Shown here: positions 1 through 64,000 of the stretch, piece after piece
How positions within the stretch are numbered: position 1 is the first letter of the stretch
How the letters are laid out: every line of letters starts with the position of its first letter
From: Syntrophales bacterium
GTDB taxonomy: Bacteria > Desulfobacterota > Syntrophia > Syntrophales > UBA8958
DNA: 64,000 nucleotides
Assembly: GCA_026416455.1 (NCBI GenBank)
Contig: JAOAFE010000004.1
Location: 73,468 to 137,467, forward strand
Reading direction: 5' to 3'
Position numbers and translations under genes: made by a program
The notes under the pieces: model-generated
Databases searched by the model: none
Told to the model about the DNA's origin: nothing
Seen by the model: only the letters and a program-made list of their open reading frames with translations

Positions 1-1344
1 CTGCATTCCCGTCATGGCTGTCGTACGGTTGTCGCATATGACGATGACGGCTTCTCCCTTATTGTACACTATGTCGATGAGGGGCGTAATGCCGGAATGC
101 AGGAATGTAGAATCACCTATAACACCTACTATTTTTCCTCTTCCTTTCTCCTTTAAGGCCTTACTCATGCCGTGGGCCATGCTAACACTCGCCCCCATAC
201 AGATACACGAATGCAATCCCTCCAATGGCTTCATAAAGGCCAACGTGTAGCAACCGATGTCACCGGTCACAAAAACTTGCAACTTTCCTAGCACATAAAA
301 GATTCCTCGATGAGGACAACCGGGACACAGGTTAGGGGGACGAGGTGGTATTTCAATTTCCGGTGGGGTCAGGGTTATATTCTTTTTCCCCGTAATAGCT
401 TCATAGATGATCCCCGGATCGAATTCCCCGGCATACGGAAAAATTTCTTTTCCGACGACACTTATCCCCATCGCTTTTACCTGTTCTTCGATGAAGGGAT
501 CCAGTTCCTCTATCACATACAGCTTCTTTACCCGCGAGGCAAAATCGCGGATAAGTCGTTCCGGCAGGGGGTAAACCAAACCCAGTTTTAAATAGGAATA
601 ATCGGGGAAAACCGATTTAGCATAATTGTAACACATGCCAGCAGTAATGATACCTACTTCAGGATCAGCCATTTCTATTCTATTTTCGGGACATGTGTTT
701 GCATATTCTTTAAGCGCCCGCAGTCTTTTTTCCACCTCGTGTCTCCTTCCGCGGGCCATAGCTGGCACCATTACGTACTTGGCTACATCTGGCTTGATCA
801 TTCTCTTGTCTTCATATGCAGTTGGCTCTTCTAATTCAACTATTCCTTTAGAATGTGACACGCGGGTAGTTGTGCGCAAGATAACGGGGGTATCGAACTT
901 CTCACTCAGTTCAAAGGCAATCTTCACGTATCTCCTCGCTTCTTCACTATCGGCTGGCTCTAAGAGAGGAACCTTGGCAAACTTGGCGTAATTCCGGTTG
1001 TCCTGCTCATTCTGAGAACTATGCATCGAGGGATCATCGGCGGAAACTATAACAAGGGCACCGTTCGTACCCGTGTAACTCACCGTGAAAAGGGGGTCTG
1101 CCGCTACGTTCAACCCGACATGCTTCATTGTCACTAATGCCTTTTCGCCCGCCAAAGCCGCACCGATCCCTACTTCCAACGCCACTTTTTCGTTAGGTGA
1201 CCATTCCGCGTAAACTCCCTCATATTTCGAGAATGCTTCCAATATTTCCGTGCTGGGGGTTCCCGGGTAACCGGCTCCGAACCGGACACCATACTCATAG
1301 GCACCTCGAGCGATGGCTTCATTACCTGATAACAACGCCTTCAT
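1..1344 (-). CDS. iorA: Indolepyruvate:ferredoxin oxidoreductase alpha subunit (IorA), N-terminal 448 codons; the C-terminus lies beyond the left edge
   Basis: Absent from the ORF track because it runs off the edge. Manual minus-strand translation from ATG 1344-1342 gives MKALLSGNEAIARGAYEYGVRFGAGYPGTPSTEILE...DDPSMHSSQNEQDNR...GDIGCYT...GDSTFLHSG...DNRTTAMTGMQ and stays open to position 1. These are typical IorA/TPP-binding motifs. Confidence 0.85.
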   Translation of the reverse strand, partial: MKALLSGNEAIARGAYEYGVRFGAGYPGTPSTEILEAFSKYEGVYAEWSPNEKVALEVGIGAALAGEKALVTMKHVGLNVAADPLFTVSYTGTNGALVIVSADDPSMHSSQNEQDNRNYAKFAKVPLLEPADSEEARRYVKIAFELSEKFDTPVILRTTTRVSHSKGIVELEEPTAYEDKRMIKPDVAKYVMVPAMARGRRHEVEKRLRALKEYANTCPENRIEMADPEVGIITAGMCYNYAKSVFPDYSYLKLGLVYPLPERLIRDFASRVKKLYVIEELDPFIEEQVKAMGISVVGKEIFPYAGEFDPGIIYEAITGKKNITLTPPEIEIPPRPPNLCPGCPHRGIFYVLGKLQVFVTGDIGCYTLAFMKPLEGLHSCICMGASVSMAHGMSKALKEKGRGKIVGVIGDSTFLHSGITPLIDIVYNKGEAVIVICDNRTTAMTGMQ

Positions 1345-1356
1345 AAAAAATTCCTT

Positions 1357-2034
1357 TCACTTTAGATTAGTTTTTCTTGCGTACCAGTCCTTTAGGACGG
1401 GATCAACCGTTTTCGTTCTGGCTTTTTCGTAGTATTCAGTTGCCTTTTTGATATCTTTTAAGGCTTCATAAACACGGGCCATGTTTGCGTAGTTTATACT
1501 CTCGAACATAGCTCCTGATTTCAAGCGAGAGGCTTTTTCGTAATTTTCAAGGGCGAGTTTGAATTCCCCCTTTTCTTCATAACATATCCCCAAGGCATTG
1601 TAGGCTATAACGAGAAGTTCGTTGTCCTTTCGGTTTTGTTCAATGTACTTTTTGAACCAAGAAATACCTTCATCTATTTTGCCTTCTCTCACATAGATGT
1701 TCCCCAAACGAAAAAGGGCATAGGAAGCGGATTGGGTATGGGGATAACGATTAACGATATCTTTGAAGGCAGCTATAATAGGAGTTAAGTCCTTTTTTTC
1801 TGCTACGGCCAGACGGTAATCCTCCGACACTTTGGTGTACAAAGTAAGAGCTCTCATTTCCTGGTCATGTTGATAGTAAAGCCATCCCCCGATGATAAAA
1901 ATTATAATTACGAGCGCCGTGCCCCCTATAATCACCTTCTTTCTGTGCTGGAGGAAGAAACTGAGTAGATTCGCTAGAAAAATCTGGAACCTGTCTGGTT
2001 GTTTTAGCTCTTTCTTCGTAATCTTTTCGACCAT
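1357..2034 (-). CDS. Membrane-anchored tetratricopeptide-repeat protein (YfgM-like architecture)
   Basis: 225-aa ORF with one N-terminal TM helix (VIIGGTALVIIIFIIGGWLYY). TPR-like repeats follow (YALFRLGNIY, AYNALGICYEEKGEF, NMARVYEALKD). Confidence 0.65.
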   Translation of the reverse strand: MVEKITKKELKQPDRFQIFLANLLSFFLQHRKKVIIGGTALVIIIFIIGGWLYYQHDQEMRALTLYTKVSEDYRLAVAEKKDLTPIIAAFKDIVNRYPHTQSASYALFRLGNIYVREGKIDEGISWFKKYIEQNRKDNELLVIAYNALGICYEEKGEFKLALENYEKASRLKSGAMFESINYANMARVYEALKDIKKATEYYEKARTKTVDPVLKDWYARKTNLK

Positions 2035-2058
2035 AAAAAATATCTCCTTACAAGTGCT

Positions 2059-2463
2059 TTAATCCAAAGCCCGCTTTATGATATCGATCATCTCCCATGG
2101 CAGGCGAACTACCTTACCCTGGGCATTTATACAGGCATGAATGGTATAGCCTTCAACCATCTCCTTTTTCCTATCTTCACTCCAGATGGTATAGTTAAAT
2201 TTGACGGTCGCCCGATTCACATGCCCCACCGACGTCTCGATTAAGAGGACCTGGTCATAACGTGCCGCCTGTCGATAGTGACAATAGACCTCAATGACCG
2301 GTAGGTGATATCCCTTGCCTCCCCAGTCGGCGTATATAAATCCCGCCTCTCTTAATAACTCCGTGCGACCAATTTCGAACCATCGAATATAATTAGTATG
2401 ATAAACGATACCCATCGCATCAGTATCCGCATATATGACTCGCACGGGGGTTACGTTTTTCAT
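2059..2463 (-). CDS. Acyl-CoA thioesterase, YbgC/4HBT hotdog family
   Basis: ORF 2059..2478 carries the motif VRVIYADTDAMGIVYHTNY. I prefer the ATG at 2463, which forms an ATGA overlap with the upstream stop, over the GTG at 2478. Confidence 0.8.
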   Translation of the reverse strand: MKNVTPVRVIYADTDAMGIVYHTNYIRWFEIGRTELLREAGFIYADWGGKGYHLPVIEVYCHYRQAARYDQVLLIETSVGHVNRATVKFNYTIWSEDRKKEMVEGYTIHACINAQGKVVRLPWEMIDIIKRALD

Positions 2464-3674
2464 TTTCCTCTTCTCCACCCCTTGAACAACAATTCTATCA
2501 ATTTATGTCCAGGAGATACGATGTTTCCCGTCAGGTGAGCATTCCCTTCCGAGAAGTTCATTCCCGTGCGGCTCTTTTCCTCTGAGAGGGAAGACCAAAG
2601 AACAAATGGGCTCGGATCTGAAGCATGGGTTCGAAGCTTAATGGGGGTCGGGTGATCACTGAGCAGAAGAATTCTCAATGGATTGATGTGTTTGCTCTCT
2701 TCGAGCACGTATCCAAGGATATCCTTATCAATTCTCTCTAATGCCATTATTTTCCCTTCAATATTTCCTTCATGACCCATCTCATCCGGTGCCTCGACAT
2801 GGACAAAGACAAAATCCATTTCGCGCAAAGCTGCCATAGCATAAGTGGCTTTTCCATGAAAGTTTGTATCTATATACCCGGTAATGCCAGGCACGCTTAT
2901 AATTTCCAACCCCGCATAGACACCAATTCCTTTGAGTAGATCGACGGCGGAGATTACCCCTCCCCTAATTCCATATCTATCCGTTATTCTCTCCATTAGA
3001 GGCGCCCGACCTTGACCCCACAACCAAATGCCATTGGCCGGCTTTTTTCCCTTTTGTCTTCTTCTGACATTCACCGGGTGGTCCTTCAGCACTGCTTGCG
3101 CCTTTTCCATGATCTCAATCAGGTAAGTTGCTCCTACCCCTTTCGGTAAGTGAGGGGTGGCCACTTGACCTGTTATGTCATGAGGCGGTGTCGTTTCCAT
3201 TCCTTCTTCTCCACCTCTCCACACCATGAGATGGCGGTAACTTACACCGGCATAAAACTCGCGTTTTTCGTCCCGAAGCACCCGGTCGATGCCCTCGATC
3301 AATTGTCTGGCCTCGTCACTTTCAATATGATCAGCGGAAAAATCTACCATGACAGGCTCGGGGCCTTCACCCAGGGTCACCAGATTGCAGCGAAAAGCAA
3401 CATCCGTTGGTCCTAATCTTATCCCCATACTGGCCGCCTCCAAGGGTGCACGACCTGGGTAGACGGTCCGGGGGTCATACCCAAGGATGGAAAGATTGGC
3501 GACATCGCTCCCCGGCTTCATGCCCGACGGTATGGTATCAACGAGACCCAGGAACCCTTCTTGGGCTAGGTAGTCCATATGAGGGACGTGAGCTACCTCA
3601 AGAGGTGTTTTCCCACCCAATTCGGATAGGGGATAATCGGCCATCCCATCGGCAAGCAAAACCAAATATTTCAC
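2460..3674 (-). CDS. ApgM-family (cofactor-independent phosphoglycerate mutase-like) metalloenzyme; candidate non-canonical homoserine kinase
   Basis: 404 aa with a GTG start overlapping the hom stop (GTGA). Metal-site motifs of the alkaline-phosphatase superfamily are present: LLADGMADYP, HVEAPDEMGHEGN, LLSDHPTP. Confidence 0.8.
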   Translation of the reverse strand: MKYLVLLADGMADYPLSELGGKTPLEVAHVPHMDYLAQEGFLGLVDTIPSGMKPGSDVANLSILGYDPRTVYPGRAPLEAASMGIRLGPTDVAFRCNLVTLGEGPEPVMVDFSADHIESDEARQLIEGIDRVLRDEKREFYAGVSYRHLMVWRGGEEGMETTPPHDITGQVATPHLPKGVGATYLIEIMEKAQAVLKDHPVNVRRRQKGKKPANGIWLWGQGRAPLMERITDRYGIRGGVISAVDLLKGIGVYAGLEIISVPGITGYIDTNFHGKATYAMAALREMDFVFVHVEAPDEMGHEGNIEGKIMALERIDKDILGYVLEESKHINPLRILLLSDHPTPIKLRTHASDPSPFVLWSSLSEEKSRTGMNFSEGNAHLTGNIVSPGHKLIELLFKGWRRGK

Positions 3675-4984
3675 TTTAACCTCTCATCTTCGATCCGGAT
3701 AACCTTTACTCGTTCATGAACTACATCCAATTGCTCTATTTTTTCTAACGCATCTTGCACATCCCGCTCCCGGGCTTCATGGGTAACCATGACTATGGGT
3801 ACTGCTCCGTCCTTTTTCCTCCCTTTCTGTATTACGGAAGCGATGCTGATGTTGTGATTTCCTAGTATGCCGGAAATCTTGGACAATACTCCGGCACGAT
3901 CAACGGCCATAAAGCGAAAATAGTAGTTGGTACAGATTTCGTCAAAAGGTACGAGGTCCAGGGGACGAAGTACATGAACTTCTGGATCTCGTAACCCCAC
4001 CCTTTTACCCCCCTCCCCTTTCAGCTTCTTGGCTATGTCCACGACATCTCCTAATACGGCACTAGCCGTCGGCATCATGCCAGCCCCTTGACCGAACAGG
4101 AAAATGGGACCGGATGCGCTACCTACGAGGTAGAAAGCATTATAATTGCTATTCACACTGGCCAAAAGATGATCCGACGGGATCATGGTGGGATGAATTC
4201 TTGCCTCTATTCTGGAGCCTCTTTTGAAGGCGATCGCCAGCAATTTGATCCGGTACCCCAACTCCAATGCAAACTCGATATCCTGATGACTAATTTCCCT
4301 AATACCTTCACAATAAAAATCCATTGTTTTGACCGAGCCCCCATAGGCCAGTCCTAAAACGATAGCCAGTTTATGCGCGGTATCTTTTCCATCTATATCG
4401 AAAGATGGATCGGCCTCGGCAAAACCAAGTTTTTGTGCCTCTTTTAAAACTTGATCAAATTCTTTCCGTTCGTCCGTCATTTGAGAGAGGATGTAATTGG
4501 TAGTTCCATTCATTATGGCCATTAAATGACTGATGTCGTTTGCGATTAGCGATTCCCGAACAGTTTTTATAATTGGGATCGTCCCCCCCACACTCGCTTC
4601 AAAGCCGAGCTCACATCCCTCTTCATTCGCAATGTGCCATATTTCATCACCGTACTCCGCCAAAAGGGCCTTGTTTGCCGTTACTACGTGTTTCTTATTT
4701 CGCAATGCCGCCTTAACGATGGAGCGGGCCGGTTCATAACCTCCCATCAGCTCGATCACAATATCTATTTCAGGATCGTTAACAATCATCATCGCATCTT
4801 GGCATAGTATGTCCTGGGGCACCGAAACAGGTCTAGGGCGACCGAGATCAATATCGGCTATTTTTTTCAACCGCAGCTCGAATCCCAGTTTTCGCGCTAA
4901 ATTCTCCTTCTCCTCCTGCAACAGTTTGACTACCCCGCTTCCAATGGTACCAAATCCGATTAATCCCAAATAAATTACCTTCAT
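3671..4984 (-). CDS. hom: Homoserine dehydrogenase with C-terminal ACT domain
   Basis: 437 aa. It has an N-terminal GLIGFGTIGSGV NAD(P) fold, the core ANKALLA...MNGTTNYIL..., and an ACT-like tail (YYFRFMAVDRAGVLSKISGILGNHNISI). Confidence 0.92.
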   Translation of the reverse strand: MKVIYLGLIGFGTIGSGVVKLLQEEKENLARKLGFELRLKKIADIDLGRPRPVSVPQDILCQDAMMIVNDPEIDIVIELMGGYEPARSIVKAALRNKKHVVTANKALLAEYGDEIWHIANEEGCELGFEASVGGTIPIIKTVRESLIANDISHLMAIMNGTTNYILSQMTDERKEFDQVLKEAQKLGFAEADPSFDIDGKDTAHKLAIVLGLAYGGSVKTMDFYCEGIREISHQDIEFALELGYRIKLLAIAFKRGSRIEARIHPTMIPSDHLLASVNSNYNAFYLVGSASGPIFLFGQGAGMMPTASAVLGDVVDIAKKLKGEGGKRVGLRDPEVHVLRPLDLVPFDEICTNYYFRFMAVDRAGVLSKISGILGNHNISIASVIQKGRKKDGAVPIVMVTHEARERDVQDALEKIEQLDVVHERVKVIRIEDERLK

Positions 4985-5010
4985 GGCCCTTACCTTGTCC
5001 GGCGTGAGTC

Positions 5011-5037
5011 TTTATAACGGATACATCTAATTGTCAA
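5011..5037 (-). promoter_or_regulatory. Candidate sigma70-type promoter for the hom operon
   Basis: The minus strand reads TTGACA (5037-5032), a 15-nt spacer, then TATAAA (5016-5011), about 27 nt upstream of the hom ATG. The spacer is short, so this is tentative. Confidence 0.3.
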
Positions 5038-5049
5038 AATAAAACGCCT

Positions 5050-7461
5050 TTAACCTGTTTTGGCGAGCTCTAGTTTTTGACCCCAGCGATGGATCAGTAT
5101 TTTTCTCAATATTTTATTTTCTTCTTTCTCCAAGAACGGGTCATCTTCCACTATAGCAAAGGCATCACTTCTTGCCTCGCTCAAGATACGTCCATCTCGT
5201 ACAATACTGGCAACGCGAAATTCCGGTACACCCCACTGTCTAGTTCCCATGAACTCACCAGGTCCGCGGATGGCCAGGTCTTCCTCGGCAATCCGGAAAC
5301 CGTCGTTGGTCTTTTCCATCACCGCCAGCCTTCTCCTCGCCTCGTCTGACACATCGTACTGCGCCATCAAAATACAATGCCCAGGAATATTAGATCGCCC
5401 TACCCTGCCCCTCAATTGATGCAATTGAGACAAACCAAACCTGTCGGCGTGTTCTATGACCATGAGCGAGGCCTCCGGCACGTCTATACCCACCTCGATC
5501 ACCGTGGTTGCAACAAGAATATCGATCTCTTTCCTCAAAAAAGCTGACATAATGCGGTCTTTGTCTCTCGGTCTCATTTTTCCATGGACAAGACCAACCT
5601 TGAATTCGGGAAAGACTATGTTTTGTAAATGATCGGCCATGTTGGTTGCATCTCTTAAATCTAAACTCTCCGACTCCTCCACCAAGGGATAAACGATGAA
5701 CACCTGTTGACCTTTTTTTATCGTAGACCGTATAATTTCATAGACCTTTTCCCTCTCGCTTTCGTAGTAAACTTGAGTTTTTATCGGTTTTTTACCGGGT
5801 GGAAGCTCATCAATAACCGAGATATCCAGATCACCATATACAGTCATGGCTAGTGTACGGGGAATAGGGGTAGCTGTCATGACCATAATATGTGGATTTA
5901 CCCCTTTGTATCTCAGGGCAGCCCGTTGAAGTACCCCAAACCTATGCTGTTCATCAATTACGGCCAAGCCGAGATTATGGAAAGACAGTCGGTCCTGGAT
6001 GAGGGCATGGGTACCGATAATAATATGAATTTCCCCTTTCTCTATTTCTTTCAGGAGTTGACGTACTTCCGTTCCTTTCTTTCCCCCTGTAAGGAGGGCT
6101 GCTCTTAGACCCAAGCCCTCCGCCCAACGACCTATGTTTCTGAAATGCTGTTCCGCTAATATTTCTGTGGGAGCCATAATGGCTGCTTGGTAACCGTTGT
6201 CGCAGGCCGTTACCATAGCCGCCATTGCTACTACCGTTTTTCCACTCCCCACATCTCCCTGCAGCAACCGGTTCATGGGCCGCTCCTTCCTCACATCTTC
6301 TTCAATTTCCCGTATTACTCGCCATTGGGCGCCTGTCAGATTAAAGGGGAGTAGGCGATAAAACTTCTTCACCAATTCACCCCCAGTTTCAAAACGGATA
6401 CCCTTTTCCTGTGCCACTTCTTTCCGACGGACCGCCATCCCCAACTCAAAGAAAAAAAATTCTTCGTAAATGAGTCTCCTCAAATAGGCTGATCGTCCTG
6501 TCTCTATCTCTTCCACGACCTCCATATGAGGAGGAAAATGGAGCATATTCAAACTCACATTCAGAGCGGGCAGGTCCCTTTTTTTGCATATGTACTCGGG
6601 TATTGGGCTTTTTAAATGGGGCGACGTTATGGACAAAGCCGAATGGATAATCTTTCTTATGGTTTTCTGATGCAAACCCTCTGATTCCGAATAGATGGGT
6701 ACAATTCGACGGAAGTGAAGCGAATCATCGTCTTCGCTGGAGATTACTTCGAAATCCGGGTGGATCATGGACCTATTACCCTTAAAGGCCCTTACCTCTC
6801 CCGTGAAGATTACTCGATGCCCCGGTCTAAAAGTTGCCTTGAGAAACGAAGGACTCCCTTTAAACCAGGTTGCAAGAAGCCTTCCGGAACCGTCATCTAC
6901 CGTTACTTCAAAGACCTTTTTTAACCCGTACCCTTGGAACTGGGCTGCCGTTATCTCCCCGACGATGGTTTCCTTCTGACCGATAGTTGTCTCGACTATC
7001 TTCTTGATTTGCCGCCGATCTTCGTAACGCCGAGGGAGAAAGTAGAGAAGGTCCTCGACGTTGTGGATCCGTTTCCTTTCCAATATGGAAGCAATGCGTG
7101 GACCCACCCCTTTCACATACTGAACTGGTTGAGACAAAACTCTCAACATTTCCTCCCAGTCTATGGCGTCTTCGTTGGATGCCGAACAATTCGTTCGCAT
7201 CTCACTGACAAGTAGCAGGGCCTCAGACACCCTCGATTTCTTCTCTTCAAGTGGTAGGGCATCGAAATCGACGAAAAGATTTTTAAATCTGTGCACTAAT
7301 GGAGGGGATATTTCTCCCGTGGCGGCAAGTCCATCCGCCAGGGATACCATGAGGGGCCCCAGCTCTTTTACCAAAGCCAAGTGGGAATAATTGCTCTGGT
7401 AAGAGAATCGAAGTGGTTTTTCTATTTTTTCCAATATATCCGCACATTTAGACATCATCAT
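5050..7461 (-). CDS. recG: ATP-dependent DNA helicase RecG (long form with a roughly 110-aa N-terminal extension)
   Basis: 803 aa with a wedge/OB region, Walker A GDVGSGKT, DEQHRFG, and helicase C motifs (QLHQLRGRVGR). Confidence 0.92.
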   Translation of the reverse strand: MMMSKCADILEKIEKPLRFSYQSNYSHLALVKELGPLMVSLADGLAATGEISPPLVHRFKNLFVDFDALPLEEKKSRVSEALLLVSEMRTNCSASNEDAIDWEEMLRVLSQPVQYVKGVGPRIASILERKRIHNVEDLLYFLPRRYEDRRQIKKIVETTIGQKETIVGEITAAQFQGYGLKKVFEVTVDDGSGRLLATWFKGSPSFLKATFRPGHRVIFTGEVRAFKGNRSMIHPDFEVISSEDDDSLHFRRIVPIYSESEGLHQKTIRKIIHSALSITSPHLKSPIPEYICKKRDLPALNVSLNMLHFPPHMEVVEEIETGRSAYLRRLIYEEFFFFELGMAVRRKEVAQEKGIRFETGGELVKKFYRLLPFNLTGAQWRVIREIEEDVRKERPMNRLLQGDVGSGKTVVAMAAMVTACDNGYQAAIMAPTEILAEQHFRNIGRWAEGLGLRAALLTGGKKGTEVRQLLKEIEKGEIHIIIGTHALIQDRLSFHNLGLAVIDEQHRFGVLQRAALRYKGVNPHIMVMTATPIPRTLAMTVYGDLDISVIDELPPGKKPIKTQVYYESEREKVYEIIRSTIKKGQQVFIVYPLVEESESLDLRDATNMADHLQNIVFPEFKVGLVHGKMRPRDKDRIMSAFLRKEIDILVATTVIEVGIDVPEASLMVIEHADRFGLSQLHQLRGRVGRSNIPGHCILMAQYDVSDEARRRLAVMEKTNDGFRIAEEDLAIRGPGEFMGTRQWGVPEFRVASIVRDGRILSEARSDAFAIVEDDPFLEKEENKILRKILIHRWGQKLELAKTG

Positions 7462-7541
7462 TCAAGCTCCCGGCCAAAAATACTCGATCTTACATTGCCA
7501 TAAGACACATCTATCTTCAACGCAAACGTAATGATCGAAAA

Positions 7542-7568
7542 TTGACATTTTGTTGGCTGTAATATACT
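7542..7568 (+). promoter_or_regulatory. Candidate sigma70-type promoter for purMN-pfk
   Basis: TTGACA (7542-7547), a 15-nt spacer, then TATACT (7563-7568). It sits about 35 nt upstream of the purM ATG, which has an AGGAAG RBS. Confidence 0.35.
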
Positions 7569-7602
7569 AAAAAAACAAATTTCAAAATTATAGGAAGAAC
7601 GT

Positions 7603-8643
7603 ATGTGTGCTAAGGCATACAAAGAATCCGGAGTAGATATTGATCGGGCCAATACTTTTGTTAATCTTATTAAGCCCAAAGTTAAAGAAACGTTAAGACC
7701 CGAAGCCATAGGAGCCATAGGTGGGTTCGGCGGTTTATTTCGATTAGATGTAAAGAAATATAAAAATCCCATCCTTGTGTCTTCTACCGATGGCGTCGGA
7801 ACCAAGTTAAAAATAGCGCAAATGTTTGACCATCACCATACCGTCGGTATCGATCTGGTAGCCATGTCTGCTAACGATGTTATCGTCCAAGGGGCAGAAC
7901 CCCTATTCTTTCTCGATTATCTCTCAACGGGGAAAATCGATCTCAACCGGGAAGTAAAAATTATAGAAGGCATAGTAAAGGGATGTCAGGAAGCTGGCTG
8001 TACCCTCTTAGGCGGAGAAACGGCAGAGATGCCTGGTATGTACCGTGAAGGCGAGTACGATTTAGCCGGCTTTTGTGTGGGGGTAGTCGAAGCGGAGGCT
8101 CTAATCGACGGATCGACTATCCACGTGGATGACCATATAATCGGTTTGGCTTCAAACGGTCTTCATAGTAACGGTTTCTCCCTCGTAAGAAAAATTGTCT
8201 TTGAACAGAAGAGGTTTAAGGGAAATGAAAAAATAGAGGGATATGAGGGATCTTTATCCTCTGTTCTCCTTACTCCGACACGCATATACGTGCGACCCAT
8301 TCTTAATCTATTAAAATCTTTTGAGATAAAGGGAATAGCTCACATAACGGGAGGGGGTTTTTACGATAACATCCCCCGCATTTTACCCCAAGGTGTACAG
8401 GCGGTAATTACAAAGGGCTCATGGCCCATTCCACCCATTTTTTCTAAACTCAAGGAGTGGGGTCAGATCGAGGAAGAGGAGATGTACCGTGTCTTTAACA
8501 TGGGAATCGGCATGATTCTGATCGTTAAACCGGAAGATACACGGGAAATTATGGTCCGTCTCGAGAACATGGGTGAAAAAGCTTACTTGCTTGGATACAT
8601 CAAGATGAGAAAAGAACAAGACCCGGCCGTGGTGCTCGTATGA
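7603..8643 (+). CDS. purM: Phosphoribosylformylglycinamidine cyclo-ligase (AIR synthetase)
   Basis: 346 aa. Motifs: YKESGVDID, GGFGGLF, VSSTDGVGTKL, DLVAMSANDV, HITGGG. Confidence 0.93.
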   Translation: MCAKAYKESGVDIDRANTFVNLIKPKVKETLRPEAIGAIGGFGGLFRLDVKKYKNPILVSSTDGVGTKLKIAQMFDHHHTVGIDLVAMSANDVIVQGAEPLFFLDYLSTGKIDLNREVKIIEGIVKGCQEAGCTLLGGETAEMPGMYREGEYDLAGFCVGVVEAEALIDGSTIHVDDHIIGLASNGLHSNGFSLVRKIVFEQKRFKGNEKIEGYEGSLSSVLLTPTRIYVRPILNLLKSFEIKGIAHITGGGFYDNIPRILPQGVQAVITKGSWPIPPIFSKLKEWGQIEEEEMYRVFNMGIGMILIVKPEDTREIMVRLENMGEKAYLLGYIKMRKEQDPAVVLV

Positions 8644-9299
8644 AACTCAAATTAGGTATTCTCGTTTCGGGGAACGGATCCAATCTACAAGCCATCATTG
8701 ATGCCATTGAACAAGGCTTGCTGGATGCGAAGATCGAGGTCGTAATAAGCAATAATCCCGAGGCTTATGCCCTTCGACGATGTGAAAAACACGGGATAAA
8801 TTATGTAATACTGAAACATGAGGATTATACCTCGCGGGAAGAGTTCGATCGGGCCATGGTGTCTATCATGCAACATTATGAAGTTGAATTGGTAGTTATG
8901 GCCGGCTTCATGAGGATTCTTACGCCTGAATTCATTCGTGCCTTTCCTTTAAGGATCATGAATATCCACCCCGCCCTCCTTCCATCTTTTCCTGGTCTGC
9001 ATGGCCAGAAAAAGGCGTTCGATTACGGGGTAAAGTTTTCCGGATGTACGGTGCATTTCGCAGATGAGGGAGTGGATACGGGTCCCATCATCATCCAGGC
9101 GGTGGTACCCGTCTACCCTGATGATACGGTAGATACTTTAGCGGCAAGAATTTTGAAGGAAGAACATCGAATCTATCCTCAAGCGATTCAATGGTTTGCT
9201 GAAGGAAGACTGGAGGTAAAGGGAAGAAAAGTCTTCTTGCGAGATGGTGGTTCTCCCGCTCCGGGGGTTCTCATCAATCCGCCTTTAACTATGTTTTAA
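8640..9299 (+). CDS. purN: Phosphoribosylglycinamide formyltransferase
   Basis: 219 aa with a 4-nt overlap with purM. Motifs: ILVSGNGSNLQAI, MNIHPALLPSFPG, GCTVHFADEGVDTGPII. Confidence 0.92.
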   Translation: MKLKLGILVSGNGSNLQAIIDAIEQGLLDAKIEVVISNNPEAYALRRCEKHGINYVILKHEDYTSREEFDRAMVSIMQHYEVELVVMAGFMRILTPEFIRAFPLRIMNIHPALLPSFPGLHGQKKAFDYGVKFSGCTVHFADEGVDTGPIIIQAVVPVYPDDTVDTLAARILKEEHRIYPQAIQWFAEGRLEVKGRKVFLRDGGSPAPGVLINPPLTMF

Positions 9300-9318
9300 C
9301 TGAACGAAGGGGGGATAC

Positions 9319-10629
9319 ATGGGCGAACAACATTACGATTTTACTATCAAGTCTTTGGGGGAGTGTACCATTCCTTCCCCGATTGTTACCAGCTATTTTA
9401 CGCCGGATGATAAACGTATCCTCTTCTTTAATGATCTTCACTCTTACCATCGTGACAGGATGGAGGGACTCGAGCCACTAACCTTAGAGTTAGCTGGACC
9501 GAGAGAGATGATCTTCTTCGATCCCGTCAAGACAAAAGCTGCCATTGTTACTTGTGGAGGCCTTTGCCCCGGAATAAACGATGTGATCAGAGCGATCGTC
9601 ATGGAGCTGTACTACCGATACGGGGTGCAGAATATAATCGGTATCCGGTACGGGTTCCAAGGTCTCATCCCACGCTTCCGACATGAGGTAATGGAACTGT
9701 CTCCCGAGGTGGTAGACGACATTCATACCCATGGCGGTAGCATTCTCTCTTCTTCCCGCGGGAATCAAGATATTGAAGAAATGGTAACGGTTTTGAAGAG
9801 AATGAACGTGGATATACTTTTTTGCATCGGTGGGGATGGCACCATGCGCGCCGCTGAAAGAATTGCAAACGAAATAGAAAAGCGGGGCTTATATATAAGC
9901 ATTGTGGGGATTCCCAAAACCATAGATAATGATTTGAATTTGATAGACAAAACTTTTGGTTTCGATACCGCCATTTCGGAAGCGGTAAAGGCAATCCAAT
10001 GCGCCCATGTTGAGGCTAAAGGGGCGCCTAACGGTATCGGTCTCGTCAAGCTAATGGGACGTAGATCTGGTCACATCGCCGTTCATGCCTCCCTCGCCCA
10101 AAATGATGCCAATTTTGTCTTGATTCCGGAGGTACCCTTCGATTTAGAGGGGGAGAAGGGGTTTCTCAAGGCCTTAGAGGAAAGACTGCGTAGAAGGGGT
10201 CACTGCGTCATTCTCGTCGCTGAGGGGGCTGGCCAGGATCTGGTCCCCTTTGATGGAGACGCGGTCGGTTATGATGCCTCGGGGAACATCAAGTTACGAG
10301 ATATAGGCGTATTTCTAAAAGACCGCATTGAAAGCCATTTCAAGAAAATAGGTATGGAGATCAATCTAAAATACATAGATCCCAGCTATATGATTCGCTC
10401 GGTCCCGGCTAATGCGAGTGATAGTATTTACTGCGCCGCCCTCGGTCAATACGCCGTCCATGCAGCTATGGCGGGAAAAACGGACATGCTAGTCGGTCTT
10501 TTCCGAGGGGAATACGTGCATATTCCCCTCAAATATGTAACCTCGGGAAAGCAGGTTGATCCGGGAGGAAATATCTGGATGCGGGTCTTGGAATCGACAG
10601 GGCAACCCGCATCCATGAAAAATAACTAA
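9319..10629 (+). CDS. pfk: 6-phosphofructokinase, long (about 436 aa) clade; phosphoryl donor not decidable from the motifs
   Basis: Motifs: GGLCPGINDVIR, GGDGT, PKTIDND, MGRRSGHIA. Confidence 0.85.
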   Translation: MGEQHYDFTIKSLGECTIPSPIVTSYFTPDDKRILFFNDLHSYHRDRMEGLEPLTLELAGPREMIFFDPVKTKAAIVTCGGLCPGINDVIRAIVMELYYRYGVQNIIGIRYGFQGLIPRFRHEVMELSPEVVDDIHTHGGSILSSSRGNQDIEEMVTVLKRMNVDILFCIGGDGTMRAAERIANEIEKRGLYISIVGIPKTIDNDLNLIDKTFGFDTAISEAVKAIQCAHVEAKGAPNGIGLVKLMGRRSGHIAVHASLAQNDANFVLIPEVPFDLEGEKGFLKALEERLRRRGHCVILVAEGAGQDLVPFDGDAVGYDASGNIKLRDIGVFLKDRIESHFKKIGMEINLKYIDPSYMIRSVPANASDSIYCAALGQYAVHAAMAGKTDMLVGLFRGEYVHIPLKYVTSGKQVDPGGNIWMRVLESTGQPASMKNN

Positions 10630-10633
10630 AAAA

Positions 10634-12307
10634 TCATGATTTTATGACCGCCCCTTCATCTGAGGCCGAAACGAGTCGGGCGTACAGGGCGAGGTAACCT
10701 GTGGGCAACTGTCGAGTGGGCGGTTGAAAATTTGCCCGCCTCCTCATAAGTTCTGCGTCCGTGAGTTCAACTTCCAGCTTTCTTTCCCCTACATCTATAT
10801 TGATCATATCACCATCTTCAACGAAGGCAATCGTGCCTCCGATGGCTGCTTCTGGTGATAGGTAGCCGATACAAGGGCCGTCACTATACCCGGAAAAACG
10901 ACCGTCCGTTACGAGATAGGTTGTCTCACCTAAACCGGCCAACTTCAAGGCAACACGAACCAGAGCCATCTCCCTCATTCCTGGCCCTCCGACAGGTCCT
11001 TCGTACCTGATAACTATAACATCCCCTGCCTTGATCGCGCCCGCCCCGATCCCCGCGAGGGCTTCTTCTTCGCCGTTGAAGATTTTAGCCGGTCCCCTAA
11101 AGCGCCAAAGATCCTCTTTGACCGCTACTTGCTTGATGACGGCCCCCCTTTCAGCTAAGTTTCCTTTCAAAACGGCAATACCACCGTAAGGATGAACGGG
11201 ATCTGAGAGGGGCCGAATAATCTCGGAGGAGAAAACAGCCGTCGCAGATAGATTTTCCCCTAATGTTTTCCCTGTTACGGTAAGTACTGACCTGTCCAAA
11301 AGACTTTCCATCGCCTTCATAACACCGGGGATACCGCCAGCGTCATCCAACTCGGTGACGGAAAAAGGTCCGGCGGGTTCGACATTAGCGAGGTGTGGAG
11401 TACTACGGGAGAGGCGATCAAAGTCTTCATAAGTTATTGAGAAACCTAACTCATGAGCTAACGCGGGCAGATGCAAGACCGTATTAAGAGAGCCACCAAT
11501 GGCGGCATTGACCTTCAGCGCATTTTCCAAAGCCGACTTCGTCATTATTTTTCTAGGCGTAATATCTCTTTCCAAAAGCTCCATCACCTTCTCTCCCGCC
11601 ATCTCTGCCAGTCTCATTTTTTTAGCCATGACACCAGGGGCCGTACCGTCTCCCGGCAGACTCATTCCTAAAGCCTCCGAGAGACAGGCCATCGTGTTAG
11701 CCGTTCCCATACCCCAACAAGCACCTGCACAGGGATAAAAAGAAGCCAAGGCTTCTTCCCTTATTTCTTCCGAATAAAGCTCAGTAAAAACCTTTTTCAT
11801 CATCTGACCGTAACGAGATACCGATGCCCTTATCCCTTGTCTAGCCCAGTATCCAGCCGGCATGGGACCTCCGGTTACGATGACGGACGGGATGTTTAGC
11901 CTGGCCGCCGCCATTAGTAAAGCGGGTATGATCTTATCGCAGGAACCGATGAAAACGGCGGCATCGTAACAATGGGCATTAATCACACATTCTATCGAAT
12001 AGGTTATTATCTCCCGGCTCGGCAGGGGATACTTCATCCCCGCATGTCCGTTAGCCAAACCGTCACATAGAGCGATGGTGCAAAATTCTGACGGCATCCC
12101 CCCGGCCGTTCTCACCCCCGCTTTCACCCGTTCGGCTATATGCCTCAAATGCTGGTGACCGGGATGCATCTCATTGAACGTATTTACCACCGCTACAAAA
12201 GGTCGCTTGATTTCACCATAATTCCAGCCACAGGCGTAAAGCATCGACCTTCTTACCATTGAAAGTACATCATGATCTGAAAATACATGACTTTTTGCCT
12301 TTTTCAT
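10634..12307 (-). CDS. ilvD: IlvD/Edd-family dehydratase (dihydroxy-acid dehydratase-like)
   Basis: 557 aa. Motifs: SCDKIIP, GGPM, TANTMACLSEALG, GGSLNTVLH, RYEGPVGGPGMREM, TDGRFSG, SPEAAIGG. It is read divergently from the IclR gene. Confidence 0.75.
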   Translation of the reverse strand: MKKAKSHVFSDHDVLSMVRRSMLYACGWNYGEIKRPFVAVVNTFNEMHPGHQHLRHIAERVKAGVRTAGGMPSEFCTIALCDGLANGHAGMKYPLPSREIITYSIECVINAHCYDAAVFIGSCDKIIPALLMAAARLNIPSVIVTGGPMPAGYWARQGIRASVSRYGQMMKKVFTELYSEEIREEALASFYPCAGACWGMGTANTMACLSEALGMSLPGDGTAPGVMAKKMRLAEMAGEKVMELLERDITPRKIMTKSALENALKVNAAIGGSLNTVLHLPALAHELGFSITYEDFDRLSRSTPHLANVEPAGPFSVTELDDAGGIPGVMKAMESLLDRSVLTVTGKTLGENLSATAVFSSEIIRPLSDPVHPYGGIAVLKGNLAERGAVIKQVAVKEDLWRFRGPAKIFNGEEEALAGIGAGAIKAGDVIVIRYEGPVGGPGMREMALVRVALKLAGLGETTYLVTDGRFSGYSDGPCIGYLSPEAAIGGTIAFVEDGDMINIDVGERKLEVELTDAELMRRRANFQPPTRQLPTGYLALYARLVSASDEGAVIKS

Positions 12308-12411
12308 GTTGTCCCTCCCCTTTTTTATTCTTTTTAACTTAAAATATTTTATTTGACAAAAAACTTTTTCAATATTATCGAACTAAGTAAATTAAATCAT
12401 GGGACAACAAC
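12308..12411. promoter_or_regulatory. AT-rich divergent promoter/operator region between the ilvD-like gene and the iclR operon
   Basis: 104 nt, very AT-rich. It contains TTGACA at 12353-12358 (+) with only imperfect -10 candidates (TATTAT with a 14-nt spacer, TATCGA with a 17-nt spacer). It is bounded by the inverted repeat GTTGTCCC (12308-12315) / GGGACAAC (12401-12408). Confidence 0.4.
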
Positions 12412-13176
12412 ATGATTCAATCTGTTACCCGGGCCTTGGAAATTCTCGAAATCTTTCAAAGCGGGGCAGAAAGCGTGGGTATCACAGAAGTTGCCAAACA
12501 TTTAGGAATTTCCAAAGCCGCCGCCTATGCTCTGGTTACGACGCTGGAGAAAAAAAACTTTCTCCAGCAAGACGAAAACTCTCGGAGATACAAACTCGGC
12601 TTTAAAGTCCTTCAGTTGGGTGCCCTGTTCACCAATCAGAGTGAACTAGGCCGAGCCGCCCAACCCTGGGCCGTAGCACTGTGTGACCGATACGGCGAAG
12701 TAGTTCACATATCTGTTTTGGCTAAAGATGCGGCTCTCATCGTCCATCGCTATGAACCGAAGGAACCATTTTTACTCTACCCGCAGCCCGGTTCGACCAT
12801 GCCTCTAAATTCTACAGCGGGAGGCAAGATTCTTCTCGCCTATGCCCCCGTTGAGGTGCAAGAAAAATATTTGAATCAAGCTCCTTTTCCCCAGAGAACT
12901 CCCAACACCATTGTTAAAAAAAACGACCTCCTAAAGGAAATAAAGAATATACTTAAACAAGATTATGCGGAAGATCGAGAGGAAACTATTGTTGGGGTAT
13001 CTTGCGTGGGGGCTCCGATCAGGGACAAATCCGGGCGGGTCATTGCCGCCATTAGTCTCACGGGTTCGCGAACAAGAATGGAGGAAAGGGGTTGGGAAGA
13101 AATAGTGAAATCCGTCAAAATGACGGCCTTACAAATTTCTTCCGCCCTAGGATATCGCATGGATATGGGTCGTTAA
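12412..13176 (+). CDS. IclR-family transcriptional regulator
   Basis: 254 aa with an N-terminal wHTH (RALEILEIF...GITEVAKHLGISKAAAYALVTTL) and a C-terminal IclR effector domain (GVSCVGAPIRD..GRVIAAISLTG). Confidence 0.9.
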   Translation: MIQSVTRALEILEIFQSGAESVGITEVAKHLGISKAAAYALVTTLEKKNFLQQDENSRRYKLGFKVLQLGALFTNQSELGRAAQPWAVALCDRYGEVVHISVLAKDAALIVHRYEPKEPFLLYPQPGSTMPLNSTAGGKILLAYAPVEVQEKYLNQAPFPQRTPNTIVKKNDLLKEIKNILKQDYAEDREETIVGVSCVGAPIRDKSGRVIAAISLTGSRTRMEERGWEEIVKSVKMTALQISSALGYRMDMGR

Positions 13177-13197
13177 AGATTAAAAGGAGGGGGGAAA

Positions 13198-14406
13198 ATG
13201 AAAAAAGGAGGGTATTTGTTTTTTCTTTTTCTAATGGGGGTGCTAATCGTCACGACGGGGACACACCTTAGGGCCGATGAGAATACTATTACCATCGGCT
13301 ACAGTGGTCCTCTCAGTGGTGGAGGTGCCAAGTTTGGGAAAAACCTCCAAATGGGGCTCCAGATGGCCGTTGACCAAGTAAACCAAATGGGCGGTCTGGA
13401 GGTGGCAGGTAAGAAGTACCAAGTGAGGCTGATAAGTTTGGACGATCAGTTTCAGACGGCCCTCACGGTAAGTAACGCGAAAAGACTGGTCCACAAGGAA
13501 GGGGCGAAGATGATCTTCAACCCTTCAAGTGGAGGCATCTTCGGTCTTATGGCCATCAATGAGAAAGAGAAATTTATTATCTGTGCCTACACCACCAATC
13601 AGGTTTGCGTTACTTCGGGCAACAAACTGATCTTTCGGGGGCCACCGGCCATGATGGCTTATGTCCAGGCGTGGGCGAACCGAGCGATGGATAAGTTCGG
13701 TTGGAAGAAGTGTGCCATGATGCCCGATGCTTACGATTACGGCAAGCTATGGAGTGGGCTTTTCGAGAAATACTGGCAGAAGAAAGGCGGTGTAATTACT
13801 ACCCATATTCCCGTTGATTTCATGAAGCTTTCTGATTACTATCCGCTGCTCACTAAAGCCCTAGCTACCAATCCCGATTGTATTCTCATCGGTTCCTCTT
13901 CCGAACCCAATGCCATGCAGGTCAAACAGGCCCGAGAGCTCGGGTTCAGGGGCGGTTTCATCGTCATCGAACGGGGTAAATTGGAAGAGATGCTTCAGTT
14001 TGTACCCGATCCAAACATGTTAAACGGTTCTATTGGCACCTGTCCTCTCATTTTTTATCCAAATCCATCGGCCAAAAAGTTTATCAAGAAATTTAAGGAG
14101 AAATACGGAGCCGATCAGGTACCCGTCCACGAATCTGCGATAGCCTATGCGAATATCATCTACTACCTAGCGGCAATAAAGCTTGCCGGCACTACAACCG
14201 ATGTGTACAAAATAATGGATGCCCTCAAGGACCCCCGTATCCAAAAGATGCCGCTCGTGAAGGAGAATGATCCCTACGAAAATGAAAAGATCTTCCCCAA
14301 TGGGGCAGTCAAAGGTCGGGTCTTAGGGGTGGAGTTCGTAAACGGCAAATTCTCCGATCCATTCCCCGTTCCCACCCCAGATTGGGTATATACGGAAAAA
14401 TATTGA
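13198..14406 (+). CDS. ABC transporter substrate-binding protein, LivK/PBP type-1 (HAAT) family; ligand unknown
   Basis: 402 aa with a signal peptide (LFFLFLMGVLIVTTGTHLRA). ITIGYSGPLSGGGAKFGKN is typical of Peripla_BP_6-type proteins. A strong RBS (AGGAGGGG) precedes the ATG. Confidence 0.85.
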   Translation: MKKGGYLFFLFLMGVLIVTTGTHLRADENTITIGYSGPLSGGGAKFGKNLQMGLQMAVDQVNQMGGLEVAGKKYQVRLISLDDQFQTALTVSNAKRLVHKEGAKMIFNPSSGGIFGLMAINEKEKFIICAYTTNQVCVTSGNKLIFRGPPAMMAYVQAWANRAMDKFGWKKCAMMPDAYDYGKLWSGLFEKYWQKKGGVITTHIPVDFMKLSDYYPLLTKALATNPDCILIGSSSEPNAMQVKQARELGFRGGFIVIERGKLEEMLQFVPDPNMLNGSIGTCPLIFYPNPSAKKFIKKFKEKYGADQVPVHESAIAYANIIYYLAAIKLAGTTTDVYKIMDALKDPRIQKMPLVKENDPYENEKIFPNGAVKGRVLGVEFVNGKFSDPFPVPTPDWVYTEKY

Positions 14407-14419
14407 AACAAATCAGAAC

Positions 14420-14451
14420 CCACCCATCCGGGATTTTTCCCGGATGGGTGG
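14420..14451 (+). promoter_or_regulatory. Intra-operon 14-bp GC-rich stem-loop between the binding-protein gene and the first permease gene
   Basis: CCACCCATCCGGGA tttt TCCCGGATGGGTGG. No U-tract follows; instead the GGGAGG RBS and GTG start of the permease gene come next. It is probably an mRNA-stability or decoupling element rather than a full terminator. Confidence 0.6.
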
Positions 14452-14465
14452 TGGGAGGTTGAATC

Positions 14466-15326
14466 GTGGGAATCCTTTTACAGACTTTAATCAACGGCAT
14501 CATGCTCGGCTCCGTATATGCTATGGTTGCCCTGGGCCTGACCCTCATTTACGGTATCCTCAATGTACCGAACTTTGTCCACGGCACCCTTTATATGATC
14601 GGCGCTTATATTGCCTATTTTGCCATCGTATCCTTCGGAGCACCTTACTGGGTCGGGCTCATCGTATCATTGATTATTCTCTTTGCTATTGGCATCTTGC
14701 TGGAGAGGATTGTATTCCGACCTTTTTACGATAAGCCTCTTATTAACTCCTTTATCGTAGCCGTTGGGCTCATTCTCGTTCTGGAGAATACAGCCCTCAG
14801 CCTCTGGGGACCGGAATTCAGACAGTTTGCCGCTCCGAGCGATAAAGTGATTAAGGTTATGGGTGTAATGATTACGGCGCAACGTATTATTGTCATCGTA
14901 ACGGCCGCCGTTCTTATATGGTTAGTTCACCTATTCATAAAAAAAACACGGTTGGGTTCGGCTATCGAGGCCACCTCCCAAAATCCCGATGGAGCACTCC
15001 TTATGGGTATAAACATAAGCCACATGCGGGGAATAACTTTCGGCATTGGTACGGCTCTGGCCGCGGTGGCAGCGGTATTAGTCGGCCCCATCCTCTTAAT
15101 CTATCCGGCGATGGGTCACACGGTAATAGGCATGGCCTTTGTCATCATTATAATTGGAGGCATGGGTAGTTTCATCGGAGCCGTTTTAGGCGGATATATA
15201 ATCGGTATCCTCGAAACATTAGTTACCTCTTATATAACTAACTTCTTTACCGAGGCCATTATCTTCGGCCTACTCGTGCTTCTACTCGCCGTAAGGCCGA
15301 CAGGGCTGTTCGGGAAGCCGCATTGA
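14466..15326 (+). CDS. livH: HAAT-family ABC permease, LivH-type
   Basis: 286 aa, polytopic, with a GTG start. LQTLINGIMLGSVYAMVALGLTLIYG is the typical LivH N-terminus. Confidence 0.88.
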   Translation: MGILLQTLINGIMLGSVYAMVALGLTLIYGILNVPNFVHGTLYMIGAYIAYFAIVSFGAPYWVGLIVSLIILFAIGILLERIVFRPFYDKPLINSFIVAVGLILVLENTALSLWGPEFRQFAAPSDKVIKVMGVMITAQRIIVIVTAAVLIWLVHLFIKKTRLGSAIEATSQNPDGALLMGINISHMRGITFGIGTALAAVAAVLVGPILLIYPAMGHTVIGMAFVIIIIGGMGSFIGAVLGGYIIGILETLVTSYITNFFTEAIIFGLLVLLLAVRPTGLFGKPH

Positions 15327-15338
15327 TAGGGGAACGCT

Positions 15339-16310
15339 ATGGATAAAAAAAGAAAAGCCCTTTGCCTTGGTGTTCTCATTCTCATTATCCTGATTATCCC
15401 CCTCTTTATAAAAGACGAATATTACCTGCACATCTTGGTGATGAGCGGAATTTGGATTATCTCGGCCCTCTCGCTTAACCTTATTCTCGGCTATGCAGGT
15501 CAATTAAACTTGGCTCAGGGTACATTTTTCGGTATCGGCGCCTATGCTACTGGACTGCTAATGCAGAAAATGGGCCTGTCTTTCTGGGCTGCCTTACCGC
15601 TAGGTTGTCTGCTTACGGCAACGATTGGCTTCGTAACTGGGCTCCCCACTTTGCGCACGAGGGGACATTACTTCCCCATCGCCACCATGTGCCTAGGAAT
15701 AGCCATATATTACGTAATCGCCCGATGGGATGACGTTACAGGCGGGGCTCGAGGGTTATTCGGACTGCCTAGGCCCGATCCGATAGTCATTCCTTTTTTA
15801 GGCACCATATCCTTTGAAAGTACGGCCAGCTGCTATTATCTTGTCTCTTTTCTCGTCTTCATTACGATCGTCGTGATACACCGTCTTATCACATCTCTAT
15901 CCGGCAAACGTCTAATAGCCATTCGAGGCAATGAAGATCTGGCCCAAGCCCTCGGTATAAATACCATGCGGGATAAGGTAATATGTTTTACTATTAGCAC
16001 CTTCTTTGCCGGATTAGCGGGGGGAGTATTCGCCTCCTATATGGGATCCCTTATGGCCGAAAATGCCCACTTCGTCACAAGCTTCGAGATGCTGCTCAAC
16101 GTTATGATCGGTGGTGTCGGTACTATTATCGGTCCTATCATTGGCGCCATTTTTCTGCCCTTGTTGTCGGAGGAATTGCATTTTCTCGGTGGATGGCGCC
16201 TCGTCGTTTATGGCCTCATCCTCATTCTGACCATTAGATTTCTGCCCTTTGGCATCGTAGGGGGCATTCGAACGGCTTTAGCAAAAAGACACGATAAAAG
16301 GGGTGTCTGA
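15339..16310 (+). CDS. livM: HAAT-family ABC permease, LivM-type
   Basis: 323 aa, polytopic. LNLILGYAGQLNLAQGTFFGIGAY is typical of LivM. Confidence 0.88.
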   Translation: MDKKRKALCLGVLILIILIIPLFIKDEYYLHILVMSGIWIISALSLNLILGYAGQLNLAQGTFFGIGAYATGLLMQKMGLSFWAALPLGCLLTATIGFVTGLPTLRTRGHYFPIATMCLGIAIYYVIARWDDVTGGARGLFGLPRPDPIVIPFLGTISFESTASCYYLVSFLVFITIVVIHRLITSLSGKRLIAIRGNEDLAQALGINTMRDKVICFTISTFFAGLAGGVFASYMGSLMAENAHFVTSFEMLLNVMIGGVGTIIGPIIGAIFLPLLSEELHFLGGWRLVVYGLILILTIRFLPFGIVGGIRTALAKRHDKRGV

Positions 16311-17089
16311 TGGATGAATATATCTTAGAAGTCAGAAATCTGACCAAATATTTCGGTGGCCTCAAGGCGATCGATAACGTGTCTTTTAAAATAAACCGGG
16401 GGGAAATTTATAGTATCATCGGCCCTAATGGTGCCGGAAAAACTACCCTATTTAACATGATTACCGGATTTATACCTCCGACAGAAGGTGAAATCTTCTT
16501 CCAAGGACAGAAAATAAATGGGTTGAAACCGTATCAAATCGCCCGTCTGGGTATCGGCCGGACGTTTCAACTGACAACCCTTTTTATGCAAAATACAGTA
16601 TTGGAAAATCTTCTCATAGGGCAAAAACAGACCCGGGAATTCCCTGTTTTTCATTCCATCATGAGTGTCAAAAGGAGACGTGTTAGCCAATCGGAAGCAG
16701 TGGAACGAGCCCATGCGGTAGCTGAGTTCATAGGGTTGGGGACTTTTAAAAACACCATGGCGGCAATCCTGCCCCACGGGGCCCAAAAACAACTCTCCAT
16801 AGGGCTTGCCCTCTCCGGCGATCCGGATCTCATTTTGCTTGACGAACCCCTTGGTGGGGTTGACATGGACGAAATTGACATGATCATCGAACTGATAAAA
16901 AAAATCAGAGATGAAGGAAAAACGATCTGCTTAATAGAACATAAGATGAGGGTGGTCATGAATATCTCTGACCGCATTCTTGCTCTAAGCTACGGTAAGA
17001 AGCTAGTAGAAGATTTGCCGGAAGTTGTTGCTTCTAATGAAGATGTCATTGCTTCGTATTTGGGGGATAGATATGCTGCTCGAGGTTAG
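16310..17089 (+). CDS. livG: HAAT-family ABC ATP-binding protein, LivG-type
   Basis: 259 aa. Walker A GPNGAGKTT, signature-like region, Walker B LILLDEP. TGATG overlap with livM. Confidence 0.9.
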   Translation: MDEYILEVRNLTKYFGGLKAIDNVSFKINRGEIYSIIGPNGAGKTTLFNMITGFIPPTEGEIFFQGQKINGLKPYQIARLGIGRTFQLTTLFMQNTVLENLLIGQKQTREFPVFHSIMSVKRRRVSQSEAVERAHAVAEFIGLGTFKNTMAAILPHGAQKQLSIGLALSGDPDLILLDEPLGGVDMDEIDMIIELIKKIRDEGKTICLIEHKMRVVMNISDRILALSYGKKLVEDLPEVVASNEDVIASYLGDRYAARG

Positions 17090-17783
17090 ACATCTAGATT
17101 GTTATTACGGCCAGTCACAGGCCTTAAAAGAAATTAACATCGAGGTCGAGGAAGGGGAATGCATCTGTATCCTGGGCGCTAATGGGGCCGGAAAGAGTAC
17201 CCTCCTCAAGACGATAGCAGGTCTGATGAAACCACGCCGCGGCGAGATTTGGTTTACAGGGAAGAGAATGGATGAACTTCCTGCTTACACCATAGTGAGG
17301 GAAGGCATAACCCTCTGTCCGGAAGATAAAAAGATATTTCCCCAGATGAGCGTCTATAAAAACTTATGTCTCGGTGCTTGGATTCACGGAAGAAAAGAGG
17401 AGAGGATAAAGGCCAATCTAGAACACGTATATGAGCTCTTTCCCATCTTGAAAGAAAGAAGCGATCAGGACGCAGGCACCCTAAGTGGCGGGGAACAACA
17501 AATGTTAGTCATTGGCAGAAGTCTTATGTCAAATCCTCGCTTGCTCATGCTCGATGAGCCTTCTCTCGGCCTGGCACCGATGGTGGTCAACAGTATCTTT
17601 GAGACAATAAAAGAGATCAACGCCCGAAAAACAACCGTTCTATTAGTCGAACAAAATGCCTCTATGGCTTTGAAAATCGCCACGAGAGGGTATGTTATAG
17701 AGTCGGGACGCATAACTATGGCGGGCACGGCAGAGGAGCTACTTAAAAACGAAAAGGTAAAAAAAGCCTATCTCGGTATTTGA
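17073..17783 (+). CDS. livF: HAAT-family ABC ATP-binding protein, LivF-type
   Basis: The ORF track starts at 17025. I prefer ATG 17073 (MLLEVRHLDCYYG...), which overlaps the livG end by 17 nt. Walker A GANGAGKST, signature LSGGEQQ, Walker B LLMLDEPS. Confidence 0.88.
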   Translation: MLLEVRHLDCYYGQSQALKEINIEVEEGECICILGANGAGKSTLLKTIAGLMKPRRGEIWFTGKRMDELPAYTIVREGITLCPEDKKIFPQMSVYKNLCLGAWIHGRKEERIKANLEHVYELFPILKERSDQDAGTLSGGEQQMLVIGRSLMSNPRLLMLDEPSLGLAPMVVNSIFETIKEINARKTTVLLVEQNASMALKIATRGYVIESGRITMAGTAEELLKNEKVKKAYLGI

Positions 17784-17804
17784 AGCGGCAAGACGGAGGA
17801 TATT

Positions 17805-18539
17805 ATGAGCAAAGTTTCTCTGTTCATCCCGTGTTTGGTCGACATGTTTGCACCTTCCATAGGAATGGCAACCGTTGCCATTTTAGAACGCTTAGGTGTT
17901 GAAACGGTTTATCACGATGAACAAACCTGTTGTGGTCAGCCCGCCCTAAATGCTGGATATGGTAACTATGCTTTAGAAGCGGCGCGCAGGTTTATCTCTA
18001 TTTTCGGTGACGATGAGGTTATCGTTTCGCCCGCAGGTTCTTGTGTTTATATGATAAAAAGATACTATCCCGAGCTTTTAGAGGATGATCCCCTTTACCC
18101 AATGGCGGTAGACCTTTCATCTCGGGTATATGAATTAAGTCAGTATCTCGTAGACGTGTTGGATATCACAGATGTCGGGGCCCAATATGAAGGTAAGGTC
18201 GCCTACCACGAATCCTGCCATATTTTGCGGGGACTAGGCATCTCCCGTCAGCCCAAAGTCCTGCTTTCTAAAGTGAAAGGAACCGAAATAGTCCCTCTCT
18301 TTGCCGCCGAGATGTGTTGTGGCTTTGGCGGAGAGTTCGCCGATCGTTACCACTACATCTCCGAAGAGATGGTCAAAGACAAGGTAAACAACTTCCAAGC
18401 GAGCGGTGCGGACGTGCTGATTACCTGTGAACCGGGATGTTATCTCAATTTAAACGGATTCCTCCACAGGCAACAGGAAAATAAGAAAGTACTCCACCTC
18501 GCCCAATTGTTGGCAGGTCCGGAATTTCAGGGGTTATGA
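17805..18539 (+). CDS. lutA: LutA (YkgE)-type Fe-S oxidoreductase with CCG domains
   Basis: 244 aa. VSLFIPCLVD...EQTCCGQP...ESCH...CCGFGG is the typical CCG-domain pattern. Confidence 0.88.
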   Translation: MSKVSLFIPCLVDMFAPSIGMATVAILERLGVETVYHDEQTCCGQPALNAGYGNYALEAARRFISIFGDDEVIVSPAGSCVYMIKRYYPELLEDDPLYPMAVDLSSRVYELSQYLVDVLDITDVGAQYEGKVAYHESCHILRGLGISRQPKVLLSKVKGTEIVPLFAAEMCCGFGGEFADRYHYISEEMVKDKVNNFQASGADVLITCEPGCYLNLNGFLHRQQENKKVLHLAQLLAGPEFQGL

Positions 18540-18540
18540 A

Positions 18541-19986
18541 ATGAAGATTAGGACCGAAGAGTTTAACTCCATCGCAAAAAAAGAAATAAACAATGCCTAT
18601 GCGAGGGCTTTTTTGGGTCTGCTCCCGCCAATTATCGCTATGCGCCGCGTCCAGGTCATGAGCTCCTTCCCCAATCCCGACCAAGCCCTGAAACTTTCTC
18701 GGGCGATAAGAAGTGAATCAATCGCTCGACTTCCGGACCTATTGGAAGAATTCGAGCAAAAGGCGACGAAAAGTGGGGCAAAAGTTTTGTGGGCAAAGGA
18801 TGCCCAAGAGGCGAGAAAATTAGTCCTTTCTCTCATTCGGGACCGAGGAGCCACCTTTGTCACAAAAGGAAAATCGATGGTGACGGAGGAAATTGGTCTC
18901 AACGAAGCCCTGGAGCAGGCCCAGATAGAACCCATCGAGACCGATCTCGGAGAATTTATTGCCCAGCAATTAAACCGTCCTCCTTTTCACATTGTCGGTC
19001 CCGCCATAAACGTACCGGTGGAAGAAATCAGAGACCTCTTTCTCCGCGAGGGTATAATGAAAGAGGATACCACCGATCCCGTTCAGCTTGGATATGCGGC
19101 ACGTATTTATTTGCGAGACAAATTTCACCATATTAAAGTTGGGCTGACAGGCGTCAATATGGCAGTGGCCGAAACAGGTACGATTATAAACGTGGAAAAC
19201 GAAGGGAATATAAGGTTCAACAAATCTTCGCCGATAACCCAAATCTCCATTATGACTCCGGAGAAGGTCGTTCCCTCTTTGCGGGACGCGATGCATATAA
19301 TCAGGCTTCTTTGCCGTAGTTGCACAGGTCAGAAGATTTCAGCCTATGTTACCCTGGATACGGGACCCAAGAAGGCGGGAGAAATAGACGGACCGGAAGA
19401 ACTATACATTATTATCGTAGATAACGGCCGGTCAGAAATCTACGCCAATCCGCGGACAAGAGAAGTTCTCAGGTGCATAAGATGTGGTGCCTGCCTTAAC
19501 ACCTGTCCCGTTTACACCAAAATAGGTGGGTATCCCTATGGGTGGGCCTATTCAGGACCCATGGGTCAAATACTAAATCCGCTCCTTCTCGGTCTCGATC
19601 GCACCCAGGACCTGTATAGAGCATGTACCCAATGTGGTACCTGTCGAGATATCTGTCCCGGTGGTATTGATCATCCAGCGCTTTTTCTCTACTACCGGTC
19701 TTGCGATGTTGAAGGAAACGAAAAGCTGGCCGGCAAGAAAAGGCCCCGGTCGGAAAGGATTTCTTTTTCTCTCTGGGGTCTGGCCGTAAAAAACAAGTTA
19801 CTTTGGAATACGGCTCTCCGTTTAGGACGTTTCCTAACAAAGAAATATTCATCCGACGGATGGCTCACGAATTTGGGCCGGTTATTTCCCGGTTGGTTTA
19901 AAGAAAGGGATTTTCCGAGCATAAGCGACTCAACGTTTCGGGAACGATGGAAAGAAATGAGGAAAGGCAAATATGGACACCCGTAA
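18541..19986 (+). CDS. lutB: LutB (YkgF)-type iron-sulfur protein (LUD domain plus 2x[4Fe-4S])
   Basis: 481 aa. CIRCGACLNTCPVY and CTQCGTCRDICP follow a LUD/DUF162 region. There is a 1-nt gap after lutA. Confidence 0.88.
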   Translation: MKIRTEEFNSIAKKEINNAYARAFLGLLPPIIAMRRVQVMSSFPNPDQALKLSRAIRSESIARLPDLLEEFEQKATKSGAKVLWAKDAQEARKLVLSLIRDRGATFVTKGKSMVTEEIGLNEALEQAQIEPIETDLGEFIAQQLNRPPFHIVGPAINVPVEEIRDLFLREGIMKEDTTDPVQLGYAARIYLRDKFHHIKVGLTGVNMAVAETGTIINVENEGNIRFNKSSPITQISIMTPEKVVPSLRDAMHIIRLLCRSCTGQKISAYVTLDTGPKKAGEIDGPEELYIIIVDNGRSEIYANPRTREVLRCIRCGACLNTCPVYTKIGGYPYGWAYSGPMGQILNPLLLGLDRTQDLYRACTQCGTCRDICPGGIDHPALFLYYRSCDVEGNEKLAGKKRPRSERISFSLWGLAVKNKLLWNTALRLGRFLTKKYSSDGWLTNLGRLFPGWFKERDFPSISDSTFRERWKEMRKGKYGHP

Positions 19987-20641
19987 AGAGATAATAAATC
20001 GCCTGAGAAGTGCTCCTCGATCGTCATCGGAACCCAGACCCGACGTGCCACCTCTTCCTGAACTAGCCCTGGGACGAAGTGAGCTAATCCAAAAGCTCAT
20101 GGACGAACTGACAAAACTCGAGGTGTCCTGTCATCGGGTGGTAAGAGAAGAGGTACGGGAAAAGCTAGCAGAAATATTGGTCGGAGAAGGCATAACTAAG
20201 GTCATAGTGTCAAACGATAGGATAGTTTCAGCCTTCGATCTTTCCGCGTGGGGAAAGGAACGGGGTTTTATGGTCTATCGCTCTTCCGATTTTAATGATC
20301 GAGACACTTTAAAACGGGTCGTCTTTGAAGAAGTTGAAGCCGGTGTGACGGGCGTTGACTTTGCCGTCGCCGAAAGCGGTACCTTGGGGATAATTCATGA
20401 CCATAATCAACCTCGCCTCGTTTCGCTTGCCCCCGTTACCCATATTGCGCTAGTACCAACCTCGAAGGTGGTACCCATCTACGAGCAGGTGGTGGACGAG
20501 GTATTCTTGAAAGGAGGTAACATACCATCTCAGTTTACCTTCATTACCGGCCCCAGTATGACGGCCGACATCAAGGCGACTCCTTTCAAGGGCATGCATG
20601 GACCCAGACGTTTGATCGCAATAATTTACGATGACGATTAG
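19973..20641 (+). CDS. lutC: LutC (YkgG)-type LUD-domain protein
   Basis: 222 aa with a 14-nt overlap with lutB. GVTGVDFAVAESGTL...TGPSMTADI is typical of the LUD domain. Confidence 0.85.
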   Translation: MDTRKEIINRLRSAPRSSSEPRPDVPPLPELALGRSELIQKLMDELTKLEVSCHRVVREEVREKLAEILVGEGITKVIVSNDRIVSAFDLSAWGKERGFMVYRSSDFNDRDTLKRVVFEEVEAGVTGVDFAVAESGTLGIIHDHNQPRLVSLAPVTHIALVPTSKVVPIYEQVVDEVFLKGGNIPSQFTFITGPSMTADIKATPFKGMHGPRRLIAIIYDDD

Positions 20642-20650
20642 GAGAAAAGA

Positions 20651-21904
20651 ATGATCACGTTGAGCGTTCCTTCACGTCTCTGGTACGAAAATGTGGAGAG
20701 GGAGTTGAGTTTTCCCGATCACTGGGAAATCGAGAATCTCACCTCTCCCGGATTGGAAAAGAAAGAAATCTCCTCCGATGAAATAAGGGCGAAAATAGAA
20801 AAACCAATCGCCGGTCCAGACCTATCCACCCTCGCCAAAGGAAAGAGGGAAGCGGTCATCATCTTCGATGACATGACGCGCCCCACACCGGTTAAGGATG
20901 TAATCCCCCACGTCCTGGAAATACTGCATCAGGCGGGCTTAGGGCGCGATCAGATAAGATTCATCTGGGCTTTAGGTTCTCACGGAGCCTACGATATGAT
21001 CAATGCTCGCAAAAAACTAGGTGATTATGTCGTAGAAAACTATGCAGTTTACAATCACGATCCTTTCCAGAATACAGTTCGTCTCGGTCGAACCCCCACG
21101 GGGGTGGAGGTATGGATTAACCGAGAAGTTATGGGCTGTGATCTGAAAATAGGCATCGGTTGCATTACCCCCCACGTCCATGTGGGTTTTGGCGGTGGAG
21201 GAAAGATAATACTACCCGGTGTTGCGGGAATCGAATCCATCAATCAATTCCATAATCGCCTCTACCACGACCCCACTCGAACGGGATTGGGAAATTTCGA
21301 TCAGAACATTATGCGGTTGGAATGTGATGCCGCCGCCTCTTTAGTCGGACTGGACTATAAGATAGACTGTCTTGTCAACCGACGCGGCAAAATTACCAAT
21401 CTTTACGCCGGTCCCTTCCAGTTAACTCACAGCGCCGGTGCTACCGAGGGAAAAGACCATTACGGTATTATCACTGCCGGTAATTTCGATATCGCCATCT
21501 GCAACTCATACGCTAAAGCTAATGAAGCCGCCATTGCCCTCTTGCTCGCCTTAAGTGTGCTCAAACTCGATGGCTCTGGAACGGCCGTCCTCATCTCCGA
21601 TGCCCCCGAAGGACAAGTACCCCATTACGTGATGAGGGCTTGGGGATCCAACTATGGTGGTCGTCATTTTACACCCAAAGAAAAGGGCGGCAAGTCGGCC
21701 GTCGCTTTCTTGAAAAAACTCATCGTTCTCGCTCCCCACCCAGATCGGACGATGCTCGATTTAGTTTGTCATCCCGATGACGCGATCATCGTTAAGACCT
21801 GGGAAGAGGTGCTTGAGATACTATCCATGGATTATTCGAAAAAGGCCAGGGTCGCCGTCATTCCCGACGGTACAATGCAATACGTAAAAAAACCGGTATC
21901 GTGA
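20651..21904 (+). CDS. LarA-family (nickel-pincer dependent) 2-hydroxy-acid racemase/epimerase homologue
   Basis: 417 aa with a DUF2088-like N-terminus. Motifs: IIFDDMTRPTP, ALGSHG, ITPHVHVGFGGGGKIILPG, QFHN. These resemble the LarA active-site segments in a by-eye alignment. Confidence 0.8.
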   Translation: MITLSVPSRLWYENVERELSFPDHWEIENLTSPGLEKKEISSDEIRAKIEKPIAGPDLSTLAKGKREAVIIFDDMTRPTPVKDVIPHVLEILHQAGLGRDQIRFIWALGSHGAYDMINARKKLGDYVVENYAVYNHDPFQNTVRLGRTPTGVEVWINREVMGCDLKIGIGCITPHVHVGFGGGGKIILPGVAGIESINQFHNRLYHDPTRTGLGNFDQNIMRLECDAAASLVGLDYKIDCLVNRRGKITNLYAGPFQLTHSAGATEGKDHYGIITAGNFDIAICNSYAKANEAAIALLLALSVLKLDGSGTAVLISDAPEGQVPHYVMRAWGSNYGGRHFTPKEKGGKSAVAFLKKLIVLAPHPDRTMLDLVCHPDDAIIVKTWEEVLEILSMDYSKKARVAVIPDGTMQYVKKPVS

Positions 21905-21935
21905 CCAATCCACAACCTACGAGGAGGTTCGTTTA

Positions 21936-23042
21936 ATGGAAGAAAAGAAGCTAACGCGGGGACAGCAAGAGGTACGTGAAAAAGTAATTTCTCTAGGTTT
22001 ATGCACAGGATGTGGCGCGTGCATTAACCTATGCCCGTACTTTCGTTCCCATCGAGGAAAAACATCTATTTTGTTTCCCTGCACCGTTGAGAACGGACGC
22101 TGTTTCGCCTTTTGTCCCAAAATCGAGGTCGATTTGGATAACCTTTCCCTCTCCATTTTTGACCAACCTTACGACGGCAATGCCTTGGGCAGGTACCGTT
22201 CAATTTTCACCGCAAAGGCCGGAGAGAAAATAAAATCCTTCGAAGCCCAGGCAGGAGGTACGGTTTCATCCCTCGTCTATTATGCATTGACGAAAGGCTA
22301 TATCTCCGGGGCCGTCCTCACAGATCGCCGAGGGTTAGAACCGATACCGAGATACGTTACGAACGCGGAAGATGTGTTTTCTTGCAGCCAGTCCAAATAT
22401 ACCGCAGCTCCCACTCTGGCCGTTGTGAACGAAGTTGTGGAAAAAGGAGAAGTAAATATCGGCGTAGTGGGTACCCCCTGCCAGATACTGGCTTTGGCCC
22501 AAATGAAAACTCGTGAAAAACCATATCCCATTTCGCTTTCGATAGGGCTTTTCTGCACTTGGGCCATTGATTTTCGTCTTTTTGAACCCTTCATATCGAG
22601 GTGGATCCAAGCAAGCCATATTCGAAAAGTTGATATCCCACCACCTCCGGCTGAAATACTCCAGATTTTTACCTCTCAAGGGGAAAAAATAGAAATCCCT
22701 CTCTCCGAGATTCGTCCCCTCGTTCCGAAAGGGTGTGCCTACTGTATGGACATGACTTCCGAGTTTTCAGATATCTCTGTGGGAGTCTTGGAGGGCCGCC
22801 CTGATATGAACACTCTCATCGTTCGGACGGAACGCGGTCAGAAACTTGTCGATGAAGCCATCAAAGAAGGGTATCTCATCGTCTCCGATATGCCCAAAGA
22901 AAATCTTGAACACCTCCTTTGGGCAGCGGGAAACAAAAAACAGAGGGCACTGAAGCGGGCGAGTGATGAAAATCTAATAAACTGCGAGTCCTTATCCTAC
23001 TTGCGCCTCAAAGGCGAATTACTAAATCAGCTGACTCAATGA
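21936..23042 (+). CDS. FrhB/FdhB-family (coenzyme F420 hydrogenase/dehydrogenase beta-like) flavo-iron-sulfur protein
   Basis: 368 aa. It has an N-terminal ferredoxin-like CTGCGACINLCP...CFAFCP, the GTPCQ motif, and C-terminal CAYCMDMTSEFSDISVG. Confidence 0.8.
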   Translation: MEEKKLTRGQQEVREKVISLGLCTGCGACINLCPYFRSHRGKTSILFPCTVENGRCFAFCPKIEVDLDNLSLSIFDQPYDGNALGRYRSIFTAKAGEKIKSFEAQAGGTVSSLVYYALTKGYISGAVLTDRRGLEPIPRYVTNAEDVFSCSQSKYTAAPTLAVVNEVVEKGEVNIGVVGTPCQILALAQMKTREKPYPISLSIGLFCTWAIDFRLFEPFISRWIQASHIRKVDIPPPPAEILQIFTSQGEKIEIPLSEIRPLVPKGCAYCMDMTSEFSDISVGVLEGRPDMNTLIVRTERGQKLVDEAIKEGYLIVSDMPKENLEHLLWAAGNKKQRALKRASDENLINCESLSYLRLKGELLNQLTQ

Positions 23043-23055
23043 AGGGAGGTCATCC

Positions 23056-24993
23056 ATGTCTCACTTATTAGATCCAAAAGCAGGCGCAACTTATCTGTTA
23101 ATGGGAAATGAAGCCATCGTAAGGGGAGCGCTGGAAGCAGGCGTCAACGTTGCCAGTGGTTATCCGGGAACCCCCTCTTCGGAAATCATAGAAAACCTTT
23201 CACGTATTGCAAAAGAAAGAAACATCTACGTGGAATGGTCGGTAAATGAAAAGGTGGCCCTTGAAGTTGCCGCCGCCGCATCTTTCGCTGGACTGCGTTC
23301 CCTGTGCGCCATGAAACAAAACGGTGTCAATGTGGCCTCAGATTTTCTCCTTCACCTTGTATATTCCGGAACCAGAGGAGGAATAGTACTAGTTTCTTGT
23401 GACGATCCGGGTGCATTATCCAGTGTCAACGAGGGAGAATCAAGATACTTTGCCCGCCAATTGGAAATGCCTCTGTTGGAGCCGGGCAATTTTCAGGAAG
23501 CCAAAGATATGACCAAATGGGCGTTCGAGCTTTCGGAACAGTTGAAACAAATTGTCATGTTACGCAGTGTAACTCGTATGTCTCATGCAAGCGGTAACGT
23601 GTCATACGGAGCGCTACCGGAGACCAAACGCAAAGCCGAGTTTAAATTCAAAGGTTTCATCCTCGACCCGGAGGAAGGAATAATTACGAGTGCACCCGTC
23701 GAATGGCGACATAAAGAGCAACAAGATAAAATAAGAAAAGCAAAAGAAATCTTCGAAGAATCGCCTTTCAACACCTATGAGGGGCCGGATAAGCCCGAAC
23801 TTTTAATTATTACGAGCAGTGCATGTTACTTGTACAGCAAAGAAGCTGTAGAGGTGCTCAACGTACAAGACCGGGTGGGCATCCTTAAGTTGGGTACGAC
23901 ATGGCCATTGCCGCCTAAACTGGTAACACATTATCTCGCCAGAACGGAACAAGTTATGATTGTGGAAGAAGTCATCCCCTTTATGGAGGAAAACGTGAAA
24001 GTGCTGGCCGCGGAAAAGGCTGGTGAGATAGGAGCAAAGAAATTCTTCGGGAAGAACGAAGGTGTGCTACCTTCGGTTGGAGAGATGAACCCTGATTTTG
24101 TAATAAGCGCTATTTCCTCTATTTTGGGAATAGACTATTCACCCGTTTCCAAAGAGTATGATCAATCGGCCAAACTGTCAGCCTTTGTGCACGCTCCAGC
24201 CAGAGATCAGGTCTTCTGTCCCGGATGTCCCCATCGTGCCTCTTTCTTTGCCATTCGCCGGGCAATAGAACTAGACGGTCGCAATGGTTTCGTTTGTGGT
24301 GACATAGGATGTTACACCATGGCCGTCAGACCAACGGGATTCGAAACCTTAAAGACGGTTCATTCGATGGGGTCCGGCATGGGCTTGGCAAGTGGTTTCG
24401 GTAAGTTAGGGCTTTTCGGCATGGATCAACCGACCTTTGCGGTTTGCGGCGACTCAACCTTTTACCACGCCGTAATACCCGCCTTGATCAACGCCGTCCA
24501 TAATAAATCTAACGTAACTCTCGTTATTCTCGATAATGGCGGAACGGCGATGACAGGTTTTCAACCGCATCCAGGTCAAGATTTTAATGTAATGGGCGAA
24601 AGTATGCCCGCCATCGATATGGCCCGTATCTGTGAAGCCATCGGTGCCCGAGTTGAAAAAAGAAATCCCTTAGATTTAGAGGACACCCTCCATACCCTGC
24701 TCGAGATGATGGAAGATAAAAACGGAGTCAAAGTGCTCATTCTAAGTCAATATTGTGCCTTAAGTCCCCAAAGGAGAGGGAAAAAAGACTATGAACTTTC
24801 GGTCGATGAAACGGTGTGCTTGGGAGAAGAATGCGGTTGTGGAAGATTCTGCACACGAATCTTCCGATGCCCTGGTCTCGTCTGGAACAAAGAAAAGGCA
24901 AAAGCCGAAATAGACCAGGTGATATGCGTTGGTTGTGGGGTGTGTGCTGATATTTGCCCGCGGGGTGCAATCAAGCGGAAGGAGGTGGCCTAA
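23056..24993 (+). CDS. iorA: Indolepyruvate:ferredoxin oxidoreductase alpha subunit, divergent paralogue
   Basis: 645 aa. Motifs: GNEAIVRGALEAGVNVASGYPGTPSSEI, GDIGCYT, GDSTFYH, DNGGTAMTG, and a C-terminal CVGCGVCADICP ferredoxin module. It starts 13 nt after the FrhB-like gene and has a GGGAGG RBS. Confidence 0.88.
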   Translation: MSHLLDPKAGATYLLMGNEAIVRGALEAGVNVASGYPGTPSSEIIENLSRIAKERNIYVEWSVNEKVALEVAAAASFAGLRSLCAMKQNGVNVASDFLLHLVYSGTRGGIVLVSCDDPGALSSVNEGESRYFARQLEMPLLEPGNFQEAKDMTKWAFELSEQLKQIVMLRSVTRMSHASGNVSYGALPETKRKAEFKFKGFILDPEEGIITSAPVEWRHKEQQDKIRKAKEIFEESPFNTYEGPDKPELLIITSSACYLYSKEAVEVLNVQDRVGILKLGTTWPLPPKLVTHYLARTEQVMIVEEVIPFMEENVKVLAAEKAGEIGAKKFFGKNEGVLPSVGEMNPDFVISAISSILGIDYSPVSKEYDQSAKLSAFVHAPARDQVFCPGCPHRASFFAIRRAIELDGRNGFVCGDIGCYTMAVRPTGFETLKTVHSMGSGMGLASGFGKLGLFGMDQPTFAVCGDSTFYHAVIPALINAVHNKSNVTLVILDNGGTAMTGFQPHPGQDFNVMGESMPAIDMARICEAIGARVEKRNPLDLEDTLHTLLEMMEDKNGVKVLILSQYCALSPQRRGKKDYELSVDETVCLGEECGCGRFCTRIFRCPGLVWNKEKAKAEIDQVICVGCGVCADICPRGAIKRKEVA

Positions 24994-24996
24994 GAA

Positions 24997-25617
24997 ATGA
25001 CGACAAGCAAGCTTCCTAAAGATCCTTATAGCATTGTCATCACTGGAGTGGGGGGGCAAGGAAATGTTATGGCCTCTCGTGTACTTGCGAACATGCTGGT
25101 AAAAAAAGGATACTATGTTACCATCGGAGAGACTTTTGGTGCTTCTCAGCGCGGTGGATCGGTGATGAGTCACATCCGCGTATCCAACCTCTCCGCCTGG
25201 AGTCCCCAAATACCGGCGGGAAAGGCCCACTTAGTCGTAGCCTTAGAACCCATTGAGGCCATCAGAGTGCTCGCTCGTTACGGGAATCCGGATATTAAAG
25301 TGCTTTCTAACCTAAGGCCCATCTATCCGGCAGGAGTAATTGCTGGGGAAGCCTCTTATCCCAATGAACAGGAGATAAGAACAATTTTAGAAAAGCATAC
25401 ATCGAAATATTGGCTCATTAAAGCCACAGAAGAAGCCGTAAAATTAGGTAATCCCATCCTGGCAAATGTTATGATGGTCGGAGCTACTTGTGCCATCGGG
25501 GATCTTCCCTTCGACAGAAATGATTTTATAGATGCCATGTCTCAAGTCTTATCGGGTGACAAAATGGAAACAAACATAAAAGCCTTCGAGTTAGGATTCT
25601 CTTTACTCATGAAATAA
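24997..25617 (+). CDS. iorB: Indolepyruvate:ferredoxin oxidoreductase beta subunit (POR-gamma-type domain)
   Basis: 206 aa. IVITGVGGQGNVMASRVLA...GETFGASQRGGSV is the typical IorB pattern. There is a 3-nt gap after iorA. Confidence 0.88.
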   Translation: MTTSKLPKDPYSIVITGVGGQGNVMASRVLANMLVKKGYYVTIGETFGASQRGGSVMSHIRVSNLSAWSPQIPAGKAHLVVALEPIEAIRVLARYGNPDIKVLSNLRPIYPAGVIAGEASYPNEQEIRTILEKHTSKYWLIKATEEAVKLGNPILANVMMVGATCAIGDLPFDRNDFIDAMSQVLSGDKMETNIKAFELGFSLLMK

Positions 25618-25629
25618 ACCATTAAAAAC

Positions 25630-25658
25630 GGGGGGTATGTCTGCTACCCCCCTTTTTT
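25630..25658 (+). terminator. Rho-independent terminator closing the 13-gene operon
   Basis: GGGGGGTA tgtctgc TACCCCCC followed by TTTTTT, that is, an 8-bp GC-rich stem, a 7-nt loop and a U-tract. Confidence 0.85.
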
Positions 25659-25661
25659 AGC

Positions 25662-25690
25662 TTGCCAAAAAAGCTACGTATCTATATCAT
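25662..25690 (+). promoter_or_regulatory. Candidate sigma70-type promoter; the predicted start falls at or next to the ATG of the small membrane ORF
   Basis: TTGCCA (25662-25667), a 17-nt spacer, then TATCAT (25685-25690). The ATG at 25697 lies 7 nt after the -10 element, and no SD is visible. Confidence 0.45.
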
Positions 25691-25696
25691 AACTTC

Positions 25697-25948
25697 ATGC
25701 GGGAAAAAATTTGCTCAATTAATATGATAAAATTGATCCTCGCTGGCTTAGGAGGAGTAATTATCACCTACATCGGTGTGTGCCACCTGATGACATCTTA
25801 CGAAGTCAATAATCCTCACGTATTCATTATGTACTTTTTTTCTTCATCTTTTATGATCTTAGTGGGGCTCACTCTTATGGCTTATTTCATCTGCCATCTA
25901 TGGAGTATATTCACCAAACACCCAAATATTTCCACTATTAAAGATTAG
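25697..25948 (+). CDS. Small two-TM membrane protein, function unknown
   Basis: 83 aa with two hydrophobic helices (LILAGLGGVIITYIGVCHLM; FIMYFFSSSFMILVGLTLMAYFICHLW). Its stop lies 4 nt before the M16 ATG. An alternative start is M10 (25724). Confidence 0.5.
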   Translation: MREKICSINMIKLILAGLGGVIITYIGVCHLMTSYEVNNPHVFIMYFFSSSFMILVGLTLMAYFICHLWSIFTKHPNISTIKD

Positions 25949-25952
25949 CACT

Positions 25953-27434
25953 ATGAACTTGAGGCATCTTGGCAGTCTTGTTCTGCTCCTTGCCCTTACA
26001 ACTTCCTCTGCTCTGGCGCAAGACCTATCATTAGACAAGCGTATTCACAGTTTTGAATTAAAAAACGGATTGAAGGTGCTTATATTGGAGCGACACATAA
26101 GCCCCACGGTAGCCCTATATTTGGCTTATCGGGTGGGAGCAGTAGATGAACAAGAGGGAAAGACGGGAACAGCTCATTTTTTGGAACACATGATGTTTAA
26201 GGGAACGAAAACAATCGGAACCCGTAATCAAGCGAAGGAAGAGCGACTCCTCAATAAAATATTGAAAACCGGCAAACGACTTGATCAGGAAATAAATCGA
26301 GGAGAGAAAGCCGATAAAGAGAAAATCGAGGCCTTAAAAAGGACCCTTGCCCATTTAAAAAAAGAGCATCGGAAATGGATGATCTCGAATGAGATTGACC
26401 GCCTCTATACGGAAGCAGGGGCGATCAATATTAATGCCTCGACCGGTCAGGATATCACAATCTACCATGCCAGTTTTCCCGCGAACAAGATAGAACTATG
26501 GATGAGGGTCGAGTCAGAACGCATGAAGGAGGTCGTCCTGAGAGAATTTTACGAAGAAAGGAATGTGGTTTTAGAAGAAAGAAAGCAGAGAAAGGAAGCA
26601 AACCCACAAGGGGCCCTTTACGAGGCCTTTATGTCCCTCGCTTTCCAGCGTCACCATTACCGACGACCCATAATCGGCTGGGCGGAAGATGTGGCCCGTC
26701 TTCAACCAGAAGATTTGATTAGTTTTAAAAGGAAGCTTTATGTACCGAATAATGCAACGATAGCCATCGTCGGAGATGTAGATGCAAAAAAGACGTTGAA
26801 AATGGTGAAAACATATTTCGGGGCTATACCCCGGGCATACCTTCAAACTCCTCCCATTCCCGACGAACCTGTGTTGAAGGGTGAAAAGAGGATTTCCCTT
26901 GATGTAAAGGCATCGCCTCAAATTATGATCGGTTATCATAAGCCACCAGCTCCCCACCCAGACGATTATGTCTTCGATTTAATAGAATCTATACTTTCCC
27001 GGGGCCGTTCGGCCAGGCTACCTAAGAGATTAGTGGATGAAAAGGCCATTGCCCTCAGCGTTGAAGCCCAAAATGGTTTACCCGGTTCGCGCTTTAATAA
27101 TCTTTTCATTATCTTTGGCCGTCCCAGAGACGGAAAAACTAATGCTGAATTAATGGCCTATATAGATGAAATTTTGGAAGAATTGAAAAACCGAGAGATA
27201 GACGATCAGGAGCTGGAAGCAGCAAAAAATAATATCGTGGCTGATTTTGTTCGCCTTCAAGAATCAAATGAAGGAATGGCCCGGATGCTCGCTTATAATC
27301 AAGCTATCATTGGAGATTATCGGTATACCTTCACCTATCTCGGTCGAATTAAAGAGATTACCCCAGCTGATATCCGACGGGTGGCCCAAAAATACTTGAT
27401 AAAAAATGGGAGAGTGATCGCTACGATCGATTGA
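25953..27434 (+). CDS. M16-family zinc peptidase, catalytic subunit (secreted)
   Basis: 493 aa with a signal peptide (LVLLLALTTSSALA-Q) and an inverted zincin motif HFLEH in GTAHFLEHMMFKGT. Confidence 0.88.
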   Translation: MNLRHLGSLVLLLALTTSSALAQDLSLDKRIHSFELKNGLKVLILERHISPTVALYLAYRVGAVDEQEGKTGTAHFLEHMMFKGTKTIGTRNQAKEERLLNKILKTGKRLDQEINRGEKADKEKIEALKRTLAHLKKEHRKWMISNEIDRLYTEAGAININASTGQDITIYHASFPANKIELWMRVESERMKEVVLREFYEERNVVLEERKQRKEANPQGALYEAFMSLAFQRHHYRRPIIGWAEDVARLQPEDLISFKRKLYVPNNATIAIVGDVDAKKTLKMVKTYFGAIPRAYLQTPPIPDEPVLKGEKRISLDVKASPQIMIGYHKPPAPHPDDYVFDLIESILSRGRSARLPKRLVDEKAIALSVEAQNGLPGSRFNNLFIIFGRPRDGKTNAELMAYIDEILEELKNREIDDQELEAAKNNIVADFVRLQESNEGMARMLAYNQAIIGDYRYTFTYLGRIKEITPADIRRVAQKYLIKNGRVIATID

Positions 27435-28843
27435 TAATGGTTGGCATGGGTAAGCACATATTAGCTTTACTACTTACTACTCTTCTTTTCTCTACTCCGT
27501 CCTGGGCGACTAATCCCTGGAAAGATCCGGAACGGATAAAGTATCCACCTCTCAGATTTTCACCGCCACCGGTAAAGAAGGAAAAGCTACCTACGGGTAT
27601 CACCGTCTTTTTTCTGGAAAACCATGAACTTCCCATCGTCCATATCTCACTCCTCATCCGTGCGGGGTCCATATACGATCCCCCCGGTAAAGAGGGACTG
27701 GCCGAATTGACAGCCCAGGTCATGAGAACAGGGGGAGCCGGTAAATGGACAGGCGATGAGATCGACGTGCGCCTCGATCGGATGGCAGCTCACATCGAGC
27801 CAATAGTCAGAGATGAATTCGTCCTGTGGCGAATAAACGCCCTTTCCAAAGACGTGAAAGAAGTTTGGGAGATTTTTCAGACCATACTAAGAAACCCCGT
27901 CTTAGATCCGCGTAAATTAAAGACGGCCTTAGATTTGAAAAAAGGCGAATTGAAGCGATTATCCGATATACCTGATAAATTTGCCTTTCGTGAGTTCCAA
28001 CGACTTTACTTCCGTGGCAATTTGCAGGGAAGGCAACCGACCGAGGCCTCTTTGGATAACATATCAAGGGAGGATATTGTGGAATTTCATCGCCGCCATT
28101 ACTTCCCGGAAAACATAACCGTGGCTGTTTCGGGTGCCGTAAGACGGGAGGAGATCTTTTCTCTCCTCACGGTAACGTTTACGGAGGCCTGGTCTAATCA
28201 GCCACTGCCTCTTGCCATATCCCCCCCCAACATCTCTTTACCAGATAAGCCTCAATGTTTAATTAAGGACACGCCTCAGGCCGTCATAATTACCGGTCAT
28301 CCGGCTCCACCTCGCTTGAGCCCGGACTATTATGCCTTCGAGGTGTTGGATTTCATCTTGGGCAGTGGAGGATTTCGCTCTCGCATTTTTCAAGAGGTAA
28401 GAACCAACCAAGGTCTCTCTTACGCCACGGGCAGTTTTTATCGTCCCAAGAACAATTACGGCCTCTTTGGTACCTATGCTATAACCCAAAATAAATCGGC
28501 CTTCCTCGCTTTTTCAACGATCGAGCGTATTCTTCTCAATATACAAAAAGATTTGGGAAACAAGGAAGTAGAGCGGGCGAAAAATGCCATTATCCATAGT
28601 TTCGTTTTCGATTACAGCACTCCCCGTCAGATTGTGGAACGAGAGGCAGAGGCCTTCTTTTTCGGTTGGCCCGACGATTTTTGGAGTAGCTACATAAGAA
28701 GGGTGAAAGAAGTATCGCTGTCCATGGTTACGACCGTGGCACGTAAGTATCTCGTACCTCATCAAATGATGGTCTTTATCTTGGGAAAAGAAGAAGCCTG
28801 TACGCAGTTCCAAAAATACGAGCGGATGGATAGAAAACCATGA
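27431..28843 (+). CDS. M16-family peptidase-like protein lacking HxxEH (non-catalytic partner, secreted)
   Basis: 470 aa. The equivalent region reads GKEGLAELTAQVMRTGG, with no HxxEH. A signal peptide is present (ALLLTTLLFSTPSWA-T). The start is ambiguous: TTG 27431, ATG 27437 or ATG 27446. It overlaps the upstream stop. Confidence 0.82.
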   Translation: MIMVGMGKHILALLLTTLLFSTPSWATNPWKDPERIKYPPLRFSPPPVKKEKLPTGITVFFLENHELPIVHISLLIRAGSIYDPPGKEGLAELTAQVMRTGGAGKWTGDEIDVRLDRMAAHIEPIVRDEFVLWRINALSKDVKEVWEIFQTILRNPVLDPRKLKTALDLKKGELKRLSDIPDKFAFREFQRLYFRGNLQGRQPTEASLDNISREDIVEFHRRHYFPENITVAVSGAVRREEIFSLLTVTFTEAWSNQPLPLAISPPNISLPDKPQCLIKDTPQAVIITGHPAPPRLSPDYYAFEVLDFILGSGGFRSRIFQEVRTNQGLSYATGSFYRPKNNYGLFGTYAITQNKSAFLAFSTIERILLNIQKDLGNKEVERAKNAIIHSFVFDYSTPRQIVEREAEAFFFGWPDDFWSSYIRRVKEVSLSMVTTVARKYLVPHQMMVFILGKEEACTQFQKYERMDRKP

Positions 28844-30102
28844 AAGAAAAACCATTATTTAGACATGTATGTGGTAGACTCGACTCCTTGATAGAAGAAA
28901 TGATTTCTTTAACGGTTGAACTTACGGCCATACCGGCCATCGGTCCGGATAACGGAGGAGAAGGAGAGTGGCGAAAATCAATCTATTTAAAAGAATTCCT
29001 CTCTCGATTACCTGTCTCGGAAATGATTGAAATTAACGCCCCCGACCCCCGGGCACAGGCGGGATTCCGACCCAATCTCATAGTTAAGAAAAAAGGGAGG
29101 ACACACGATAGAACAGTCTGGATCATCACCCATTTAGACATTGTACCACCGGGACCTCTCTCTCTATGGGATTACGATCCCTTCTCCGCTCAGGTAAAGG
29201 AAGGTCGAATTTATGGCCGCGGCACGGAAGATAACGGGCAGGATTTGGTGGCTTCCGTCTTTGCCTTCAAATCCTGCTTAGATGAGGGAATCGAGACGCC
29301 GCAAGACATGGGTTTGGCATTTGTCTCCGATGAAGAAACGTCCAGCAAGTACGGTTTAGCCTACATTCTAGATCATCCCAACAACCCCTTTCATCCCGAG
29401 GATATAATAGTCGTCCCCGATTCGGGAAATCCTTCGGGCACTTTAATTGAGATCGCAGAGAAAAGTATCTATTGGCTAAAATTCAGGACAATTGGAAAAC
29501 AGTGTCACGCCAGTATTCCAGATAAAGGTATCAATGCTTGCCTGGCGGCATCACATCTCATGGTGAATATGTATCAAGTACTTCATAAAACATTCAACCT
29601 TGAAAATCCCCTTTTTACTCCGCGCCACAGCACTTTTGAGCCAACTAAAAGGGAAGCCAACGTCGAAAATGTAAATACCATCCCGGGGGAAGACATCTTT
29701 TATTTGGACTCCCGTATCTTACCCGATTATAGACTTGAGGAAGTCAAGGAAAGCATCCAACATGTCGTCTCGCACATAGAAAAAGAATTTTCTGTGACCG
29801 TAAACATCGAAGAAGTTCAGCGCGTTGAGGCTCCTGCCCCAACCGATGAGAACGCTCTTGTAGTCCGGGCACTAAAAGAAGCGATTGGCGAAGTATATGG
29901 AGTCGAAGCTCAAGCGCGTGGAATCGGGGCAGGAACGGTTGCCGCCTACCTAAGAAAAAAAGGGTATCCGGTTGCCGTCTGGTGCCGCTCGCAGAACACG
30001 GCTCACCAACCGAATGAGTACGCCCTCATCGACAATATCCTGGGTGATGCAAAAGTATTTGCCCATCTCTTTTTACAGGATTATAATTATCTAATGAAAT
30101 GA
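28840..30102 (+). CDS. M20-family metallopeptidase/deacylase (ArgE/DapE-like), cytoplasmic
   Basis: 420 aa with an ATGA overlap with the upstream gene. HLDIVPPG, GRGTEDNGQD and SDEETSS are typical M20 metal-ligand segments. No signal peptide. Confidence 0.8.
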   Translation: MKEKPLFRHVCGRLDSLIEEMISLTVELTAIPAIGPDNGGEGEWRKSIYLKEFLSRLPVSEMIEINAPDPRAQAGFRPNLIVKKKGRTHDRTVWIITHLDIVPPGPLSLWDYDPFSAQVKEGRIYGRGTEDNGQDLVASVFAFKSCLDEGIETPQDMGLAFVSDEETSSKYGLAYILDHPNNPFHPEDIIVVPDSGNPSGTLIEIAEKSIYWLKFRTIGKQCHASIPDKGINACLAASHLMVNMYQVLHKTFNLENPLFTPRHSTFEPTKREANVENVNTIPGEDIFYLDSRILPDYRLEEVKESIQHVVSHIEKEFSVTVNIEEVQRVEAPAPTDENALVVRALKEAIGEVYGVEAQARGIGAGTVAAYLRKKGYPVAVWCRSQNTAHQPNEYALIDNILGDAKVFAHLFLQDYNYLMK

Positions 30103-30147
30103 AGGCACACAAAAAAAGGTGTAAGGAGGTGCAATCAAAAACTTAAG

Positions 30148-31134
30148 GTGAGTGCCCAGCTATTAGAAACCATAAATGTCTCTGGCCCCGATGAACTTAG
30201 GGTGCTGTGCGGAGAGCATGACAAACATTTAAGGACGATAGAAAAACTGGAAGGCATATCAATAGCGGTAAGGGGAAATGTAATCTCCATCTATGGGGAA
30301 GCGGAACGAGTTAAGCACGTAAAAAATATTTTGAGCCAACTCATAAGGCTGGTCGAAAAAGGTTACCCCCTTTATCCACAAGATATCGAATACGCCCACC
30401 GGGCATTGGCCGGTAACAGCCGCCTGAACTTGGAAACCATTTTTTTGGACCAGGTATACGTGTCTTCGGGCAAGAAAATCATCACCCCCAAATCGGTCGC
30501 GCAAAAGGAATATATTGATGCCATAAGAAATTACGATATGGTGTTCGGAATTGGACCGGCGGGAACGGGGAAAACGTATCTGGCCATGGCTATGGCCGTA
30601 TCTTGTTTGATGGAAAAGAAGGTAACGAGGATAATTCTCACTCGTCCCGCGGTGGAAGCAGGTGAAAAGCTAGGATTCCTCCCGGGTGATCTGGCGGAGA
30701 AGGTAAATCCCTACTTACGCCCTCTATACGATGCCCTCTTTGACATGTTAGGGTTTGAAAAAGGCAACGCCCTCATCGCCAAGGGTATTATCGAAGTCGC
30801 ACCCCTAGCCTTTATGCGCGGAAGAACCTTGAACGACTCCTTTGTCATCCTCGACGAGGCTCAGAATACCACCTCCGAGCAGATGAAAATGTTCCTGACG
30901 CGGCTAGGATTTGGTTCTAAAGCCGTCGTCACCGGCGACATTACCCAAATTGACCTGCCCACAGAAAAAACGTCCGGCCTGGTAGAAGCGGAAAAGATAC
31001 TAAACCAAACGGAGGGGATATCTTTCGTCTACTTTTCTGAAGTAGATGTAGTACGTCACCCCCTCGTTCAAAATATTATCAGGGCTTACAATCACCTGGA
31101 CATGATGAAGAGAAAGGGGAAAGAGCGGGATTGA
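30148..31134 (+). CDS. phoH: PhoH-family ATPase
   Basis: 328 aa. Walker [28 protein letters not shown]. The GTG start is uncertain. Confidence 0.88.
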
Positions 31135-31562
31135 CCGTTCATATTATCAACTCCCAGAAAAAAATCCCTTTGGAACTTAAGCCCATAAAAACGATAGCGA
31201 ATCGGATTATGAGGGAGCTAAAACTCAAAGATTATGAAGTGAGCCTTCTCCTTACTGATGATGAAGGCATTACCCAGCTGAATCATCTATATTTAAAGCG
31301 AAATAGGCCGACCAACGTCATTTCCTTCCCCATGAATGAAGGAACTTGGCTGGGAGATATCGCGATTTCAGTTGAAACGGCAGCACGGGAGGCAGAAGAA
31401 GGAGACATGACCCTGAGGGATGAAATCGTCTACCTCTTCATTCACGGTCTCCTCCATCTTATAGGCTACGACCACGAAAGTGGCGATGAATCCGCTGCCG
31501 CCCTTATGCGAGATAGGGAAAGGAGTCTTTTCTCCGCCGTTATGGGATACGAGATAGACTAA
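31131..31562 (+). CDS. ybeY: rRNA maturation endoribonuclease YbeY
   Basis: 143 aa. It carries the zinc motif HGLLHLIGYDH and overlaps phoH by 4 nt. Confidence 0.92.
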   Translation: MTVHIINSQKKIPLELKPIKTIANRIMRELKLKDYEVSLLLTDDEGITQLNHLYLKRNRPTNVISFPMNEGTWLGDIAISVETAAREAEEGDMTLRDEIVYLFIHGLLHLIGYDHESGDESAAALMRDRERSLFSAVMGYEID

Positions 31563-32620
31563 ATGCCTTCCGCAATTGCTATCGTTGCCTTCTCTTTCAG
31601 TTTCCTTAAAAGAGCATGGAGAGCGGCATATTTTTTTTGTTTTTCCAAATAATCCGATATGCTGGCCTTCACTTCTCCCGTTAGCTCCTGAGTCCGTTCC
31701 GGGGTATGCTCTAATACCTGGATAATATGCCATCCAAACTCCGTTTCCACAATCGGCCCTATCTCTCCCTTCTTCTGCTTGAAAGCCGCTTCCTCGAATT
31801 TTTTCGTCATCTGCCCCTTGATAAAAACACCCAGATCCCCTCCCCTTTCCCTGCTAGGACAATCAGATTTCTCTTTCGCCAATTGGCCAAAATCAGCTCC
31901 TCCCAGGAGGGCTTTTCTTATCTGCTCAATCTTCTCTTTTTTTTCCGCCTTCATCGCGTCTGTATCTTCTTTGCCGGAAGCAACGAGGATATGGCGCACA
32001 TGGACACTCTCCGGAATTTTGAACTTATCCCTATTTTTATCGTAGAACTCTTTCACCTCTTTTTCCGAGGGCTTGGCCTGGCCAGAGGTTTCTTGATCGA
32101 GGAGTTTCTTTATACGGATACCGAGGGTAATTTCTTCCTTCAGACGTGACTGGGTGATATTGTTCCTCTTCAACATCTCCTCCATGGTTACTCCTGGGGG
32201 GAGGGTTCGTTTCAACTCTTCTATGGCCTGAGAGATCTCTTGCTCGGCGGCCTTTATTTGACGGCGATCGGCTTCATCGGAGAGAAGTGATCGGGCTATA
32301 AATTCATCCACGATCCTTTTTCCGAGCACTTTGGTCACTTCTTCCCTCTTTTCTGGCGGCATCTTTCCTTGTAGGCTAGAAAGGTGGGCCTTAAGCTCCT
32401 TGTCAAAATCAGCTTGTGAGAGCTTGTGGTTGTTCACAGACACCACAATACCCGCGGGGGGTCGTAAGACCGTTCCTTTTTCCACCTTTTCTACCGTATC
32501 CGATTTCTTTGTGCTGTCTTTATTTTCCGATGCATCTTTCCTAGCGGAGCCATTGCAGGAAAGAGAAAATATGACGACCGCAACGAACGACAAAACGAAT
32601 AAGAATTTCTTTCTCTTCAA
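31559..32620 (-). CDS. Parvulin-type peptidyl-prolyl isomerase lipoprotein (PrsA/SurA-like)
   Basis: 353 aa with a lipoprotein signal (VVIFSLS-C) and a PpiC domain (VRHILV...GGDLGVF...FGWHIIQV). Confidence 0.85.
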   Translation of the reverse strand: MKRKKFLFVLSFVAVVIFSLSCNGSARKDASENKDSTKKSDTVEKVEKGTVLRPPAGIVVSVNNHKLSQADFDKELKAHLSSLQGKMPPEKREEVTKVLGKRIVDEFIARSLLSDEADRRQIKAAEQEISQAIEELKRTLPPGVTMEEMLKRNNITQSRLKEEITLGIRIKKLLDQETSGQAKPSEKEVKEFYDKNRDKFKIPESVHVRHILVASGKEDTDAMKAEKKEKIEQIRKALLGGADFGQLAKEKSDCPSRERGGDLGVFIKGQMTKKFEEAAFKQKKGEIGPIVETEFGWHIIQVLEHTPERTQELTGEVKASISDYLEKQKKYAALHALLRKLKEKATIAIAEGI

Positions 32621-32749
32621 AATGTGTCTCCTTTCCTAACTTTTCCTTGACCGTCCGTACATTTACGCATAAAGACTAAAGCCGGTCAAGAAAGATTTGT
32701 GATACGGGGCTTTTTTAGATCCCCGCAGAATAGAGATCACCAACCCGAT

Positions 32750-34102
32750 ATGAAGCACTCAAGCGCCATCGATTTCGCTCATAGTCCTATCTTTCCCCTT
32801 TTGGTAAAGATGAGTACCCCCTCCATGGCTGCGATGCTGGCCTTTGCCGTCTACAATCTGCTCGATAGTATATGGCTTGCCCGCCTTGGGTCGTCATTCA
32901 TTGCCGCCTATACCATAACCTTTCCTTTTCAAATGCTTCTCGTCGCCCTGGGGATTGGAACGGGGGTAGGAGCAGGATCTTATGCCGCTCGCATGTTAGG
33001 GGCGAAAAACCTAGAACTCGTTCGAGCCACCTCGGGACAGGTCATCTTTCTATCCCTTTTCATGGGAACGATCATGATCACCGCCGTTACCCTGTGGCCG
33101 GAGGAAATACTCTCTTCTATGGGCGGCAAGGGAGAAATTCTCTCTCTCGCCCGCGGATATTTGTCCATCCTCGTTTGGGGTACTCCTTTGGTTTTCTTCA
33201 TCAACACATCAACGAACCTTTTTCGGGCCGTCGGAAGACCAGCGGAAGCCATGTACACAATTCTTATCTTTTCCATTTCCGGCGTTTTTTTGGATCCCAT
33301 TTTTATCTTTGGCTGGGGACCAGTACCGAAGCTAGGTATAGAAGGGGCGGCACTCTCAGCCGTAATAAGTCAGCTCTTAGCTTCTATCGTGGCGACAAAA
33401 TTCTTTTTTCACCAACCGTCGCCCCTTTCACCGAAATTGAAACACCTGATACCCTACGGGAATATAGTTTATTCTATCTATCAAACGGGTTTCCCCTCCA
33501 TTATACTAAACCTAGTTTTCGGGCTGGTCGTTACGGTATACAACCATACCTTGACTCCTTATGGTCCCTATGCCATAGGCACACTGAGTTTATGTTTTCG
33601 GATTAATGGACTCATCATGATGGTCCTCTTTGGTATCGGACACGGTGTCATGCCTCTCGTAGGTTACCACTTAGGAGCAGGTCTAAAAGAAAGACTAGGC
33701 CGCATAGTCCGTTCCGCCATTTTTTTTTCCGGTGTAGTCGGGATTGTAAGCTGTATCACCATACTGCTCTTATCGCGCCCAATCATAGCTTCGGTCACAG
33801 GTGATGACATCTTCAGGTCCGTAACCGAAGAGGCCTTGAAGTTTTTTGCCTTTACTCTTATTTTTGCTGGACCAACGGTAGTTTGGATAAATATGTTCAT
33901 CGGTTTAGGCAAAGGCCTCACCGCCATGACTCTCCTCTTTATCCGCGATGCCCTCATTCTCATTCCCAGTATTTACCTGGGGGAACATTTCCTTGGACTT
34001 ACCGGTATTTGGTTGTCTCAGCTTATCTCTACGGGGCTCGGCTTTGTCATGATAGGTTTCTGGGCGCATCGGGAAGTCTCCTCTCTCATTGAGAAGGCAT
34101 AA
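32750..34102 (+). CDS. MATE-family efflux transporter
   Basis: The ORF track starts at GTG 32699; I prefer ATG 32750 (MKHSSAIDF...). It has about 12 TM segments, and PLLVKMSTPSMAAMLAFAVYNLLDSIWLARLG is a typical MATE N-terminus. Confidence 0.85.
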   Translation: MKHSSAIDFAHSPIFPLLVKMSTPSMAAMLAFAVYNLLDSIWLARLGSSFIAAYTITFPFQMLLVALGIGTGVGAGSYAARMLGAKNLELVRATSGQVIFLSLFMGTIMITAVTLWPEEILSSMGGKGEILSLARGYLSILVWGTPLVFFINTSTNLFRAVGRPAEAMYTILIFSISGVFLDPIFIFGWGPVPKLGIEGAALSAVISQLLASIVATKFFFHQPSPLSPKLKHLIPYGNIVYSIYQTGFPSIILNLVFGLVVTVYNHTLTPYGPYAIGTLSLCFRINGLIMMVLFGIGHGVMPLVGYHLGAGLKERLGRIVRSAIFFSGVVGIVSCITILLLSRPIIASVTGDDIFRSVTEEALKFFAFTLIFAGPTVVWINMFIGLGKGLTAMTLLFIRDALILIPSIYLGEHFLGLTGIWLSQLISTGLGFVMIGFWAHREVSSLIEKA

Positions 34103-34130
34103 AAAAACCCGGGAAAATCCCGGGTTTTTT
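34101..34130. terminator. Bidirectional rho-independent terminator shared by the MATE gene (+) and csp (-)
   Basis: AAAAAAA CCCGGGA aaa TCCCGGG TTTTTT. The hairpin has an A-tract on one side and a T-tract on the other, between convergent genes. Confidence 0.85.
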
Positions 34131-34138
34131 CCTCCTCC

Positions 34139-34342
34139 CTATTTCAGGAGTTGGACGTTTACTGCGGCCGGACCTTTCTGTCCCTGCTGGACGTCGAATC
34201 GAATGCGCTGTCCCTGATGCAAAGTCCGGAAGCCATCACCTTTGATGGCCGTGTAATGAACAAAGACATCTCCCCCTTCATCGCTTTCGATGAAACCATA
34301 CCCCTTTTTCTCGTTGAACCACTTAACCTTTCCTTCTGGCAA
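34139..34342 (-). CDS. cspA: Cold-shock protein (CspA family)
   Basis: 67 aa. RNP1 is KGYGFI and RNP2 is VFVHY. TTG start with GAAGGAGGG 8 nt upstream. Confidence 0.92.
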
Positions 34343-34516
34343 TTTTAAAACCCTCCTTCCTTCAAAAATAAAAAAACCAGTGGCAGACTTTACTTTTCCT
34401 GCCCTGGCCTTAATAATCCGTCACTCCCGAACACCAAAGAATGCTTCATTCGAATTCCTACACCACAACTTATGTGTCTCTCTATCAGCATTTTTTCCGC
34501 AAATCAAGTATATTTT

Positions 34517-35491
34517 TTATGAACTAATGTGACATGCAACCCAGTGGCCCGCCTCTACTTCTAATAGTTTTGGTCTTGCCGTCATGCAAGATTCCTTTCT
34601 TTCCGCACATCGGGGAGCAAAAGTGCATCCGTCGTGTAAAATCTCCTCTGCTGTGGAAAAGGTCTGCTTTTTTAACCTTGCCTTTTTATCACATCCACGC
34701 CCCGTAGGGATGGCCATGAGCAATAATTGTGTATACGGATGGCGAGGGTTTTCATAGAGGATCGCGCTCGGCGCAACCTCTACCACCCTTCCCCCATACA
34801 TGACGGCCACCCGGTCACTCATAAATCTCACCACCTTGAGGTCGTGGGAAATAAAGATATAAGTCAGGTTAAAATTGTCTCGTAGATCTTTTAATAGATT
34901 CAAAATCTGGGCTTGGATGGAAACATCTAAGTTGGACACTGGTTCGTCGGCCACAATTAATTCAGGAGCCAGAATAAGGGCGCGGGCAATACACACCCTC
35001 TGTCTCTGCCCACCGCTTAATTCATGAGGAAATCTCCTGGTATAGTCCGGTGGCAGGCCCACATTTTTAAGAATCTGTCTTACCTTTTCTTCCCGTTCCT
35101 CCATACTTCCCAGCCCATGTATTAAAAGAGGTTCTCGTAAAGTTTCCCCTACCGTTTTTCTTGGGTTGAGAGAGGAAGCAGGGTCTTGAAAAACGATCTG
35201 CACCTGGCGCCGGAATGCCTTGAGGGTCTCTCCCTTAAACCCTAATACGTCTTTCCCCTTGAAGGCAATGCGCCCTGTAGTCGGCCGATCAAGTAAAACT
35301 ACCAATCGACCGAGAGTTGATTTCCCACAACCGCTCTCTCCCACCACACCCAGCGTTTCTCCCTTCCAAATGCTGAGATCTACCCCATCGAGTGCCTTTA
35401 TCCACACCCTCTCTTGCGTTATGCTCCTGGTGACGCGGTACACTTTAGCAAGAGAAGTTATATCTATCAGCGGGTTCTGGCCGTCACTCAT
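34517..35491 (-). CDS. Oligopeptide/dipeptide-type ABC ATP-binding protein (OppF/DppF-like)
   Basis: The ORF track starts at 35548. I prefer ATG 35491 ([14 protein letters not shown]...), which overlaps the upstream stop by 8 nt. Walker A GESGCGKST, LSGGQRQR, IVADEP, and a C-terminal Cys-rich oligo_HPY-type tail. Confidence 0.85.
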   Translation of the reverse strand: MSDGQNPLIDITSLAKVYRVTRSITQERVWIKALDGVDLSIWKGETLGVVGESGCGKSTLGRLVVLLDRPTTGRIAFKGKDVLGFKGETLKAFRRQVQIVFQDPASSLNPRKTVGETLREPLLIHGLGSMEEREEKVRQILKNVGLPPDYTRRFPHELSGGQRQRVCIARALILAPELIVADEPVSNLDVSIQAQILNLLKDLRDNFNLTYIFISHDLKVVRFMSDRVAVMYGGRVVEVAPSAILYENPRHPYTQLLLMAIPTGRGCDKKARLKKQTFSTAEEILHDGCTFAPRCAERKESCMTARPKLLEVEAGHWVACHISS

Positions 35492-36458
35492 ATTTCCAGC
35501 ATCTAACAAAATGACCTGGTTTTTTTTCACATAAAAGAGGTCTCCCATGGCTGCATTTGCTCATTTTATCTGAACAACGCTCTTGAAATCTGCAGCCTTT
35601 AACTTCTTGGGAAAGCAATAGGACGCTCCCGGGAATGCTCCGGAGGCGGGCATCTCTCATAGAGGGCAAATCATCCGGAGGAATCGATTCCATAAGCCCC
35701 AGCGTATAAGGGTGCAAGGGTGAAGAAAAGAGCTCTTCGGTTGAAGCCATTTCGACTATTTCCCCGGCATACATAACCGCTATTCGTTCGGCTATTTCAC
35801 ACACCACCCCCAGATCATGGGTGATAAACAGGATAGACGTACCAAGAGAAGACTGAAGGTCCTTCAACAGAGATACTATCTGCGCCTGGATGGTTACATC
35901 CAGGGCCGTCGTTGGTTCATCGGCAATCATGAGCTCCGGTTCCAGTATCAAAGCCATAGCAATCATGACCCTTTGTCTCATACCGCCGCTTAATTGATGA
36001 GGATAATCGTTTATCCTTTTTTCGGCAGCCGGAAATCCAACGCGGGTCAGCATCTCAACGGCCATATCCCGCGCCTCCTTTTTCGATACCTTTCTATGGG
36101 CATGAACGGCTTCCATTATTTGATCCCCGATGCGGAAAACGGGGTTCAAAGCCGTCATAGGTTCTTGAAAAATCATCGATATCCTGCTTCCCCGGATCTT
36201 TCTCATCTCCTCATCGGGCAACTCAAGGAGGGACAGTCCGTCAAAAGTAATGGTCCCCCTAACTATTCTCGCCGTGGAAGCGGGTAATAATCTCATCACG
36301 GAAAGGGCCAGGACCGTTTTTCCGCATCCCGATTCTCCCACCACGCCTAACACTTCACCTTTGGCCATTGAAAGATCGACTCCCTCGACGGCCCTAACAA
36401 TCCCGCGATTTGTAAAAAAATGAGTGGCCAGGTCTTCTATGCGCAGGAGCTCCGTCAT
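35484..36458 (-). CDS. Oligopeptide/dipeptide-type ABC ATP-binding protein (OppD/DppD-like)
   Basis: The ORF track starts at 36557. I prefer ATG 36458 ([10 protein letters not shown]...), which forms an ATGA overlap with the pepA stop. Walker [23 protein letters not shown], and a C-terminal Cys-rich tail. Confidence 0.85.
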
Positions 36459-37930
36459 GAAGAACGCCAAATCCTCAAAAAATGTGTTAGAAGCCTGACG
36501 CCAATTCCTGCCGCGCCTTTTGGTATGTACGGTCGGTCTTTGTTCTGCCAAGCACAACCAGCAATATCGAGATGAACCCAGGGAAAATCTCCTACAAACT
36601 TCCGTAAAAACAGTCCCGCTGTTATCGTACCGGCCGGTCTTCCTCCCGTATTCTTCACATCGGCCACATCGCTTTTTATTTGTTCCTCATAAGGCTCCCA
36701 CAAAGGAAGCTCCCAAACAAATTCTCCTGTCTCATCGGCAGCCTCCTTGATTTTGCTTTTCAAATTCTCGTCCGTTCCCATAAGTCCAATAAGCTGTTCC
36801 CCTAAAGCGACGATACAGGCCCCGGTGAGGGTGGCTATGTCTATTATGGCCGACGGCTTGTACTCGGCCGCATAAGACAGCGCGTCGGCCAAAGTTAAAC
36901 GACCTTCCGCATCAGTGTTGATGACCTCGATTGTTTTTCCCGCATAGGATTTAAGCACATCCCCCGGTTTGAGGGCGCTTCCGCCCGGCAGGTTCTCAGT
37001 TGCGGCTACGAGAGCTACGACATTAATCGGCCATCCCAACTCGGCGATTGCTTTGATTGTGGCAATAACCGCCGCGGCACCGGACATATCACTTTTCATC
37101 TCTTCCATTTTCTCCGCCGGTTTTAAAGAAATACCTCCACTGTCAAAGGTAAGGCCTTTACCTACCAAGACAACCGGGGACTCCGAGGACTTCCCCCCTT
37201 TATATTCCATGATGATGAAGCGAGGTGGTTCATGACTTCCTTTCGCTACTCCCAAAAAGGCATTCATGCCTAACCGTTCGATTTCTTCCCTTCCCAGGAC
37301 ACGGCATTTGACCCTCTCTAGCTTTTTCGCCAGTTCTTTAGCCTTGTTTCCCAATATTGTAGGAGTCATATCATTGGCGGGCGCAGAGATGAGGTCTCGG
37401 GCAAAAAGTACGGCTTCACATATCACCTGGGTTTCTCTCAGGTGTTCTTTAAGTTGGTTTAACTGAGATCTACGTGGCTCGACAAATATCACTTCTTCGA
37501 CATCCGGTAAAAAACCTTCTCTTTCCGTTTTATAGGGCAGAAACCGGTAATGACCGAGGATAGCCCCTTCTAAGGCCAGGGCCGCTATCTTTATACGATC
37601 CATGTGTTCGTAATTGTACGAATTATCCAATACAGCCGTTTTCACATGATGATTACGGGCTACCTGTAATGCCCGAGAAAAGGCCCCCCTGATCTTTTCT
37701 CTATCTATTTTTTCCTCTTTTCCCACCCCGACGAAAATGATCTTTTTATAAGGGGTCTTCCCTTCGGGGGGGTAAATAACCCTCGTATCGTAAGCCTTAC
37801 CCTCGAAATCATCTATGTCACTGATAAACTCCCTGTACGCAGTCAGGCCTTTCTTCCCTTCCGCCCATGGAATAACAATGGCATCAGCCTTAATCTGAAA
37901 GGGCTCTTTATTTTTTACCGAAACCTTCAT
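36455..37930 (-). CDS. pepA: Leucyl aminopeptidase (M17)
   Basis: 491 aa. Motifs: VGKGLTFDSGG, MKSDMSGAA, NTDAEGRL. The RBS is GGGAGGAGG. Confidence 0.92.
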   Translation of the reverse strand: MKVSVKNKEPFQIKADAIVIPWAEGKKGLTAYREFISDIDDFEGKAYDTRVIYPPEGKTPYKKIIFVGVGKEEKIDREKIRGAFSRALQVARNHHVKTAVLDNSYNYEHMDRIKIAALALEGAILGHYRFLPYKTEREGFLPDVEEVIFVEPRRSQLNQLKEHLRETQVICEAVLFARDLISAPANDMTPTILGNKAKELAKKLERVKCRVLGREEIERLGMNAFLGVAKGSHEPPRFIIMEYKGGKSSESPVVLVGKGLTFDSGGISLKPAEKMEEMKSDMSGAAAVIATIKAIAELGWPINVVALVAATENLPGGSALKPGDVLKSYAGKTIEVINTDAEGRLTLADALSYAAEYKPSAIIDIATLTGACIVALGEQLIGLMGTDENLKSKIKEAADETGEFVWELPLWEPYEEQIKSDVADVKNTGGRPAGTITAGLFLRKFVGDFPWVHLDIAGCAWQNKDRPYIPKGAAGIGVRLLTHFLRIWRSS

Positions 37931-37946
37931 AAACCTCCTCCCTAAT

Positions 37947-37978
37947 AAAAAAAGGATTATGTCTCTCCGACATAATCC
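37947..37978 (-). terminator. Rho-independent terminator after the tRNA-Gly/tRNA-Cys pair
   Basis: The minus strand reads GGATTATGTC ggaga GACATAATCC followed by TTTTTTT (10-bp stem). It ends 16 nt before the pepA ATG. Confidence 0.8.
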
Positions 37979-37993
37979 CCTATCCTGTATTCA

Positions 37994-38069
37994 TGGAGGC
38001 GGCAACCGGATTTGAACCGGTGAATAACGGTTTTGCAGACCGCTGCCTTAGCCACTTGGCTATGCCGCC
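37994..38069 (-). tRNA. tRNA-Cys (GCA), CCA encoded
   Basis: I folded the cloverleaf by hand. Acceptor stem GGCGGCA/TGCCGCC, anticodon loop CTGCAAA, T-arm ACCGG-TTCAAAT-CCGGT, discriminator U73, and an A13/A22 mismatch as in known tRNA-Cys. Confidence 0.9.
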
Positions 38070-38077
38070 TGAATTTC

Positions 38078-38152
38078 TGGAGCGGGCGAACGGATTTGAA
38101 CCGTCGACGTCCACCTTGGCAAGGTGGCACTCTACCGCTGAGTTACGCCCGC
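38078..38152 (-). tRNA. tRNA-Gly (GCC), CCA encoded
   Basis: Acceptor stem GCGGGCG/CGCCCGC, D-stem ACTC/GAGT, anticodon stem CCACC/GGTGG with loop TTGCCAA, T-loop TTCAAAT. Confidence 0.9.
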
Positions 38153-38172
38153 CTAGTACATACGCGACCCTC

Positions 38173-38200
38173 CGTATAACAAATAGACACCGTTTGTCAA
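38173..38200 (-). promoter_or_regulatory. Candidate promoter of the tRNA operon
   Basis: The minus strand reads TTGACA (38200-38195), a 16-nt spacer ending in TGT (extended -10-like), then TATACG (38178-38173). It lies about 20 nt upstream of the tRNA-Gly 5' end. Confidence 0.5.
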
Positions 38201-38222
38201 TAGGCAATATACCTGACTCCCA

Positions 38223-39005
38223 TCACACAACGTAGCTATAAGCCTTATCTACGAGCCAATTAACACTCTCGAAATAAAGGTCCATACCCCAGGCAAAAAT
38301 CGTATTGTGGTCAGCATTCGGTACGACTGTAAGCCTTTTTTCCGTCGCCCGGCTTAGCTCGTATAACAGTTTCCCCTCTTCTAGAAGGATAAGAGAATCG
38401 AATTGAGCATGGATGATAAGGGTCGGACGGGTAAAGGACGCAATCTTCTCTTGATGTCTTAACCCTAACTCCTCCCGAAAACCTATCTCATTCAAATTGA
38501 CTCCCAAAAGAGTGAGTAGAGGTCCCGTTCGGGCAAAACCGCTTTCGACAATCAATCCATGGATCTCCGTCGGATAGTGATGGGCGAGCTCGAGGGCGGA
38601 AGCAGAACCCAGAGAACGACCCATGACGATGAGAGGACCGGGCGAGGGATTTTCTTTCCTCCATGCCTTAACCCAGGCAAAAATCTTGTGTGCATCTTTC
38701 AGCATGGTGGAAACGGATGGAGAACCACCAGATCGACCGTATCCTCGGTAATCAAAGACCAAGAAGTTAATACCTCGTTCAACGAAATAGGGGGCTAGAT
38801 CATGGTAATCAGCGGCGATTTCTCCATTTCCATGGAAGAAAACTATCTGGGCTCCTCCCGGATGTCCTCTGTGCAGGAAACCTCCGATGCTCACATTTTC
38901 ATCAACGGGAATCAAGACGGGTCTTATATGCTCTTGGACTACTTCCTCATTTTCCCGTCGAGGATAGAAAAGGCGCCTTGTAATCTGTGGATGGTCAAGT
39001 ACCAT
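38223..39005 (-). CDS. Alpha/beta-fold hydrolase
   Basis: 260 aa with a nucleophile elbow GRSLGS and the typical HGNGE and DHN segments. Confidence 0.75.
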   Translation of the reverse strand: MVLDHPQITRRLFYPRRENEEVVQEHIRPVLIPVDENVSIGGFLHRGHPGGAQIVFFHGNGEIAADYHDLAPYFVERGINFLVFDYRGYGRSGGSPSVSTMLKDAHKIFAWVKAWRKENPSPGPLIVMGRSLGSASALELAHHYPTEIHGLIVESGFARTGPLLTLLGVNLNEIGFREELGLRHQEKIASFTRPTLIIHAQFDSLILLEEGKLLYELSRATEKRLTVVPNADHNTIFAWGMDLYFESVNWLVDKAYSYVV

Positions 39006-39008
39006 TAA

Positions 39009-39614
39009 TCAATCCTTCATGATCACTTCTTTTAAGAATTTAATGAGGTATTCGAGGCCCGAATAAATACTCAAAATCAGGGCCAAAAAAAGTAGGACCG
39101 TACCTACCACATGGGCATCGGCCCCTAAAAAGGGGTAATGAATCATTAAGGCCGACACGGCAAAAACCTGACAGAGGGTCTTCTTTTTACCCCATTTACT
39201 GGCCTGAATTATCACCCCTTCGGACGTCGCAATGGTCCTTATACCGTCAACGATAAAATCCCTAATAATAATAATGGCTACCACCCAAGCCGGTATGCGT
39301 CCGATAGGAATCATCAGAATCATGGCGGTATTTATTACTAACTTGTCCGCGATGGGATCTAGGAATTTCCCCATCGTCGTCACCAAATGATACTTCCTGG
39401 CCAAATAGCCGTCTAAGAGATCGGTGAGAGAAGCGAGGATAAAGATGAAGGCCAATACTAAGCTCCAAAACTGATTGGGAGAAAGGAGCAGAAAAAACAA
39501 AACAGGAATAATAAGGATTCGTAACATCGTGATCGCATTAGGGAGATTGATAATCTTCCCCTTCAACGATGGCGAGGGCAGGAACCCAAAAATTCTTCCC
39601 AAGGAAAGTGCCAT
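39009..39614 (-). CDS. pgsA: CDP-diacylglycerol--glycerol-3-phosphate 3-phosphatidyltransferase
   Basis: 201 aa, polytopic. It carries the CDP-alcohol phosphotransferase motif DLLDGYLARKYHLVTTMGKFLDPIADK. Confidence 0.85.
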   Translation of the reverse strand: MALSLGRIFGFLPSPSLKGKIINLPNAITMLRILIIPVLFFLLLSPNQFWSLVLAFIFILASLTDLLDGYLARKYHLVTTMGKFLDPIADKLVINTAMILMIPIGRIPAWVVAIIIIRDFIVDGIRTIATSEGVIIQASKWGKKKTLCQVFAVSALMIHYPFLGADAHVVGTVLLFLALILSIYSGLEYLIKFLKEVIMKD

Positions 39615-39623
39615 TTTACCTTT

Positions 39624-40268
39624 TTATTTTGGTACCTTCTCCCAATCTTTCAGAAAAGCCTGTAGGCCTTTGTCAGTCAAGGGATGTTGGGTAAGTTGGG
39701 TTAGTACCTTAAAGGGGATTGTAGCAATATCCGCCCCCATTAAGGCCGCCTGGAGAACATGAACGGGGTGACGCACACTGGCCACGATCACCTCCGTTTC
39801 TATCTCGTAATTGTCGTAAATCTGCAGAATCTGCTCCACCAAACCCATTCCATCATGGGCTATGTCGTCAAGTCTGCCTACGAAGGGACTCACGTAAGTG
39901 GCCCCCGCCTTAGCCGCCATAAGGGCCTGTAGGGGGGAAAAAACAAGGGTTTGGTTGACAGCAATGCCCTCACTGGTAAGTCTTCGGGTCGCTTTTATGC
40001 CCTCTACCGTCATGGGTATTTTGATCACCACCTGAGAACCGAGGCTTGCCAGCTTTCTTCCTTCTTCGAACATACCGTCCGCATCGGTGGCAATCACTTC
40101 TAAGCTTACCGGACCGTCGCAAACCATGAGGATCTCTTTTATTACCTCCACGGCTGGTTTTCCCTCACGGGCGATTAGACTCGGGTTAGTAGTCACTCCG
40201 TCCACCATGCCCATGAGTATTCCCTCTTTTATTTCCTCCACGTTGGCTGTATCGATGAAAAACTTCAT
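39624..40268 (-). CDS. tal: Short-form transaldolase / fructose-6-phosphate aldolase family
   Basis: 214 aa. Motifs: [27 protein letters not shown], and the [10 protein letters not shown] Schiff-base region. Confidence 0.85.
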
Positions 40269-40277
40269 TTTACCACC

Positions 40278-40550
40278 TCAAACTTTTTTCTTCTTCGATT
40301 CCCGATAGATCTTTAGGCATTCTTCCGAACAGAAAAACTTCTTCGTCCCCTCATCCTCCCACACAATAGCCTTACTCACCGGCAGATAGGTATGACAAAC
40401 CGTATCCTCAACGAGATCCTCCATCGATGAGTCCCCTTTTCCTTGATCCTTGAGAGGAGTTACCTTCCGGGTCTCCAAACGAAACATCTTTTTCAGTACG
40501 CGGTACATTACGTAGAGAACAATGAGGGCTAAAATCACTCGCCAAATCAT
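40278..40550 (-). CDS. Small membrane-anchored protein with a TRASH/YHS-like C-x21-C-x3-C motif
   Basis: 90 aa. N-terminal TM helix (VILALIVLYVMYRV) and a C-terminal CHTYLPVSKAIVWEDEGTKKFFCSEEC. It overlaps the folK stop by 4 nt. Confidence 0.6.
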   Translation of the reverse strand: MIWRVILALIVLYVMYRVLKKMFRLETRKVTPLKDQGKGDSSMEDLVEDTVCHTYLPVSKAIVWEDEGTKKFFCSEECLKIYRESKKKKV

Positions 40551-41056
40551 GGTCCGACGCCTTTCATAATTTCCACCTTTTCTGTATCCTGTGATAATCT
40601 ATTAAGCAGACCCTTGGCCGTTATACCGTAGTGAGGATGCATCACGTAGGGGGCTATCTCACATAAGGGTACGAGCACAAACCGCCTTTCGTGCATGCGG
40701 GGGTGAGGAATCTTAAGATCTGCCTCATCTATCCACCTTTGGTCGTAAAGCAAGATGTCTAAATCTATCAACCGCGGGCCCCACTTGATTGACGGTTGCC
40801 TTCCCATTTCTAACTCAATATTTTTCAATGACATGTGCAATTCCCGAGGCGCCAATCCCGTCTTGATTTCACAGACAGCGTTAACAAAATCACCTTGCTC
40901 TTTACACCCCACCGGAGAGGTAAGATAAAAAGATGACACCTGAACGAGTCGCGTTCTCGGCAAATTACGTATTCTTTTCAGGGCTTCCCGACAATTCTCT
41001 ACCCCGTTACCGATATTGGAACCCAACCCGATGTAGGATACAACCCTTAAGTCCAA
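40547..41056 (-). CDS. folK: 2-amino-4-hydroxy-6-hydroxymethyldihydropteridine diphosphokinase
   Basis: 169 aa. Motifs: YIGLGSNIG, GPRLIDLDILLY, IPHPRMHERRFVLVPL. Confidence 0.9.
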   Translation of the reverse strand: MDLRVVSYIGLGSNIGNGVENCREALKRIRNLPRTRLVQVSSFYLTSPVGCKEQGDFVNAVCEIKTGLAPRELHMSLKNIELEMGRQPSIKWGPRLIDLDILLYDQRWIDEADLKIPHPRMHERRFVLVPLCEIAPYVMHPHYGITAKGLLNRLSQDTEKVEIMKGVGP

Positions 41057-41060
41057 TCTT

Positions 41061-41867
41061 TCAACCTTTCAGACCGAGAACATCTTGCATATCGTATAGC
41101 CCGGGAGGTCTCCCGACTACCCACAGGGCTGCTCTGACGGCTCCTCGGGCAAAATTATCCCGACTATGAGCTCGATGAATGAACTCAAGCCGCTCCCCCT
41201 CCGTGACAAACATAACATTATGTTCACCCACAATATCGCCTCCCCTTAGGGTTTGGATACCGATTTCATTCTTCTTCCTCGGCCCGATTACACCCCTTCT
41301 CTCGAAGACTGCGTCCTTCTCTAAATCCCGTCCTAACACCTCGGCAATGATCTGCGCCATCTTGAGCGCCGTTCCACTGGGGGCATCCTTCTTCTGGTTA
41401 TGGTGTGCCTCTACAATCTCCACTTCGTATTCGCTTCCCAGTATCCGTGCCACATCCTTCAAAACTTTGAATAGAACGTTAATGCCGACACTCATATTGG
41501 GAGCTACTACACATGGGATTTTCCCAGCATAGCCCTTTATTTCATCCATCTCCTGTGCCGTGAAGCCCGTCGTTCCTATCACCATCGGCTTCCCGTGCTT
41601 CGAGGCAAGTGCCAGATGGGAAACCGTCGCCTCGTGATGAGTGAATTCCACTATGACATCTCCTTTATCAATCACATCTTCCAAGCGATCGCTGATTTTA
41701 ACACCTAACGGGCCCCGACCTATTAATTCTCCCACATCATGGCCGATCATAGGGTGGCCAAAACCCTCTACGGCCCCTGTGATTTGAATGCCATCGGTGT
41801 TATAGATCCAGTGGGCAATCCGACTGCCCATGCGTCCTCCTACTCCTATCACAACGGCATTAATCAT
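41061..41867 (-). CDS. dapB: 4-hydroxy-tetrahydrodipicolinate reductase
   Basis: 268 aa. Motifs: GVGGRMG, FTHHEA, VIGTTG, EAHHNQKKDAPSGTA. Confidence 0.92.
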   Translation of the reverse strand: MINAVVIGVGGRMGSRIAHWIYNTDGIQITGAVEGFGHPMIGHDVGELIGRGPLGVKISDRLEDVIDKGDVIVEFTHHEATVSHLALASKHGKPMVIGTTGFTAQEMDEIKGYAGKIPCVVAPNMSVGINVLFKVLKDVARILGSEYEVEIVEAHHNQKKDAPSGTALKMAQIIAEVLGRDLEKDAVFERRGVIGPRKKNEIGIQTLRGGDIVGEHNVMFVTEGERLEFIHRAHSRDNFARGAVRAALWVVGRPPGLYDMQDVLGLKG

Positions 41868-41880
41868 ATCCCCTCCTTTT

Positions 41881-42756
41881 TCACTTAATCAGGCCGTAGT
41901 TCACCATTGCCCGACGCAGTTTTTCTTTGTTACTCTCCGACATGGGGCAAAGAGGTAGTCTCAATTCTTCTTCTATCATACCCATCATAGCGAGCGCCGT
42001 TTTCACGGGAATGGGATTGGTCTCGATGAACAGGGCATCAACTAGGGGAGTCATACGATAATGAATATCTCTGGCTTTTGCCAAGTTTCCGGCCTCGAAG
42101 GCGTCTACCATTTCAGCCATGTCTCTGGGGGCGACATTGGAAACCACCGAGATAATGCCGTGCCCTCCGATGCACATGAGTGGAAAGGTAAAGTAATCGT
42201 CTCCGGAAAGGACGGAAAAATTGGGACCGCACAGGGTTATTATCTCCTGCATCTGTTTGAGAGAACCGGAGGCCTCCTTGACTCCCACGATATTAGAAAT
42301 TTTGGCCAAACGAGCCATCGTTTCTGGCAAGACATTACACCCCGTGCGCGAGGGTACGTTATAGACGATGATAGGAATAGGCACAGCTTCGGCCAATTTT
42401 TGGTAATGCCGGTAAAGTCCCTCCTGGGTCGGCCGATTGTAATAAGGCGTTACCATGAGGGCTGCATCGGCCCCTACTTCGTAGGCATGACGAGTAAGTT
42501 CTAAAGCCTCCTGCGTGCTGTTTGATCCCGTTCCCGCTATAACGGGGACTCTTTTTCTTACGGCCTCGACCGTTATCTCTATTACCCGATTATGCTCCTC
42601 GTACGATAATGTAGGGGACTCACCCGTTGTACCGCATGGCACAATACCATCGGTTCCGTTTTCTATCTGAAATTCTATTAAATCCCTCAGCTTTTCTTCG
42701 TCCACGCTGCCATTTTTAAACGGCGTAACAATCGCACATATTGCTCCTTTAAACAT
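41881..42756 (-). CDS. dapA: 4-hydroxy-tetrahydrodipicolinate synthase
   Basis: The ORF track starts at 42783. I prefer ATG 42756 (MFKGAICAIVTPF...), which is preceded by AAGGAGGTAA and forms a TAATG overlap with the lysA stop. Motifs: GTTGES, YNRP, YNVPSRTG. Confidence 0.92.
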   Translation of the reverse strand: MFKGAICAIVTPFKNGSVDEEKLRDLIEFQIENGTDGIVPCGTTGESPTLSYEEHNRVIEITVEAVRKRVPVIAGTGSNSTQEALELTRHAYEVGADAALMVTPYYNRPTQEGLYRHYQKLAEAVPIPIIVYNVPSRTGCNVLPETMARLAKISNIVGVKEASGSLKQMQEIITLCGPNFSVLSGDDYFTFPLMCIGGHGIISVVSNVAPRDMAEMVDAFEAGNLAKARDIHYRMTPLVDALFIETNPIPVKTALAMMGMIEEELRLPLCPMSESNKEKLRRAMVNYGLIK

Positions 42757-44027
42757 TAAGTTACCTCCTTTAATTTCTCGCATGGGGGTATAATTTCCCC
42801 TCTGATGAGATCTTCGTAAGTTTCTCGCTTCCTTATTATGTAATATTTATCTCCGGAAACGAGTACCTCTGCCGCCCTGGGGCGGGAATTGTAATTGGAG
42901 GACATACTAAACCCGTACGCCCCAGCACTCATGACCGCCATCAACTCTCCGGGAAAAAAAACGCTTAAGGACCTATCTTTGGCGAGAAAATCTCCGGACT
43001 CGCAAATTGGTCCCACCACATCCACGGTCTTTTCACTTCTCACCTCCCTCATGACCGGTAATATCTCATGATACGACTTATACAGTGTGGGCCGCATGAG
43101 GTCATTCATCCCCGCATCAACGATGATAAAGTTCTTAATCGGCCCTTCTTTGGTATAAAGGACGCGGGTTAGAAGAATACCAGCGTTACCCACAATTACC
43201 CTGCCCGGTTCGAAGATCAACGTCACTTCCATTTCCCGAACCGCGTCTATCAACGCCTGGGCGTACTCGTTAGGATGGGGTGGCGTTTCGTCGCGATACT
43301 GAATACCCAGTCCTCCCCCCAAATCTAGGTAATTTACACATATACCCTCCGCCCTTAGCCTCTTTTCCAACAATTTCAACCTTTCCAAGGCATCGACAAA
43401 AGGAGAAAGTTTAGTCACCTGGGAACCAATGTGACAACTGATTCCCTTAATTTCAATGTTTGCAAGGTCACGAGCCTGTCGGTAAAGGTTTAGCGATTGC
43501 TCCACTTCGACGCCGAATTTATTTTCTTTGAGACCCGTTGATATGTAAGGATGAGTTTCCGGGTCCACATCTGGGTTAACACGAAAAGCGATCCTTGCCT
43601 TTTTTTTCAAGCGGCCAGCAATGTCGTTAATCCTGTTTAGTTCTTGGGTTGACTCAATATTAAACATGAGAATACCGACCTCAAGGGCATACTCTATCTC
43701 CGCATCCGTTTTACCCACCCCCGAGTACACTATCTTTTCCGGTTCGATACCCGCTTTTAGGGCGCGGAATAACTCCCCTCCTGAAACAATGTCGACCCCA
43801 CCCCCCGCCCGGGCAAAAAGATTGAGAATCGCAAGGTTAGAATTGGCCTTCACGGCAAAGCACGTCAGATGGGGAACATCTCTAAAAGACCCGTCAAAAA
43901 CCTGGAAATGACGAAGAAGGGTGTGATGGCTGTAAACGTAAGTAGGCGTCCCCACTTCCTGGGCAATTTTTTTCAACGGCACTCCCTCGCACCACAGCTC
44001 TCCGTCTCGATAGAGAAAATCGTGCAT
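42756..44027 (-). CDS. lysA: Diaminopimelate decarboxylase
   Basis: The ORF track starts at 44063. I prefer ATG 44027 (MHDFLYRDGELWCEGV...), which has GGGAGGT 9 nt upstream. Motifs: FAVKANSN (PLP lysine), GGGLG, CESGD. Confidence 0.92.
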   Translation of the reverse strand: MHDFLYRDGELWCEGVPLKKIAQEVGTPTYVYSHHTLLRHFQVFDGSFRDVPHLTCFAVKANSNLAILNLFARAGGGVDIVSGGELFRALKAGIEPEKIVYSGVGKTDAEIEYALEVGILMFNIESTQELNRINDIAGRLKKKARIAFRVNPDVDPETHPYISTGLKENKFGVEVEQSLNLYRQARDLANIEIKGISCHIGSQVTKLSPFVDALERLKLLEKRLRAEGICVNYLDLGGGLGIQYRDETPPHPNEYAQALIDAVREMEVTLIFEPGRVIVGNAGILLTRVLYTKEGPIKNFIIVDAGMNDLMRPTLYKSYHEILPVMREVRSEKTVDVVGPICESGDFLAKDRSLSVFFPGELMAVMSAGAYGFSMSSNYNSRPRAAEVLVSGDKYYIIRKRETYEDLIRGEIIPPCEKLKEVT

Positions 44028-44035
44028 TAAGTTCT

Positions 44036-44173
44036 TTACCTCCCGACTACCGAATATGAACACTCATTTTTTACGGGGCGCGGATCACCCTTTTTCCCAC
44101 ACGCCTGGCATAAAATCAGAATGGCTACCATGGCCAATAGATAGCACATAAGCCTCTTTATTAAGCGTGTCAT
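44036..44173 (-). CDS. 45-aa small lipoprotein, LptM(YifL)/LppL-like (too short for the supplied ORF track)
   Basis: Manual translation gives [45 protein letters not shown]. It has a signal-like hydrophobic core, a Cys followed by GKKG-P, an ATGA overlap with the argH stop, and a stop 8 nt before the lysA ATG. Confidence 0.6.
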   Translation of the reverse strand: MTRLIKRLMCYLLAMVAILILCQACGKKGDPRPVKNECSYSVVGR

Positions 44174-45555
44174 TTTCTCCGCCTAATTGCCTGGTTTAAT
44201 TGTTTTTCCACTTCTCGAAAAGATGTACTACCCACTGTCTTTTTTCTTCGAATGGACGCCTCAGGTGATAGTACCTTGTACACGTCCGGACCGAATTTAT
44301 CACTAAACTGAACCCATTCCTCCCAGGAGAGATCGACAAATGTTTTGTTCCTCTCAAGACAATGAGCCACGACTTGGCCCACGACACTATGGGCCTCCCG
44401 GAACGGCAATCCTTTGAGAACGAGATACTCCACTACATCCGTTGCCGTCGTAAAGCCTTTCGCTGCTTCCGCTGCCATCCTTTCACGATTGAACCGAATA
44501 TGGTCCAGCATAGAAGTGAGCACTTCTAGCGACGAAGAAACTGTATCCACCGTATCGAAGAGGGCTTCTTTGTCTTCTTGCAAATCACGATTATAGGTTA
44601 AAGGCAGGCCTTTAAGCACGGTAAACAAAGACAACAGATGCCCGTACACTCTTCCCGTCTTTCCCCTGATCAACTCCGCCACATCGGGATTTTTCTTTTG
44701 GGGCATCAGGCTGCTACCCGTTGCAAAACTGTCGCCTATCTCGAGAAAATTAAACTCGCTCGTAGACCAAATAATAAAATCTTCACAAAGACGGCTCAAG
44801 TGCATCATAATGACTGCACAGGCAAAAATACATTCTATAACGAAATCCCTATCGGAGACGGCATCCATACTATTTTCAGCCACGCGGGGAAAGTGTAACA
44901 ATTCTGCTACATATTTACGGTCTAAAGGAAGACTGGATCCAGCCAATGCCCCCGCCCCCAAGGGCATAACGTTTACCCTAACTAGGGCATCTCTGATCCG
45001 CCCTTCATCCCGAGCTAACATAGCTTCATAGGCGAGTAGATGGTGAGAAAGAAGCACAGGCTGAGCTTTTTGTAAGTGTGTGTAGCCCGGTACGATCGTG
45101 TTCTTCTCCTTTTGGGCTATTTCAACCAGCTTCAAACGCATCCGCCTTAAGAGTGCTAGGATATTCTCCATCTCCTCTCGAACGTAAAGTCTCAGGTCAA
45201 GGGCCACCTGATCGTTGCGGCTCCTTCCTGTGTGGAGCTTTTCGCCGGCAGCCCCGATCTTTGCGACCAACGCTTTTTCAATAGCCATGTGAATATCCTC
45301 ATCCTCTTCGCGGAAGACAAACTTTCCGGCCTCGATTTCCGCCTCAATCTCCTTTAAGCCCTTCAGAATGGCCTTCTCTTCTTCAGGGGTAATTAATCCC
45401 TGTTGGCATAACATACGGGCATGGGCCATGCTACCTAAAATGTCTTGTCGGTACAGGCGCCGATCGAAGTGGATGGAGGCAGTAAATTTCTCCACTGCCG
45501 GATCTGTTGCCTCCTTAAACCGGCCACCCCAAGGTTTCTTCATCTTCGATTTCAC
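44170..45555 (-). CDS. argH: Argininosuccinate lyase
   Basis: 461 aa. Motifs: [15 protein letters not shown], and the signature loop [12 protein letters not shown]. Confidence 0.93.
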
Positions 45556-46784
45556 TTCTTCTTGTCCCTTTCCTTCCTCTTTAAGGCCTGAATTTTAAGT
45601 CGAAGGGCGTTGAGACGGATAAAGCCGGTTGCATCCATCTGGTTATAGACTTGATCTTTTTCGAAGGTGGCATAGTCTTCACGGTAGAGGGAATGGGGCG
45701 ATTTTCTCCCCACAACAATGCAATTTCCCTTATATAGCTTTACCCTGACTGTTCCTGTTACATTCTTTTGAGTTTCATCGATGAAAGTCTGTAATATCTC
45801 CCTTTCCGGGGCATACCAGAAACCATTGTATACGAGTTGAGCGTATTTGGGAATCAACCCATCTCTCATCAACATGACTTCGCGATCCATGGTGATCGAC
45901 TCCAGGGCGCGATGGGCAATCCATAAAACTGTACCTCCCGGTGTTTCGTAAACGCCCCTCGATTTCATGCCGACAAATCTATTTTCCACCATATCCACTC
46001 GCCCGATCCCGTTTTCCCCCGCAATCCCGTTCAGATAATCTAATAGTTTGGCTGGCGACATCCGCTTGCCGTTTACGGCTATTGGATTTCCTTGGGCAAA
46101 CTCGATCTGAAGATAAGTCGGTTTATCCGGTGCCGCCTCCGGGGAACGGGTGAGAACATAGATATCCTCCGGTGGCTCTGCCCAGGGATCCTCCAGAATA
46201 CCTCCTTCATGAGAAATATGAAGGGCATTACGATCCGAGCTGTAGGGCTTTTCTTTTGAGACCAAAGGAACGGGTATGCGGTGTCTTTCTGCATAGTCGA
46301 GCATTTCCTGACGAGACCGAAAAGGCCATTTTGGATCTTTCCAGGCCGATATAATGGTGAGTTCTGGCGCCAGGGCCGTGTAAGTAAGTTCAAACCTCAC
46401 CTGATCATTCCCCTTACCGGTCGCCCCATGGCAGACAGCATCCGCTTTCTCCATCCGCGCGATCTCAACCTGCCTTTTGGCAATCAGGGGTCGCGCTAAA
46501 GAAGTGCCCATTAGGTAAGTACCTTCATAAACGGCATTGGCCCTTAAAGCGGGGAAAACGAAATCCTTTACAAATTCTTCTTTCAGGTCTTCTATGTAAA
46601 CCTTGCTGGCCCCCGTTGCCTGGGCCCGTTTATCGAGACCTTTTAACTCTTCCTTCTGCCCCACATCGGCCACAAAGGCTATAACTTCGCAGGCGTAAGT
46701 TTCTATGAGCCACTTTAAAATCACTGACGTATCCAGTCCACCCGAGTAAGCGAGCACCACTTTCATCTTCTTTTTTTTTGTCAT
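45552..46784 (-). CDS. argG: Argininosuccinate synthase
   Basis: 410 aa. Motifs: [25 protein letters not shown]. An alternative start is M7 (46766). Confidence 0.93.
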
Positions 46785-46790
46785 TTCAAC

Positions 46791-47708
46791 TTACACTCCC
46801 TTCATTAATATTTCCAAAATGGCCTTCTGCACGTGCAGCCTATTTTCTGCCTGGTCAAAAACCACCGAATGAGGTCCCTCGATTACTTCTTGAGTAATCT
46901 CCTCTCCGCGGTGAGCAGGGAGACAATGCATTACTATGACGTCCGAAGGTGCCACGGAGAGAAGCCGTTCATTAATCTGGTAACCTTGGAATCTTTCTCT
47001 CCTAATGTCCGCCTCCCCCTCTTGCCCCATACTGGTCCATACATCCGTGTATATGACATCGGCCTGGGAAACTGCCTTTGCGGGATCACTTCCAATGGTT
47101 ATCCGATCTCCTGCCCTGGCTATAGCCTCTCGCATAATATCTGGGTCTGGCTCATAACCTTCGGGGCAAGCCAAAGAGATTCTAATGGGAAACACGCAAG
47201 CAGCTTCTAGCCAGGAGTTGGCCACATTATTCCCATCTCCAATGTAGGCCACGGTCATTCCTTCATAGGACCCCTTTTTTTCCATAATGGTAAATATATC
47301 GCTTAAAATCTGGCACGGATGAAGTAAGTCCGTAAGTCCGTTGATCACAGGAATAGACGCATAAGAGGCAAATTCTTCTACCATTTTTTGACTAAAGGTC
47401 CTAATCATGACCCCGTCAAGATAGCGAGACATGATCCTGGCGGTGTCAGCCACCGTTTCCCCTCTCCCGAGCTGAGTGTCCCTGGTGCTGAGAAAGATGG
47501 CCGTTCCTCCCAGTTGATACATGCCTACTTCGAAGGAAAGCCTCGTTCTCGTTGACGATTTCTCGAAGATCATACCTAAAGTTTTTCCCGCTAAGGGTTT
47601 ATAAACTACCCCCTCCTTCTGCCACCTCTTCAACTCGCGGGCCCGAAACAAAAATAAATCTAGCTCCTCGCGCTCGAAATCGGTGAGCCTTATCAGGTCT
47701 TTCTTCAT
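46791..47708 (-). CDS. argF: Ornithine carbamoyltransferase
   Basis: 305 aa. Motifs: FEKSSTRTR, HPCQ, DVWTSMG, HCLPAHRGEE. Confidence 0.92.
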   Translation of the reverse strand: MKKDLIRLTDFEREELDLFLFRARELKRWQKEGVVYKPLAGKTLGMIFEKSSTRTRLSFEVGMYQLGGTAIFLSTRDTQLGRGETVADTARIMSRYLDGVMIRTFSQKMVEEFASYASIPVINGLTDLLHPCQILSDIFTIMEKKGSYEGMTVAYIGDGNNVANSWLEAACVFPIRISLACPEGYEPDPDIMREAIARAGDRITIGSDPAKAVSQADVIYTDVWTSMGQEGEADIRRERFQGYQINERLLSVAPSDVIVMHCLPAHRGEEITQEVIEGPHSVVFDQAENRLHVQKAILEILMKGV

Positions 47709-48895
47709 AACTCCCCCAAAACTTGAGAAATCTTTTCCACTGCCTCATCAATATCCGCCCGTGTTACGATCAAAGGGGGGAGAAACCGCAATACCGATGG
47801 ACCGGCGGTGGCCAAAAGTAGTCCCCTCTTGAGGCAGGCCAGGGCTACGGATGAGGCGTCAACGGAAAGCTCCATGCCACATATTAAACCTTTACCCCTT
47901 ACCTCTTTTATCACGTTGTAAACACGAGCCAACTCGGCTAACCTGTCCATGAGGTATTCTCCCTTTGCTTCCACTTCTCTGAGAAAAGGCTCCGCACTCA
48001 CCGTCTCTAGCACCACCTGAGCCGCCGCCATAGCGAGAGGATTGCCTCCAAAAGTAGAGGCATGACTGCCCGGCTCAAAACATTGGGCAACCCCTTCCGT
48101 TGTCACGACGGCCCCGATAGGGAATCCGTTCCCCAAAGCCTTGGCCAAGGTCATGACATCAGGTTTTATTCCGTAATGCTCATAAGCGAACAACTTACCC
48201 GTTCTTCCCATGCCTGTTTGCACTTCATCTAAAATGAGAAGAAGGTGATGGCGATTGCAAATTTCGCGAACCTTTTCCAAGTAATCTACAGTTGGTACCC
48301 TTACCCCACCCTCGGCCTGAATTGGCTCTAACATGACGGCACAGGTTCGTTCATCTATTGCCGCCTCCAGGGCTTTGGCATCGTTAAAGGGTACCGATTT
48401 AAACCCCGGCACGAGGGGTTCAAAGCCTTTTTTCACCTTATCTTGCCCTGTCGCCGTGATGGTAGCCATGGTGCGACCGTGGAATGAATTGACCATGGTA
48501 ATGATCTCATAGCGTTCGGAATTTCCGTTCATCTTACCGAAACGACGGGCTAACTTGATGGCCGCTTCGTTCGCCTCAGCGCCACTATTACAGAAGAAAA
48601 CCTTCTGCCCGAATGTCTTTTCTACAAGTTGAGCCGCATAGATTACCTGGGCTTCGATGTAATAGAGATTTGATACGTGAATAAGTTTTTCCGCCTGACT
48701 TTTTATTGCCTCCGTGACCAAAGGGTGGCAGTGACCCAAACTACATACGGCAATGCCACCAACGAAATCGAGATACTCATTCCCATCTAAATCCCATACC
48801 CTCATACCCTCCCCGCGGGCCAGGGCAATGGGAAAGCGATTATACGTGTTGATCAGGTATTTACTGGCAAGAGATATTATTTCTTCATTCGTCAT
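47705..48895 (-). CDS. argD: Acetylornithine aminotransferase
   Basis: 396 aa. It shows the class-III aminotransferase pattern: FCNSGAEANE, DEVQTGMGRTG, TLAKALGNG. Confidence 0.9.
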   Translation of the reverse strand: MTNEEIISLASKYLINTYNRFPIALARGEGMRVWDLDGNEYLDFVGGIAVCSLGHCHPLVTEAIKSQAEKLIHVSNLYYIEAQVIYAAQLVEKTFGQKVFFCNSGAEANEAAIKLARRFGKMNGNSERYEIITMVNSFHGRTMATITATGQDKVKKGFEPLVPGFKSVPFNDAKALEAAIDERTCAVMLEPIQAEGGVRVPTVDYLEKVREICNRHHLLLILDEVQTGMGRTGKLFAYEHYGIKPDVMTLAKALGNGFPIGAVVTTEGVAQCFEPGSHASTFGGNPLAMAAAQVVLETVSAEPFLREVEAKGEYLMDRLAELARVYNVIKEVRGKGLICGMELSVDASSVALACLKRGLLLATAGPSVLRFLPPLIVTRADIDEAVEKISQVLGEL

Positions 48896-48907
48896 GATTG
48901 ATGCCTC

Positions 48908-49798
48908 TTAGATTACTATCTCCGTTCCAATGCCCCGATCGGTAAACACCTCCAATAGAATAGCATGTTTTCGTCGTCCGTCGATGATATGCGTCTTTTT
49001 AACTCCTTCCCGTAAGGCCTTGAGACAACATTTTACCTTCGGGAACATGCCTCCGTGGATAATCCCCTCGTCGATCAGTTCCTGCGCTTCACGGCTATTC
49101 ATAGTATTGATGAGGCTTTTTTCTCTATCCAAAACACCGGGTACATCCGTAAGAAGGATAAGTTTTTCCGCCTGCATTGAGGCCGCAATGGCGCCCGCTA
49201 CAAGATCGGCATTAATGTTATAGGTCTCATTATTTTCACCGTAGCCGGTGGGAGCGATCACGGGAATAAAACCACCCCGGACGAGAGATTCGATCAGAAC
49301 TCCGTTTATTTCCTTCACCTTGCCCACTAAGCCGATATCAATAATTTCCGGTGGCGTGTCCTTCGCCTTATCCTCATTCAAATAATACTTTTCCGCCCTA
49401 ATCAACCCGCCGTCTTTGCCACTTAGACCCACCGCCTTACCGCCGTGTTTATTGATGAGGCCCACGATCTCTTTGTTTACTTTCCCGACCAATACCATTT
49501 CCACAATATCCATCGTCTCCCTATCCGTGACCCTCATCCCCTGAATGAAATGAGATTCGATACCCATGCGATTCAAATAATTACCTATCTGAGGCCCTCC
49601 ACCGTGCACGACCACAGGATGGAGGCCGATATACTTCATCATGACGATATCGCGGGCAAACATATCCTTTAATTCTTCGTCGATCATGGCATGCCCGCCG
49701 TATTTGATAACGATTACTTTATCGTAAAAACGCCGTATGTAAGGCAGCGCCTCGATGAGAATCTGGGCTCGTTCCACTGATTTTTCGATTTGATCCAT
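48908..49798 (-). CDS. argB: Acetylglutamate kinase
   Basis: 296 aa. Motifs: [29 protein letters not shown]. Confidence 0.92.
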
Positions 49799-49809
49799 TC
49801 TTCACTCCT

Positions 49810-51177
49810 TCATAGGATATAACGACTTAAATCCTCGTCCTCAACAATATCGGCCAGTTTTTCTCTCACATATTCGGCATCTATTACAATCTCGGCTCCC
49901 GCCATCTCCGGTGCATCGAAGGAAATATCCTCGAGAAGGGTCTCCATGATAGTGTATAGACGACGGGCACCTATATTCTCCGTTCGCTCGTTTACCATGG
50001 CAGCAATTTCGGCGATTTCTGCAATGGCATCATCCGTAAAAGAAAGCTTCACTCCCTCAGTCGCCATCAGCTCTACATACTGTTTGACGAGAGCATTATG
50101 GGGTTCGGTAAGAATTCTGATGAATTCCTCCTTCCCAAGGGAATCAAGCTCCACCCTAATGGGGAAACGACCTTGAAGTTCTGGTATGAGATCAGAAGGC
50201 TTGGAATTACTAAAGGCACCCGCGGCAATGAAAAGGATGTGATCGGTCCTGACCATACCATAGCGGGTGTTAACGGTCGAGCCCTCAACGATAGGAAGCA
50301 AATCCCTCTGAACCCCACCGCGAGACACATCGGGACCATGAGTAGTATCGGTCCCGACGATTTTATCAATCTCGTCGAGAAAAATTATCCCCGATTGTTC
50401 CACCCTTTCGAGGGCCGTCTTTACTACTCGGTCCATGTCTATAAGCCTTTGAGCCTCTTCTTGGGCCAAGATTTCCATGGCTTCTGCCACGGTAACTTTC
50501 GTCTTCTTTTTCCTCTGAGGAAAGATATTCCCCAAAAAATCTTTGATATTAAAACCCAAATCCTCCACTCCGGCCGTAGAGAAGATCTCAATCATCGGCC
50601 CTGGTTTCGATTCTGCTATCTCTATTTCTATCAGCCTCTCATTTAACTTGCCCTCCTTCAAGAGGCGCCTCAGCTTCTCCCGCGTTGTATCCTCTTCTAC
50701 TTTCTCCGACCTCGGTATCTGGGAAACCAAATCACTCACGGATCGGTCAATCGGACGTAGGGGTAACAGGATGTCTAAAATGCGCTCTTCGGCGAGCTCC
50801 GCCGCTTTTTCCTTTACTTTTTCCTGTTCCTCCGCCTTGGCCTGACTGACGGCTATTTCCACCAAATCCCGGATCATGGACTCTACATCCCTTCCAACGT
50901 ATCCCACCTCCGTAAATTTTGACGCCTCCACTTTGAGGAAAGGCGAATTGTCGAGCTTGGCCAGTCTTCTTGCTATCTCAGTCTTCCCTACCCCCGTAGG
51001 GCCGATCATAATAATGTTTTTGGGGGAGATTTCCTCCCCCATCTCTTTGGAGACGCGTTGTCTTCTCCATCGATTACGCAAGGCTATAGCCACGGCTCTT
51101 TTGGCTTCCTCTTGGCCAATTATGTACTGATCGAGTTTTTCGACTATTTTCTTTGGTGTTAATTCACGCTGGGACAT
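49810..51177 (-). CDS. hslU: ATP-dependent protease ATPase subunit HslU
   Basis: 455 aa. Motifs: [17 protein letters not shown], Walker [26 protein letters not shown]. Confidence 0.93.
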
Positions 51178-51721
51178 CTTTCGTTTCCAAATCCAATTCT
51201 TCTATCGTTATATTATCGTTGGTGTAAATGCAAATTTCGGAAGCAATCTTCACCGCCTCCCGGGCAATCTCCGTGGCCGTGAGATTCGAATGCCTGATTA
51301 AGGCTCGAGCGGCCGCTAAGGCGTAGGGGGCACCCGATCCTATAGCCATTACCTCATCATCGGGCTCAATCACATCACCGTTTCCCGAGATAAGTAAAAA
51401 GCTATCCTTGCTGGCCGCTATCATAAGGGCCTCAAGATGTCTGAGTACCCGGTCGGTACGCCAATCTTTGGTTAACTCCACAGCCGCCCGTAACAGATTT
51501 CCGCTATACTGCTCTAGTTTCTGGTCAAAGCGGTCGAAAAGGGTAAAGGCATCGGCCGTAGTACCGGCAAAACCGACGATGACCTTATTCTGGTACAGAC
51601 GCCTCACCTTTTTTGCCCCGTTTTTCATGACCGTCACATCGAAGGTCACCTGTCCATCGCCCGCGATGGTAACCTTTCCTTTGTGCCGAACGGCCACGAT
51701 GGTTGTTCCTATAAACTTCAC
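51164..51721 (-). CDS. hslV: ATP-dependent protease subunit HslV
   Basis: 185 aa with a GTG start. The conserved [19 protein letters not shown] block is preceded by 5 residues (MKFIG). GSGAPYA is also present. Confidence 0.9.
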
Positions 51722-51724
51722 CTC

Positions 51725-52645
51725 TTACACCCCCTTCGCCCTTGGATGGGCCTTATCGTATATTTCCATCAGCCGACCGACATCGACGGTTGTATACCTC
51801 TGCGTGGTTGAGAGACTTTCGTGCCCGAGAAGTTCCTGAATTACCCTTAGATCCGCTCCCATGCTGAGTAAATGGGTAGCAAAGGAATGGCGGAAAACAT
51901 GGGGGGAAATTTTCTTTACCCCACACAACCGGGCATATTTATCCACCACTTTTTGCACCGTTCTGGGACTGATACGTTGCCCTTTCGAACCGAGAAAAAC
52001 GGGAAGAGCTCCTCTCACTCCCCTTCTTCCCGTCTCTTCCAAATAAGTTTTCATGGCATTTACCGCCGGACGACCCAAGGGTACCAACCTCTCCTTTTTG
52101 CCTTTTCCTCGGACTTTCATCACACCCTCATCTAAATCCACATCTTCCAAATTGAGACCCGTCAACTCTCTCAACCTGATGCCGGAGGTATAAAGGAGTT
52201 CCAGAATCGCCCGATCTCTTGCCCCATTTTTTTCATCATCAAAGGCTACACCGAGGAGAGTAAACATCTCATCGACGGAGAGAAAAGAAGGAACACCTCT
52301 CTCGAGTCGAGGTCCCTGGAGATCTTGGGTCGGATTTGTCTCTACCACCCCCCTCTGCACGAGAAAGGAAAAGAAGGATCTTAAGGCGGCAATCTTTCTC
52401 ACTACGGACGCCTTAGCCATTCTTTTTTTATAGATGAAGGCCAGATAATACCGAAGGCAGGCAAGATCCACCCTCTTTAAGTGAGACACCCCCACCTCTC
52501 TTCCTTCACAGATTTCTTCTTTTAGAAATTGTAAGAATTGGCCCACATCTCTTACGTAGGCCATTTGCGTGTGCGAGGAGTAACCTTTTTCTAAAGCAAT
52601 AAATTGCTCGTACTGTTTAATTAGATTTTCCAACTCTGCTGTCAT
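51725..52645 (-). CDS. xerC: Tyrosine recombinase XerC (CodV-like position upstream of hslVU)
   Basis: 306 aa. Motifs: RDRAILELLYTSGIRLREL, HVFRHSFATHLL, LGHESLSTTQRYT. Confidence 0.85.
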   Translation of the reverse strand: MTAELENLIKQYEQFIALEKGYSSHTQMAYVRDVGQFLQFLKEEICEGREVGVSHLKRVDLACLRYYLAFIYKKRMAKASVVRKIAALRSFFSFLVQRGVVETNPTQDLQGPRLERGVPSFLSVDEMFTLLGVAFDDEKNGARDRAILELLYTSGIRLRELTGLNLEDVDLDEGVMKVRGKGKKERLVPLGRPAVNAMKTYLEETGRRGVRGALPVFLGSKGQRISPRTVQKVVDKYARLCGVKKISPHVFRHSFATHLLSMGADLRVIQELLGHESLSTTQRYTTVDVGRLMEIYDKAHPRAKGV

Positions 52646-52654
52646 GAAAACCCG

Positions 52655-53155
52655 TTACATCTTGTATTTACCGAAATCTTCCGGTGATAGGTTTTCCAAA
52701 AACTCAAGCAACTTTTGATCCCTCAGCTTCTTGAATTCTTCCGATTGCTCTCCCATATCTACGTTTCTCGATTTATCAATAACACTTTCCTCCACGTAAA
52801 TGGGCGCATCCATCCTCAAAGCTATGGCAATAGCATCGCTCGGACGTGAGTCTACAATTATAACATCATCACCTACCGCCAAATGCATCTCTGCAAAGTA
52901 CGTATTGTTTCTGAGGTCGACGATTTCTATCTTAAGGAGTCGGGCGTTTAGCTTTTCTATAATATTCTTCACAAGATCATGGGTCATAGGGCGTGAAAAA
53001 GTCACGTTTTCCAATCGAGTAGCAATGGCACTGGCCTCAAAGAGGCCTATCCAGATGGGTATAGCTTTCTTCTCTTCCAAATCCTTCAAAATAACAATCG
53101 GCGTACTTGTCAGAGGATCGATGGTAATTCCGGCTACTTTCATTTCTACCATCAT
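52655..53155 (-). CDS. Bifunctional nuclease family protein (DUF151/BFN) with a UVR-like tail
   Basis: 166 aa. VAGITIDP...PIVILKD...IPIWIG..EA.AI...RPMTHDL is typical of DUF151. Confidence 0.75.
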   Translation of the reverse strand: MMVEMKVAGITIDPLTSTPIVILKDLEEKKAIPIWIGLFEASAIATRLENVTFSRPMTHDLVKNIIEKLNARLLKIEIVDLRNNTYFAEMHLAVGDDVIIVDSRPSDAIAIALRMDAPIYVEESVIDKSRNVDMGEQSEEFKKLRDQKLLEFLENLSPEDFGKYKM

Positions 53156-53169
53156 ATTCCAATACCCCC

Positions 53170-54498
53170 TTACTCTATAATTTCTCCTCTTAAAGAGTGG
53201 AGAAACGCTTGGGTTATTTTAACAGTTACGAGTTTCCCATATTGATCCTCCGAGGCAGGAAAATTCACAATCTTGTTCGTCGGCGTCCTACCCGTTGCAT
53301 CCATCAAGGAATTTTTACTCCTTCCCTCCACCAGGACCTCTACCTTTTCTCCCACGAGGGCTTGATGCTTCTCCCATGTATGTGCTTCCTGTTTCTTTTG
53401 GAGGATTGTTAACCTCTCTGCCTTTACCTCAGCTGGCACATCATCAACCATGTTAGCGGCATAAGTCCCCTCTCTTCTTGAATACTTGAAGGAAAAGAGG
53501 TTGTCAAACCTGATTTTTTCCATGAGATCCAGGGTGGCGCAAAAATCTTCCTCCGTCTCTCCTGGAAATCCCACCATCACATCGGCCGTGATTGCTATAT
53601 GGGGACAAATATTCCTGAGATGAACTATTTTCTCAATATATTCTTCCCGCGTGTAACCCCGGTTCATGAGCCGCAGAATTTTATTCGATCCCGATTGAAA
53701 GGGGAGGTGAATATGAGGACACAATTTGGGGAGACGGGCAAAACAAGCCATCAACTCCTCCGACAAATCTTTTGGGTGAGAGGTCGTAAATCTAATCCGC
53801 TCTAGGCCTTCTATTTCGCATATTCTTTCCAATAGTTGAGGGAAGGTGATTCCATCCGTAAGGGTTTGACCGTAGGAATTCACGTTTTGGCCTAGGAGTG
53901 TGACTTCCCTAACTCCCTTCTCGACCAGACATCTTATTTCCGCCAGGATCTCTTCCGCCGGTCTGCTCTCTTCCGGTCCCCTTACATAGGGGACTACGCA
54001 GTAAGTACAAAAATTATTGCACCCCTGCATGATAGTAACAAAGGCACAAGGCTCTTTATCTTCCGGTAAAGGTGCCTCTGGATAGCAGTAAAGGCCCGTT
54101 GAAAAAGACAGTTCAATCAATGGTGCACCCGTATACCTCACTTTCCTAATCAAGGTCGGCAGATGCCTGATTTGATGAGTCCCAATAACCAAATCAAGAT
54201 GAGCCATGCGCTTCAAAATGCTTTCTCCCCTCTGCTGGGCCAGGCAACCTGCCAAGACAATGATAAGGTCCTCCTTTCTCTTCTTAAGTCCCAGCAACCT
54301 GCCCAGCCGGCTCATTACTTTCTGGGCTGCCTTTTCTCGCACGGTGCATGTATTGATCACAATAACGTCCGCCAATTTGGGATCGCTTACCTCTGAGTAG
54401 CCCTCTTCCTTAAGCAGGGCCACAATCTGCCTCGAGTCTCGTACATTCATCTGGCAGCCGTATGTTTCTACATAAAGGCCCTTCGTCATATCATCCAC
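53170..54498 (-). CDS. miaB: tRNA-2-methylthio-N6-dimethylallyladenosine synthase (radical SAM methylthiotransferase)
   Basis: 442 aa. It has an MTTase N-domain (YGCQMNVRDS...NTCTVRE), the radical SAM motif CNNFCTYCVVP, and a C-terminal TRAM domain. Confidence 0.88.
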   Translation of the reverse strand: MDDMTKGLYVETYGCQMNVRDSRQIVALLKEEGYSEVSDPKLADVIVINTCTVREKAAQKVMSRLGRLLGLKKRKEDLIIVLAGCLAQQRGESILKRMAHLDLVIGTHQIRHLPTLIRKVRYTGAPLIELSFSTGLYCYPEAPLPEDKEPCAFVTIMQGCNNFCTYCVVPYVRGPEESRPAEEILAEIRCLVEKGVREVTLLGQNVNSYGQTLTDGITFPQLLERICEIEGLERIRFTTSHPKDLSEELMACFARLPKLCPHIHLPFQSGSNKILRLMNRGYTREEYIEKIVHLRNICPHIAITADVMVGFPGETEEDFCATLDLMEKIRFDNLFSFKYSRREGTYAANMVDDVPAEVKAERLTILQKKQEAHTWEKHQALVGEKVEVLVEGRSKNSLMDATGRTPTNKIVNFPASEDQYGKLVTVKITQAFLHSLRGEIIE

Positions 54499-54614
54499 TC
54501 AAAAAAGGTGTTTTCATTTATTATATGCACCCTTTCGAGTCAATTCCTTTTATGCAATTTAGATATGGACAGCTGGCTATTTAAAAGTTATCTAAACCTG
54601 GAAGACAAAAAACC

Positions 54615-57305
54615 ATGGGGGTAAAGATGAACAGGGTCAAACTATCTGGATGGATCCCTATTTTCGTTTTCTTAATTCTGCTTCTAGGTTGGCAACTTGT
54701 CCATCTCACAACAGAATGGTTATGGTTTAAGGAAGTCGGCTACACCCAAGTGTTTACTATCTCTCTCTTAGCTCAAGGTAAAGCTGGGCTAATCTTAGGC
54801 GGTATTTTCTTTCTCCTGCTCTATATAAATCTGACACTGGCCGTTCGTCTCTCTCGCACGTCCCGACCGTGGCTCGCCCATACCCTCGTCTTGGAAGAAA
54901 AGAAACTAACGAAATGGATCCGATATACTTCACTGTTTCTGGGATTATTAGCCGTCTTCGCCGGAACGAACAGTGCCCAGTCACTTCTTCTCTTTTCCCA
55001 CGGCCTTCCTTTCAAGATCTACGACCCCCTTCTCAATCGCGATGTCTCTTTCTATACCTTCACTCTCCCTTTCCTCCGCCATCTCTACGGCTACACGATA
55101 GCAGGTCTCATTTTTTCATTCATGGGATCGATTATAGTCTATCTGATGCGAGGGACCGTTGCCCTTACGAATCGCTTCCAGTTAGAAATTGAGCCGGCGG
55201 CCAGGCATCACCTGCTATCAGTAGGCATATTTTTCTTTCTCGTCCTTTCTTTCGGATATTGGCTCGATTTGGGAGATTTACCTTTTGCCCATCGGGGCGT
55301 GGTCTACGGTGCCGGTTACGCAGAGGCTACTACCCAAACATGGGTATTGAAGGCTCTTATAACGATCTGTCTTATTACTTCCCTTGTCATTATTTATGCG
55401 ATCTTCCGACGAGATCTACGCCCCGTCGCCTTCATCATCCTCTTCTTAGTTTTTTCCCACATCGTTGGGCGTAACATATACCCGGCCCTCGTCCAAAGGT
55501 TTGTCGTGATCCCTAACGAAATAGCCCTCGAGAGTCCCTATCTCAAACATAACATTCATTTTACCCGTCTCGCATACGGCCTCGATCGGATCGAAGAAAG
55601 AGAATTCCCTGCCCTAGAAAACCTTACTCTAAAGGACATTCAAAAAAATGGACCAACTATTAAGAATATACGTCTGTGGGATTACACGCCGTTGCTCCAA
55701 ACCTTTAGCCAGCTACAAGAAATAAGGACGTATTACAAATTTCTCGGTGTAGACAACGACCGTTACCACATTGGAGGGGAATACCGACAGGTCATGCTCG
55801 CACCCAGGGAACTCTCTTACAGTGCATTGCCTTCTCGCACCTGGGTTAACGAGCACCTGACCTATACCCACGGCTACGGCATAGTTATGGGTCCCGTGAA
55901 TAGAGTAACCAAAGAGGGACTGCCAGAATTTTTTATCAAGGATATTCCGCCCGTCTCGGTTATCGACCTCAAGGTCACCCGACCGGAAATCTATTTCGGT
56001 GAAATAGAATCGGATTACGTTTTTGTGAAAACCAAACGACCCGAGTTCGACTATCCCGTGGGCGAGAAGAACGTTTATACCCGTTACATGGGGGAAGGCG
56101 GCGTTCCCCTGAACTTCTGGAGAAAAATACTTTTCACGGCCCGCTTCAAATCTCTTATGATACTGCTCTCCGACGACATTACCTCCGAAAGCCGTATTAT
56201 GTATTACCGAAACGTCAGGGAACGGGTGCAAAAGGTAGCACCTTTCGCCATCTTGGATGGCGATCCCTACCTGGTAGTAACCGCGGACGGCAGGCTCGTC
56301 TGGATTCTGGATGGATACACCGTAACGGATCGATTCCCCTATTCGGAACCGACACCGAGGCTGGGAAATTACATTAGAAATTCCCTCAAGGCAACGGTAG
56401 ATGCCTACGATGGAAAAATAAAACTTTATATAAGTGATCCTTCCGATCCAATGATCAACACCTACGCCCGCATTTATCCGGGAATGCTACGCTCCCTTTC
56501 TGAGATGCCGGCGGACTTGAGGAAGCATTTGCGTTACCCCCCCGGCTTCCTTTCTGTCCAAGCCCGGATGTACCGCATTTATCACATGAGAGACCCCCAG
56601 GTTTTCTACAACAAGGAGGACATCTGGACGATTCCTCATCTCTCTCAGGGCGGGGCCGAACAAGAGATGCGTCCCTATTACACCATCATGAAGCTGCCCG
56701 AGGGAGAGAAAGAAGAATATATCCTCCTTTTGCCCTTCACACCTGCGAAGAAAGACAATATGTCGGCATGGCTGGCGGCACGTTGCGATGACCCCCATTA
56801 TGGAAAACTAATCGTCTATACCTTCCCCAAACAACGCCTCGTCTACGGGCCGAGGCAAATTGCGGCGCGCATTAACCAGGATGCCTATATCTCCCAGCAG
56901 CTCTCCCTTTGGAATCAACGAGGTTCACGTGCCATCATGGGCAATCTTCTGGCCATCCCTATTGAACAGTCGATAATTTACGTCCAACCCATATTTCTGG
57001 CATCAGAAAGAGGCCAATTGCCGGAACTCAAGCGCATCATTCTCGCTTATGGAAATTCCATAGTCATGGAGGAAAATCTGGAGCTTGCCATCAACCGCCT
57101 CTTTGGACAGGCTGCGATAGCACCACCTAAACCTTCGGGAGAGGAAACCATTTCCCGTCCCGTTCGGCGTCTGACGGTAAAAGACGCTTTGAACCACTGG
57201 CGCGAAGCTCAAAAACATCTAAGAGAGGGAAATTGGTCTCTTTTCGGAGAGGAAATAAAGAAGATGGAAAATGTTCTGAAGGAGCTTGCCAAGGAATCCC
57301 CCTGA
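54615..57305 (+). CDS. UPF0182-family large integral membrane protein, function unknown
   Basis: 896 aa with about 7 N-terminal TM helices and a large soluble region (YPVGEKNVYTRYMGEGGV..., DGYTVTDRFPYSEP..., YYTIMKLPEG...). An alternative start is ATG 54627, preceded by GGGGGT. Confidence 0.8.
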   Translation: MGVKMNRVKLSGWIPIFVFLILLLGWQLVHLTTEWLWFKEVGYTQVFTISLLAQGKAGLILGGIFFLLLYINLTLAVRLSRTSRPWLAHTLVLEEKKLTKWIRYTSLFLGLLAVFAGTNSAQSLLLFSHGLPFKIYDPLLNRDVSFYTFTLPFLRHLYGYTIAGLIFSFMGSIIVYLMRGTVALTNRFQLEIEPAARHHLLSVGIFFFLVLSFGYWLDLGDLPFAHRGVVYGAGYAEATTQTWVLKALITICLITSLVIIYAIFRRDLRPVAFIILFLVFSHIVGRNIYPALVQRFVVIPNEIALESPYLKHNIHFTRLAYGLDRIEEREFPALENLTLKDIQKNGPTIKNIRLWDYTPLLQTFSQLQEIRTYYKFLGVDNDRYHIGGEYRQVMLAPRELSYSALPSRTWVNEHLTYTHGYGIVMGPVNRVTKEGLPEFFIKDIPPVSVIDLKVTRPEIYFGEIESDYVFVKTKRPEFDYPVGEKNVYTRYMGEGGVPLNFWRKILFTARFKSLMILLSDDITSESRIMYYRNVRERVQKVAPFAILDGDPYLVVTADGRLVWILDGYTVTDRFPYSEPTPRLGNYIRNSLKATVDAYDGKIKLYISDPSDPMINTYARIYPGMLRSLSEMPADLRKHLRYPPGFLSVQARMYRIYHMRDPQVFYNKEDIWTIPHLSQGGAEQEMRPYYTIMKLPEGEKEEYILLLPFTPAKKDNMSAWLAARCDDPHYGKLIVYTFPKQRLVYGPRQIAARINQDAYISQQLSLWNQRGSRAIMGNLLAIPIEQSIIYVQPIFLASERGQLPELKRIILAYGNSIVMEENLELAINRLFGQAAIAPPKPSGEETISRPVRRLTVKDALNHWREAQKHLREGNWSLFGEEIKKMENVLKELAKESP

Positions 57306-57446
57306 GGTCTTCTACATGACGGCAAATTGATCGGTGATGTTAATTCTTCCCTCTGATTAGGATCGCATGCCACGTATAAACGTCATGAGGCGCGAAAAAT
57401 TACATGTGCGTCTCCGAGAGACATTTTCTCTTTTTCGACCGGCTTA

Positions 57447-58658
57447 TCAAATAACAGATCTCTCCGCCAAGAGCTCCATGAAGGCCTCGATTCTCGTCTC
57501 AATCTGGGCCTCGGAGAAACTCCTTTCATCCACCATGTCTGCTTCGATGACGACGGTGGGTATACCCAACTCCTTCTCGACCATCATCTGGATATCGTAC
57601 TGTCCAAGAGAATAGGGCTTGCAGCTGCGATTAGAGTGGATGACGAGACCTTGAGCGTCGTATTTCTTTACCATCTCCATGATGGTTCGTGCTCTCTCAT
57701 CCACCCCAATGTTGAGATAGATACGCGTATAACCCTCGGCCATAGAATTTAAGAAGTCATTTTCGTCTATGTACTTAAGGGAGCCGCACCATGCCGATGT
57801 ATACGTATCGGCTACAAGACAAGCGCCATAAGAGGCAAATTTTTCGGAAAGCCATTTCATCCGGTACCAAATGGGGATGTTATCCCACAGGAGACGATAC
57901 TTCTCTTCCTTGACTACGCCTATGCCTTGGGCAATGCGTGTCTTCATCTCGTCAAGTAACCCGGCATAGAAGTCGACCACCTGCTGTGTACCCCTTAAGG
58001 TGACGATAAGGGCCATATAGATAAAAGCATCGAAGGCGCTTATGGGCGAAGGATGATGCATGGCCGTGTCCAGTACCGCCTGCCAGAGCCTCTGACCTTC
58101 CACCGAAAGCCTCCCCACCTCGGCGAGATGATCTAAATCCACTTTTTTCCCCGTTACTTCCTCCAAAAAATCAAGGTATTCCCCGATTTGATTTTTCACA
58201 TACCGAGCTATTTCTGGCGTATAATCGGTATGGCAGAAGGGGGTATCGAAGATAAAAAGGGGAACGCCATAGTACCTCGCCTGGATTTCGTACCATTTGA
58301 GAACGGTACCGCATATGTTGTTACAGCAGATGAGCATATCCGGCTCTGGCAAGCCGCCGATAGGTCCGCCATTTGTTAATGAACAGGCAAAATCAGAACG
58401 GGCATAGGAACAAAGATCTCCCGAGTATCCCATCTCTTCAGCCTTGCGACATAAATCGGCGCCCATTTTCGAGGCGCCGATCATAGCGCCGTGATTTTCT
58501 GGATAGACGGGAATAATGTCTAAGGCAATGAGAGGTTCTACCGGTCCCCCACTCGTTATCCAGGCAACAAGGCGTTTGTTCTCCCGTGCCGTCTTTGCCT
58601 CGATATAGTAATTGGTCATTATTTCCCTTAGTTTTGCCACACCTGCCTGTTTGGTCAT
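57447..58658 (-). CDS. 2-hydroxyacyl-CoA dehydratase / benzoyl-CoA reductase BcrB/C-type family protein (HGD-D domain), subunit 2
   Basis: 403 aa. LVAWITSGGPVEPLIALDIIPVYPENHG and several conserved Cys (CSYARSDFAC, CCNNICG, RSCKPY) are typical of this family. Confidence 0.75.
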   Translation of the reverse strand: MTKQAGVAKLREIMTNYYIEAKTARENKRLVAWITSGGPVEPLIALDIIPVYPENHGAMIGASKMGADLCRKAEEMGYSGDLCSYARSDFACSLTNGGPIGGLPEPDMLICCNNICGTVLKWYEIQARYYGVPLFIFDTPFCHTDYTPEIARYVKNQIGEYLDFLEEVTGKKVDLDHLAEVGRLSVEGQRLWQAVLDTAMHHPSPISAFDAFIYMALIVTLRGTQQVVDFYAGLLDEMKTRIAQGIGVVKEEKYRLLWDNIPIWYRMKWLSEKFASYGACLVADTYTSAWCGSLKYIDENDFLNSMAEGYTRIYLNIGVDERARTIMEMVKKYDAQGLVIHSNRSCKPYSLGQYDIQMMVEKELGIPTVVIEADMVDERSFSEAQIETRIEAFMELLAERSVI

Positions 58659-58661
58659 ATT

Positions 58662-59768
58662 TCACCTCTGCCTTAACATTTCTACGAAGGCTTCACAGCG
58701 CGTTCTCACCTGTCCTTCCGATGGTAAAGGATCCTCTATTTCCAAAAGTAAGGTCGGATAGCCTTCGCTTTCGAGTCTTTTTCGCAAATCGGGATAATCG
58801 AAGGCATGAGGATCGCAGAATTTATAGGTAACGAAGATTACACCTTCCGATCCCGTCTCTTTTACGCGCATGACGATATGATCTAGCCGGGAATTTATCC
58901 CGCCATGTTTGGCCGGACAAACGGGGCGAGACAAAATACGCCGGGCAATAGCTTCTATAGGCTCCAAACCGGTAGGGCAAAGGCCGTAATAATAGCGGGC
59001 TCCTATACACAGGTCGTCTCCCACAATGAATCCTCCCGCCTCCTCTATAGCGTTAAATATTTCTGGTACCTTGCACATCCCCCCGACGATAAACACTTTT
59101 GCCTTCGTTCTTGAGTATGGCTCTTTCCTCTTTGCCTTCCCTATCAGCTCTTTTAATTCCTGTAAAAATTCATGTCGTTCCATGATCATAGCCGCTCGAA
59201 AAACCGTATAGTAATCCTCGGCTGAAAGAGCAATTAATCCATCTGCCCGAAGGCGGTCAAACTGCCCCAAGGTAACCCTTATTTCGTTCATGAGAGCGAT
59301 AGATTTTTCAATTGCCTCCCGAGATACGGTGACGTTAAGATACGAAGACAATTCCTCCTGGAATCGCTTTAAAATATCAATCGTATATTCTTCGGCGCTC
59401 TTCGTACCTAGTTTAACGGGGAGCACAAAATCAAAGTGCACCGGGCCCCTTATGTTTATGCGCCAGATATCGGAAAGGCGACGAATCGAATCGCAGGCAT
59501 CGGGGAAAACGACGGCCGATAAATCTGCCGCTTCTCCCGAGAGCGCCTCTTCTAAAATGCCCCTTACCAGGGAGCAGCAATAGCTCTGTAGGTGCCGGTG
59601 TGCTAACCCCGTCTCTCCTTGCGATCCGAAGAGACGAACGGGAGTATAACCCGCGGCCAGTATGATTTCTTCAGGAACGTATGAGCATACATAGCCGATA
59701 CCCCTACGACCCCTCACGTAATCGTAGGGTGAAGCAACGGCTTTCTTCATCCTCTCCAGATTATCCAC
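58662..59768 (-). CDS. 2-hydroxyacyl-CoA dehydratase / BcrB/C-type family protein (HGD-D domain), subunit 1
   Basis: The ORF track starts at 59834. I prefer the in-frame GTG at 59768, which has AGGAGG 6 nt upstream. GIGYVCSYVPEEIILAAGYTPVRL and KFCDPHAFDYP are typical family segments. Confidence 0.75.
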   Translation of the reverse strand: MDNLERMKKAVASPYDYVRGRRGIGYVCSYVPEEIILAAGYTPVRLFGSQGETGLAHRHLQSYCCSLVRGILEEALSGEAADLSAVVFPDACDSIRRLSDIWRINIRGPVHFDFVLPVKLGTKSAEEYTIDILKRFQEELSSYLNVTVSREAIEKSIALMNEIRVTLGQFDRLRADGLIALSAEDYYTVFRAAMIMERHEFLQELKELIGKAKRKEPYSRTKAKVFIVGGMCKVPEIFNAIEEAGGFIVGDDLCIGARYYYGLCPTGLEPIEAIARRILSRPVCPAKHGGINSRLDHIVMRVKETGSEGVIFVTYKFCDPHAFDYPDLRKRLESEGYPTLLLEIEDPLPSEGQVRTRCEAFVEMLRQR

Positions 59769-59845
59769 TTGTTTCCTCCTTTTCGTGATAATTAACACCT
59801 TATATTTTTTTTTCAGTTGTGCAAGATTATTCATCGGGGGAGTTC

Positions 59846-62275
59846 ATGAAGAGACCTCTTCTGCCGCCAATGCTAGCACTCATGGCCGGTATCATGCTGG
59901 CCGAATACGTCGAGGTTTCGCTTTTTCCCATCTTAGTCATTCTGGCCATCGTCTATCTCTTCATTCTTCTCACCTTAAAGCATCATGCTCTTATCACCAT
60001 TACTCTCGTCTGGATGTCTTTTTTTCTATTGGGTTTTAGCCATATGCGCCTTATTACTCAACCACCGCGAGACGAAAACCACATCTTTTATCATCTAAAC
60101 GGCCAAATGGACACATATGAAGGAGTTATACTAGACGTTTCTCAACGACCGGACGAAGGCTCACTTCTTACCGTTGCTTTGTACCGGCGATACGGTCCGT
60201 CCTCTTACCGAAGCACGCACGGTCGCGTGCTTCTTTCTGTATTGACGAATCAGCAGTTCACTTATGGTGATGTAATTCGTTTTGAAACCCGTTTAAAAGA
60301 ACCAAGGAGTTTTAAAAATCCCGGTACGTTCAATTACGCCAAATATTTGCGCTATCGTGGCATTTGGGCCCGGGGCACAATTAACCGACCGAGTGCCCTC
60401 TGTATTATTCGCTCCGGCTACGGTACGCCCTTTTTTAAACCCTTCAATACCTACAGGGAAAAATTGAGAGACCTGATAGCTACCCAAGCGCCCTTCCCCG
60501 CTTCTTCCGTAATCCAGGCTTGTATCCTTGGTCTGCAGAAAGGCATCCCATCTGATATCATGGAAAAGTTCAATCGAACCGGCACTTCCCATATCATTGC
60601 CATCTCTGGATTTAACATGGCCATCGTGGCTGGATTTGCCGCCCTGGTCACGCGATTTATCCTCTCCATCTATCCACCCATGCTGCTCCGGATAAACCTG
60701 CAAATTGCCTCCGTATTGACAGCTTCCCTTTTTGTCATTTTTTTTACCTTCCTGGCTGGCGCAGGCATTTCCGTCGTTCGAGCGACGATCACCATTCTCG
60801 TTTTTATGTTCGCCCTCATTCTCGGTCGGGTGAGGGAAGCGGATAATACCATGGCCCTTGCCGCCGTCTTAATCCTACTCTTTTCTCCCTATTTGTTATT
60901 CGACCTTTCATTTCAGTTATCCTTTTCCGCCGTCTGCTCCCTCATCTACTTGACACCGAAACTTATGGCCCTGCTCCCACCCCGGGAAGCTAATAATTAC
61001 TTTTTCCAAAAATTGGTTTCCATCTTTTATGGTTTTTTCGTTACCACCCTGAGTGCCACGGCCGGCACCTTACCTATTTTGCTTTTCCACTTCCACCGTC
61101 TTTCTCCTTTGGTACTTCTATCCAACTTGCTCGTCGTACCCATCTTGGGATTCTTGGTCATTCCCCTTTCGATGTTGATCATAATTGTTACCCCTCTCTC
61201 CACCACTCTTGCGAGTCTAATTATTTCTATCACGGCCCAGTTGGTAAATTTGGCCATTTACATCGTAGATTTCCTATCTCATCTTCCTTACTCCAGCCTC
61301 CTCTTACCGAGAGTCGGTCTCGTGCAAATTGTACTTTACATTGCTCTGGTAGCCATATTCGTCTCTGCTTTAGGTACGAAGCATCGACTTTCCCTAAAAC
61401 TAGGCTTTGGCTTACTTTTAACCCTGCTTCTCCTCATAAGTGTCATGCTGCCTATCGAAAATAATCGGCCCAAATATCTGGAAGTCACAGTACTCGATGT
61501 AGGCCAGGGGCAATCAGTTTTTCTTCACCTTCCCACCGGCGAGAAAGTGCTTATCGATGGAGGCGGCTTTTTTGATACCCGCTTCGACGTAGGAAAAAAC
61601 GTGATTACCCCGTTTCTGCTTTATCGTGGTGCCACCCACCTTTCGCGTATCATCATTTCCCATCCCCATCCCGACCATATAGGGGGATTGGTCTACGTGG
61701 TAAAGAACCTATCCGTCGGGGAAATCTGGGTGAATAAAGACACCCTACAGAGCCACTATGCCCAATCCTTTATGGAGGAAGTAAAAAACAGACGCATACC
61801 AGTCAGAGTTGTGTCCGCCGGTTTCTGCCACAAGTCGGAAGACGGAACTAAATGGGAAATTCTCCACCCCCCCTCTAACATCGACCCTTCTATTTTGAAA
61901 AACGAAAATGATCGCTCGATCGTTTTGAGGTTGGTTTACGGCCAAACCTCTTTCTTATTTCCCGGCGACATCTCTGAAACGGCGGAAAGATTACTCGTCT
62001 GGAGACACCGGTCGTTGTCAAGTAACGTTCTGATCGTCCCCCACCACGGAAGCCGCCATTCGTGCTCCATCGATTTCATCAAGACAGTTAAACCCCTCTA
62101 TGCCTGTGTCTCCGGGGGCCAGGATAGTAGAAAACTCCCTCATACCGACGTTATTCAGCGCTTTCAGAAAGAGCGTGTTCCCCTGTATCGCACCGATCTT
62201 CACGGCGCAGTCACGTTCACGTCTGATGGACAAAAAATATCCATTCGAACCTTCTCCGTTGCCTACGAACAATAA
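59846..62275 (+). CDS. comEC: ComEC/Rec2-family DNA internalisation channel protein with a C-terminal metallo-beta-lactamase domain
   Basis: The ORF track starts at GTG 59819; I prefer ATG 59846 (MKRPLLPPMLAL...). It has a polytopic competence domain (TGTSHIIAISGFNM) and an MBL motif HPHPDHIGG. Confidence 0.88.
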   Translation: MKRPLLPPMLALMAGIMLAEYVEVSLFPILVILAIVYLFILLTLKHHALITITLVWMSFFLLGFSHMRLITQPPRDENHIFYHLNGQMDTYEGVILDVSQRPDEGSLLTVALYRRYGPSSYRSTHGRVLLSVLTNQQFTYGDVIRFETRLKEPRSFKNPGTFNYAKYLRYRGIWARGTINRPSALCIIRSGYGTPFFKPFNTYREKLRDLIATQAPFPASSVIQACILGLQKGIPSDIMEKFNRTGTSHIIAISGFNMAIVAGFAALVTRFILSIYPPMLLRINLQIASVLTASLFVIFFTFLAGAGISVVRATITILVFMFALILGRVREADNTMALAAVLILLFSPYLLFDLSFQLSFSAVCSLIYLTPKLMALLPPREANNYFFQKLVSIFYGFFVTTLSATAGTLPILLFHFHRLSPLVLLSNLLVVPILGFLVIPLSMLIIIVTPLSTTLASLIISITAQLVNLAIYIVDFLSHLPYSSLLLPRVGLVQIVLYIALVAIFVSALGTKHRLSLKLGFGLLLTLLLLISVMLPIENNRPKYLEVTVLDVGQGQSVFLHLPTGEKVLIDGGGFFDTRFDVGKNVITPFLLYRGATHLSRIIISHPHPDHIGGLVYVVKNLSVGEIWVNKDTLQSHYAQSFMEEVKNRRIPVRVVSAGFCHKSEDGTKWEILHPPSNIDPSILKNENDRSIVLRLVYGQTSFLFPGDISETAERLLVWRHRSLSSNVLIVPHHGSRHSCSIDFIKTVKPLYACVSGGQDSRKLPHTDVIQRFQKERVPLYRTDLHGAVTFTSDGQKISIRTFSVAYEQ

Positions 62276-62317
62276 GTATGCTATGGGTCAAAGGCTTGAA
62301 TAGCTTGAGGTGCTGGG

Positions 62318-63589
62318 GTGGTTAAGATTACGGCCATAAGAGGATTTAAAGATGTGCTGCCAGAAGAGACCCCGAAATGGCAGTTCATGGAATATACTGC
62401 CCGCTCTATACTCGCCAATTACGGATTTCGTGAAATCCGCATCCCCGTAATGGAAAAAACGGAGCTCTTCACACGAGGTATTGGTGAAACAACGGACATC
62501 GTAGAGAAGGAAATGTATACCTTCATCGATCGAGGCGAGGAATCCCTTAGTCTGCGCCCGGAGGCTACGGCTTCCATCTTGCGGGCCGTCTTGGAGCATA
62601 ATCTCCATGCTGTCAATCCTGTCCTCAAGCTCTACACCATCGGTCCGATGTTCAGACGGGAAAGGCCTCAAAAAGGCCGTCTACGTCAGTTTCATCAAAT
62701 AGACGCAGAGGTATTGGGATCAGAAGAACCGTATGTTGATGCCGAAGTCATTGCCCTACTTATGCATCTCTTGCATGCTTTAGGGGTAAATCACGTAGCC
62801 TTGGAGATAAACTCTCTTGGCTGCGCGGCCTGCCGATCAAAATTCCGAGAGGCCATCCGAATTTTTCTAGACGCTTATGTCCATAGTTTATGTCCCGATT
62901 GCATAAGGCGTTCTAAGAATAATCCCCTCCGTGTGTTCGACTGCAAGGTGGAAACCTGCCGGGAGAGCCTCATGAACGCGCCCGTAATTACCGACTATCT
63001 TTGCGGAGACTGCCAATCCCACTTTCTACGGGTTCAGGAATATCTCTCTCTCCTTTCCCTTTCGTTTGTCGTTAATTCTCGGATGGTGAGGGGACTCGAT
63101 TACTATACCCGAACGGCCTTTGAGGTAACCACCGACCTTTTGGGTGCCCAGAATGCAGTCGCAGGAGGTGGCAGGTACGATGGGCTATCAGAAGATCTGG
63201 GAGGACCACGCATACCGGGCATCGGTTTTGCGATAGGTTGCGAGCGCATACTTGCCCTGATAAAGGAAGAGCATACACATAATGGGCCTTATCTAGACAT
63301 CTTTATCGCCGCTCTGGGAGAAGAAGCGCAAAAGTTTGCTCTCCCGTTTAGCCAATTGCTCAGGAGGAAGCATATAAAAGTAGAAACGGGACCGGGGGGA
63401 AAAAGCCTCAAATGGCTACTCAAACAGGCCGACCGTACGGGGACACCGTACGTCTTGATAGTAGGAGAAAACGAACTCAATGCGGGCTCCCTTATCCTCC
63501 GAAACATGAAAAACGGCGAGCAGAGATTGATATCTACCTCCCAGCTGGAGGAAGCCATAATGAAAATTTTGAGGAGCGAACAAAATTGA
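62318..63589 (+). CDS. hisS: Histidine--tRNA ligase
   Basis: 423 aa with a GTG start. Motifs: [41 protein letters not shown]. Confidence 0.93.
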
Positions 63590-64000
63590 AAACTCAGTTT
63601 ATAGCCCATAAAAAACGTACTCACTATTGCGGTGAGTTAAGTATTGAACATGTGGGCCAGGAAGTCTGCCTCATGGGTTGGACGCACCGTCGTCGTGACC
63701 ACGGTGGGGTCATATTCATCGATCTCCGAGATAGAACGGGCCTGGTACAGATCGTATTCAACCCTGAATACAATCAAGAAGCCCATCGTCAAGCGCACCG
63801 TATCAGGAGTGAATACGTACTCGCCGCCCTGGGTACAGTCAGAAGACGTCCAGAGGGAATGGAAAATCGCGATCTGAAAACGGGTGAAATAGAAGTATTT
63901 ATCCATGCCTTCGAGATCTTGAACGAGGCAAAAACACCGCCTTTTTCGATTTACAATCCGGGAGATCTTTCGGAATCAGTACGTCTTCGCTACCGATATC
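63586..64000 (+). CDS. aspS: Aspartate--tRNA ligase, N-terminal 138 codons; continues beyond the right edge
   Basis: Absent from the ORF track because there is no stop in the window. Manual translation from TTG 63586 (TTGA overlap with the hisS stop) gives [61 protein letters not shown]...[22 protein letters not shown]...LRYRY. This is the OB anticodon-binding domain of AspS. Confidence 0.88.

Follow-up and report, generated by a model that had tools for sequence, protein, structure and literature searches.

A 13-gene array from an uncultured Syntrophales bacterium would, in our best reading (probability about 0.55), form a composite operon for the uptake and catabolism of a small carboxylic acid of the 2-hydroxy and/or 2,3-dihydroxy type, with a 2-oxo acid as the intermediate and an acyl-CoA as the product. 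The array occupies positions 12412-25617 of the + strand of a 64,000-nt stretch (contig JAOAFE010000004.1 of GCA_026416455.1, 73,468-137,467 of the forward strand), hereafter called the window. It comprises iclR, five genes for a HAAT/Liv-type importer, lutABC, a LarA-family gene, an FrhB-family gene and iorAB. All inferences were drawn from sequence and gene context, and searches of all ORFs with Pfam and NCBIfam upheld every family call.

The preliminary description of this locus had listed 13 + strand genes with junctions from -17 to +59 nt, closed by a strong intrinsic terminator and read divergently from an IlvD/Edd-family dehydratase; all of these features were re-found, coordinates and families included. 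From iclR to iorB, the junctions are 21, 59, 12, -1, -17, 21, 1, -14, 9, 31, 13 and 3 nt, and a purine-rich, Shine-Dalgarno-like stretch lies 5' of most genes (weak or absent at iclR and livM). The terminator (25630-25658, +) has an 8-bp stem with six GC pairs, a 7-nt loop and a run of six T residues (GGGGGGTA-7 nt-TACCCCCC, then TTTTTT), with a computed fold energy of -18.7 kcal/mol (z = -3.4). In two relatives (L007 and L001), a hairpin and T-run lie at the matching place, and beyond them a promoter-like box, also conserved, precedes the next genes. The array has no internal terminator before 25630, and we infer that the 13 genes are co-transcribed as an operon. The same gene order with the same flanks was found in L001, L007 and L110, whose LarA proteins are 81-87% identical to that of the window.

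The comparison covered 80 species-level loci anchored on the LarA clade of the window. lutB was present in 23 of them and frhB-iorAB in 10, and all five loci with both lut and ior genes also had a dehydratase. LutABC, the LarA clade and FrhB-IorAB occurred together repeatedly in shuffled orders, and the family set was found in at least ten more loci in other orders or as paralogues (L008, L009, L057, L084, L089, L106, L108, L120, L174 and L145). For instance, L174 carries a paralogous, co-directional set, ilvD (43%)-larA (39%)-frhB-iorA-iorB-lutA-lutB-lutC-SBP (55%), and L145 carries frhB-iorAB-larA-ilvD. A non-orthologous parallel, ECH-HADH-TRAP(DctPQM)-D-2-hydroxyacid dehydrogenase-frhB-iorAB-(LarA-like), was found in L099, L103, L104 and L109. 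The link of FrhB-IorAB to Lut and LarA is facultative, because frhB-iorAB is usually found by itself in other genomes, and the operon is one of separable modules: the transporter; lutABC with larA and the dehydratase; and frhB-iorAB. A transporter of another specificity, the Lut/LarA proteins and a self-contained FrhB-IorAB might then have come together in one lineage as mere neighbors and share no pathway, as the usually solitary FrhB-IorAB, the varied surroundings of the LarA clade (about half of its members lie in unrelated gene contexts) and the restriction of the exact 13-gene order to the close relatives L001, L007 and L110 would allow. However, random adjacency does not predict a set that returns reordered and paralogous in at least ten more loci, nor do the very tight gaps and the absence of an internal terminator before 25630 favor it; we consider this explanation improbable. 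Because order and flanks are identical in the relatives and the same family set is reshuffled in more distant lineages, these genes do not lie together by chance.

The importer genes, all on the + strand, encode a periplasmic substrate-binding protein (SBP; 13198-14406, Peripla_BP_6), a livH-type permease (14466-15326, BPD_transp_2; NCBIfam LivH and UrtB under cutoff), a livM-type permease (15339-16310, BPD_transp_2; NCBIfam LivM under cutoff), a livG-type ATPase (16310-17089, ABC_tran and BCA_ABC_TP_C; LivG 242.9 bits against a cutoff of 362) and a livF-type ATPase (17073-17783, ABC_tran). Starting from the ATG at 17073, which has a Shine-Dalgarno-like sequence on its 5' side, livF overlaps livG by 17 nt, and the identical overlap is present in the L001 gene calls. 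The closest solved structures of the SBP matched at only about 1e-16. Its orthologues (55-74% identity) neighbor lutABC-LAR, ilvD, HGD-D with a family-III CoA transferase, or an acyl-CoA ligase with a split B12 mutase and MeaB; no aminotransferase was found beside them in the five contexts examined.

With a transporter of the Liv/HAAT family, the array might instead serve branched-chain or aromatic amino acids, which would be imported, transaminated by an enzyme encoded elsewhere and converted by FrhB-IorAB to acyl-CoA, leaving LutABC and LarA to salvage 2-hydroxy side products. M16 and M20 peptidases, Opp-type ATPases and an M17 aminopeptidase lie nearby in the window, a class I/II aminotransferase is found directly downstream of FrhB-IorAB in one locus (L090), and IlvD belongs to branched-chain amino-acid metabolism. 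By contrast, the operon, its three syntenic relatives and the five SBP orthologue contexts contain neither an aminotransferase nor an amino-acid dehydrogenase; the SBP reached just 56 bits with the LivJ/K subfamily model (cutoff 477); and the parallel architecture has a TRAP transporter. TRAP transporters mostly carry organic-acid anions. An amino-acid system is thus unlikely.

The LutA-like Fe-S protein (17805-18539, +) has two CCG domains (PF02754 x2) and matches the C-terminal part of LdhH; the LutB-like protein (18541-19986, +) combines a LUD domain, a 4Fe-4S dicluster and LutB_C, and scored 375.8 bits with TIGR00273 (equivalog cutoff 444.8); and the LutC-like protein (19973-20641, +) is a LUD-domain protein (PF02589). 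In the LarA-like protein (20651-21904, +; Lar_N 176 bits), alignment placed R77, H111, H175, K185 and H201 at R75, H108, H174, K184 and H200 of LarA1, and these residues are invariant in the clade. Its structure model matched full-length LarA structures with TM scores of 0.73-0.78, at a pLDDT of only 70.8 and with low confidence around the active-site loops 173-215. Positions 175/176, which bear on specificity, are V/H, whereas the characterized LarA groups have F/F, L/M, Y/F or E/V, and scores against the models of these groups were all far under cutoff (best 201.5 against 500, NCBIfam). No cofactor or catalytic residue is missing from the protein and the LarA fold is complete, but it fits no characterized specificity group; it is presumed to be a nickel-pincer-dependent 2-hydroxy-acid racemase/epimerase of an uncharacterized specificity clade. 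The cofactor-biosynthesis genes larBCE were absent from the 64,000-nt window. In an NJ tree, the LarA of the window fell into a subclade that is accompanied by lutABC and a dehydratase wherever flanks allow; the Lut-type members of this subclade that lack a UxaA-like gene are those of the window and L007, both of which carry ilvD instead.

These genes could also make up a plain D/L-lactate operon, in which LarA racemizes lactate, LutABC forms pyruvate from L-lactate and the IorAB-type enzyme, serving as a pyruvate oxidoreductase, yields acetyl-CoA. LutABC is the canonical L-lactate system, LarA homologues are labelled 'lactate racemase' in public sources, and the layout is similar to that of the lactate operon of Desulfovibrio. 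The wider range of lactate racemases, which accept glycerate and 2-hydroxybutyrate too (PMC11770544), would also suit this reading. However, the LarA-like protein reached 187 bits with the NCBIfam lactate racemase model (cutoff 460) and has V/H in place of the F/F of lactate racemases, LutB is under its equivalog cutoff, the importer is of the HAAT type and not a lactate permease, the oxidoreductase is of the IOR type and not a PFOR, and the near-constant dehydratase (21/23) has no role in lactate use. We regard a lactate operon as quite unlikely. LutB, IorA, IorB, the SBP and the LarA homologue all scored under the NCBIfam equivalog cutoffs; therefore, the names 'LutABC' and 'IorAB' are uninformative about the substrate.

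The dehydratase gene ilvD (10634-12307, -) encodes a dihydroxy-acid dehydratase of the IlvD/Edd family (ILVD_EDD_N and ILV_EDD_C) that exceeds the NCBIfam cutoffs of TIGR00110 (658.3 versus 618.15) and NF002068 (659.1 versus 644). Among the LarA-clade loci with lutB, 21 of the 23 contain a UxaA-like or IlvD-family dehydratase; in the window, IlvD alone fills this slot. A 73% orthologue in L079 lies inside a co-directional lutABC-LAR-SAF-UxaA-ilvD-SBP-livHMGF cluster, the orthologue in L173 is divergent from the orthologous transporter, and IlvD-family paralogues in L174, L145 and L008 lie inside comparable operons. Because the dehydratase is near-constant and other genomes have an orthologue and paralogues of IlvD within operons of this kind, IlvD probably belongs to the system as its dehydratase arm; the earlier description, which treated it as a divergent neighbor and nothing more, was right on its orientation and probably too narrow on its role. 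The near-constancy of the dehydratase also makes 2,3-dihydroxy acids, beside plain 2-hydroxy acids, likely substrates. As a counterpoint, IlvD scores high enough for the housekeeping ilvD equivalogs and its neighbors are biosynthetic (purMN, pfk), so its adjacency could be incidental or reflect a common branched-chain amino-acid theme. The need for both a LutABC oxidase and a dehydratase in one system is not obvious.

The last three genes encode an FrhB-like flavin/Fe-S protein with an N-terminal 2x[4Fe-4S] ferredoxin domain (21936-23042, +; Fer4, FrhB_FdhB_N and FrhB_FdhB_C), an IorA-like TPP/Fe-S alpha subunit of a 2-oxoacid oxidoreductase (23056-24993, +; POR_N, TPP_enzyme_C and Fer4) and an IorB-like beta subunit (24997-25617, +; PF01558). 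As in canonical IorAB, the two-subunit indolepyruvate:ferredoxin oxidoreductase, POR_N, TPP_C and Fer4 make up the alpha subunit and a POR domain the beta subunit, and the best NCBIfam matches are IOR_alpha and IOR_beta; unlike in canonical IorAB, both subunits are under the equivalog cutoffs (614.9 versus 650.9 and 158.4 versus 205.8, respectively) and frhB is an invariant third gene. The IorA-like protein is 38% identical to a second, more canonical IorA at window positions 1-1344 and 54-89% identical to IorA of other frhB-iorAB triads, and belongs to a diverged subfamily. iorA followed frhB on the same strand in all 55 loci with room to test and adjoined it in 4/4 look-ups. Given this fixed order (55/55), FrhB is probably the third, flavin/Fe-S electron-output subunit of the diverged IOR. 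Its family had been named correctly before; rather than carrying out a pathway step of its own, it is the partner always encoded just ahead of this type of IorAB.

Among solved structures, 8RIU_B comes closest to the FrhB-like protein (1.4e-38, residues 13-338 against 12-342); it is the docked FAD/[4Fe-4S] F420-reductase subunit of an archaeal CO dehydrogenase (PMC11493965). In the F420-reducing CO dehydrogenase and formylmethanofuran dehydrogenase of Ca. Ethanoperedens (8RIU, 8RJA), this subunit is docked to an oxidoreductase that would otherwise depend on ferredoxin, and diverts the electrons of that enzyme (PMC11493965). Both proteins share a three-part architecture of about 370 aa, with a two-cluster ferredoxin domain followed by an FAD/[4Fe-4S] reductase domain, and by analogy we propose electron redirection as the putative role of the FrhB-like protein. 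Unlike in Ca. Ethanoperedens, the predicted partner here is a bacterial 2-oxoacid oxidoreductase, and the electron acceptor may be F420, NAD(P)+ or another carrier. To our knowledge, F420 is not typical of the host's group.

FrhB-IorAB could also work anabolically, carboxylating acyl-CoAs reductively to 2-oxo acids for amino-acid synthesis together with a biosynthetic IlvD. In some methanogens IOR does run reductively, IlvD exceeds the cutoff of the biosynthetic equivalog, and most of the surrounding genes are biosynthetic. However, the importer, the racemase and the LutABC-type oxidase would have no obvious role in such a scheme, and frequent ECH, HADH and CoA-ligase neighbors point to catabolism, making an anabolic function highly improbable.

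The regulator gene iclR (12412-13176, +; HTH_IclR and IclR_C) has BhcR, PcaR and KdgR as its top NCBIfam matches, each far under cutoff. Between ilvD and iclR lies an AT-rich divergent control region (12308-12411) with a TTGACA + TATTA-C box common to the window, L007 and L001, an AT-rich palindrome (12328-12363) and near-identical inverted start regions (12304-12315 and 12401-12415); this region is a putative target of IclR. A GC-rich 14-bp hairpin in the SBP-livH gap (14420-14451, +; -32.3 kcal/mol, z = -4.25) has no T-run on the + strand and may stabilize the SBP transcript or set differential expression. At the same position, L007, L001 and L010 have G+C-rich self-complementary stretches of other sequence, as read from the alignment and not folded.

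The lactate-utilization (luo) operon of Desulfovibrio vulgaris combines LldEFG/LutABC-type L-lactate oxidation with a 2-oxoacid:ferredoxin oxidoreductase. Like luo, the array would unite a LutABC-type complex, a TPP/Fe-S 2-oxoacid oxidoreductase and uptake in one transcription unit, and would lead from a hydroxy acid through a 2-oxo acid to acyl-CoA. It differs in having a HAAT ABC importer instead of a permease, a nickel-pincer racemase where luo has a distinct D-lactate dehydrogenase, an IOR-type enzyme with a putative FrhB-like subunit instead of a PFOR, and a dehydratase partner without pta/ack, and its LutB is under the lactate equivalog cutoff. The LarA-like protein has the Lar_N domain, the fold and all five residues for cofactor binding and catalysis of the LarA superfamily (LarA1, Sar, Mar1/2, Hgr, GntE and HHR; PMC7583248, PMC11770544). 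Desguin et al. associated LarAH groups 5 and 22 with altronate-dehydratase-family and IlvD/Edd-family genes, which sets a precedent for racemase-dehydratase pairs, whereas an association with LutB/LutC, HAAT and IOR is absent from their context table. We found no paper in the literature that describes the system; its enzyme families are known, and the gene combination, the racemase clade and the three-gene oxidoreductase have not been characterized.

In the catabolic pathway that we favor, whose steps all derive from family membership and gene context, the HAAT-type ABC importer (SBP and LivHMGF-like proteins) would bring the acid in, and the nickel-pincer LarA-family enzyme would flip its C2 stereocenter so that both stereoisomers become usable. 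The LutABC-like Fe-S complex would oxidize the 2-hydroxy acid to the 2-oxo acid, which the divergently encoded IlvD would form from the 2,3-dihydroxy acid. The FrhB-like protein, IorA and IorB would then decarboxylate the 2-oxo acid oxidatively to acyl-CoA, the flavin/Fe-S subunit passing electrons from the IorA clusters to a two-electron carrier instead of, or besides, free ferredoxin; IclR would control both divergent promoters. The core logic of the preliminary description, namely uptake, D/L interconversion, oxidation and acyl-CoA formation, agrees with the repeated co-location, the TRAP parallel and the acid-activating or dehydrating neighbors of the SBP, while nothing here favors aryl-lactates, which it had named beside branched-chain 2-hydroxy acids; LutB, IorA, IorB, SBP and LarA are all under equivalog cutoffs. 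As a guess, the operon may allow this Syntrophales bacterium to use a branched-chain or C3-C4 hydroxy acid: first, a branched-chain or C4 acid (2-hydroxyisovalerate, 2,3-dihydroxyisovalerate, 2-hydroxy- or 2,3-dihydroxybutyrate), second, a C3 acid (lactate, glycerate), and third, outside that range, an aryl-lactate.

The open reading frame map of the window matched the gene coordinates of the preliminary description exactly, and Pfam and NCBIfam profiles upheld the family it had named for each gene. On the forward strand, iclR (12412-13176; HTH_IclR and IclR_C) is followed by the full set of a HAAT (Liv) importer, consisting of a substrate-binding protein (SBP, 13198-14406; Peripla_BP_6), two BPD_transp_2 permeases (livH, 14466-15326; livM, 15339-16310) and two ABC ATPases (livG, 16310-17089; livF, 17073-17783). 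Next comes the three-gene Lut arrangement of lutA (17805-18539; two CCG domains), lutB (18541-19986; LUD, 4Fe-4S dicluster and LutB_C) and lutC (19973-20641; LUD). A larA-like gene (20651-21904; Lar_N) then precedes the triad of an frhB-like gene (21936-23042; Fer4, FrhB_N and FrhB_C), iorA (23056-24993) and iorB (24997-25617), the last two having the subunit architecture of IorAB (alpha, POR_N, TPP_C and Fer4; beta, POR). The junctions measure, in order, 21, 59, 12, -1, -17, 21, 1, -14, 9, 31, 13 and 3 nt. A purine-rich ribosome-binding stretch precedes most of the genes, being weak or absent for iclR and livM. At the end of the array, the predicted terminator was found as a hairpin with T6 (25630-25658). 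Read divergently, ilvD (10634-12307, - strand) encodes a protein above the ilvD equivalog cutoffs. The same 13-gene order and flanks occur in three relatives (loci L001, L007 and L110; LarA 81-87% identical). These results confirm the described arrangement, and its genes are predicted to be co-transcribed.

The ilvD-iclR spacer contains a TTGACA and a TATTA-C box, both kept in the window, L007 and L001. The start regions of the two genes (12304-12315 and 12401-12415) are near-identical inverted copies, TCATGTTGTCCC and GGGACAACA(ACA)TGA, which border the 104-nt AT-rich spacer and could either be a common context for translation initiation or act in regulation as an inverted repeat. The 59-nt gap between the SBP gene and livH holds a perfect 14-bp GC hairpin (14420-14451) without a T-run (-32.3 kcal/mol, z = -4.25). 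In the same gap of three relatives (L007, L001 and L010), G+C-rich self-complementary stretches of other sequence were read from the alignment without folding. The hairpin behind the SBP gene may be a transcript-stabilising or differential-expression element. At the position equivalent to the terminator, two relatives also have a terminator-like hairpin, and behind it a conserved TTGC-AAAA...TATAAT-like box that would serve the downstream genes.

In the window, these downstream genes form a separate unit just past the terminator (25697-30102, +), consisting of an 83-aa ORF with no family match, two M16 peptidase genes and an M20 hydrolase gene (NF010589, 543.9 vs 333). The unit comes with a conserved promoter-like box of its own, and L001 and L007 show synteny for it. 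Elsewhere, the window consists mostly of housekeeping genes, among them purMN, pfk, phoH, ybeY, surA and genes of the arg, dap and lysA type. A pair of Opp-type ABC ATPase genes (ABC_tran and oligo_HPY) and an M17 leucyl aminopeptidase gene at 34517-37930 (-) hint at peptide use in the same region. Two adjacent HGD-D genes, 32 kb from the operon (57447-59834, -), match (R)-2-hydroxyisocaproyl-CoA dehydratase best in NCBIfam (HadB, 310 bits; HadC, 198 bits), far below the cutoffs; their products may be a further 2-hydroxyacyl-CoA dehydratase or else a reductase related to it.

We propose, at a probability of roughly 0.55, that the operon and ilvD encode a catabolic route. A 2-hydroxy or 2,3-dihydroxy acid would be imported and inverted at C2 by the LarA homologue. 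The 2-oxo acid would then be made by LutABC through oxidation and by IlvD through dehydration, and FrhB-IorAB would convert it to acyl-CoA by oxidative decarboxylation, with electrons leaving via the flavin of FrhB. Both divergent promoters would be controlled by IclR.

The LarA homologue carries Lar_N (DUF2088, PF09861) at 176 bits against a cutoff of 23.3, the Pfam match being confined to the N-terminal domain. In a profile alignment to 5HUQ, the residues of LarA1 that bind the nickel-pincer cofactor (R75, K184 and H200) correspond to R77, K185 and H201, and the catalytic H108 and H174 to H111 and H175; all five are invariant in 16 clade members. Foldseek matched an AlphaFold model with a mean pLDDT of only 70.8 to the two-domain LarA fold over the whole length (top matches 6C1W, 9EIA, 5HUQ and 8EZF; TM 0.73-0.78, E ~1e-23). 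Given the conserved residues and the full-length fold of the model, the protein is a plausible active nickel-pincer racemase or epimerase. No larB, larC or larE was found among the window ORFs scanned.

The protein fell into none of the characterised specificity groups (LAR, MAR, HGR, GntE and HHR). Its best NCBIfam match was LarAH6-MAR, the malate racemase (201.5 against a cutoff of 500), followed by LarA (187.1 vs 460), LarAH5 (159.6 vs 462) and LarAH10 (142.5 vs 540). At two loop positions that contribute to specificity, lactate racemases are reported to have F/F, Sar L/M or F/M, 2-hydroxyglutarate racemases Y/F and gluconate epimerases E/V (PMC11770544; PMC7583248). The window protein has V/H at these positions (175/176, profile alignment), which is none of the reported patterns. 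The C-terminal specificity residues W358 and T359 of LarA1 lie beyond the HMMER alignments, which end near residue 322, and in a low-confidence region of the AlphaFold model. Among the best 120 of 2,147 matches (E <= 1e-30), all were at least 69% identical and came from Desulfobacterota-type MAGs wherever the source was named. A relative is encoded in 232 stretches of species-representative genomes.

We searched 80 species-level LarA-anchored loci with the proteins of the window and clustered the neighbours. The combination of LarA, LutABC and IorAB genes noted in the preliminary description recurs in other genomes, with lut and ior genes together in 5 of the 80 loci. The LarA gene was immediately preceded by lutABC in 23 loci, frhB-iorAB was present in 10 and an IlvD-family gene in five. 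A split dehydratase, SAF (92 aa) plus GD_AH (389 aa) in Pfam, followed the LarA-like gene in 29 (L010, L012, L013, L019 and 25 others). Dehydratase genes stood alongside in 21 of the 23 lutB-positive loci and in all five with both lut and ior. Four loci have a gene of the diaminopimelate dehydrogenase family next after SAF and GD_AH.

In a neighbour-joining tree of the clade, gene context tracked the subclade, so the clade may cover more than one substrate. Members of the window's subclade have lutABC and a dehydratase gene wherever the flanks allow; the window and L007 are its Lut-type members without a UxaA-like gene, and in both ilvD is next door. Other subclades adjoin HGD-D, activator and CoA-transferase genes, the HGD-D products being possible dehydratases or reductases, or else MarR, DsrE, CCG and ECF-transporter genes. 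The latter type (L050, L061-L063, L066, L067, L080 and L085) lies beside genes for MarR, a DsrE-like protein, a CCG/4Fe-4S protein, a membrane protein, MsrAB and a QueT-like ECF transporter, and none of these loci has Lut, IOR or dehydratase genes.

The split SAF and GD_AH architecture is presumably that of the sulfolactate sulfo-lyase SuyAB, which raises sulfolactate as a side idea for the sister loci that have both genes. As the substrate of the window's operon we rejected it: SAF and GD_AH genes are absent from the window, and the sister-locus dehydratase matched GarD only weakly in NCBIfam. A literature search found no paper tying LarA to SuyAB. In the context table of Desguin et al., LarAH group 5 occurs with an altronate-dehydratase-family gene (100%) and group 22 with IlvD/Edd (30%), TRAP and IclR genes. 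None of the LarAH groups in that supplementary table, through which we sought to place the clade, has the COGs of LutB, LutC, IOR, FrhB or HAAT in its context.

Several loci bear on the place of IlvD. In L079, a 73% orthologue lies within a co-directional lutABC-LAR-SAF-UxaA-ilvD-SBP-livHMGF array. In L173, the orthologue is divergent from a 67% orthologue of the window's transporter, with no other member of the set there. L174 holds a paralogous set, co-directional with short gaps, of ilvD (43%), larA (39%), frhB (47%), iorA, iorB, lutA, lutB, lutC and SBP (55%). Related orders are frhB-iorAB-larA(39%)-ilvD(43%) in L145 and ilvD(47%)-frhB-iorAB-lutAB-LAR in L008. These arrangements indicate that the window IlvD probably belongs to the system. 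It also passes the housekeeping equivalog (TIGR00110, 658.3 vs 618.15; NF002068, 659.1 vs 644) and sits among biosynthetic genes, so it may have a dual role or be adjacent incidentally. These are the features with which an anabolic direction of the whole pathway would agree; we consider that direction scarcely credible.

LutB scored 375.8 bits against 444.8 for the LutB/LldF equivalog TIGR00273, and the SBP only 56.2 against 477 for the LivJ/LivK amino-acid-binding type (NF011933). The IOR equivalogs were likewise missed by the alpha (614.9 vs 650.9) and beta (158.4 vs 205.8) subunits. Together with the LarA homologue, which is also below its equivalog cutoffs, we therefore class these proteins as members of their families rather than as lactate or indolepyruvate enzymes. 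The lactate operon of Desulfovibrio combines a LutABC-type complex with a 2-oxoacid oxidoreductase, and the window shares this pairing, as plain lactate utilisation would have it. What sets the window apart from that operon are a racemase, an importer of the ABC type, a dehydratase partner and an oxidoreductase of the IOR type that has an FrhB subunit; we regard use of lactate itself as distinctly unlikely.

The ligand of the SBP could not be taken from solved binding-protein structures, the nearest of which are too distant (~1e-16) and have mixed ligands. Orthologues of the SBP (55-74% identity) adjoin lutABC-LAR in L010, ilvD in L173 and the whole paralogous set in L174. In L171, the orthologue is beside HGD-D genes, a family-III CoA transferase and an acyl-CoA ligase, and in L172 beside an acyl-CoA ligase and a split B12 mutase with MeaB. 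None of these five orthologues has an aminotransferase gene beside it, and the contexts thus make a carboxylic acid a likelier ligand than an amino acid, and weakly favour a branched or short aliphatic skeleton. The L172 mutase, at 3352-6520 of that locus, is made up of a 564-aa subunit and a 132-aa B12-binding subunit and is accompanied by MeaB; the acyl-CoA ligase and a 63% transporter orthologue lie downstream of it. We take the mutase to resemble isobutyryl-CoA mutase, a likeness that would hint at branched-chain acids as cargo of this transporter family. Amino-acid catabolism with transamination encoded elsewhere would suit a HAAT importer, and in L090 a D-2-hydroxyacid dehydrogenase gene precedes the triad and an aminotransferase gene follows it. 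Set beside the SBP contexts, this explanation appears unlikely, and we retain a hydroxy or dihydroxy acid as the substrate of the proposed route.

The FrhB-like protein combines FrhB_FdhB_N and FrhB_FdhB_C with an N-terminal 2x[4Fe-4S] domain, as does the zeta subunit in 8RIU. Chain B of 8RIU is also its closest solved relative (1.4e-38, nearly full length). Its cysteine motifs are invariant in 14 homologues, and it scored below the cutoffs of the equivalog models for FrhB and FpoF. In Ca. Ethanoperedens, the zeta subunit of CO dehydrogenase consists of a two-cluster ferredoxin and an FAD/[4Fe-4S] F420-reductase domain, docks on the CO dehydrogenase and sends electrons to F420 (PMC11493965). 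The order frhB-iorA-iorB was seen in all four FrhB-side look-ups, with frhB-iorA gaps of 15-18 nt. Of 84 loci anchored on FrhB, 55 extended 1.5 kb or more downstream past frhB, and in all 55 iorA followed on the same strand, within 300 nt in 50 and within about 600 nt of the alignment end in the rest. The IorA proteins of the triads are 54-89% identical to the window's operon copy. The relationship to the zeta subunit and this invariable order suggest that FrhB serves a diverged 2-oxoacid oxidoreductase as its third subunit, for electron output. A second IorA gene, cut by the window edge (1-1344, -), encodes a protein 38% identical to the operon copy and more canonical (IOR_alpha, 578.8 bits over only 448 aa). 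It has no frhB beside it and is followed by a TPR protein gene at 1357-2034.

The triad usually stands alone, yet with recurrent neighbours. About 10 of 44 long loci have a LarA-like gene near it, and five of these (L089, L106, L108, L110 and L120) also have lutABC. Four loci (L099, L103, L104 and L109) share an order, by Pfam, of ECH, 3-hydroxyacyl-CoA dehydrogenase, TRAP (DctP/Q/M), D-isomer-specific 2-hydroxyacid dehydrogenase, frhB, iorA and iorB, and in three (L099, L103 and L109) a LarA-family gene follows. This TRAP array is a non-orthologous copy of the window's design, which likewise brings together an importer of organic acids, an enzyme that oxidises 2-hydroxy acids, a racemase and the same oxidoreductase. 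Solitary triads are what independent modules would give; beside the recurrent neighbours, that explanation of the operon is quite unlikely, and we continue with a single catabolic system.

Extending that system, we tentatively entertain two features together, a possibility that falls well short of an even chance. One is a class of three-subunit IOR with docked FrhB, rewired off free ferredoxin; the other is a new LarA specificity clade, acting as a C2-epimerase that feeds IlvD-/UxaA-type Fe-S dehydratases. The oxidoreductase class would be widespread in Desulfobacterota, with more than 540 metagenomic loci, and would have its archaeal counterpart in the F420-reducing CODH and Fwd complexes of ethane oxidisers. 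If both features hold, a racemase-dehydratase/oxidase-IOR route would let syntrophs use both stereoisomers of 2,3-dihydroxy and 2-hydroxy acids.

A literature search found no paper describing the cluster, the LarA clade or an FrhB-IOR enzyme. The pieces are familiar, yet two features, the FrhB-IorAB triad and the pairing of racemase with dehydratase, are concrete, occur widely and lend themselves to direct tests. In methanogenic sediments and digesters, degradation relies heavily on Syntrophales and related Desulfobacterota, most of which are uncultured. Should the model hold, the annotations 'lactate racemase', 'F420 hydrogenase beta subunit', 'branched-chain amino acid transporter' and 'indolepyruvate oxidoreductase' would probably be misleading for these genes, and a large LarA clade, present in more than 230 species-level genomes and with no characterised member, would gain a testable function. 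The oxidoreductase would represent a new electron-output design for its family, bearing on how syntrophs handle low-potential electrons, and chiral hydroxy and dihydroxy acids would be catabolised with one racemase rather than with paired D- and L-specific dehydrogenases.

Follow-up and report, generated by a model that had tools for sequence, protein, structure and literature searches.

A conserved FrhB-like gene upstream of iorAB in Syntrophales, probably encoding a third subunit of a 2-oxoacid oxidoreductase

The closest described counterparts of the locus studied here come from Ca. Ethanoperedens thermophilum, where the F420-reducing CODH has a zeta subunit (8riu_B) whose ferredoxin domain docks at the distal cluster of CODH, a ferredoxin-type enzyme (Lemaire et al. 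2024, PMC11493965), and where 8rja_E has the same role on formylmethanofuran dehydrogenase (Fwd). Similarly, ANME-1 archaea have FrhB6 paralogues clustered with pyruvate:ferredoxin oxidoreductase (PFOR) genes, and Chadwick et al. (2022, PMC9012536) read these gene clusters as a dedicated path that takes the electrons of oxidative decarboxylation to a hydride carrier. In the window, by which we mean the whole 64,000-nucleotide stretch of Syntrophales DNA that was analysed, an FrhB-family gene likewise adjoins a 2-oxoacid:ferredoxin oxidoreductase in a conserved arrangement; however, the partner is IorAB instead of PFOR, and the ANME-1 hosts are archaeal and contain F420. The FrhB-like protein is probably a third subunit of IorAB, or at least its committed redox partner. 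We think it rather likely that it gives an IOR-type enzyme its own flavin/iron-sulfur module for electron output, which would reduce a hydride carrier different from canonical F420.

The features of the locus are the following:

12412-21904, + strand: upstream same-strand context, with an IclR regulator, a LivKHMGF-type ABC transporter, LutA/B/C and a LarA-like racemase
21936-23042, + strand: FrhB-like ORF, 368 aa, ATG start, TGA stop at 23040-23042
21987-22133, + strand: N-terminal ferredoxin-like domain of the FrhB-like protein (residues ~18-66)
22479-22745, + strand: FrhB-type [4Fe-4S] ligands C182 (GTPCQ), C207 (GLFC), C267 and C270 (CAYC)
22632-22655, + strand: clade signature DIPPPPAE (residues 233-240), where F420-dependent FrhB proteins have the DIGKGK turn
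23043-23055, + strand: spacer of 13 nt between the FrhB-like gene and iorA, holding the iorA ribosome-binding site AGGGAGG
23056-24993, + strand: iorA, ATG at 23056, 645 aa, IorA-type alpha subunit
24817-24960, + strand: C-terminal ferredoxin domain of IorA (residues 588-635)
24997-25617, + strand: iorB, 206 aa, IorB-type beta subunit
25630-25658, + strand: intrinsic-terminator-like hairpin of 8 pairs, 6 of them G-C, followed by a T6 tail

These coordinates agree with the original prediction, which had placed the 368-aa ORF 13 nt before iorA and iorB 3 nt after iorA. A GAGGAGG lies 5' of the FrhB-like ORF at 21921-21927, and the operon is predicted to close at the hairpin 3' of iorB. The genes at 12412-21904 are probably the source of the 2-oxoacid substrate; their full arrangement is common only to the window and its closest relative, L006, and otherwise varies among genomes.

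The order of the trio is conserved. iorA comes next after the FrhB-like gene in all 77 genome loci for which downstream DNA is available (median gap 14 nt, with the two reading frames overlapping in 18 loci when starts are derived from alignment), and the median iorA-iorB gap is 2 nt. Since the juxtaposition recurs in every one of these related loci, it is not due to chance. iorA also follows every sampled distant FrhB-like homologue that has downstream DNA, at 46, 40, 36, 34 and 33% identity; one more, whose contig spans 2.3 kb, gave no verdict. Approached in reverse, from IorA, a FrhB-like gene lies directly upstream in 73 of 77 usable metagenome loci. The co-occurrence with iorAB on which the original prediction depended is thus found from both sides. 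Because the remaining four IorA loci have no FrhB-like gene inside 3 kb, the IorAB core may be able to work without it. L097 has the FrhB-like gene and IorA, with IorB not directly after. No FrhB::IorA fusion was seen among the best 150 cluster representatives. The trio is found in unrelated neighbourhoods, and over 80 loci the only recurring families are the FrhB-like protein, IorA and IorB (77, 68 and 56 loci), with no recurrent fourth family and LarA, the next commonest, in 9. The trio is a self-contained module.

This distribution bears on the suggestion, also made in the original prediction, that the FrhB-like protein belongs functionally to the upstream LutABC/LarA module. In its favour, larA immediately precedes the FrhB-like gene in the window and in L006, and LutABC has no known electron acceptor. 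However, only 4-5 of the 80 loci have LutB/LutC homologues, and LarA is limited to the 9 already mentioned, which contradicts membership. Some of the Lut/LarA genes are on the other strand, or downstream (L004, L014), while iorA always follows. We regard this reading as extremely improbable.

The partner proteins resemble canonical IorAB (TIGR03336/TIGR03334; Pyrococcus, Methanococcus, Firmicutes) in domain order and in their TPP and iron-sulfur motifs. In Pfam, IorA is POR_N + TPP_enzyme_C + Fer4 and IorB is POR; IorA thus runs from POR_N through the TPP-binding domain to a C-terminal 2x[4Fe-4S] domain. IOR_alpha and IOR_beta are by far the best NCBIfam models, yet both proteins fall just under the equivalog cut-offs (IorA 614.9 bits against 650.9 for TIGR03336; IorB 158 bits against 206 for IOR_beta). 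Unlike canonical IorA, the present one has ~40 additional residues, and its first iron-sulfur motif is C-x4-C-x-C-x3-C-x5-CP instead of the usual CxxCxxCx5CP. Moreover, FrhB-partnered IorA is 35-37% identical to Firmicutes IorA from two-gene iorAB loci, and canonical loci lack an FrhB-like gene and have phenylacetate-CoA ligase next. With this identity, the extra segments and the changed motif, the FrhB-partnered IorA proteins form a clade of their own, and the IorAB clade with this partner is distinct and mostly from Desulfobacterota (Syntrophales).

The FrhB-like protein is built from an N-terminal ferredoxin-like domain, an FrhB-type [4Fe-4S]/FAD core (Pfam FrhB_FdhB_N, E 2.5e-14, and FrhB_FdhB_C, E 2e-30) and a C-terminal helical extension, and all the motifs named in the original prediction are present: the ferredoxin-like cysteines, GTPCQ (residues 179-183) and CAYC...DISVG (residues 267-283). 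Residues 23-34 read CTGCGACINLCP, and the second cysteine group is C49-x6-C56-x3-C60-P; the seven cysteines of this domain (C23, C26, C29, C33, C49, C56 and C60) are invariant in an alignment of 13 sequences, although the AF2 model has low confidence across it. The four core ligands are invariant in the same alignment and match FrhB Cys104/134/192/195 and the Fsr motif PC...C...CxxC. On the FAD side, the K154-Y155 loop, Q105-x-G-G and S281-V282 beside the flavin are retained. In fold, cluster ligands and FAD loop the protein resembles FrhB, Fsr (N-terminal half) and FpoF/FqoF of methanogens and Archaeoglobus, and it shares a 7-Cys N-terminal ferredoxin domain with Fsr.

Its closest PDB sequence match is 8riu_B (E 1.4e-38, residues 13-338 aligned), which is also its best fold match (Foldseek TM-score 0.75). 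Since this closest structure is itself an add-on subunit, the F420 reductase of a ferredoxin-type enzyme, it offers a structural precedent for a third subunit, and together with the conserved order it supports the core idea of the original prediction, a dedicated IorAB partner. The Ca. Ethanoperedens subunits have the same three-part architecture, and there too the gene lies in the operon of an otherwise ferredoxin-reducing enzyme whose electrons go to flavin. In contrast, the place of CODH or Fwd as partner is taken here by an IOR-type 2-oxoacid oxidoreductase, the hosts belong to bacterial phyla without reported F420 production, the ferredoxin domain has seven cysteines against eight in CODH zeta, and identity is only ~24-33%. 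By analogy with 8RIU, the IorA ferredoxin domain (588-635) is presumed to be the docking and electron-exit site for the FrhB-like protein.

We infer a complex in which electrons would flow outwards from IorAB. The 2-oxoacid would be oxidatively decarboxylated to acyl-CoA at TPP, and two electrons would exit from IorA by the pair of [4Fe-4S] clusters in its C-terminal ferredoxin domain, reach the FrhB-like protein at its N-terminal ferredoxin-like domain, cross the FrhB-type cluster (C182/C207/C267/C270) to FAD and leave as a hydride on a soluble two-electron carrier. If this path is true, the 2-oxoacid reaction needs no free ferredoxin and is effectively irreversible. Against this path, syntrophs would normally gain by conserving low-potential ferredoxin electrons, rather than by letting them drop to about -320 mV.

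The opposite direction, in which the FrhB-like protein would feed electrons into IorAB so that acyl-CoA is carboxylated to 2-oxoacid for amino-acid synthesis from scavenged acids, has a model in the IOR of methanogens, as Methanococcus IOR works anabolically, and many trio loci do lie amid housekeeping genes without catabolic neighbours. We nonetheless find it very unlikely: hydride donated by a flavin, at about -320 to -340 mV, cannot drive a carboxylation at ~-500 mV, and where IclR regulators, transporters and dehydrogenases are nearby they indicate catabolism. Chadwick et al. (2022, PMC9012536) argue likewise from potentials for clusters of FrhB genes with PFOR and with CODH.

As for the carrier, the turn next to the F420 ring is one place where this clade departs from its relatives. 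Where FrhB has DIGKGK, zeta DIGEGK and Fsr DIKKGK, 119 of 120 close homologues have DIPPPP, and DIPPPPAE has no lysine and a 3-residue insertion compared with the IGKGK/IKKGK turn. Similarly, GLFC-x-E of F420-dependent relatives has become GLFC-T-W (zeta GLLCTETF, here GLFCTWAI), and Q-D-GG differs too. The contact between the lysine-rich turn of FrhB and the phosphate of the F420 tail was proposed from a ~5.5 A map, so the replacement of the turn hints at a lack of F420 binding but does not prove it.

It could be argued that the FrhB-like protein is nevertheless a genuine F420 reductase, making the trio a 2-oxoacid:F420 oxidoreductase like the Ca. Ethanoperedens CODH and Fwd complexes, with F420 or its precursor FO either made by the hosts or acquired from outside. 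Its closest relatives in sequence and structure (zeta, FrhB, the Fwd-associated FrhB-like subunit and Fsr) are all F420-dependent, with HCAR more distant; the flavin-side S281-V282 and K-Y loop are retained; and the host bacteria are often neighbours of methanogens. Set against this are the altered motifs, including loss of the proposed F420-tail turn of FrhB, Fsr and FpoF/FqoF, NCBIfam scores far under the FrhB and FpoF cut-offs, and a 2021 review of F420 distribution in which Desulfobacterota and Spirochaetota are absent from the producers. In the annotated parts of the window (1357-54498, ~50 of the 57 ORFs called) no F420 biosynthesis gene was found, and across the 80 genome loci no such gene is recurrent around the trio. 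With the turn replaced, the host phyla unlisted and no F420 gene annotated, we hold this reading to be unlikely, and the carrier is probably not canonical F420. The original prediction suggested that electrons might pass to a flavin or deazaflavin carrier; a deazaflavin is less likely than it allowed.

HCAR and BciB, the characterised FrhB-family members of F420-free organisms, pass ferredoxin electrons to organic substrates. One could thus imagine the FrhB-like protein as a separate reductase of this type that takes electrons from IorAB-reduced ferredoxin and passes them at the FAD site to an organic pathway metabolite, for instance to a second 2-oxoacid molecule, giving a 2-hydroxyacid in a dismutation. 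The HCAR fold match, the remodelled substrate-side motifs and the 2-hydroxyacid enzymes of three different families close by in several loci would fit. However, the tight spacing and frequent frame overlap are specifically with iorA, no gene for a further pathway step recurs, the protein is nearer to the docking-type zeta than to HCAR, and oxoacid reduction beside the hydroxyacid-oxidising LutABC would be futile in the window's operon. We consider this quite unlikely, slightly more so than F420 reduction.

For the output module that we favour, NAD(P)+ would be our best guess as carrier; against it, to our knowledge no FrhB-family member uses NAD(P). In the NADH-dependent phenylglyoxylate dehydrogenase PadEFGHI of Aromatoleum/Thauera, electrons from a 2-oxoacid oxidoreductase core reach a pyridine nucleotide, not free ferredoxin, by way of additional flavin and iron-sulfur subunits. 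This enzyme has five subunits, a flavoprotein outside the FrhB family and a core from another OFOR subfamily, so the analogy is one of logic only; the NCBIfam PadG and PadE models match IorA and IorB weakly.

The FrhB-like gene, iorA and iorB stand together at the tail end of a same-strand cluster that also comprises an IclR regulator, a LivKHMGF-type transporter, LutABC and a LarA-like racemase.

Features of the trio and its operon in the window
12412-13176, plus strand: IclR regulator, ahead of the trio
13198-17783, plus strand: LivKHMGF-type ABC transporter, ahead of the trio
17805-20641, plus strand: LutA, LutB and LutC, ahead of the trio
20651-21904, plus strand: LarA-like racemase, directly ahead of the trio
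21936-23042, plus strand: frhB-like gene, 368 aa, ATG start after GAGGAGG, TGA at 23040-23042
23056-24993, plus strand: iorA, starting 13 nt past the stop of the frhB-like gene
24997-25617, plus strand: iorB, starting 3 nt past the end of iorA
25630-25658: G+C-rich hairpin followed by six T, closing the transcription unit

Both the juxtaposition of the three genes and all the motifs that the original prediction had named in the FrhB-like protein were recovered. The protein matches the Pfam families FrhB_FdhB_N (PF04422; 53.6 bits, cut-off 22) and FrhB_FdhB_C (PF04432; 106.1 bits, cut-off 23.3), with a weak Fer4 match at its N-terminus. Its neighbours are an adjacent pair by Pfam, IorA combining POR_N, TPP_enzyme_C and a Fer4 domain (2x[4Fe-4S]) and IorB carrying a POR gamma-type domain. 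Their top NCBIfam models are IOR_alpha and IOR_beta, with scores below the equivalog cut-offs (614.9 bits against 650.9 for IorA, 158.4 against 205.8 for IorB), which calls for caution before arylpyruvates are assumed as substrates. The genes at 12412-21904 look like a cluster for the uptake, racemisation and oxidation of some 2-hydroxy acid, feeding the oxidoreductase. The LarA-like protein falls under all NCBIfam cut-offs for LarA homologues; its top model is the malate racemase LarAH6 (201 bits against 500).

The gene order is strongly conserved when viewed from the FrhB-like side. With one genome taken per GTDB species, a motif scan detected a relative in 185 species; the best 80 loci were retained, and their gene order was read by tblastn with the window proteins. 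In all 77 loci with downstream DNA, the FrhB-like gene is followed on one strand by iorA and then iorB, so the conserved co-occurrence that the original prediction had set as a check is borne out. The gap between the FrhB-like gene and iorA has a median of 14 nt and is at most 40 nt in 74 of the 77, the two reading frames overlapping in 18 loci (with starts derived from the alignment), while the gap between iorA and iorB has a median of 2 nt. Three loci were left unscored: in two (L032 and L034) the contig ends right after the FrhB-like gene, and in the third (L057) iorA follows and the alignment fell short of its N-terminus. One locus, L016 (CP070657.1, 8001-10731), looked at first like an exception but is disrupted: its frhB-like gene is in two ORFs, the iorA match ends after about 101 residues, and the opposite strand carries an ORF of 470 aa. 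An insertion or an assembly error may be the cause. The hosts of the best 80 loci are mostly Syntrophales, Syntrophaceae and other Desulfobacterota, with a few labelled Spirochaetota, Leptospirales or Gemmatimonadota. The closest relative among them (L006, 80% identity) has the whole window operon in common.

A census of ORF families across the 80 loci found the FrhB-like family in 77, IorA in 68 and IorB in 56, with LarA next at 9; no fourth conserved partner and no recurrent F420-related neighbour emerged from it. In single loci the trio is set among unrelated genes, and LutABC and LarA, where present, are sometimes downstream or on the opposite strand. Because the neighbourhoods vary in this way and the Lut and LarA genes occur in few loci and at changing positions, the frhB-like gene travels with iorAB and not with the Lut module. 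The original prediction had offered as an alternative that the FrhB-like protein serves the Lut module, which lies in the same cluster in the window; the distribution across the 80 loci contradicts it.

This linkage extends to distant homologues. Cluster representatives at 50% identity were searched exhaustively, which gave 3273 relatives (211 with E <= 1e-30), and an IorA-type gene lies downstream of the sampled FrhB-like representatives at 46, 40, 36, 34 and 33% identity, with stop and start codons overlapping in several loci. For a representative at 38% identity the downstream gene is present only as a 100-residue fragment, 3 nt past the stop; another at 37% (L088) sits on a contig too short to show the gene order. 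At one distant locus (L097, 450-4014), an FrhB-like gene (33% identity) overlaps an IorA-type gene by 4 nt, and a PilZ gene follows instead of iorB. No fusion of FrhB-like and IorA proteins was found among the best 150 cluster representatives, where the longest protein listed has at most 605 aa against about 1000 expected.

For the reverse test, metagenomes were scanned with an alignment of divergent partner IorAs, giving 80 loci with an IorA that shares 46-58% identity with that of the window. Three lacked enough upstream DNA, and an FrhB-like gene lies directly upstream of IorA in 73 of the 77 that were usable. The IOR-linked operon expected of an add-on FrhB-like subunit was thus found in the forward loci, in the sampled distant homologues and in nearly all of the reverse loci. 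At the other four (L120, L152, L157 and L178), partner-clade IorA and IorB, with IorA 52-56% identical to the window's, have no FrhB-like gene within 3 kb. The IorAs of these four loci retain the unusual first iron-sulfur motif C-x4-C-x-C-x3-C, which is therefore a trait of the clade and not strictly tied to the partner. Taken together, the forward, distant and reverse tests describe a linkage that is deep and nearly, but not strictly, reciprocal. In contrast, the canonical iorAB of Firmicutes on annotated replicons form units of two genes with phenylacetate-CoA ligase next in line; the IorA they encode (592-608 aa) is only 35-37% identical to partner-clade IorA and lacks the N-terminal extension, the two inserted segments and the altered motif (C-x4-C-x-C-x3-C-x5-CP) of that clade.

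What kind of protein is the partner? Its top sequence match in the PDB is 8RIU chain B (E 1.4e-38, residues 13-338), the zeta subunit of CO dehydrogenase (CODH) from Ca. Ethanoperedens, whose architecture it appears to share and which docks through its ferredoxin domain at the distal cluster of that enzyme (PMC11493965). The subsequent matches are FrhB of Methanothermococcus, 8RJA chain E, which has the same role on formylmethanofuran dehydrogenase (Fwd; PMC11493965), and the N-terminal half of Fsr. For an AlphaFold2 model (pTM 0.78, mean pLDDT 73, with a poorly defined N-terminal domain), Foldseek gives target-normalised TM-scores of 0.82-0.84 against FrhB chains and of 0.75 against 8RIU chain B at full length. 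The fold search ranks the relatives as the sequence search does, with HCAR clearly further off. This bears on a different reading, in which the protein stands alone and, like HCAR and BciB, uses ferredoxin to reduce an organic substrate. The HCAR structure 5dqr is a fold match (E ~4e-14), but at 12-16% identity it is weaker than the F420-type members, and the sequence search of the PDB gave no HCAR chain with E <= 0.01; we regard this reading as improbable.

The cofactor motifs of FrhB are retained in the protein. Four invariant cysteines (C182, C207, C267 and C270) correspond in the alignment to Cys104/134/192/195 of FrhB and to those of the Fsr motif (PC...C...CxxC), which makes them the putative ligands of an FrhB-type [4Fe-4S] cluster. 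FAD is likewise predicted, the binding elements being conserved: Q105/G107/G108 at the start of the Q-x-G-G helix, the K154-Y155 loop and D279-G283 (DISVG), together with the flavin-adjacent S281-V282. The N-terminal ferredoxin-like domain, where the confidence of the model is low, has seven invariant cysteines matching the pattern of Fsr, whose N-terminal domain binds two clusters with one Glu ligand. C150 was considered as an eighth ligand and dropped, as it is conserved in the near clade only.

It would be tempting to take the trio for a genuine 2-oxoacid:F420 oxidoreductase, given relatives such as these. In a cryo-EM study of FrhB, the F420 ring was placed beside S209-V210 and the turn 163-IGKGK, the one conserved stretch in a small sheet, and the lysines of this turn were proposed, from a low-resolution map, to hold the F420 phosphate. 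The Fsr and Ethanoperedens papers give the F420 determinants only as a 'positively charged cleft'. The aligned turn reads DIGKGK in FrhB, DIGEGK in zeta, DIKKGK in Fsr and DVKKEG in the Fwd-associated subunit. In the FrhB-like protein of the window it is DIPPPPAE, which lacks lysine and carries an insertion of three residues; DIPPPP occurs in 119 of 120 close homologues, and more distant IOR-linked homologues have other lysine-poor variants. Similarly, where F420 enzymes have GLFC-x-E and Q-D-G-G, the clade has GLFC-T-W and Q-A-G-G, the W form being present in 98 of the 150 best cluster representatives. The protein also scores far below the NCBIfam cut-offs for FrhB (TIGR03289; 136 bits against 331.5) and FpoF (87 against 475).

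The hosts point the same way. No F420 biosynthesis genes (cofG/H or fbiC, cofC/D/E) were found among the annotated ORFs of the window (about 50 of 57), in agreement with the first impression of this sequence, and the literature searched holds no report of F420 biosynthesis in hosts of the trio. A review of F420 distribution lists producers or biosynthesis genes in Actinobacteria, Chloroflexi, Alpha- and Betaproteobacteria, Tectomicrobia, Acidobacteria, Firmicutes, Nitrospinae, Rokubacteria and Dadabacteria; Desulfobacterota and Spirochaetota are absent from the list. The turn, the two altered motifs, the NCBIfam scores and the list of producers are all indirect evidence; in combination they make canonical F420 the less likely acceptor, and a true 2-oxoacid:F420 oxidoreductase seems unlikely to us.

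The conserved operon, the lack of any other recurrent partner and the precedent of the zeta subunit lead us to consider the FrhB-like protein, with good confidence, a dedicated partner of IorAB. That it is also a stable third subunit is plausible, and we would put the chances as even. IorAB would convert a 2-oxoacid to acyl-CoA and CO2, and the electrons would exit through the C-terminal ferredoxin domain of IorA, reach the FrhB-like protein at its ferredoxin-like domain and cross its own cluster to FAD, which would then reduce a soluble two-electron carrier. NAD(P)+ is favoured as this acceptor by elimination only, and we know of no FrhB-family member that uses it. An anabolic, reductive role of the trio is thermodynamically unattractive, and the comparative study of ANME-1 argued that FrhB-CODH and FrhB-PFOR complexes would run oxidatively only (PMC9012536).

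That study described clusters in which FrhB paralogues lie with CODH or with pyruvate:ferredoxin oxidoreductase (PFOR; PMC9012536). The principle of an FrhB-like add-on is already established for archaeal CODH and Fwd, and it has been hypothesised for archaeal PFOR. We found no report of an association of FrhB-like proteins with IorAB in bacteria in full-text searches of the literature, only these archaeal precedents. New here, judging from the sequences, would be IOR as the partner, bacterial and apparently F420-less hosts and remodelled motifs on the substrate side. The evidence is throughout comparative or drawn from structure by homology. We tentatively put forward, as a possibility short of an expectation, that three-component 2-oxoacid oxidoreductases are widespread in uncultured anaerobic bacteria, with an FrhB-derived flavin module that has lost the binding of F420 and couples oxidative decarboxylation directly to NAD(P)+ or an unrecognised hydride carrier, bypassing free ferredoxin. 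The class would extend over 185 GTDB species in the motif scan and roughly 100 clusters at 50% identity. A search for a cultured host, from the protein of a Syntrophus MAG, returned only proteins from MAGs or metagenomes.

If this is true, the FrhB family would gain its first member that docks on an enzyme and works independently of F420, and the rewiring of ferredoxin enzymes by FrhB-like subunits, seen with CODH and Fwd in ethane-oxidising archaea, would extend to bacteria and to the superfamily of 2-oxoacid:ferredoxin oxidoreductases. Metabolic reconstructions treat IOR and the other enzymes of this superfamily as ferredoxin-reducing. A built-in flavin output module would alter the predicted redox carrier and the energetics (ferredoxin against a hydride carrier at ~-320 mV) for the breakdown of amino acids and hydroxy acids by Syntrophales and related anaerobes, which dominate methanogenic and sediment communities. 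It also raises the question of what the FrhB fold reduces where no F420 is known. Moreover, 'frhB' annotations in bacterial MAGs would mark neither hydrogenases nor F420 metabolism. Source annotations name members of the clade 'coenzyme F420 hydrogenase subunit beta'. In at least one MAG study (PMC10116835), frhB of bacterial MAGs was included in the tally of hydrogenase genes; for the IOR-linked clade this reading is probably wrong.

Regarding the substrate, the neighbours point to 2-oxoacids derived from 2-hydroxy or amino acids. In different genomes these are LutABC with a LarA-like racemase, a GlcD/GlcF-like pair, D-2-hydroxyacid dehydrogenases or an amino-acid dehydrogenase. At four loci (L086 9913-12497, L095 8823-9836, L152 334-2750 and L004 13872-19491), unrelated 2-hydroxy or 2-amino acid dehydrogenases adjoin the trio, the genes there being a GlcD/GlcF-like pair, D-isomer 2-hydroxyacid dehydrogenases, a Glu/Leu/Phe/Val-dehydrogenase-like gene and LutABC with a UxaA-like dehydratase and LarA. 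They form a recurring functional theme and no conserved gene. Directly upstream of the FrhB-like gene of L004, on its strand (5913-9790), is a molybdate/tungstate-type ABC transporter (SBP_bac_11, permease, TOBE-domain ATPase) with a divergently transcribed HTH_17/PBP_like regulator, also seen at L005, its ATPase also at L025. To our knowledge, IOR does not need molybdenum or tungsten.

Several further elements of the window were noted. A perfect 14-bp G+C-rich hairpin at 14420-14451, between the substrate-binding-protein gene and the first ABC permease gene, may serve as an attenuator or stabilise the mRNA, thereby setting an excess of the binding protein. Just past the operon terminator, a hydrophobic 83-aa ORF with no Pfam match (25697-25948) is preceded by a sigma-70-like site at 25662-25690; it may encode a small membrane protein or be no gene at all. 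Housekeeping genes make up the rest of the annotation, which covers about 50 of 57 called ORFs between 1357 and 54498. The operon is followed on the same strand, before phoH and ybeY, by genes for two M16-family peptidases and one M20 peptidase (25953-30102), and a pair of oligopeptide ABC ATPase genes with an M17 aminopeptidase gene lies at 34517-37930. These peptidase and oligopeptide genes fit a lifestyle of degrading peptides and amino acids.
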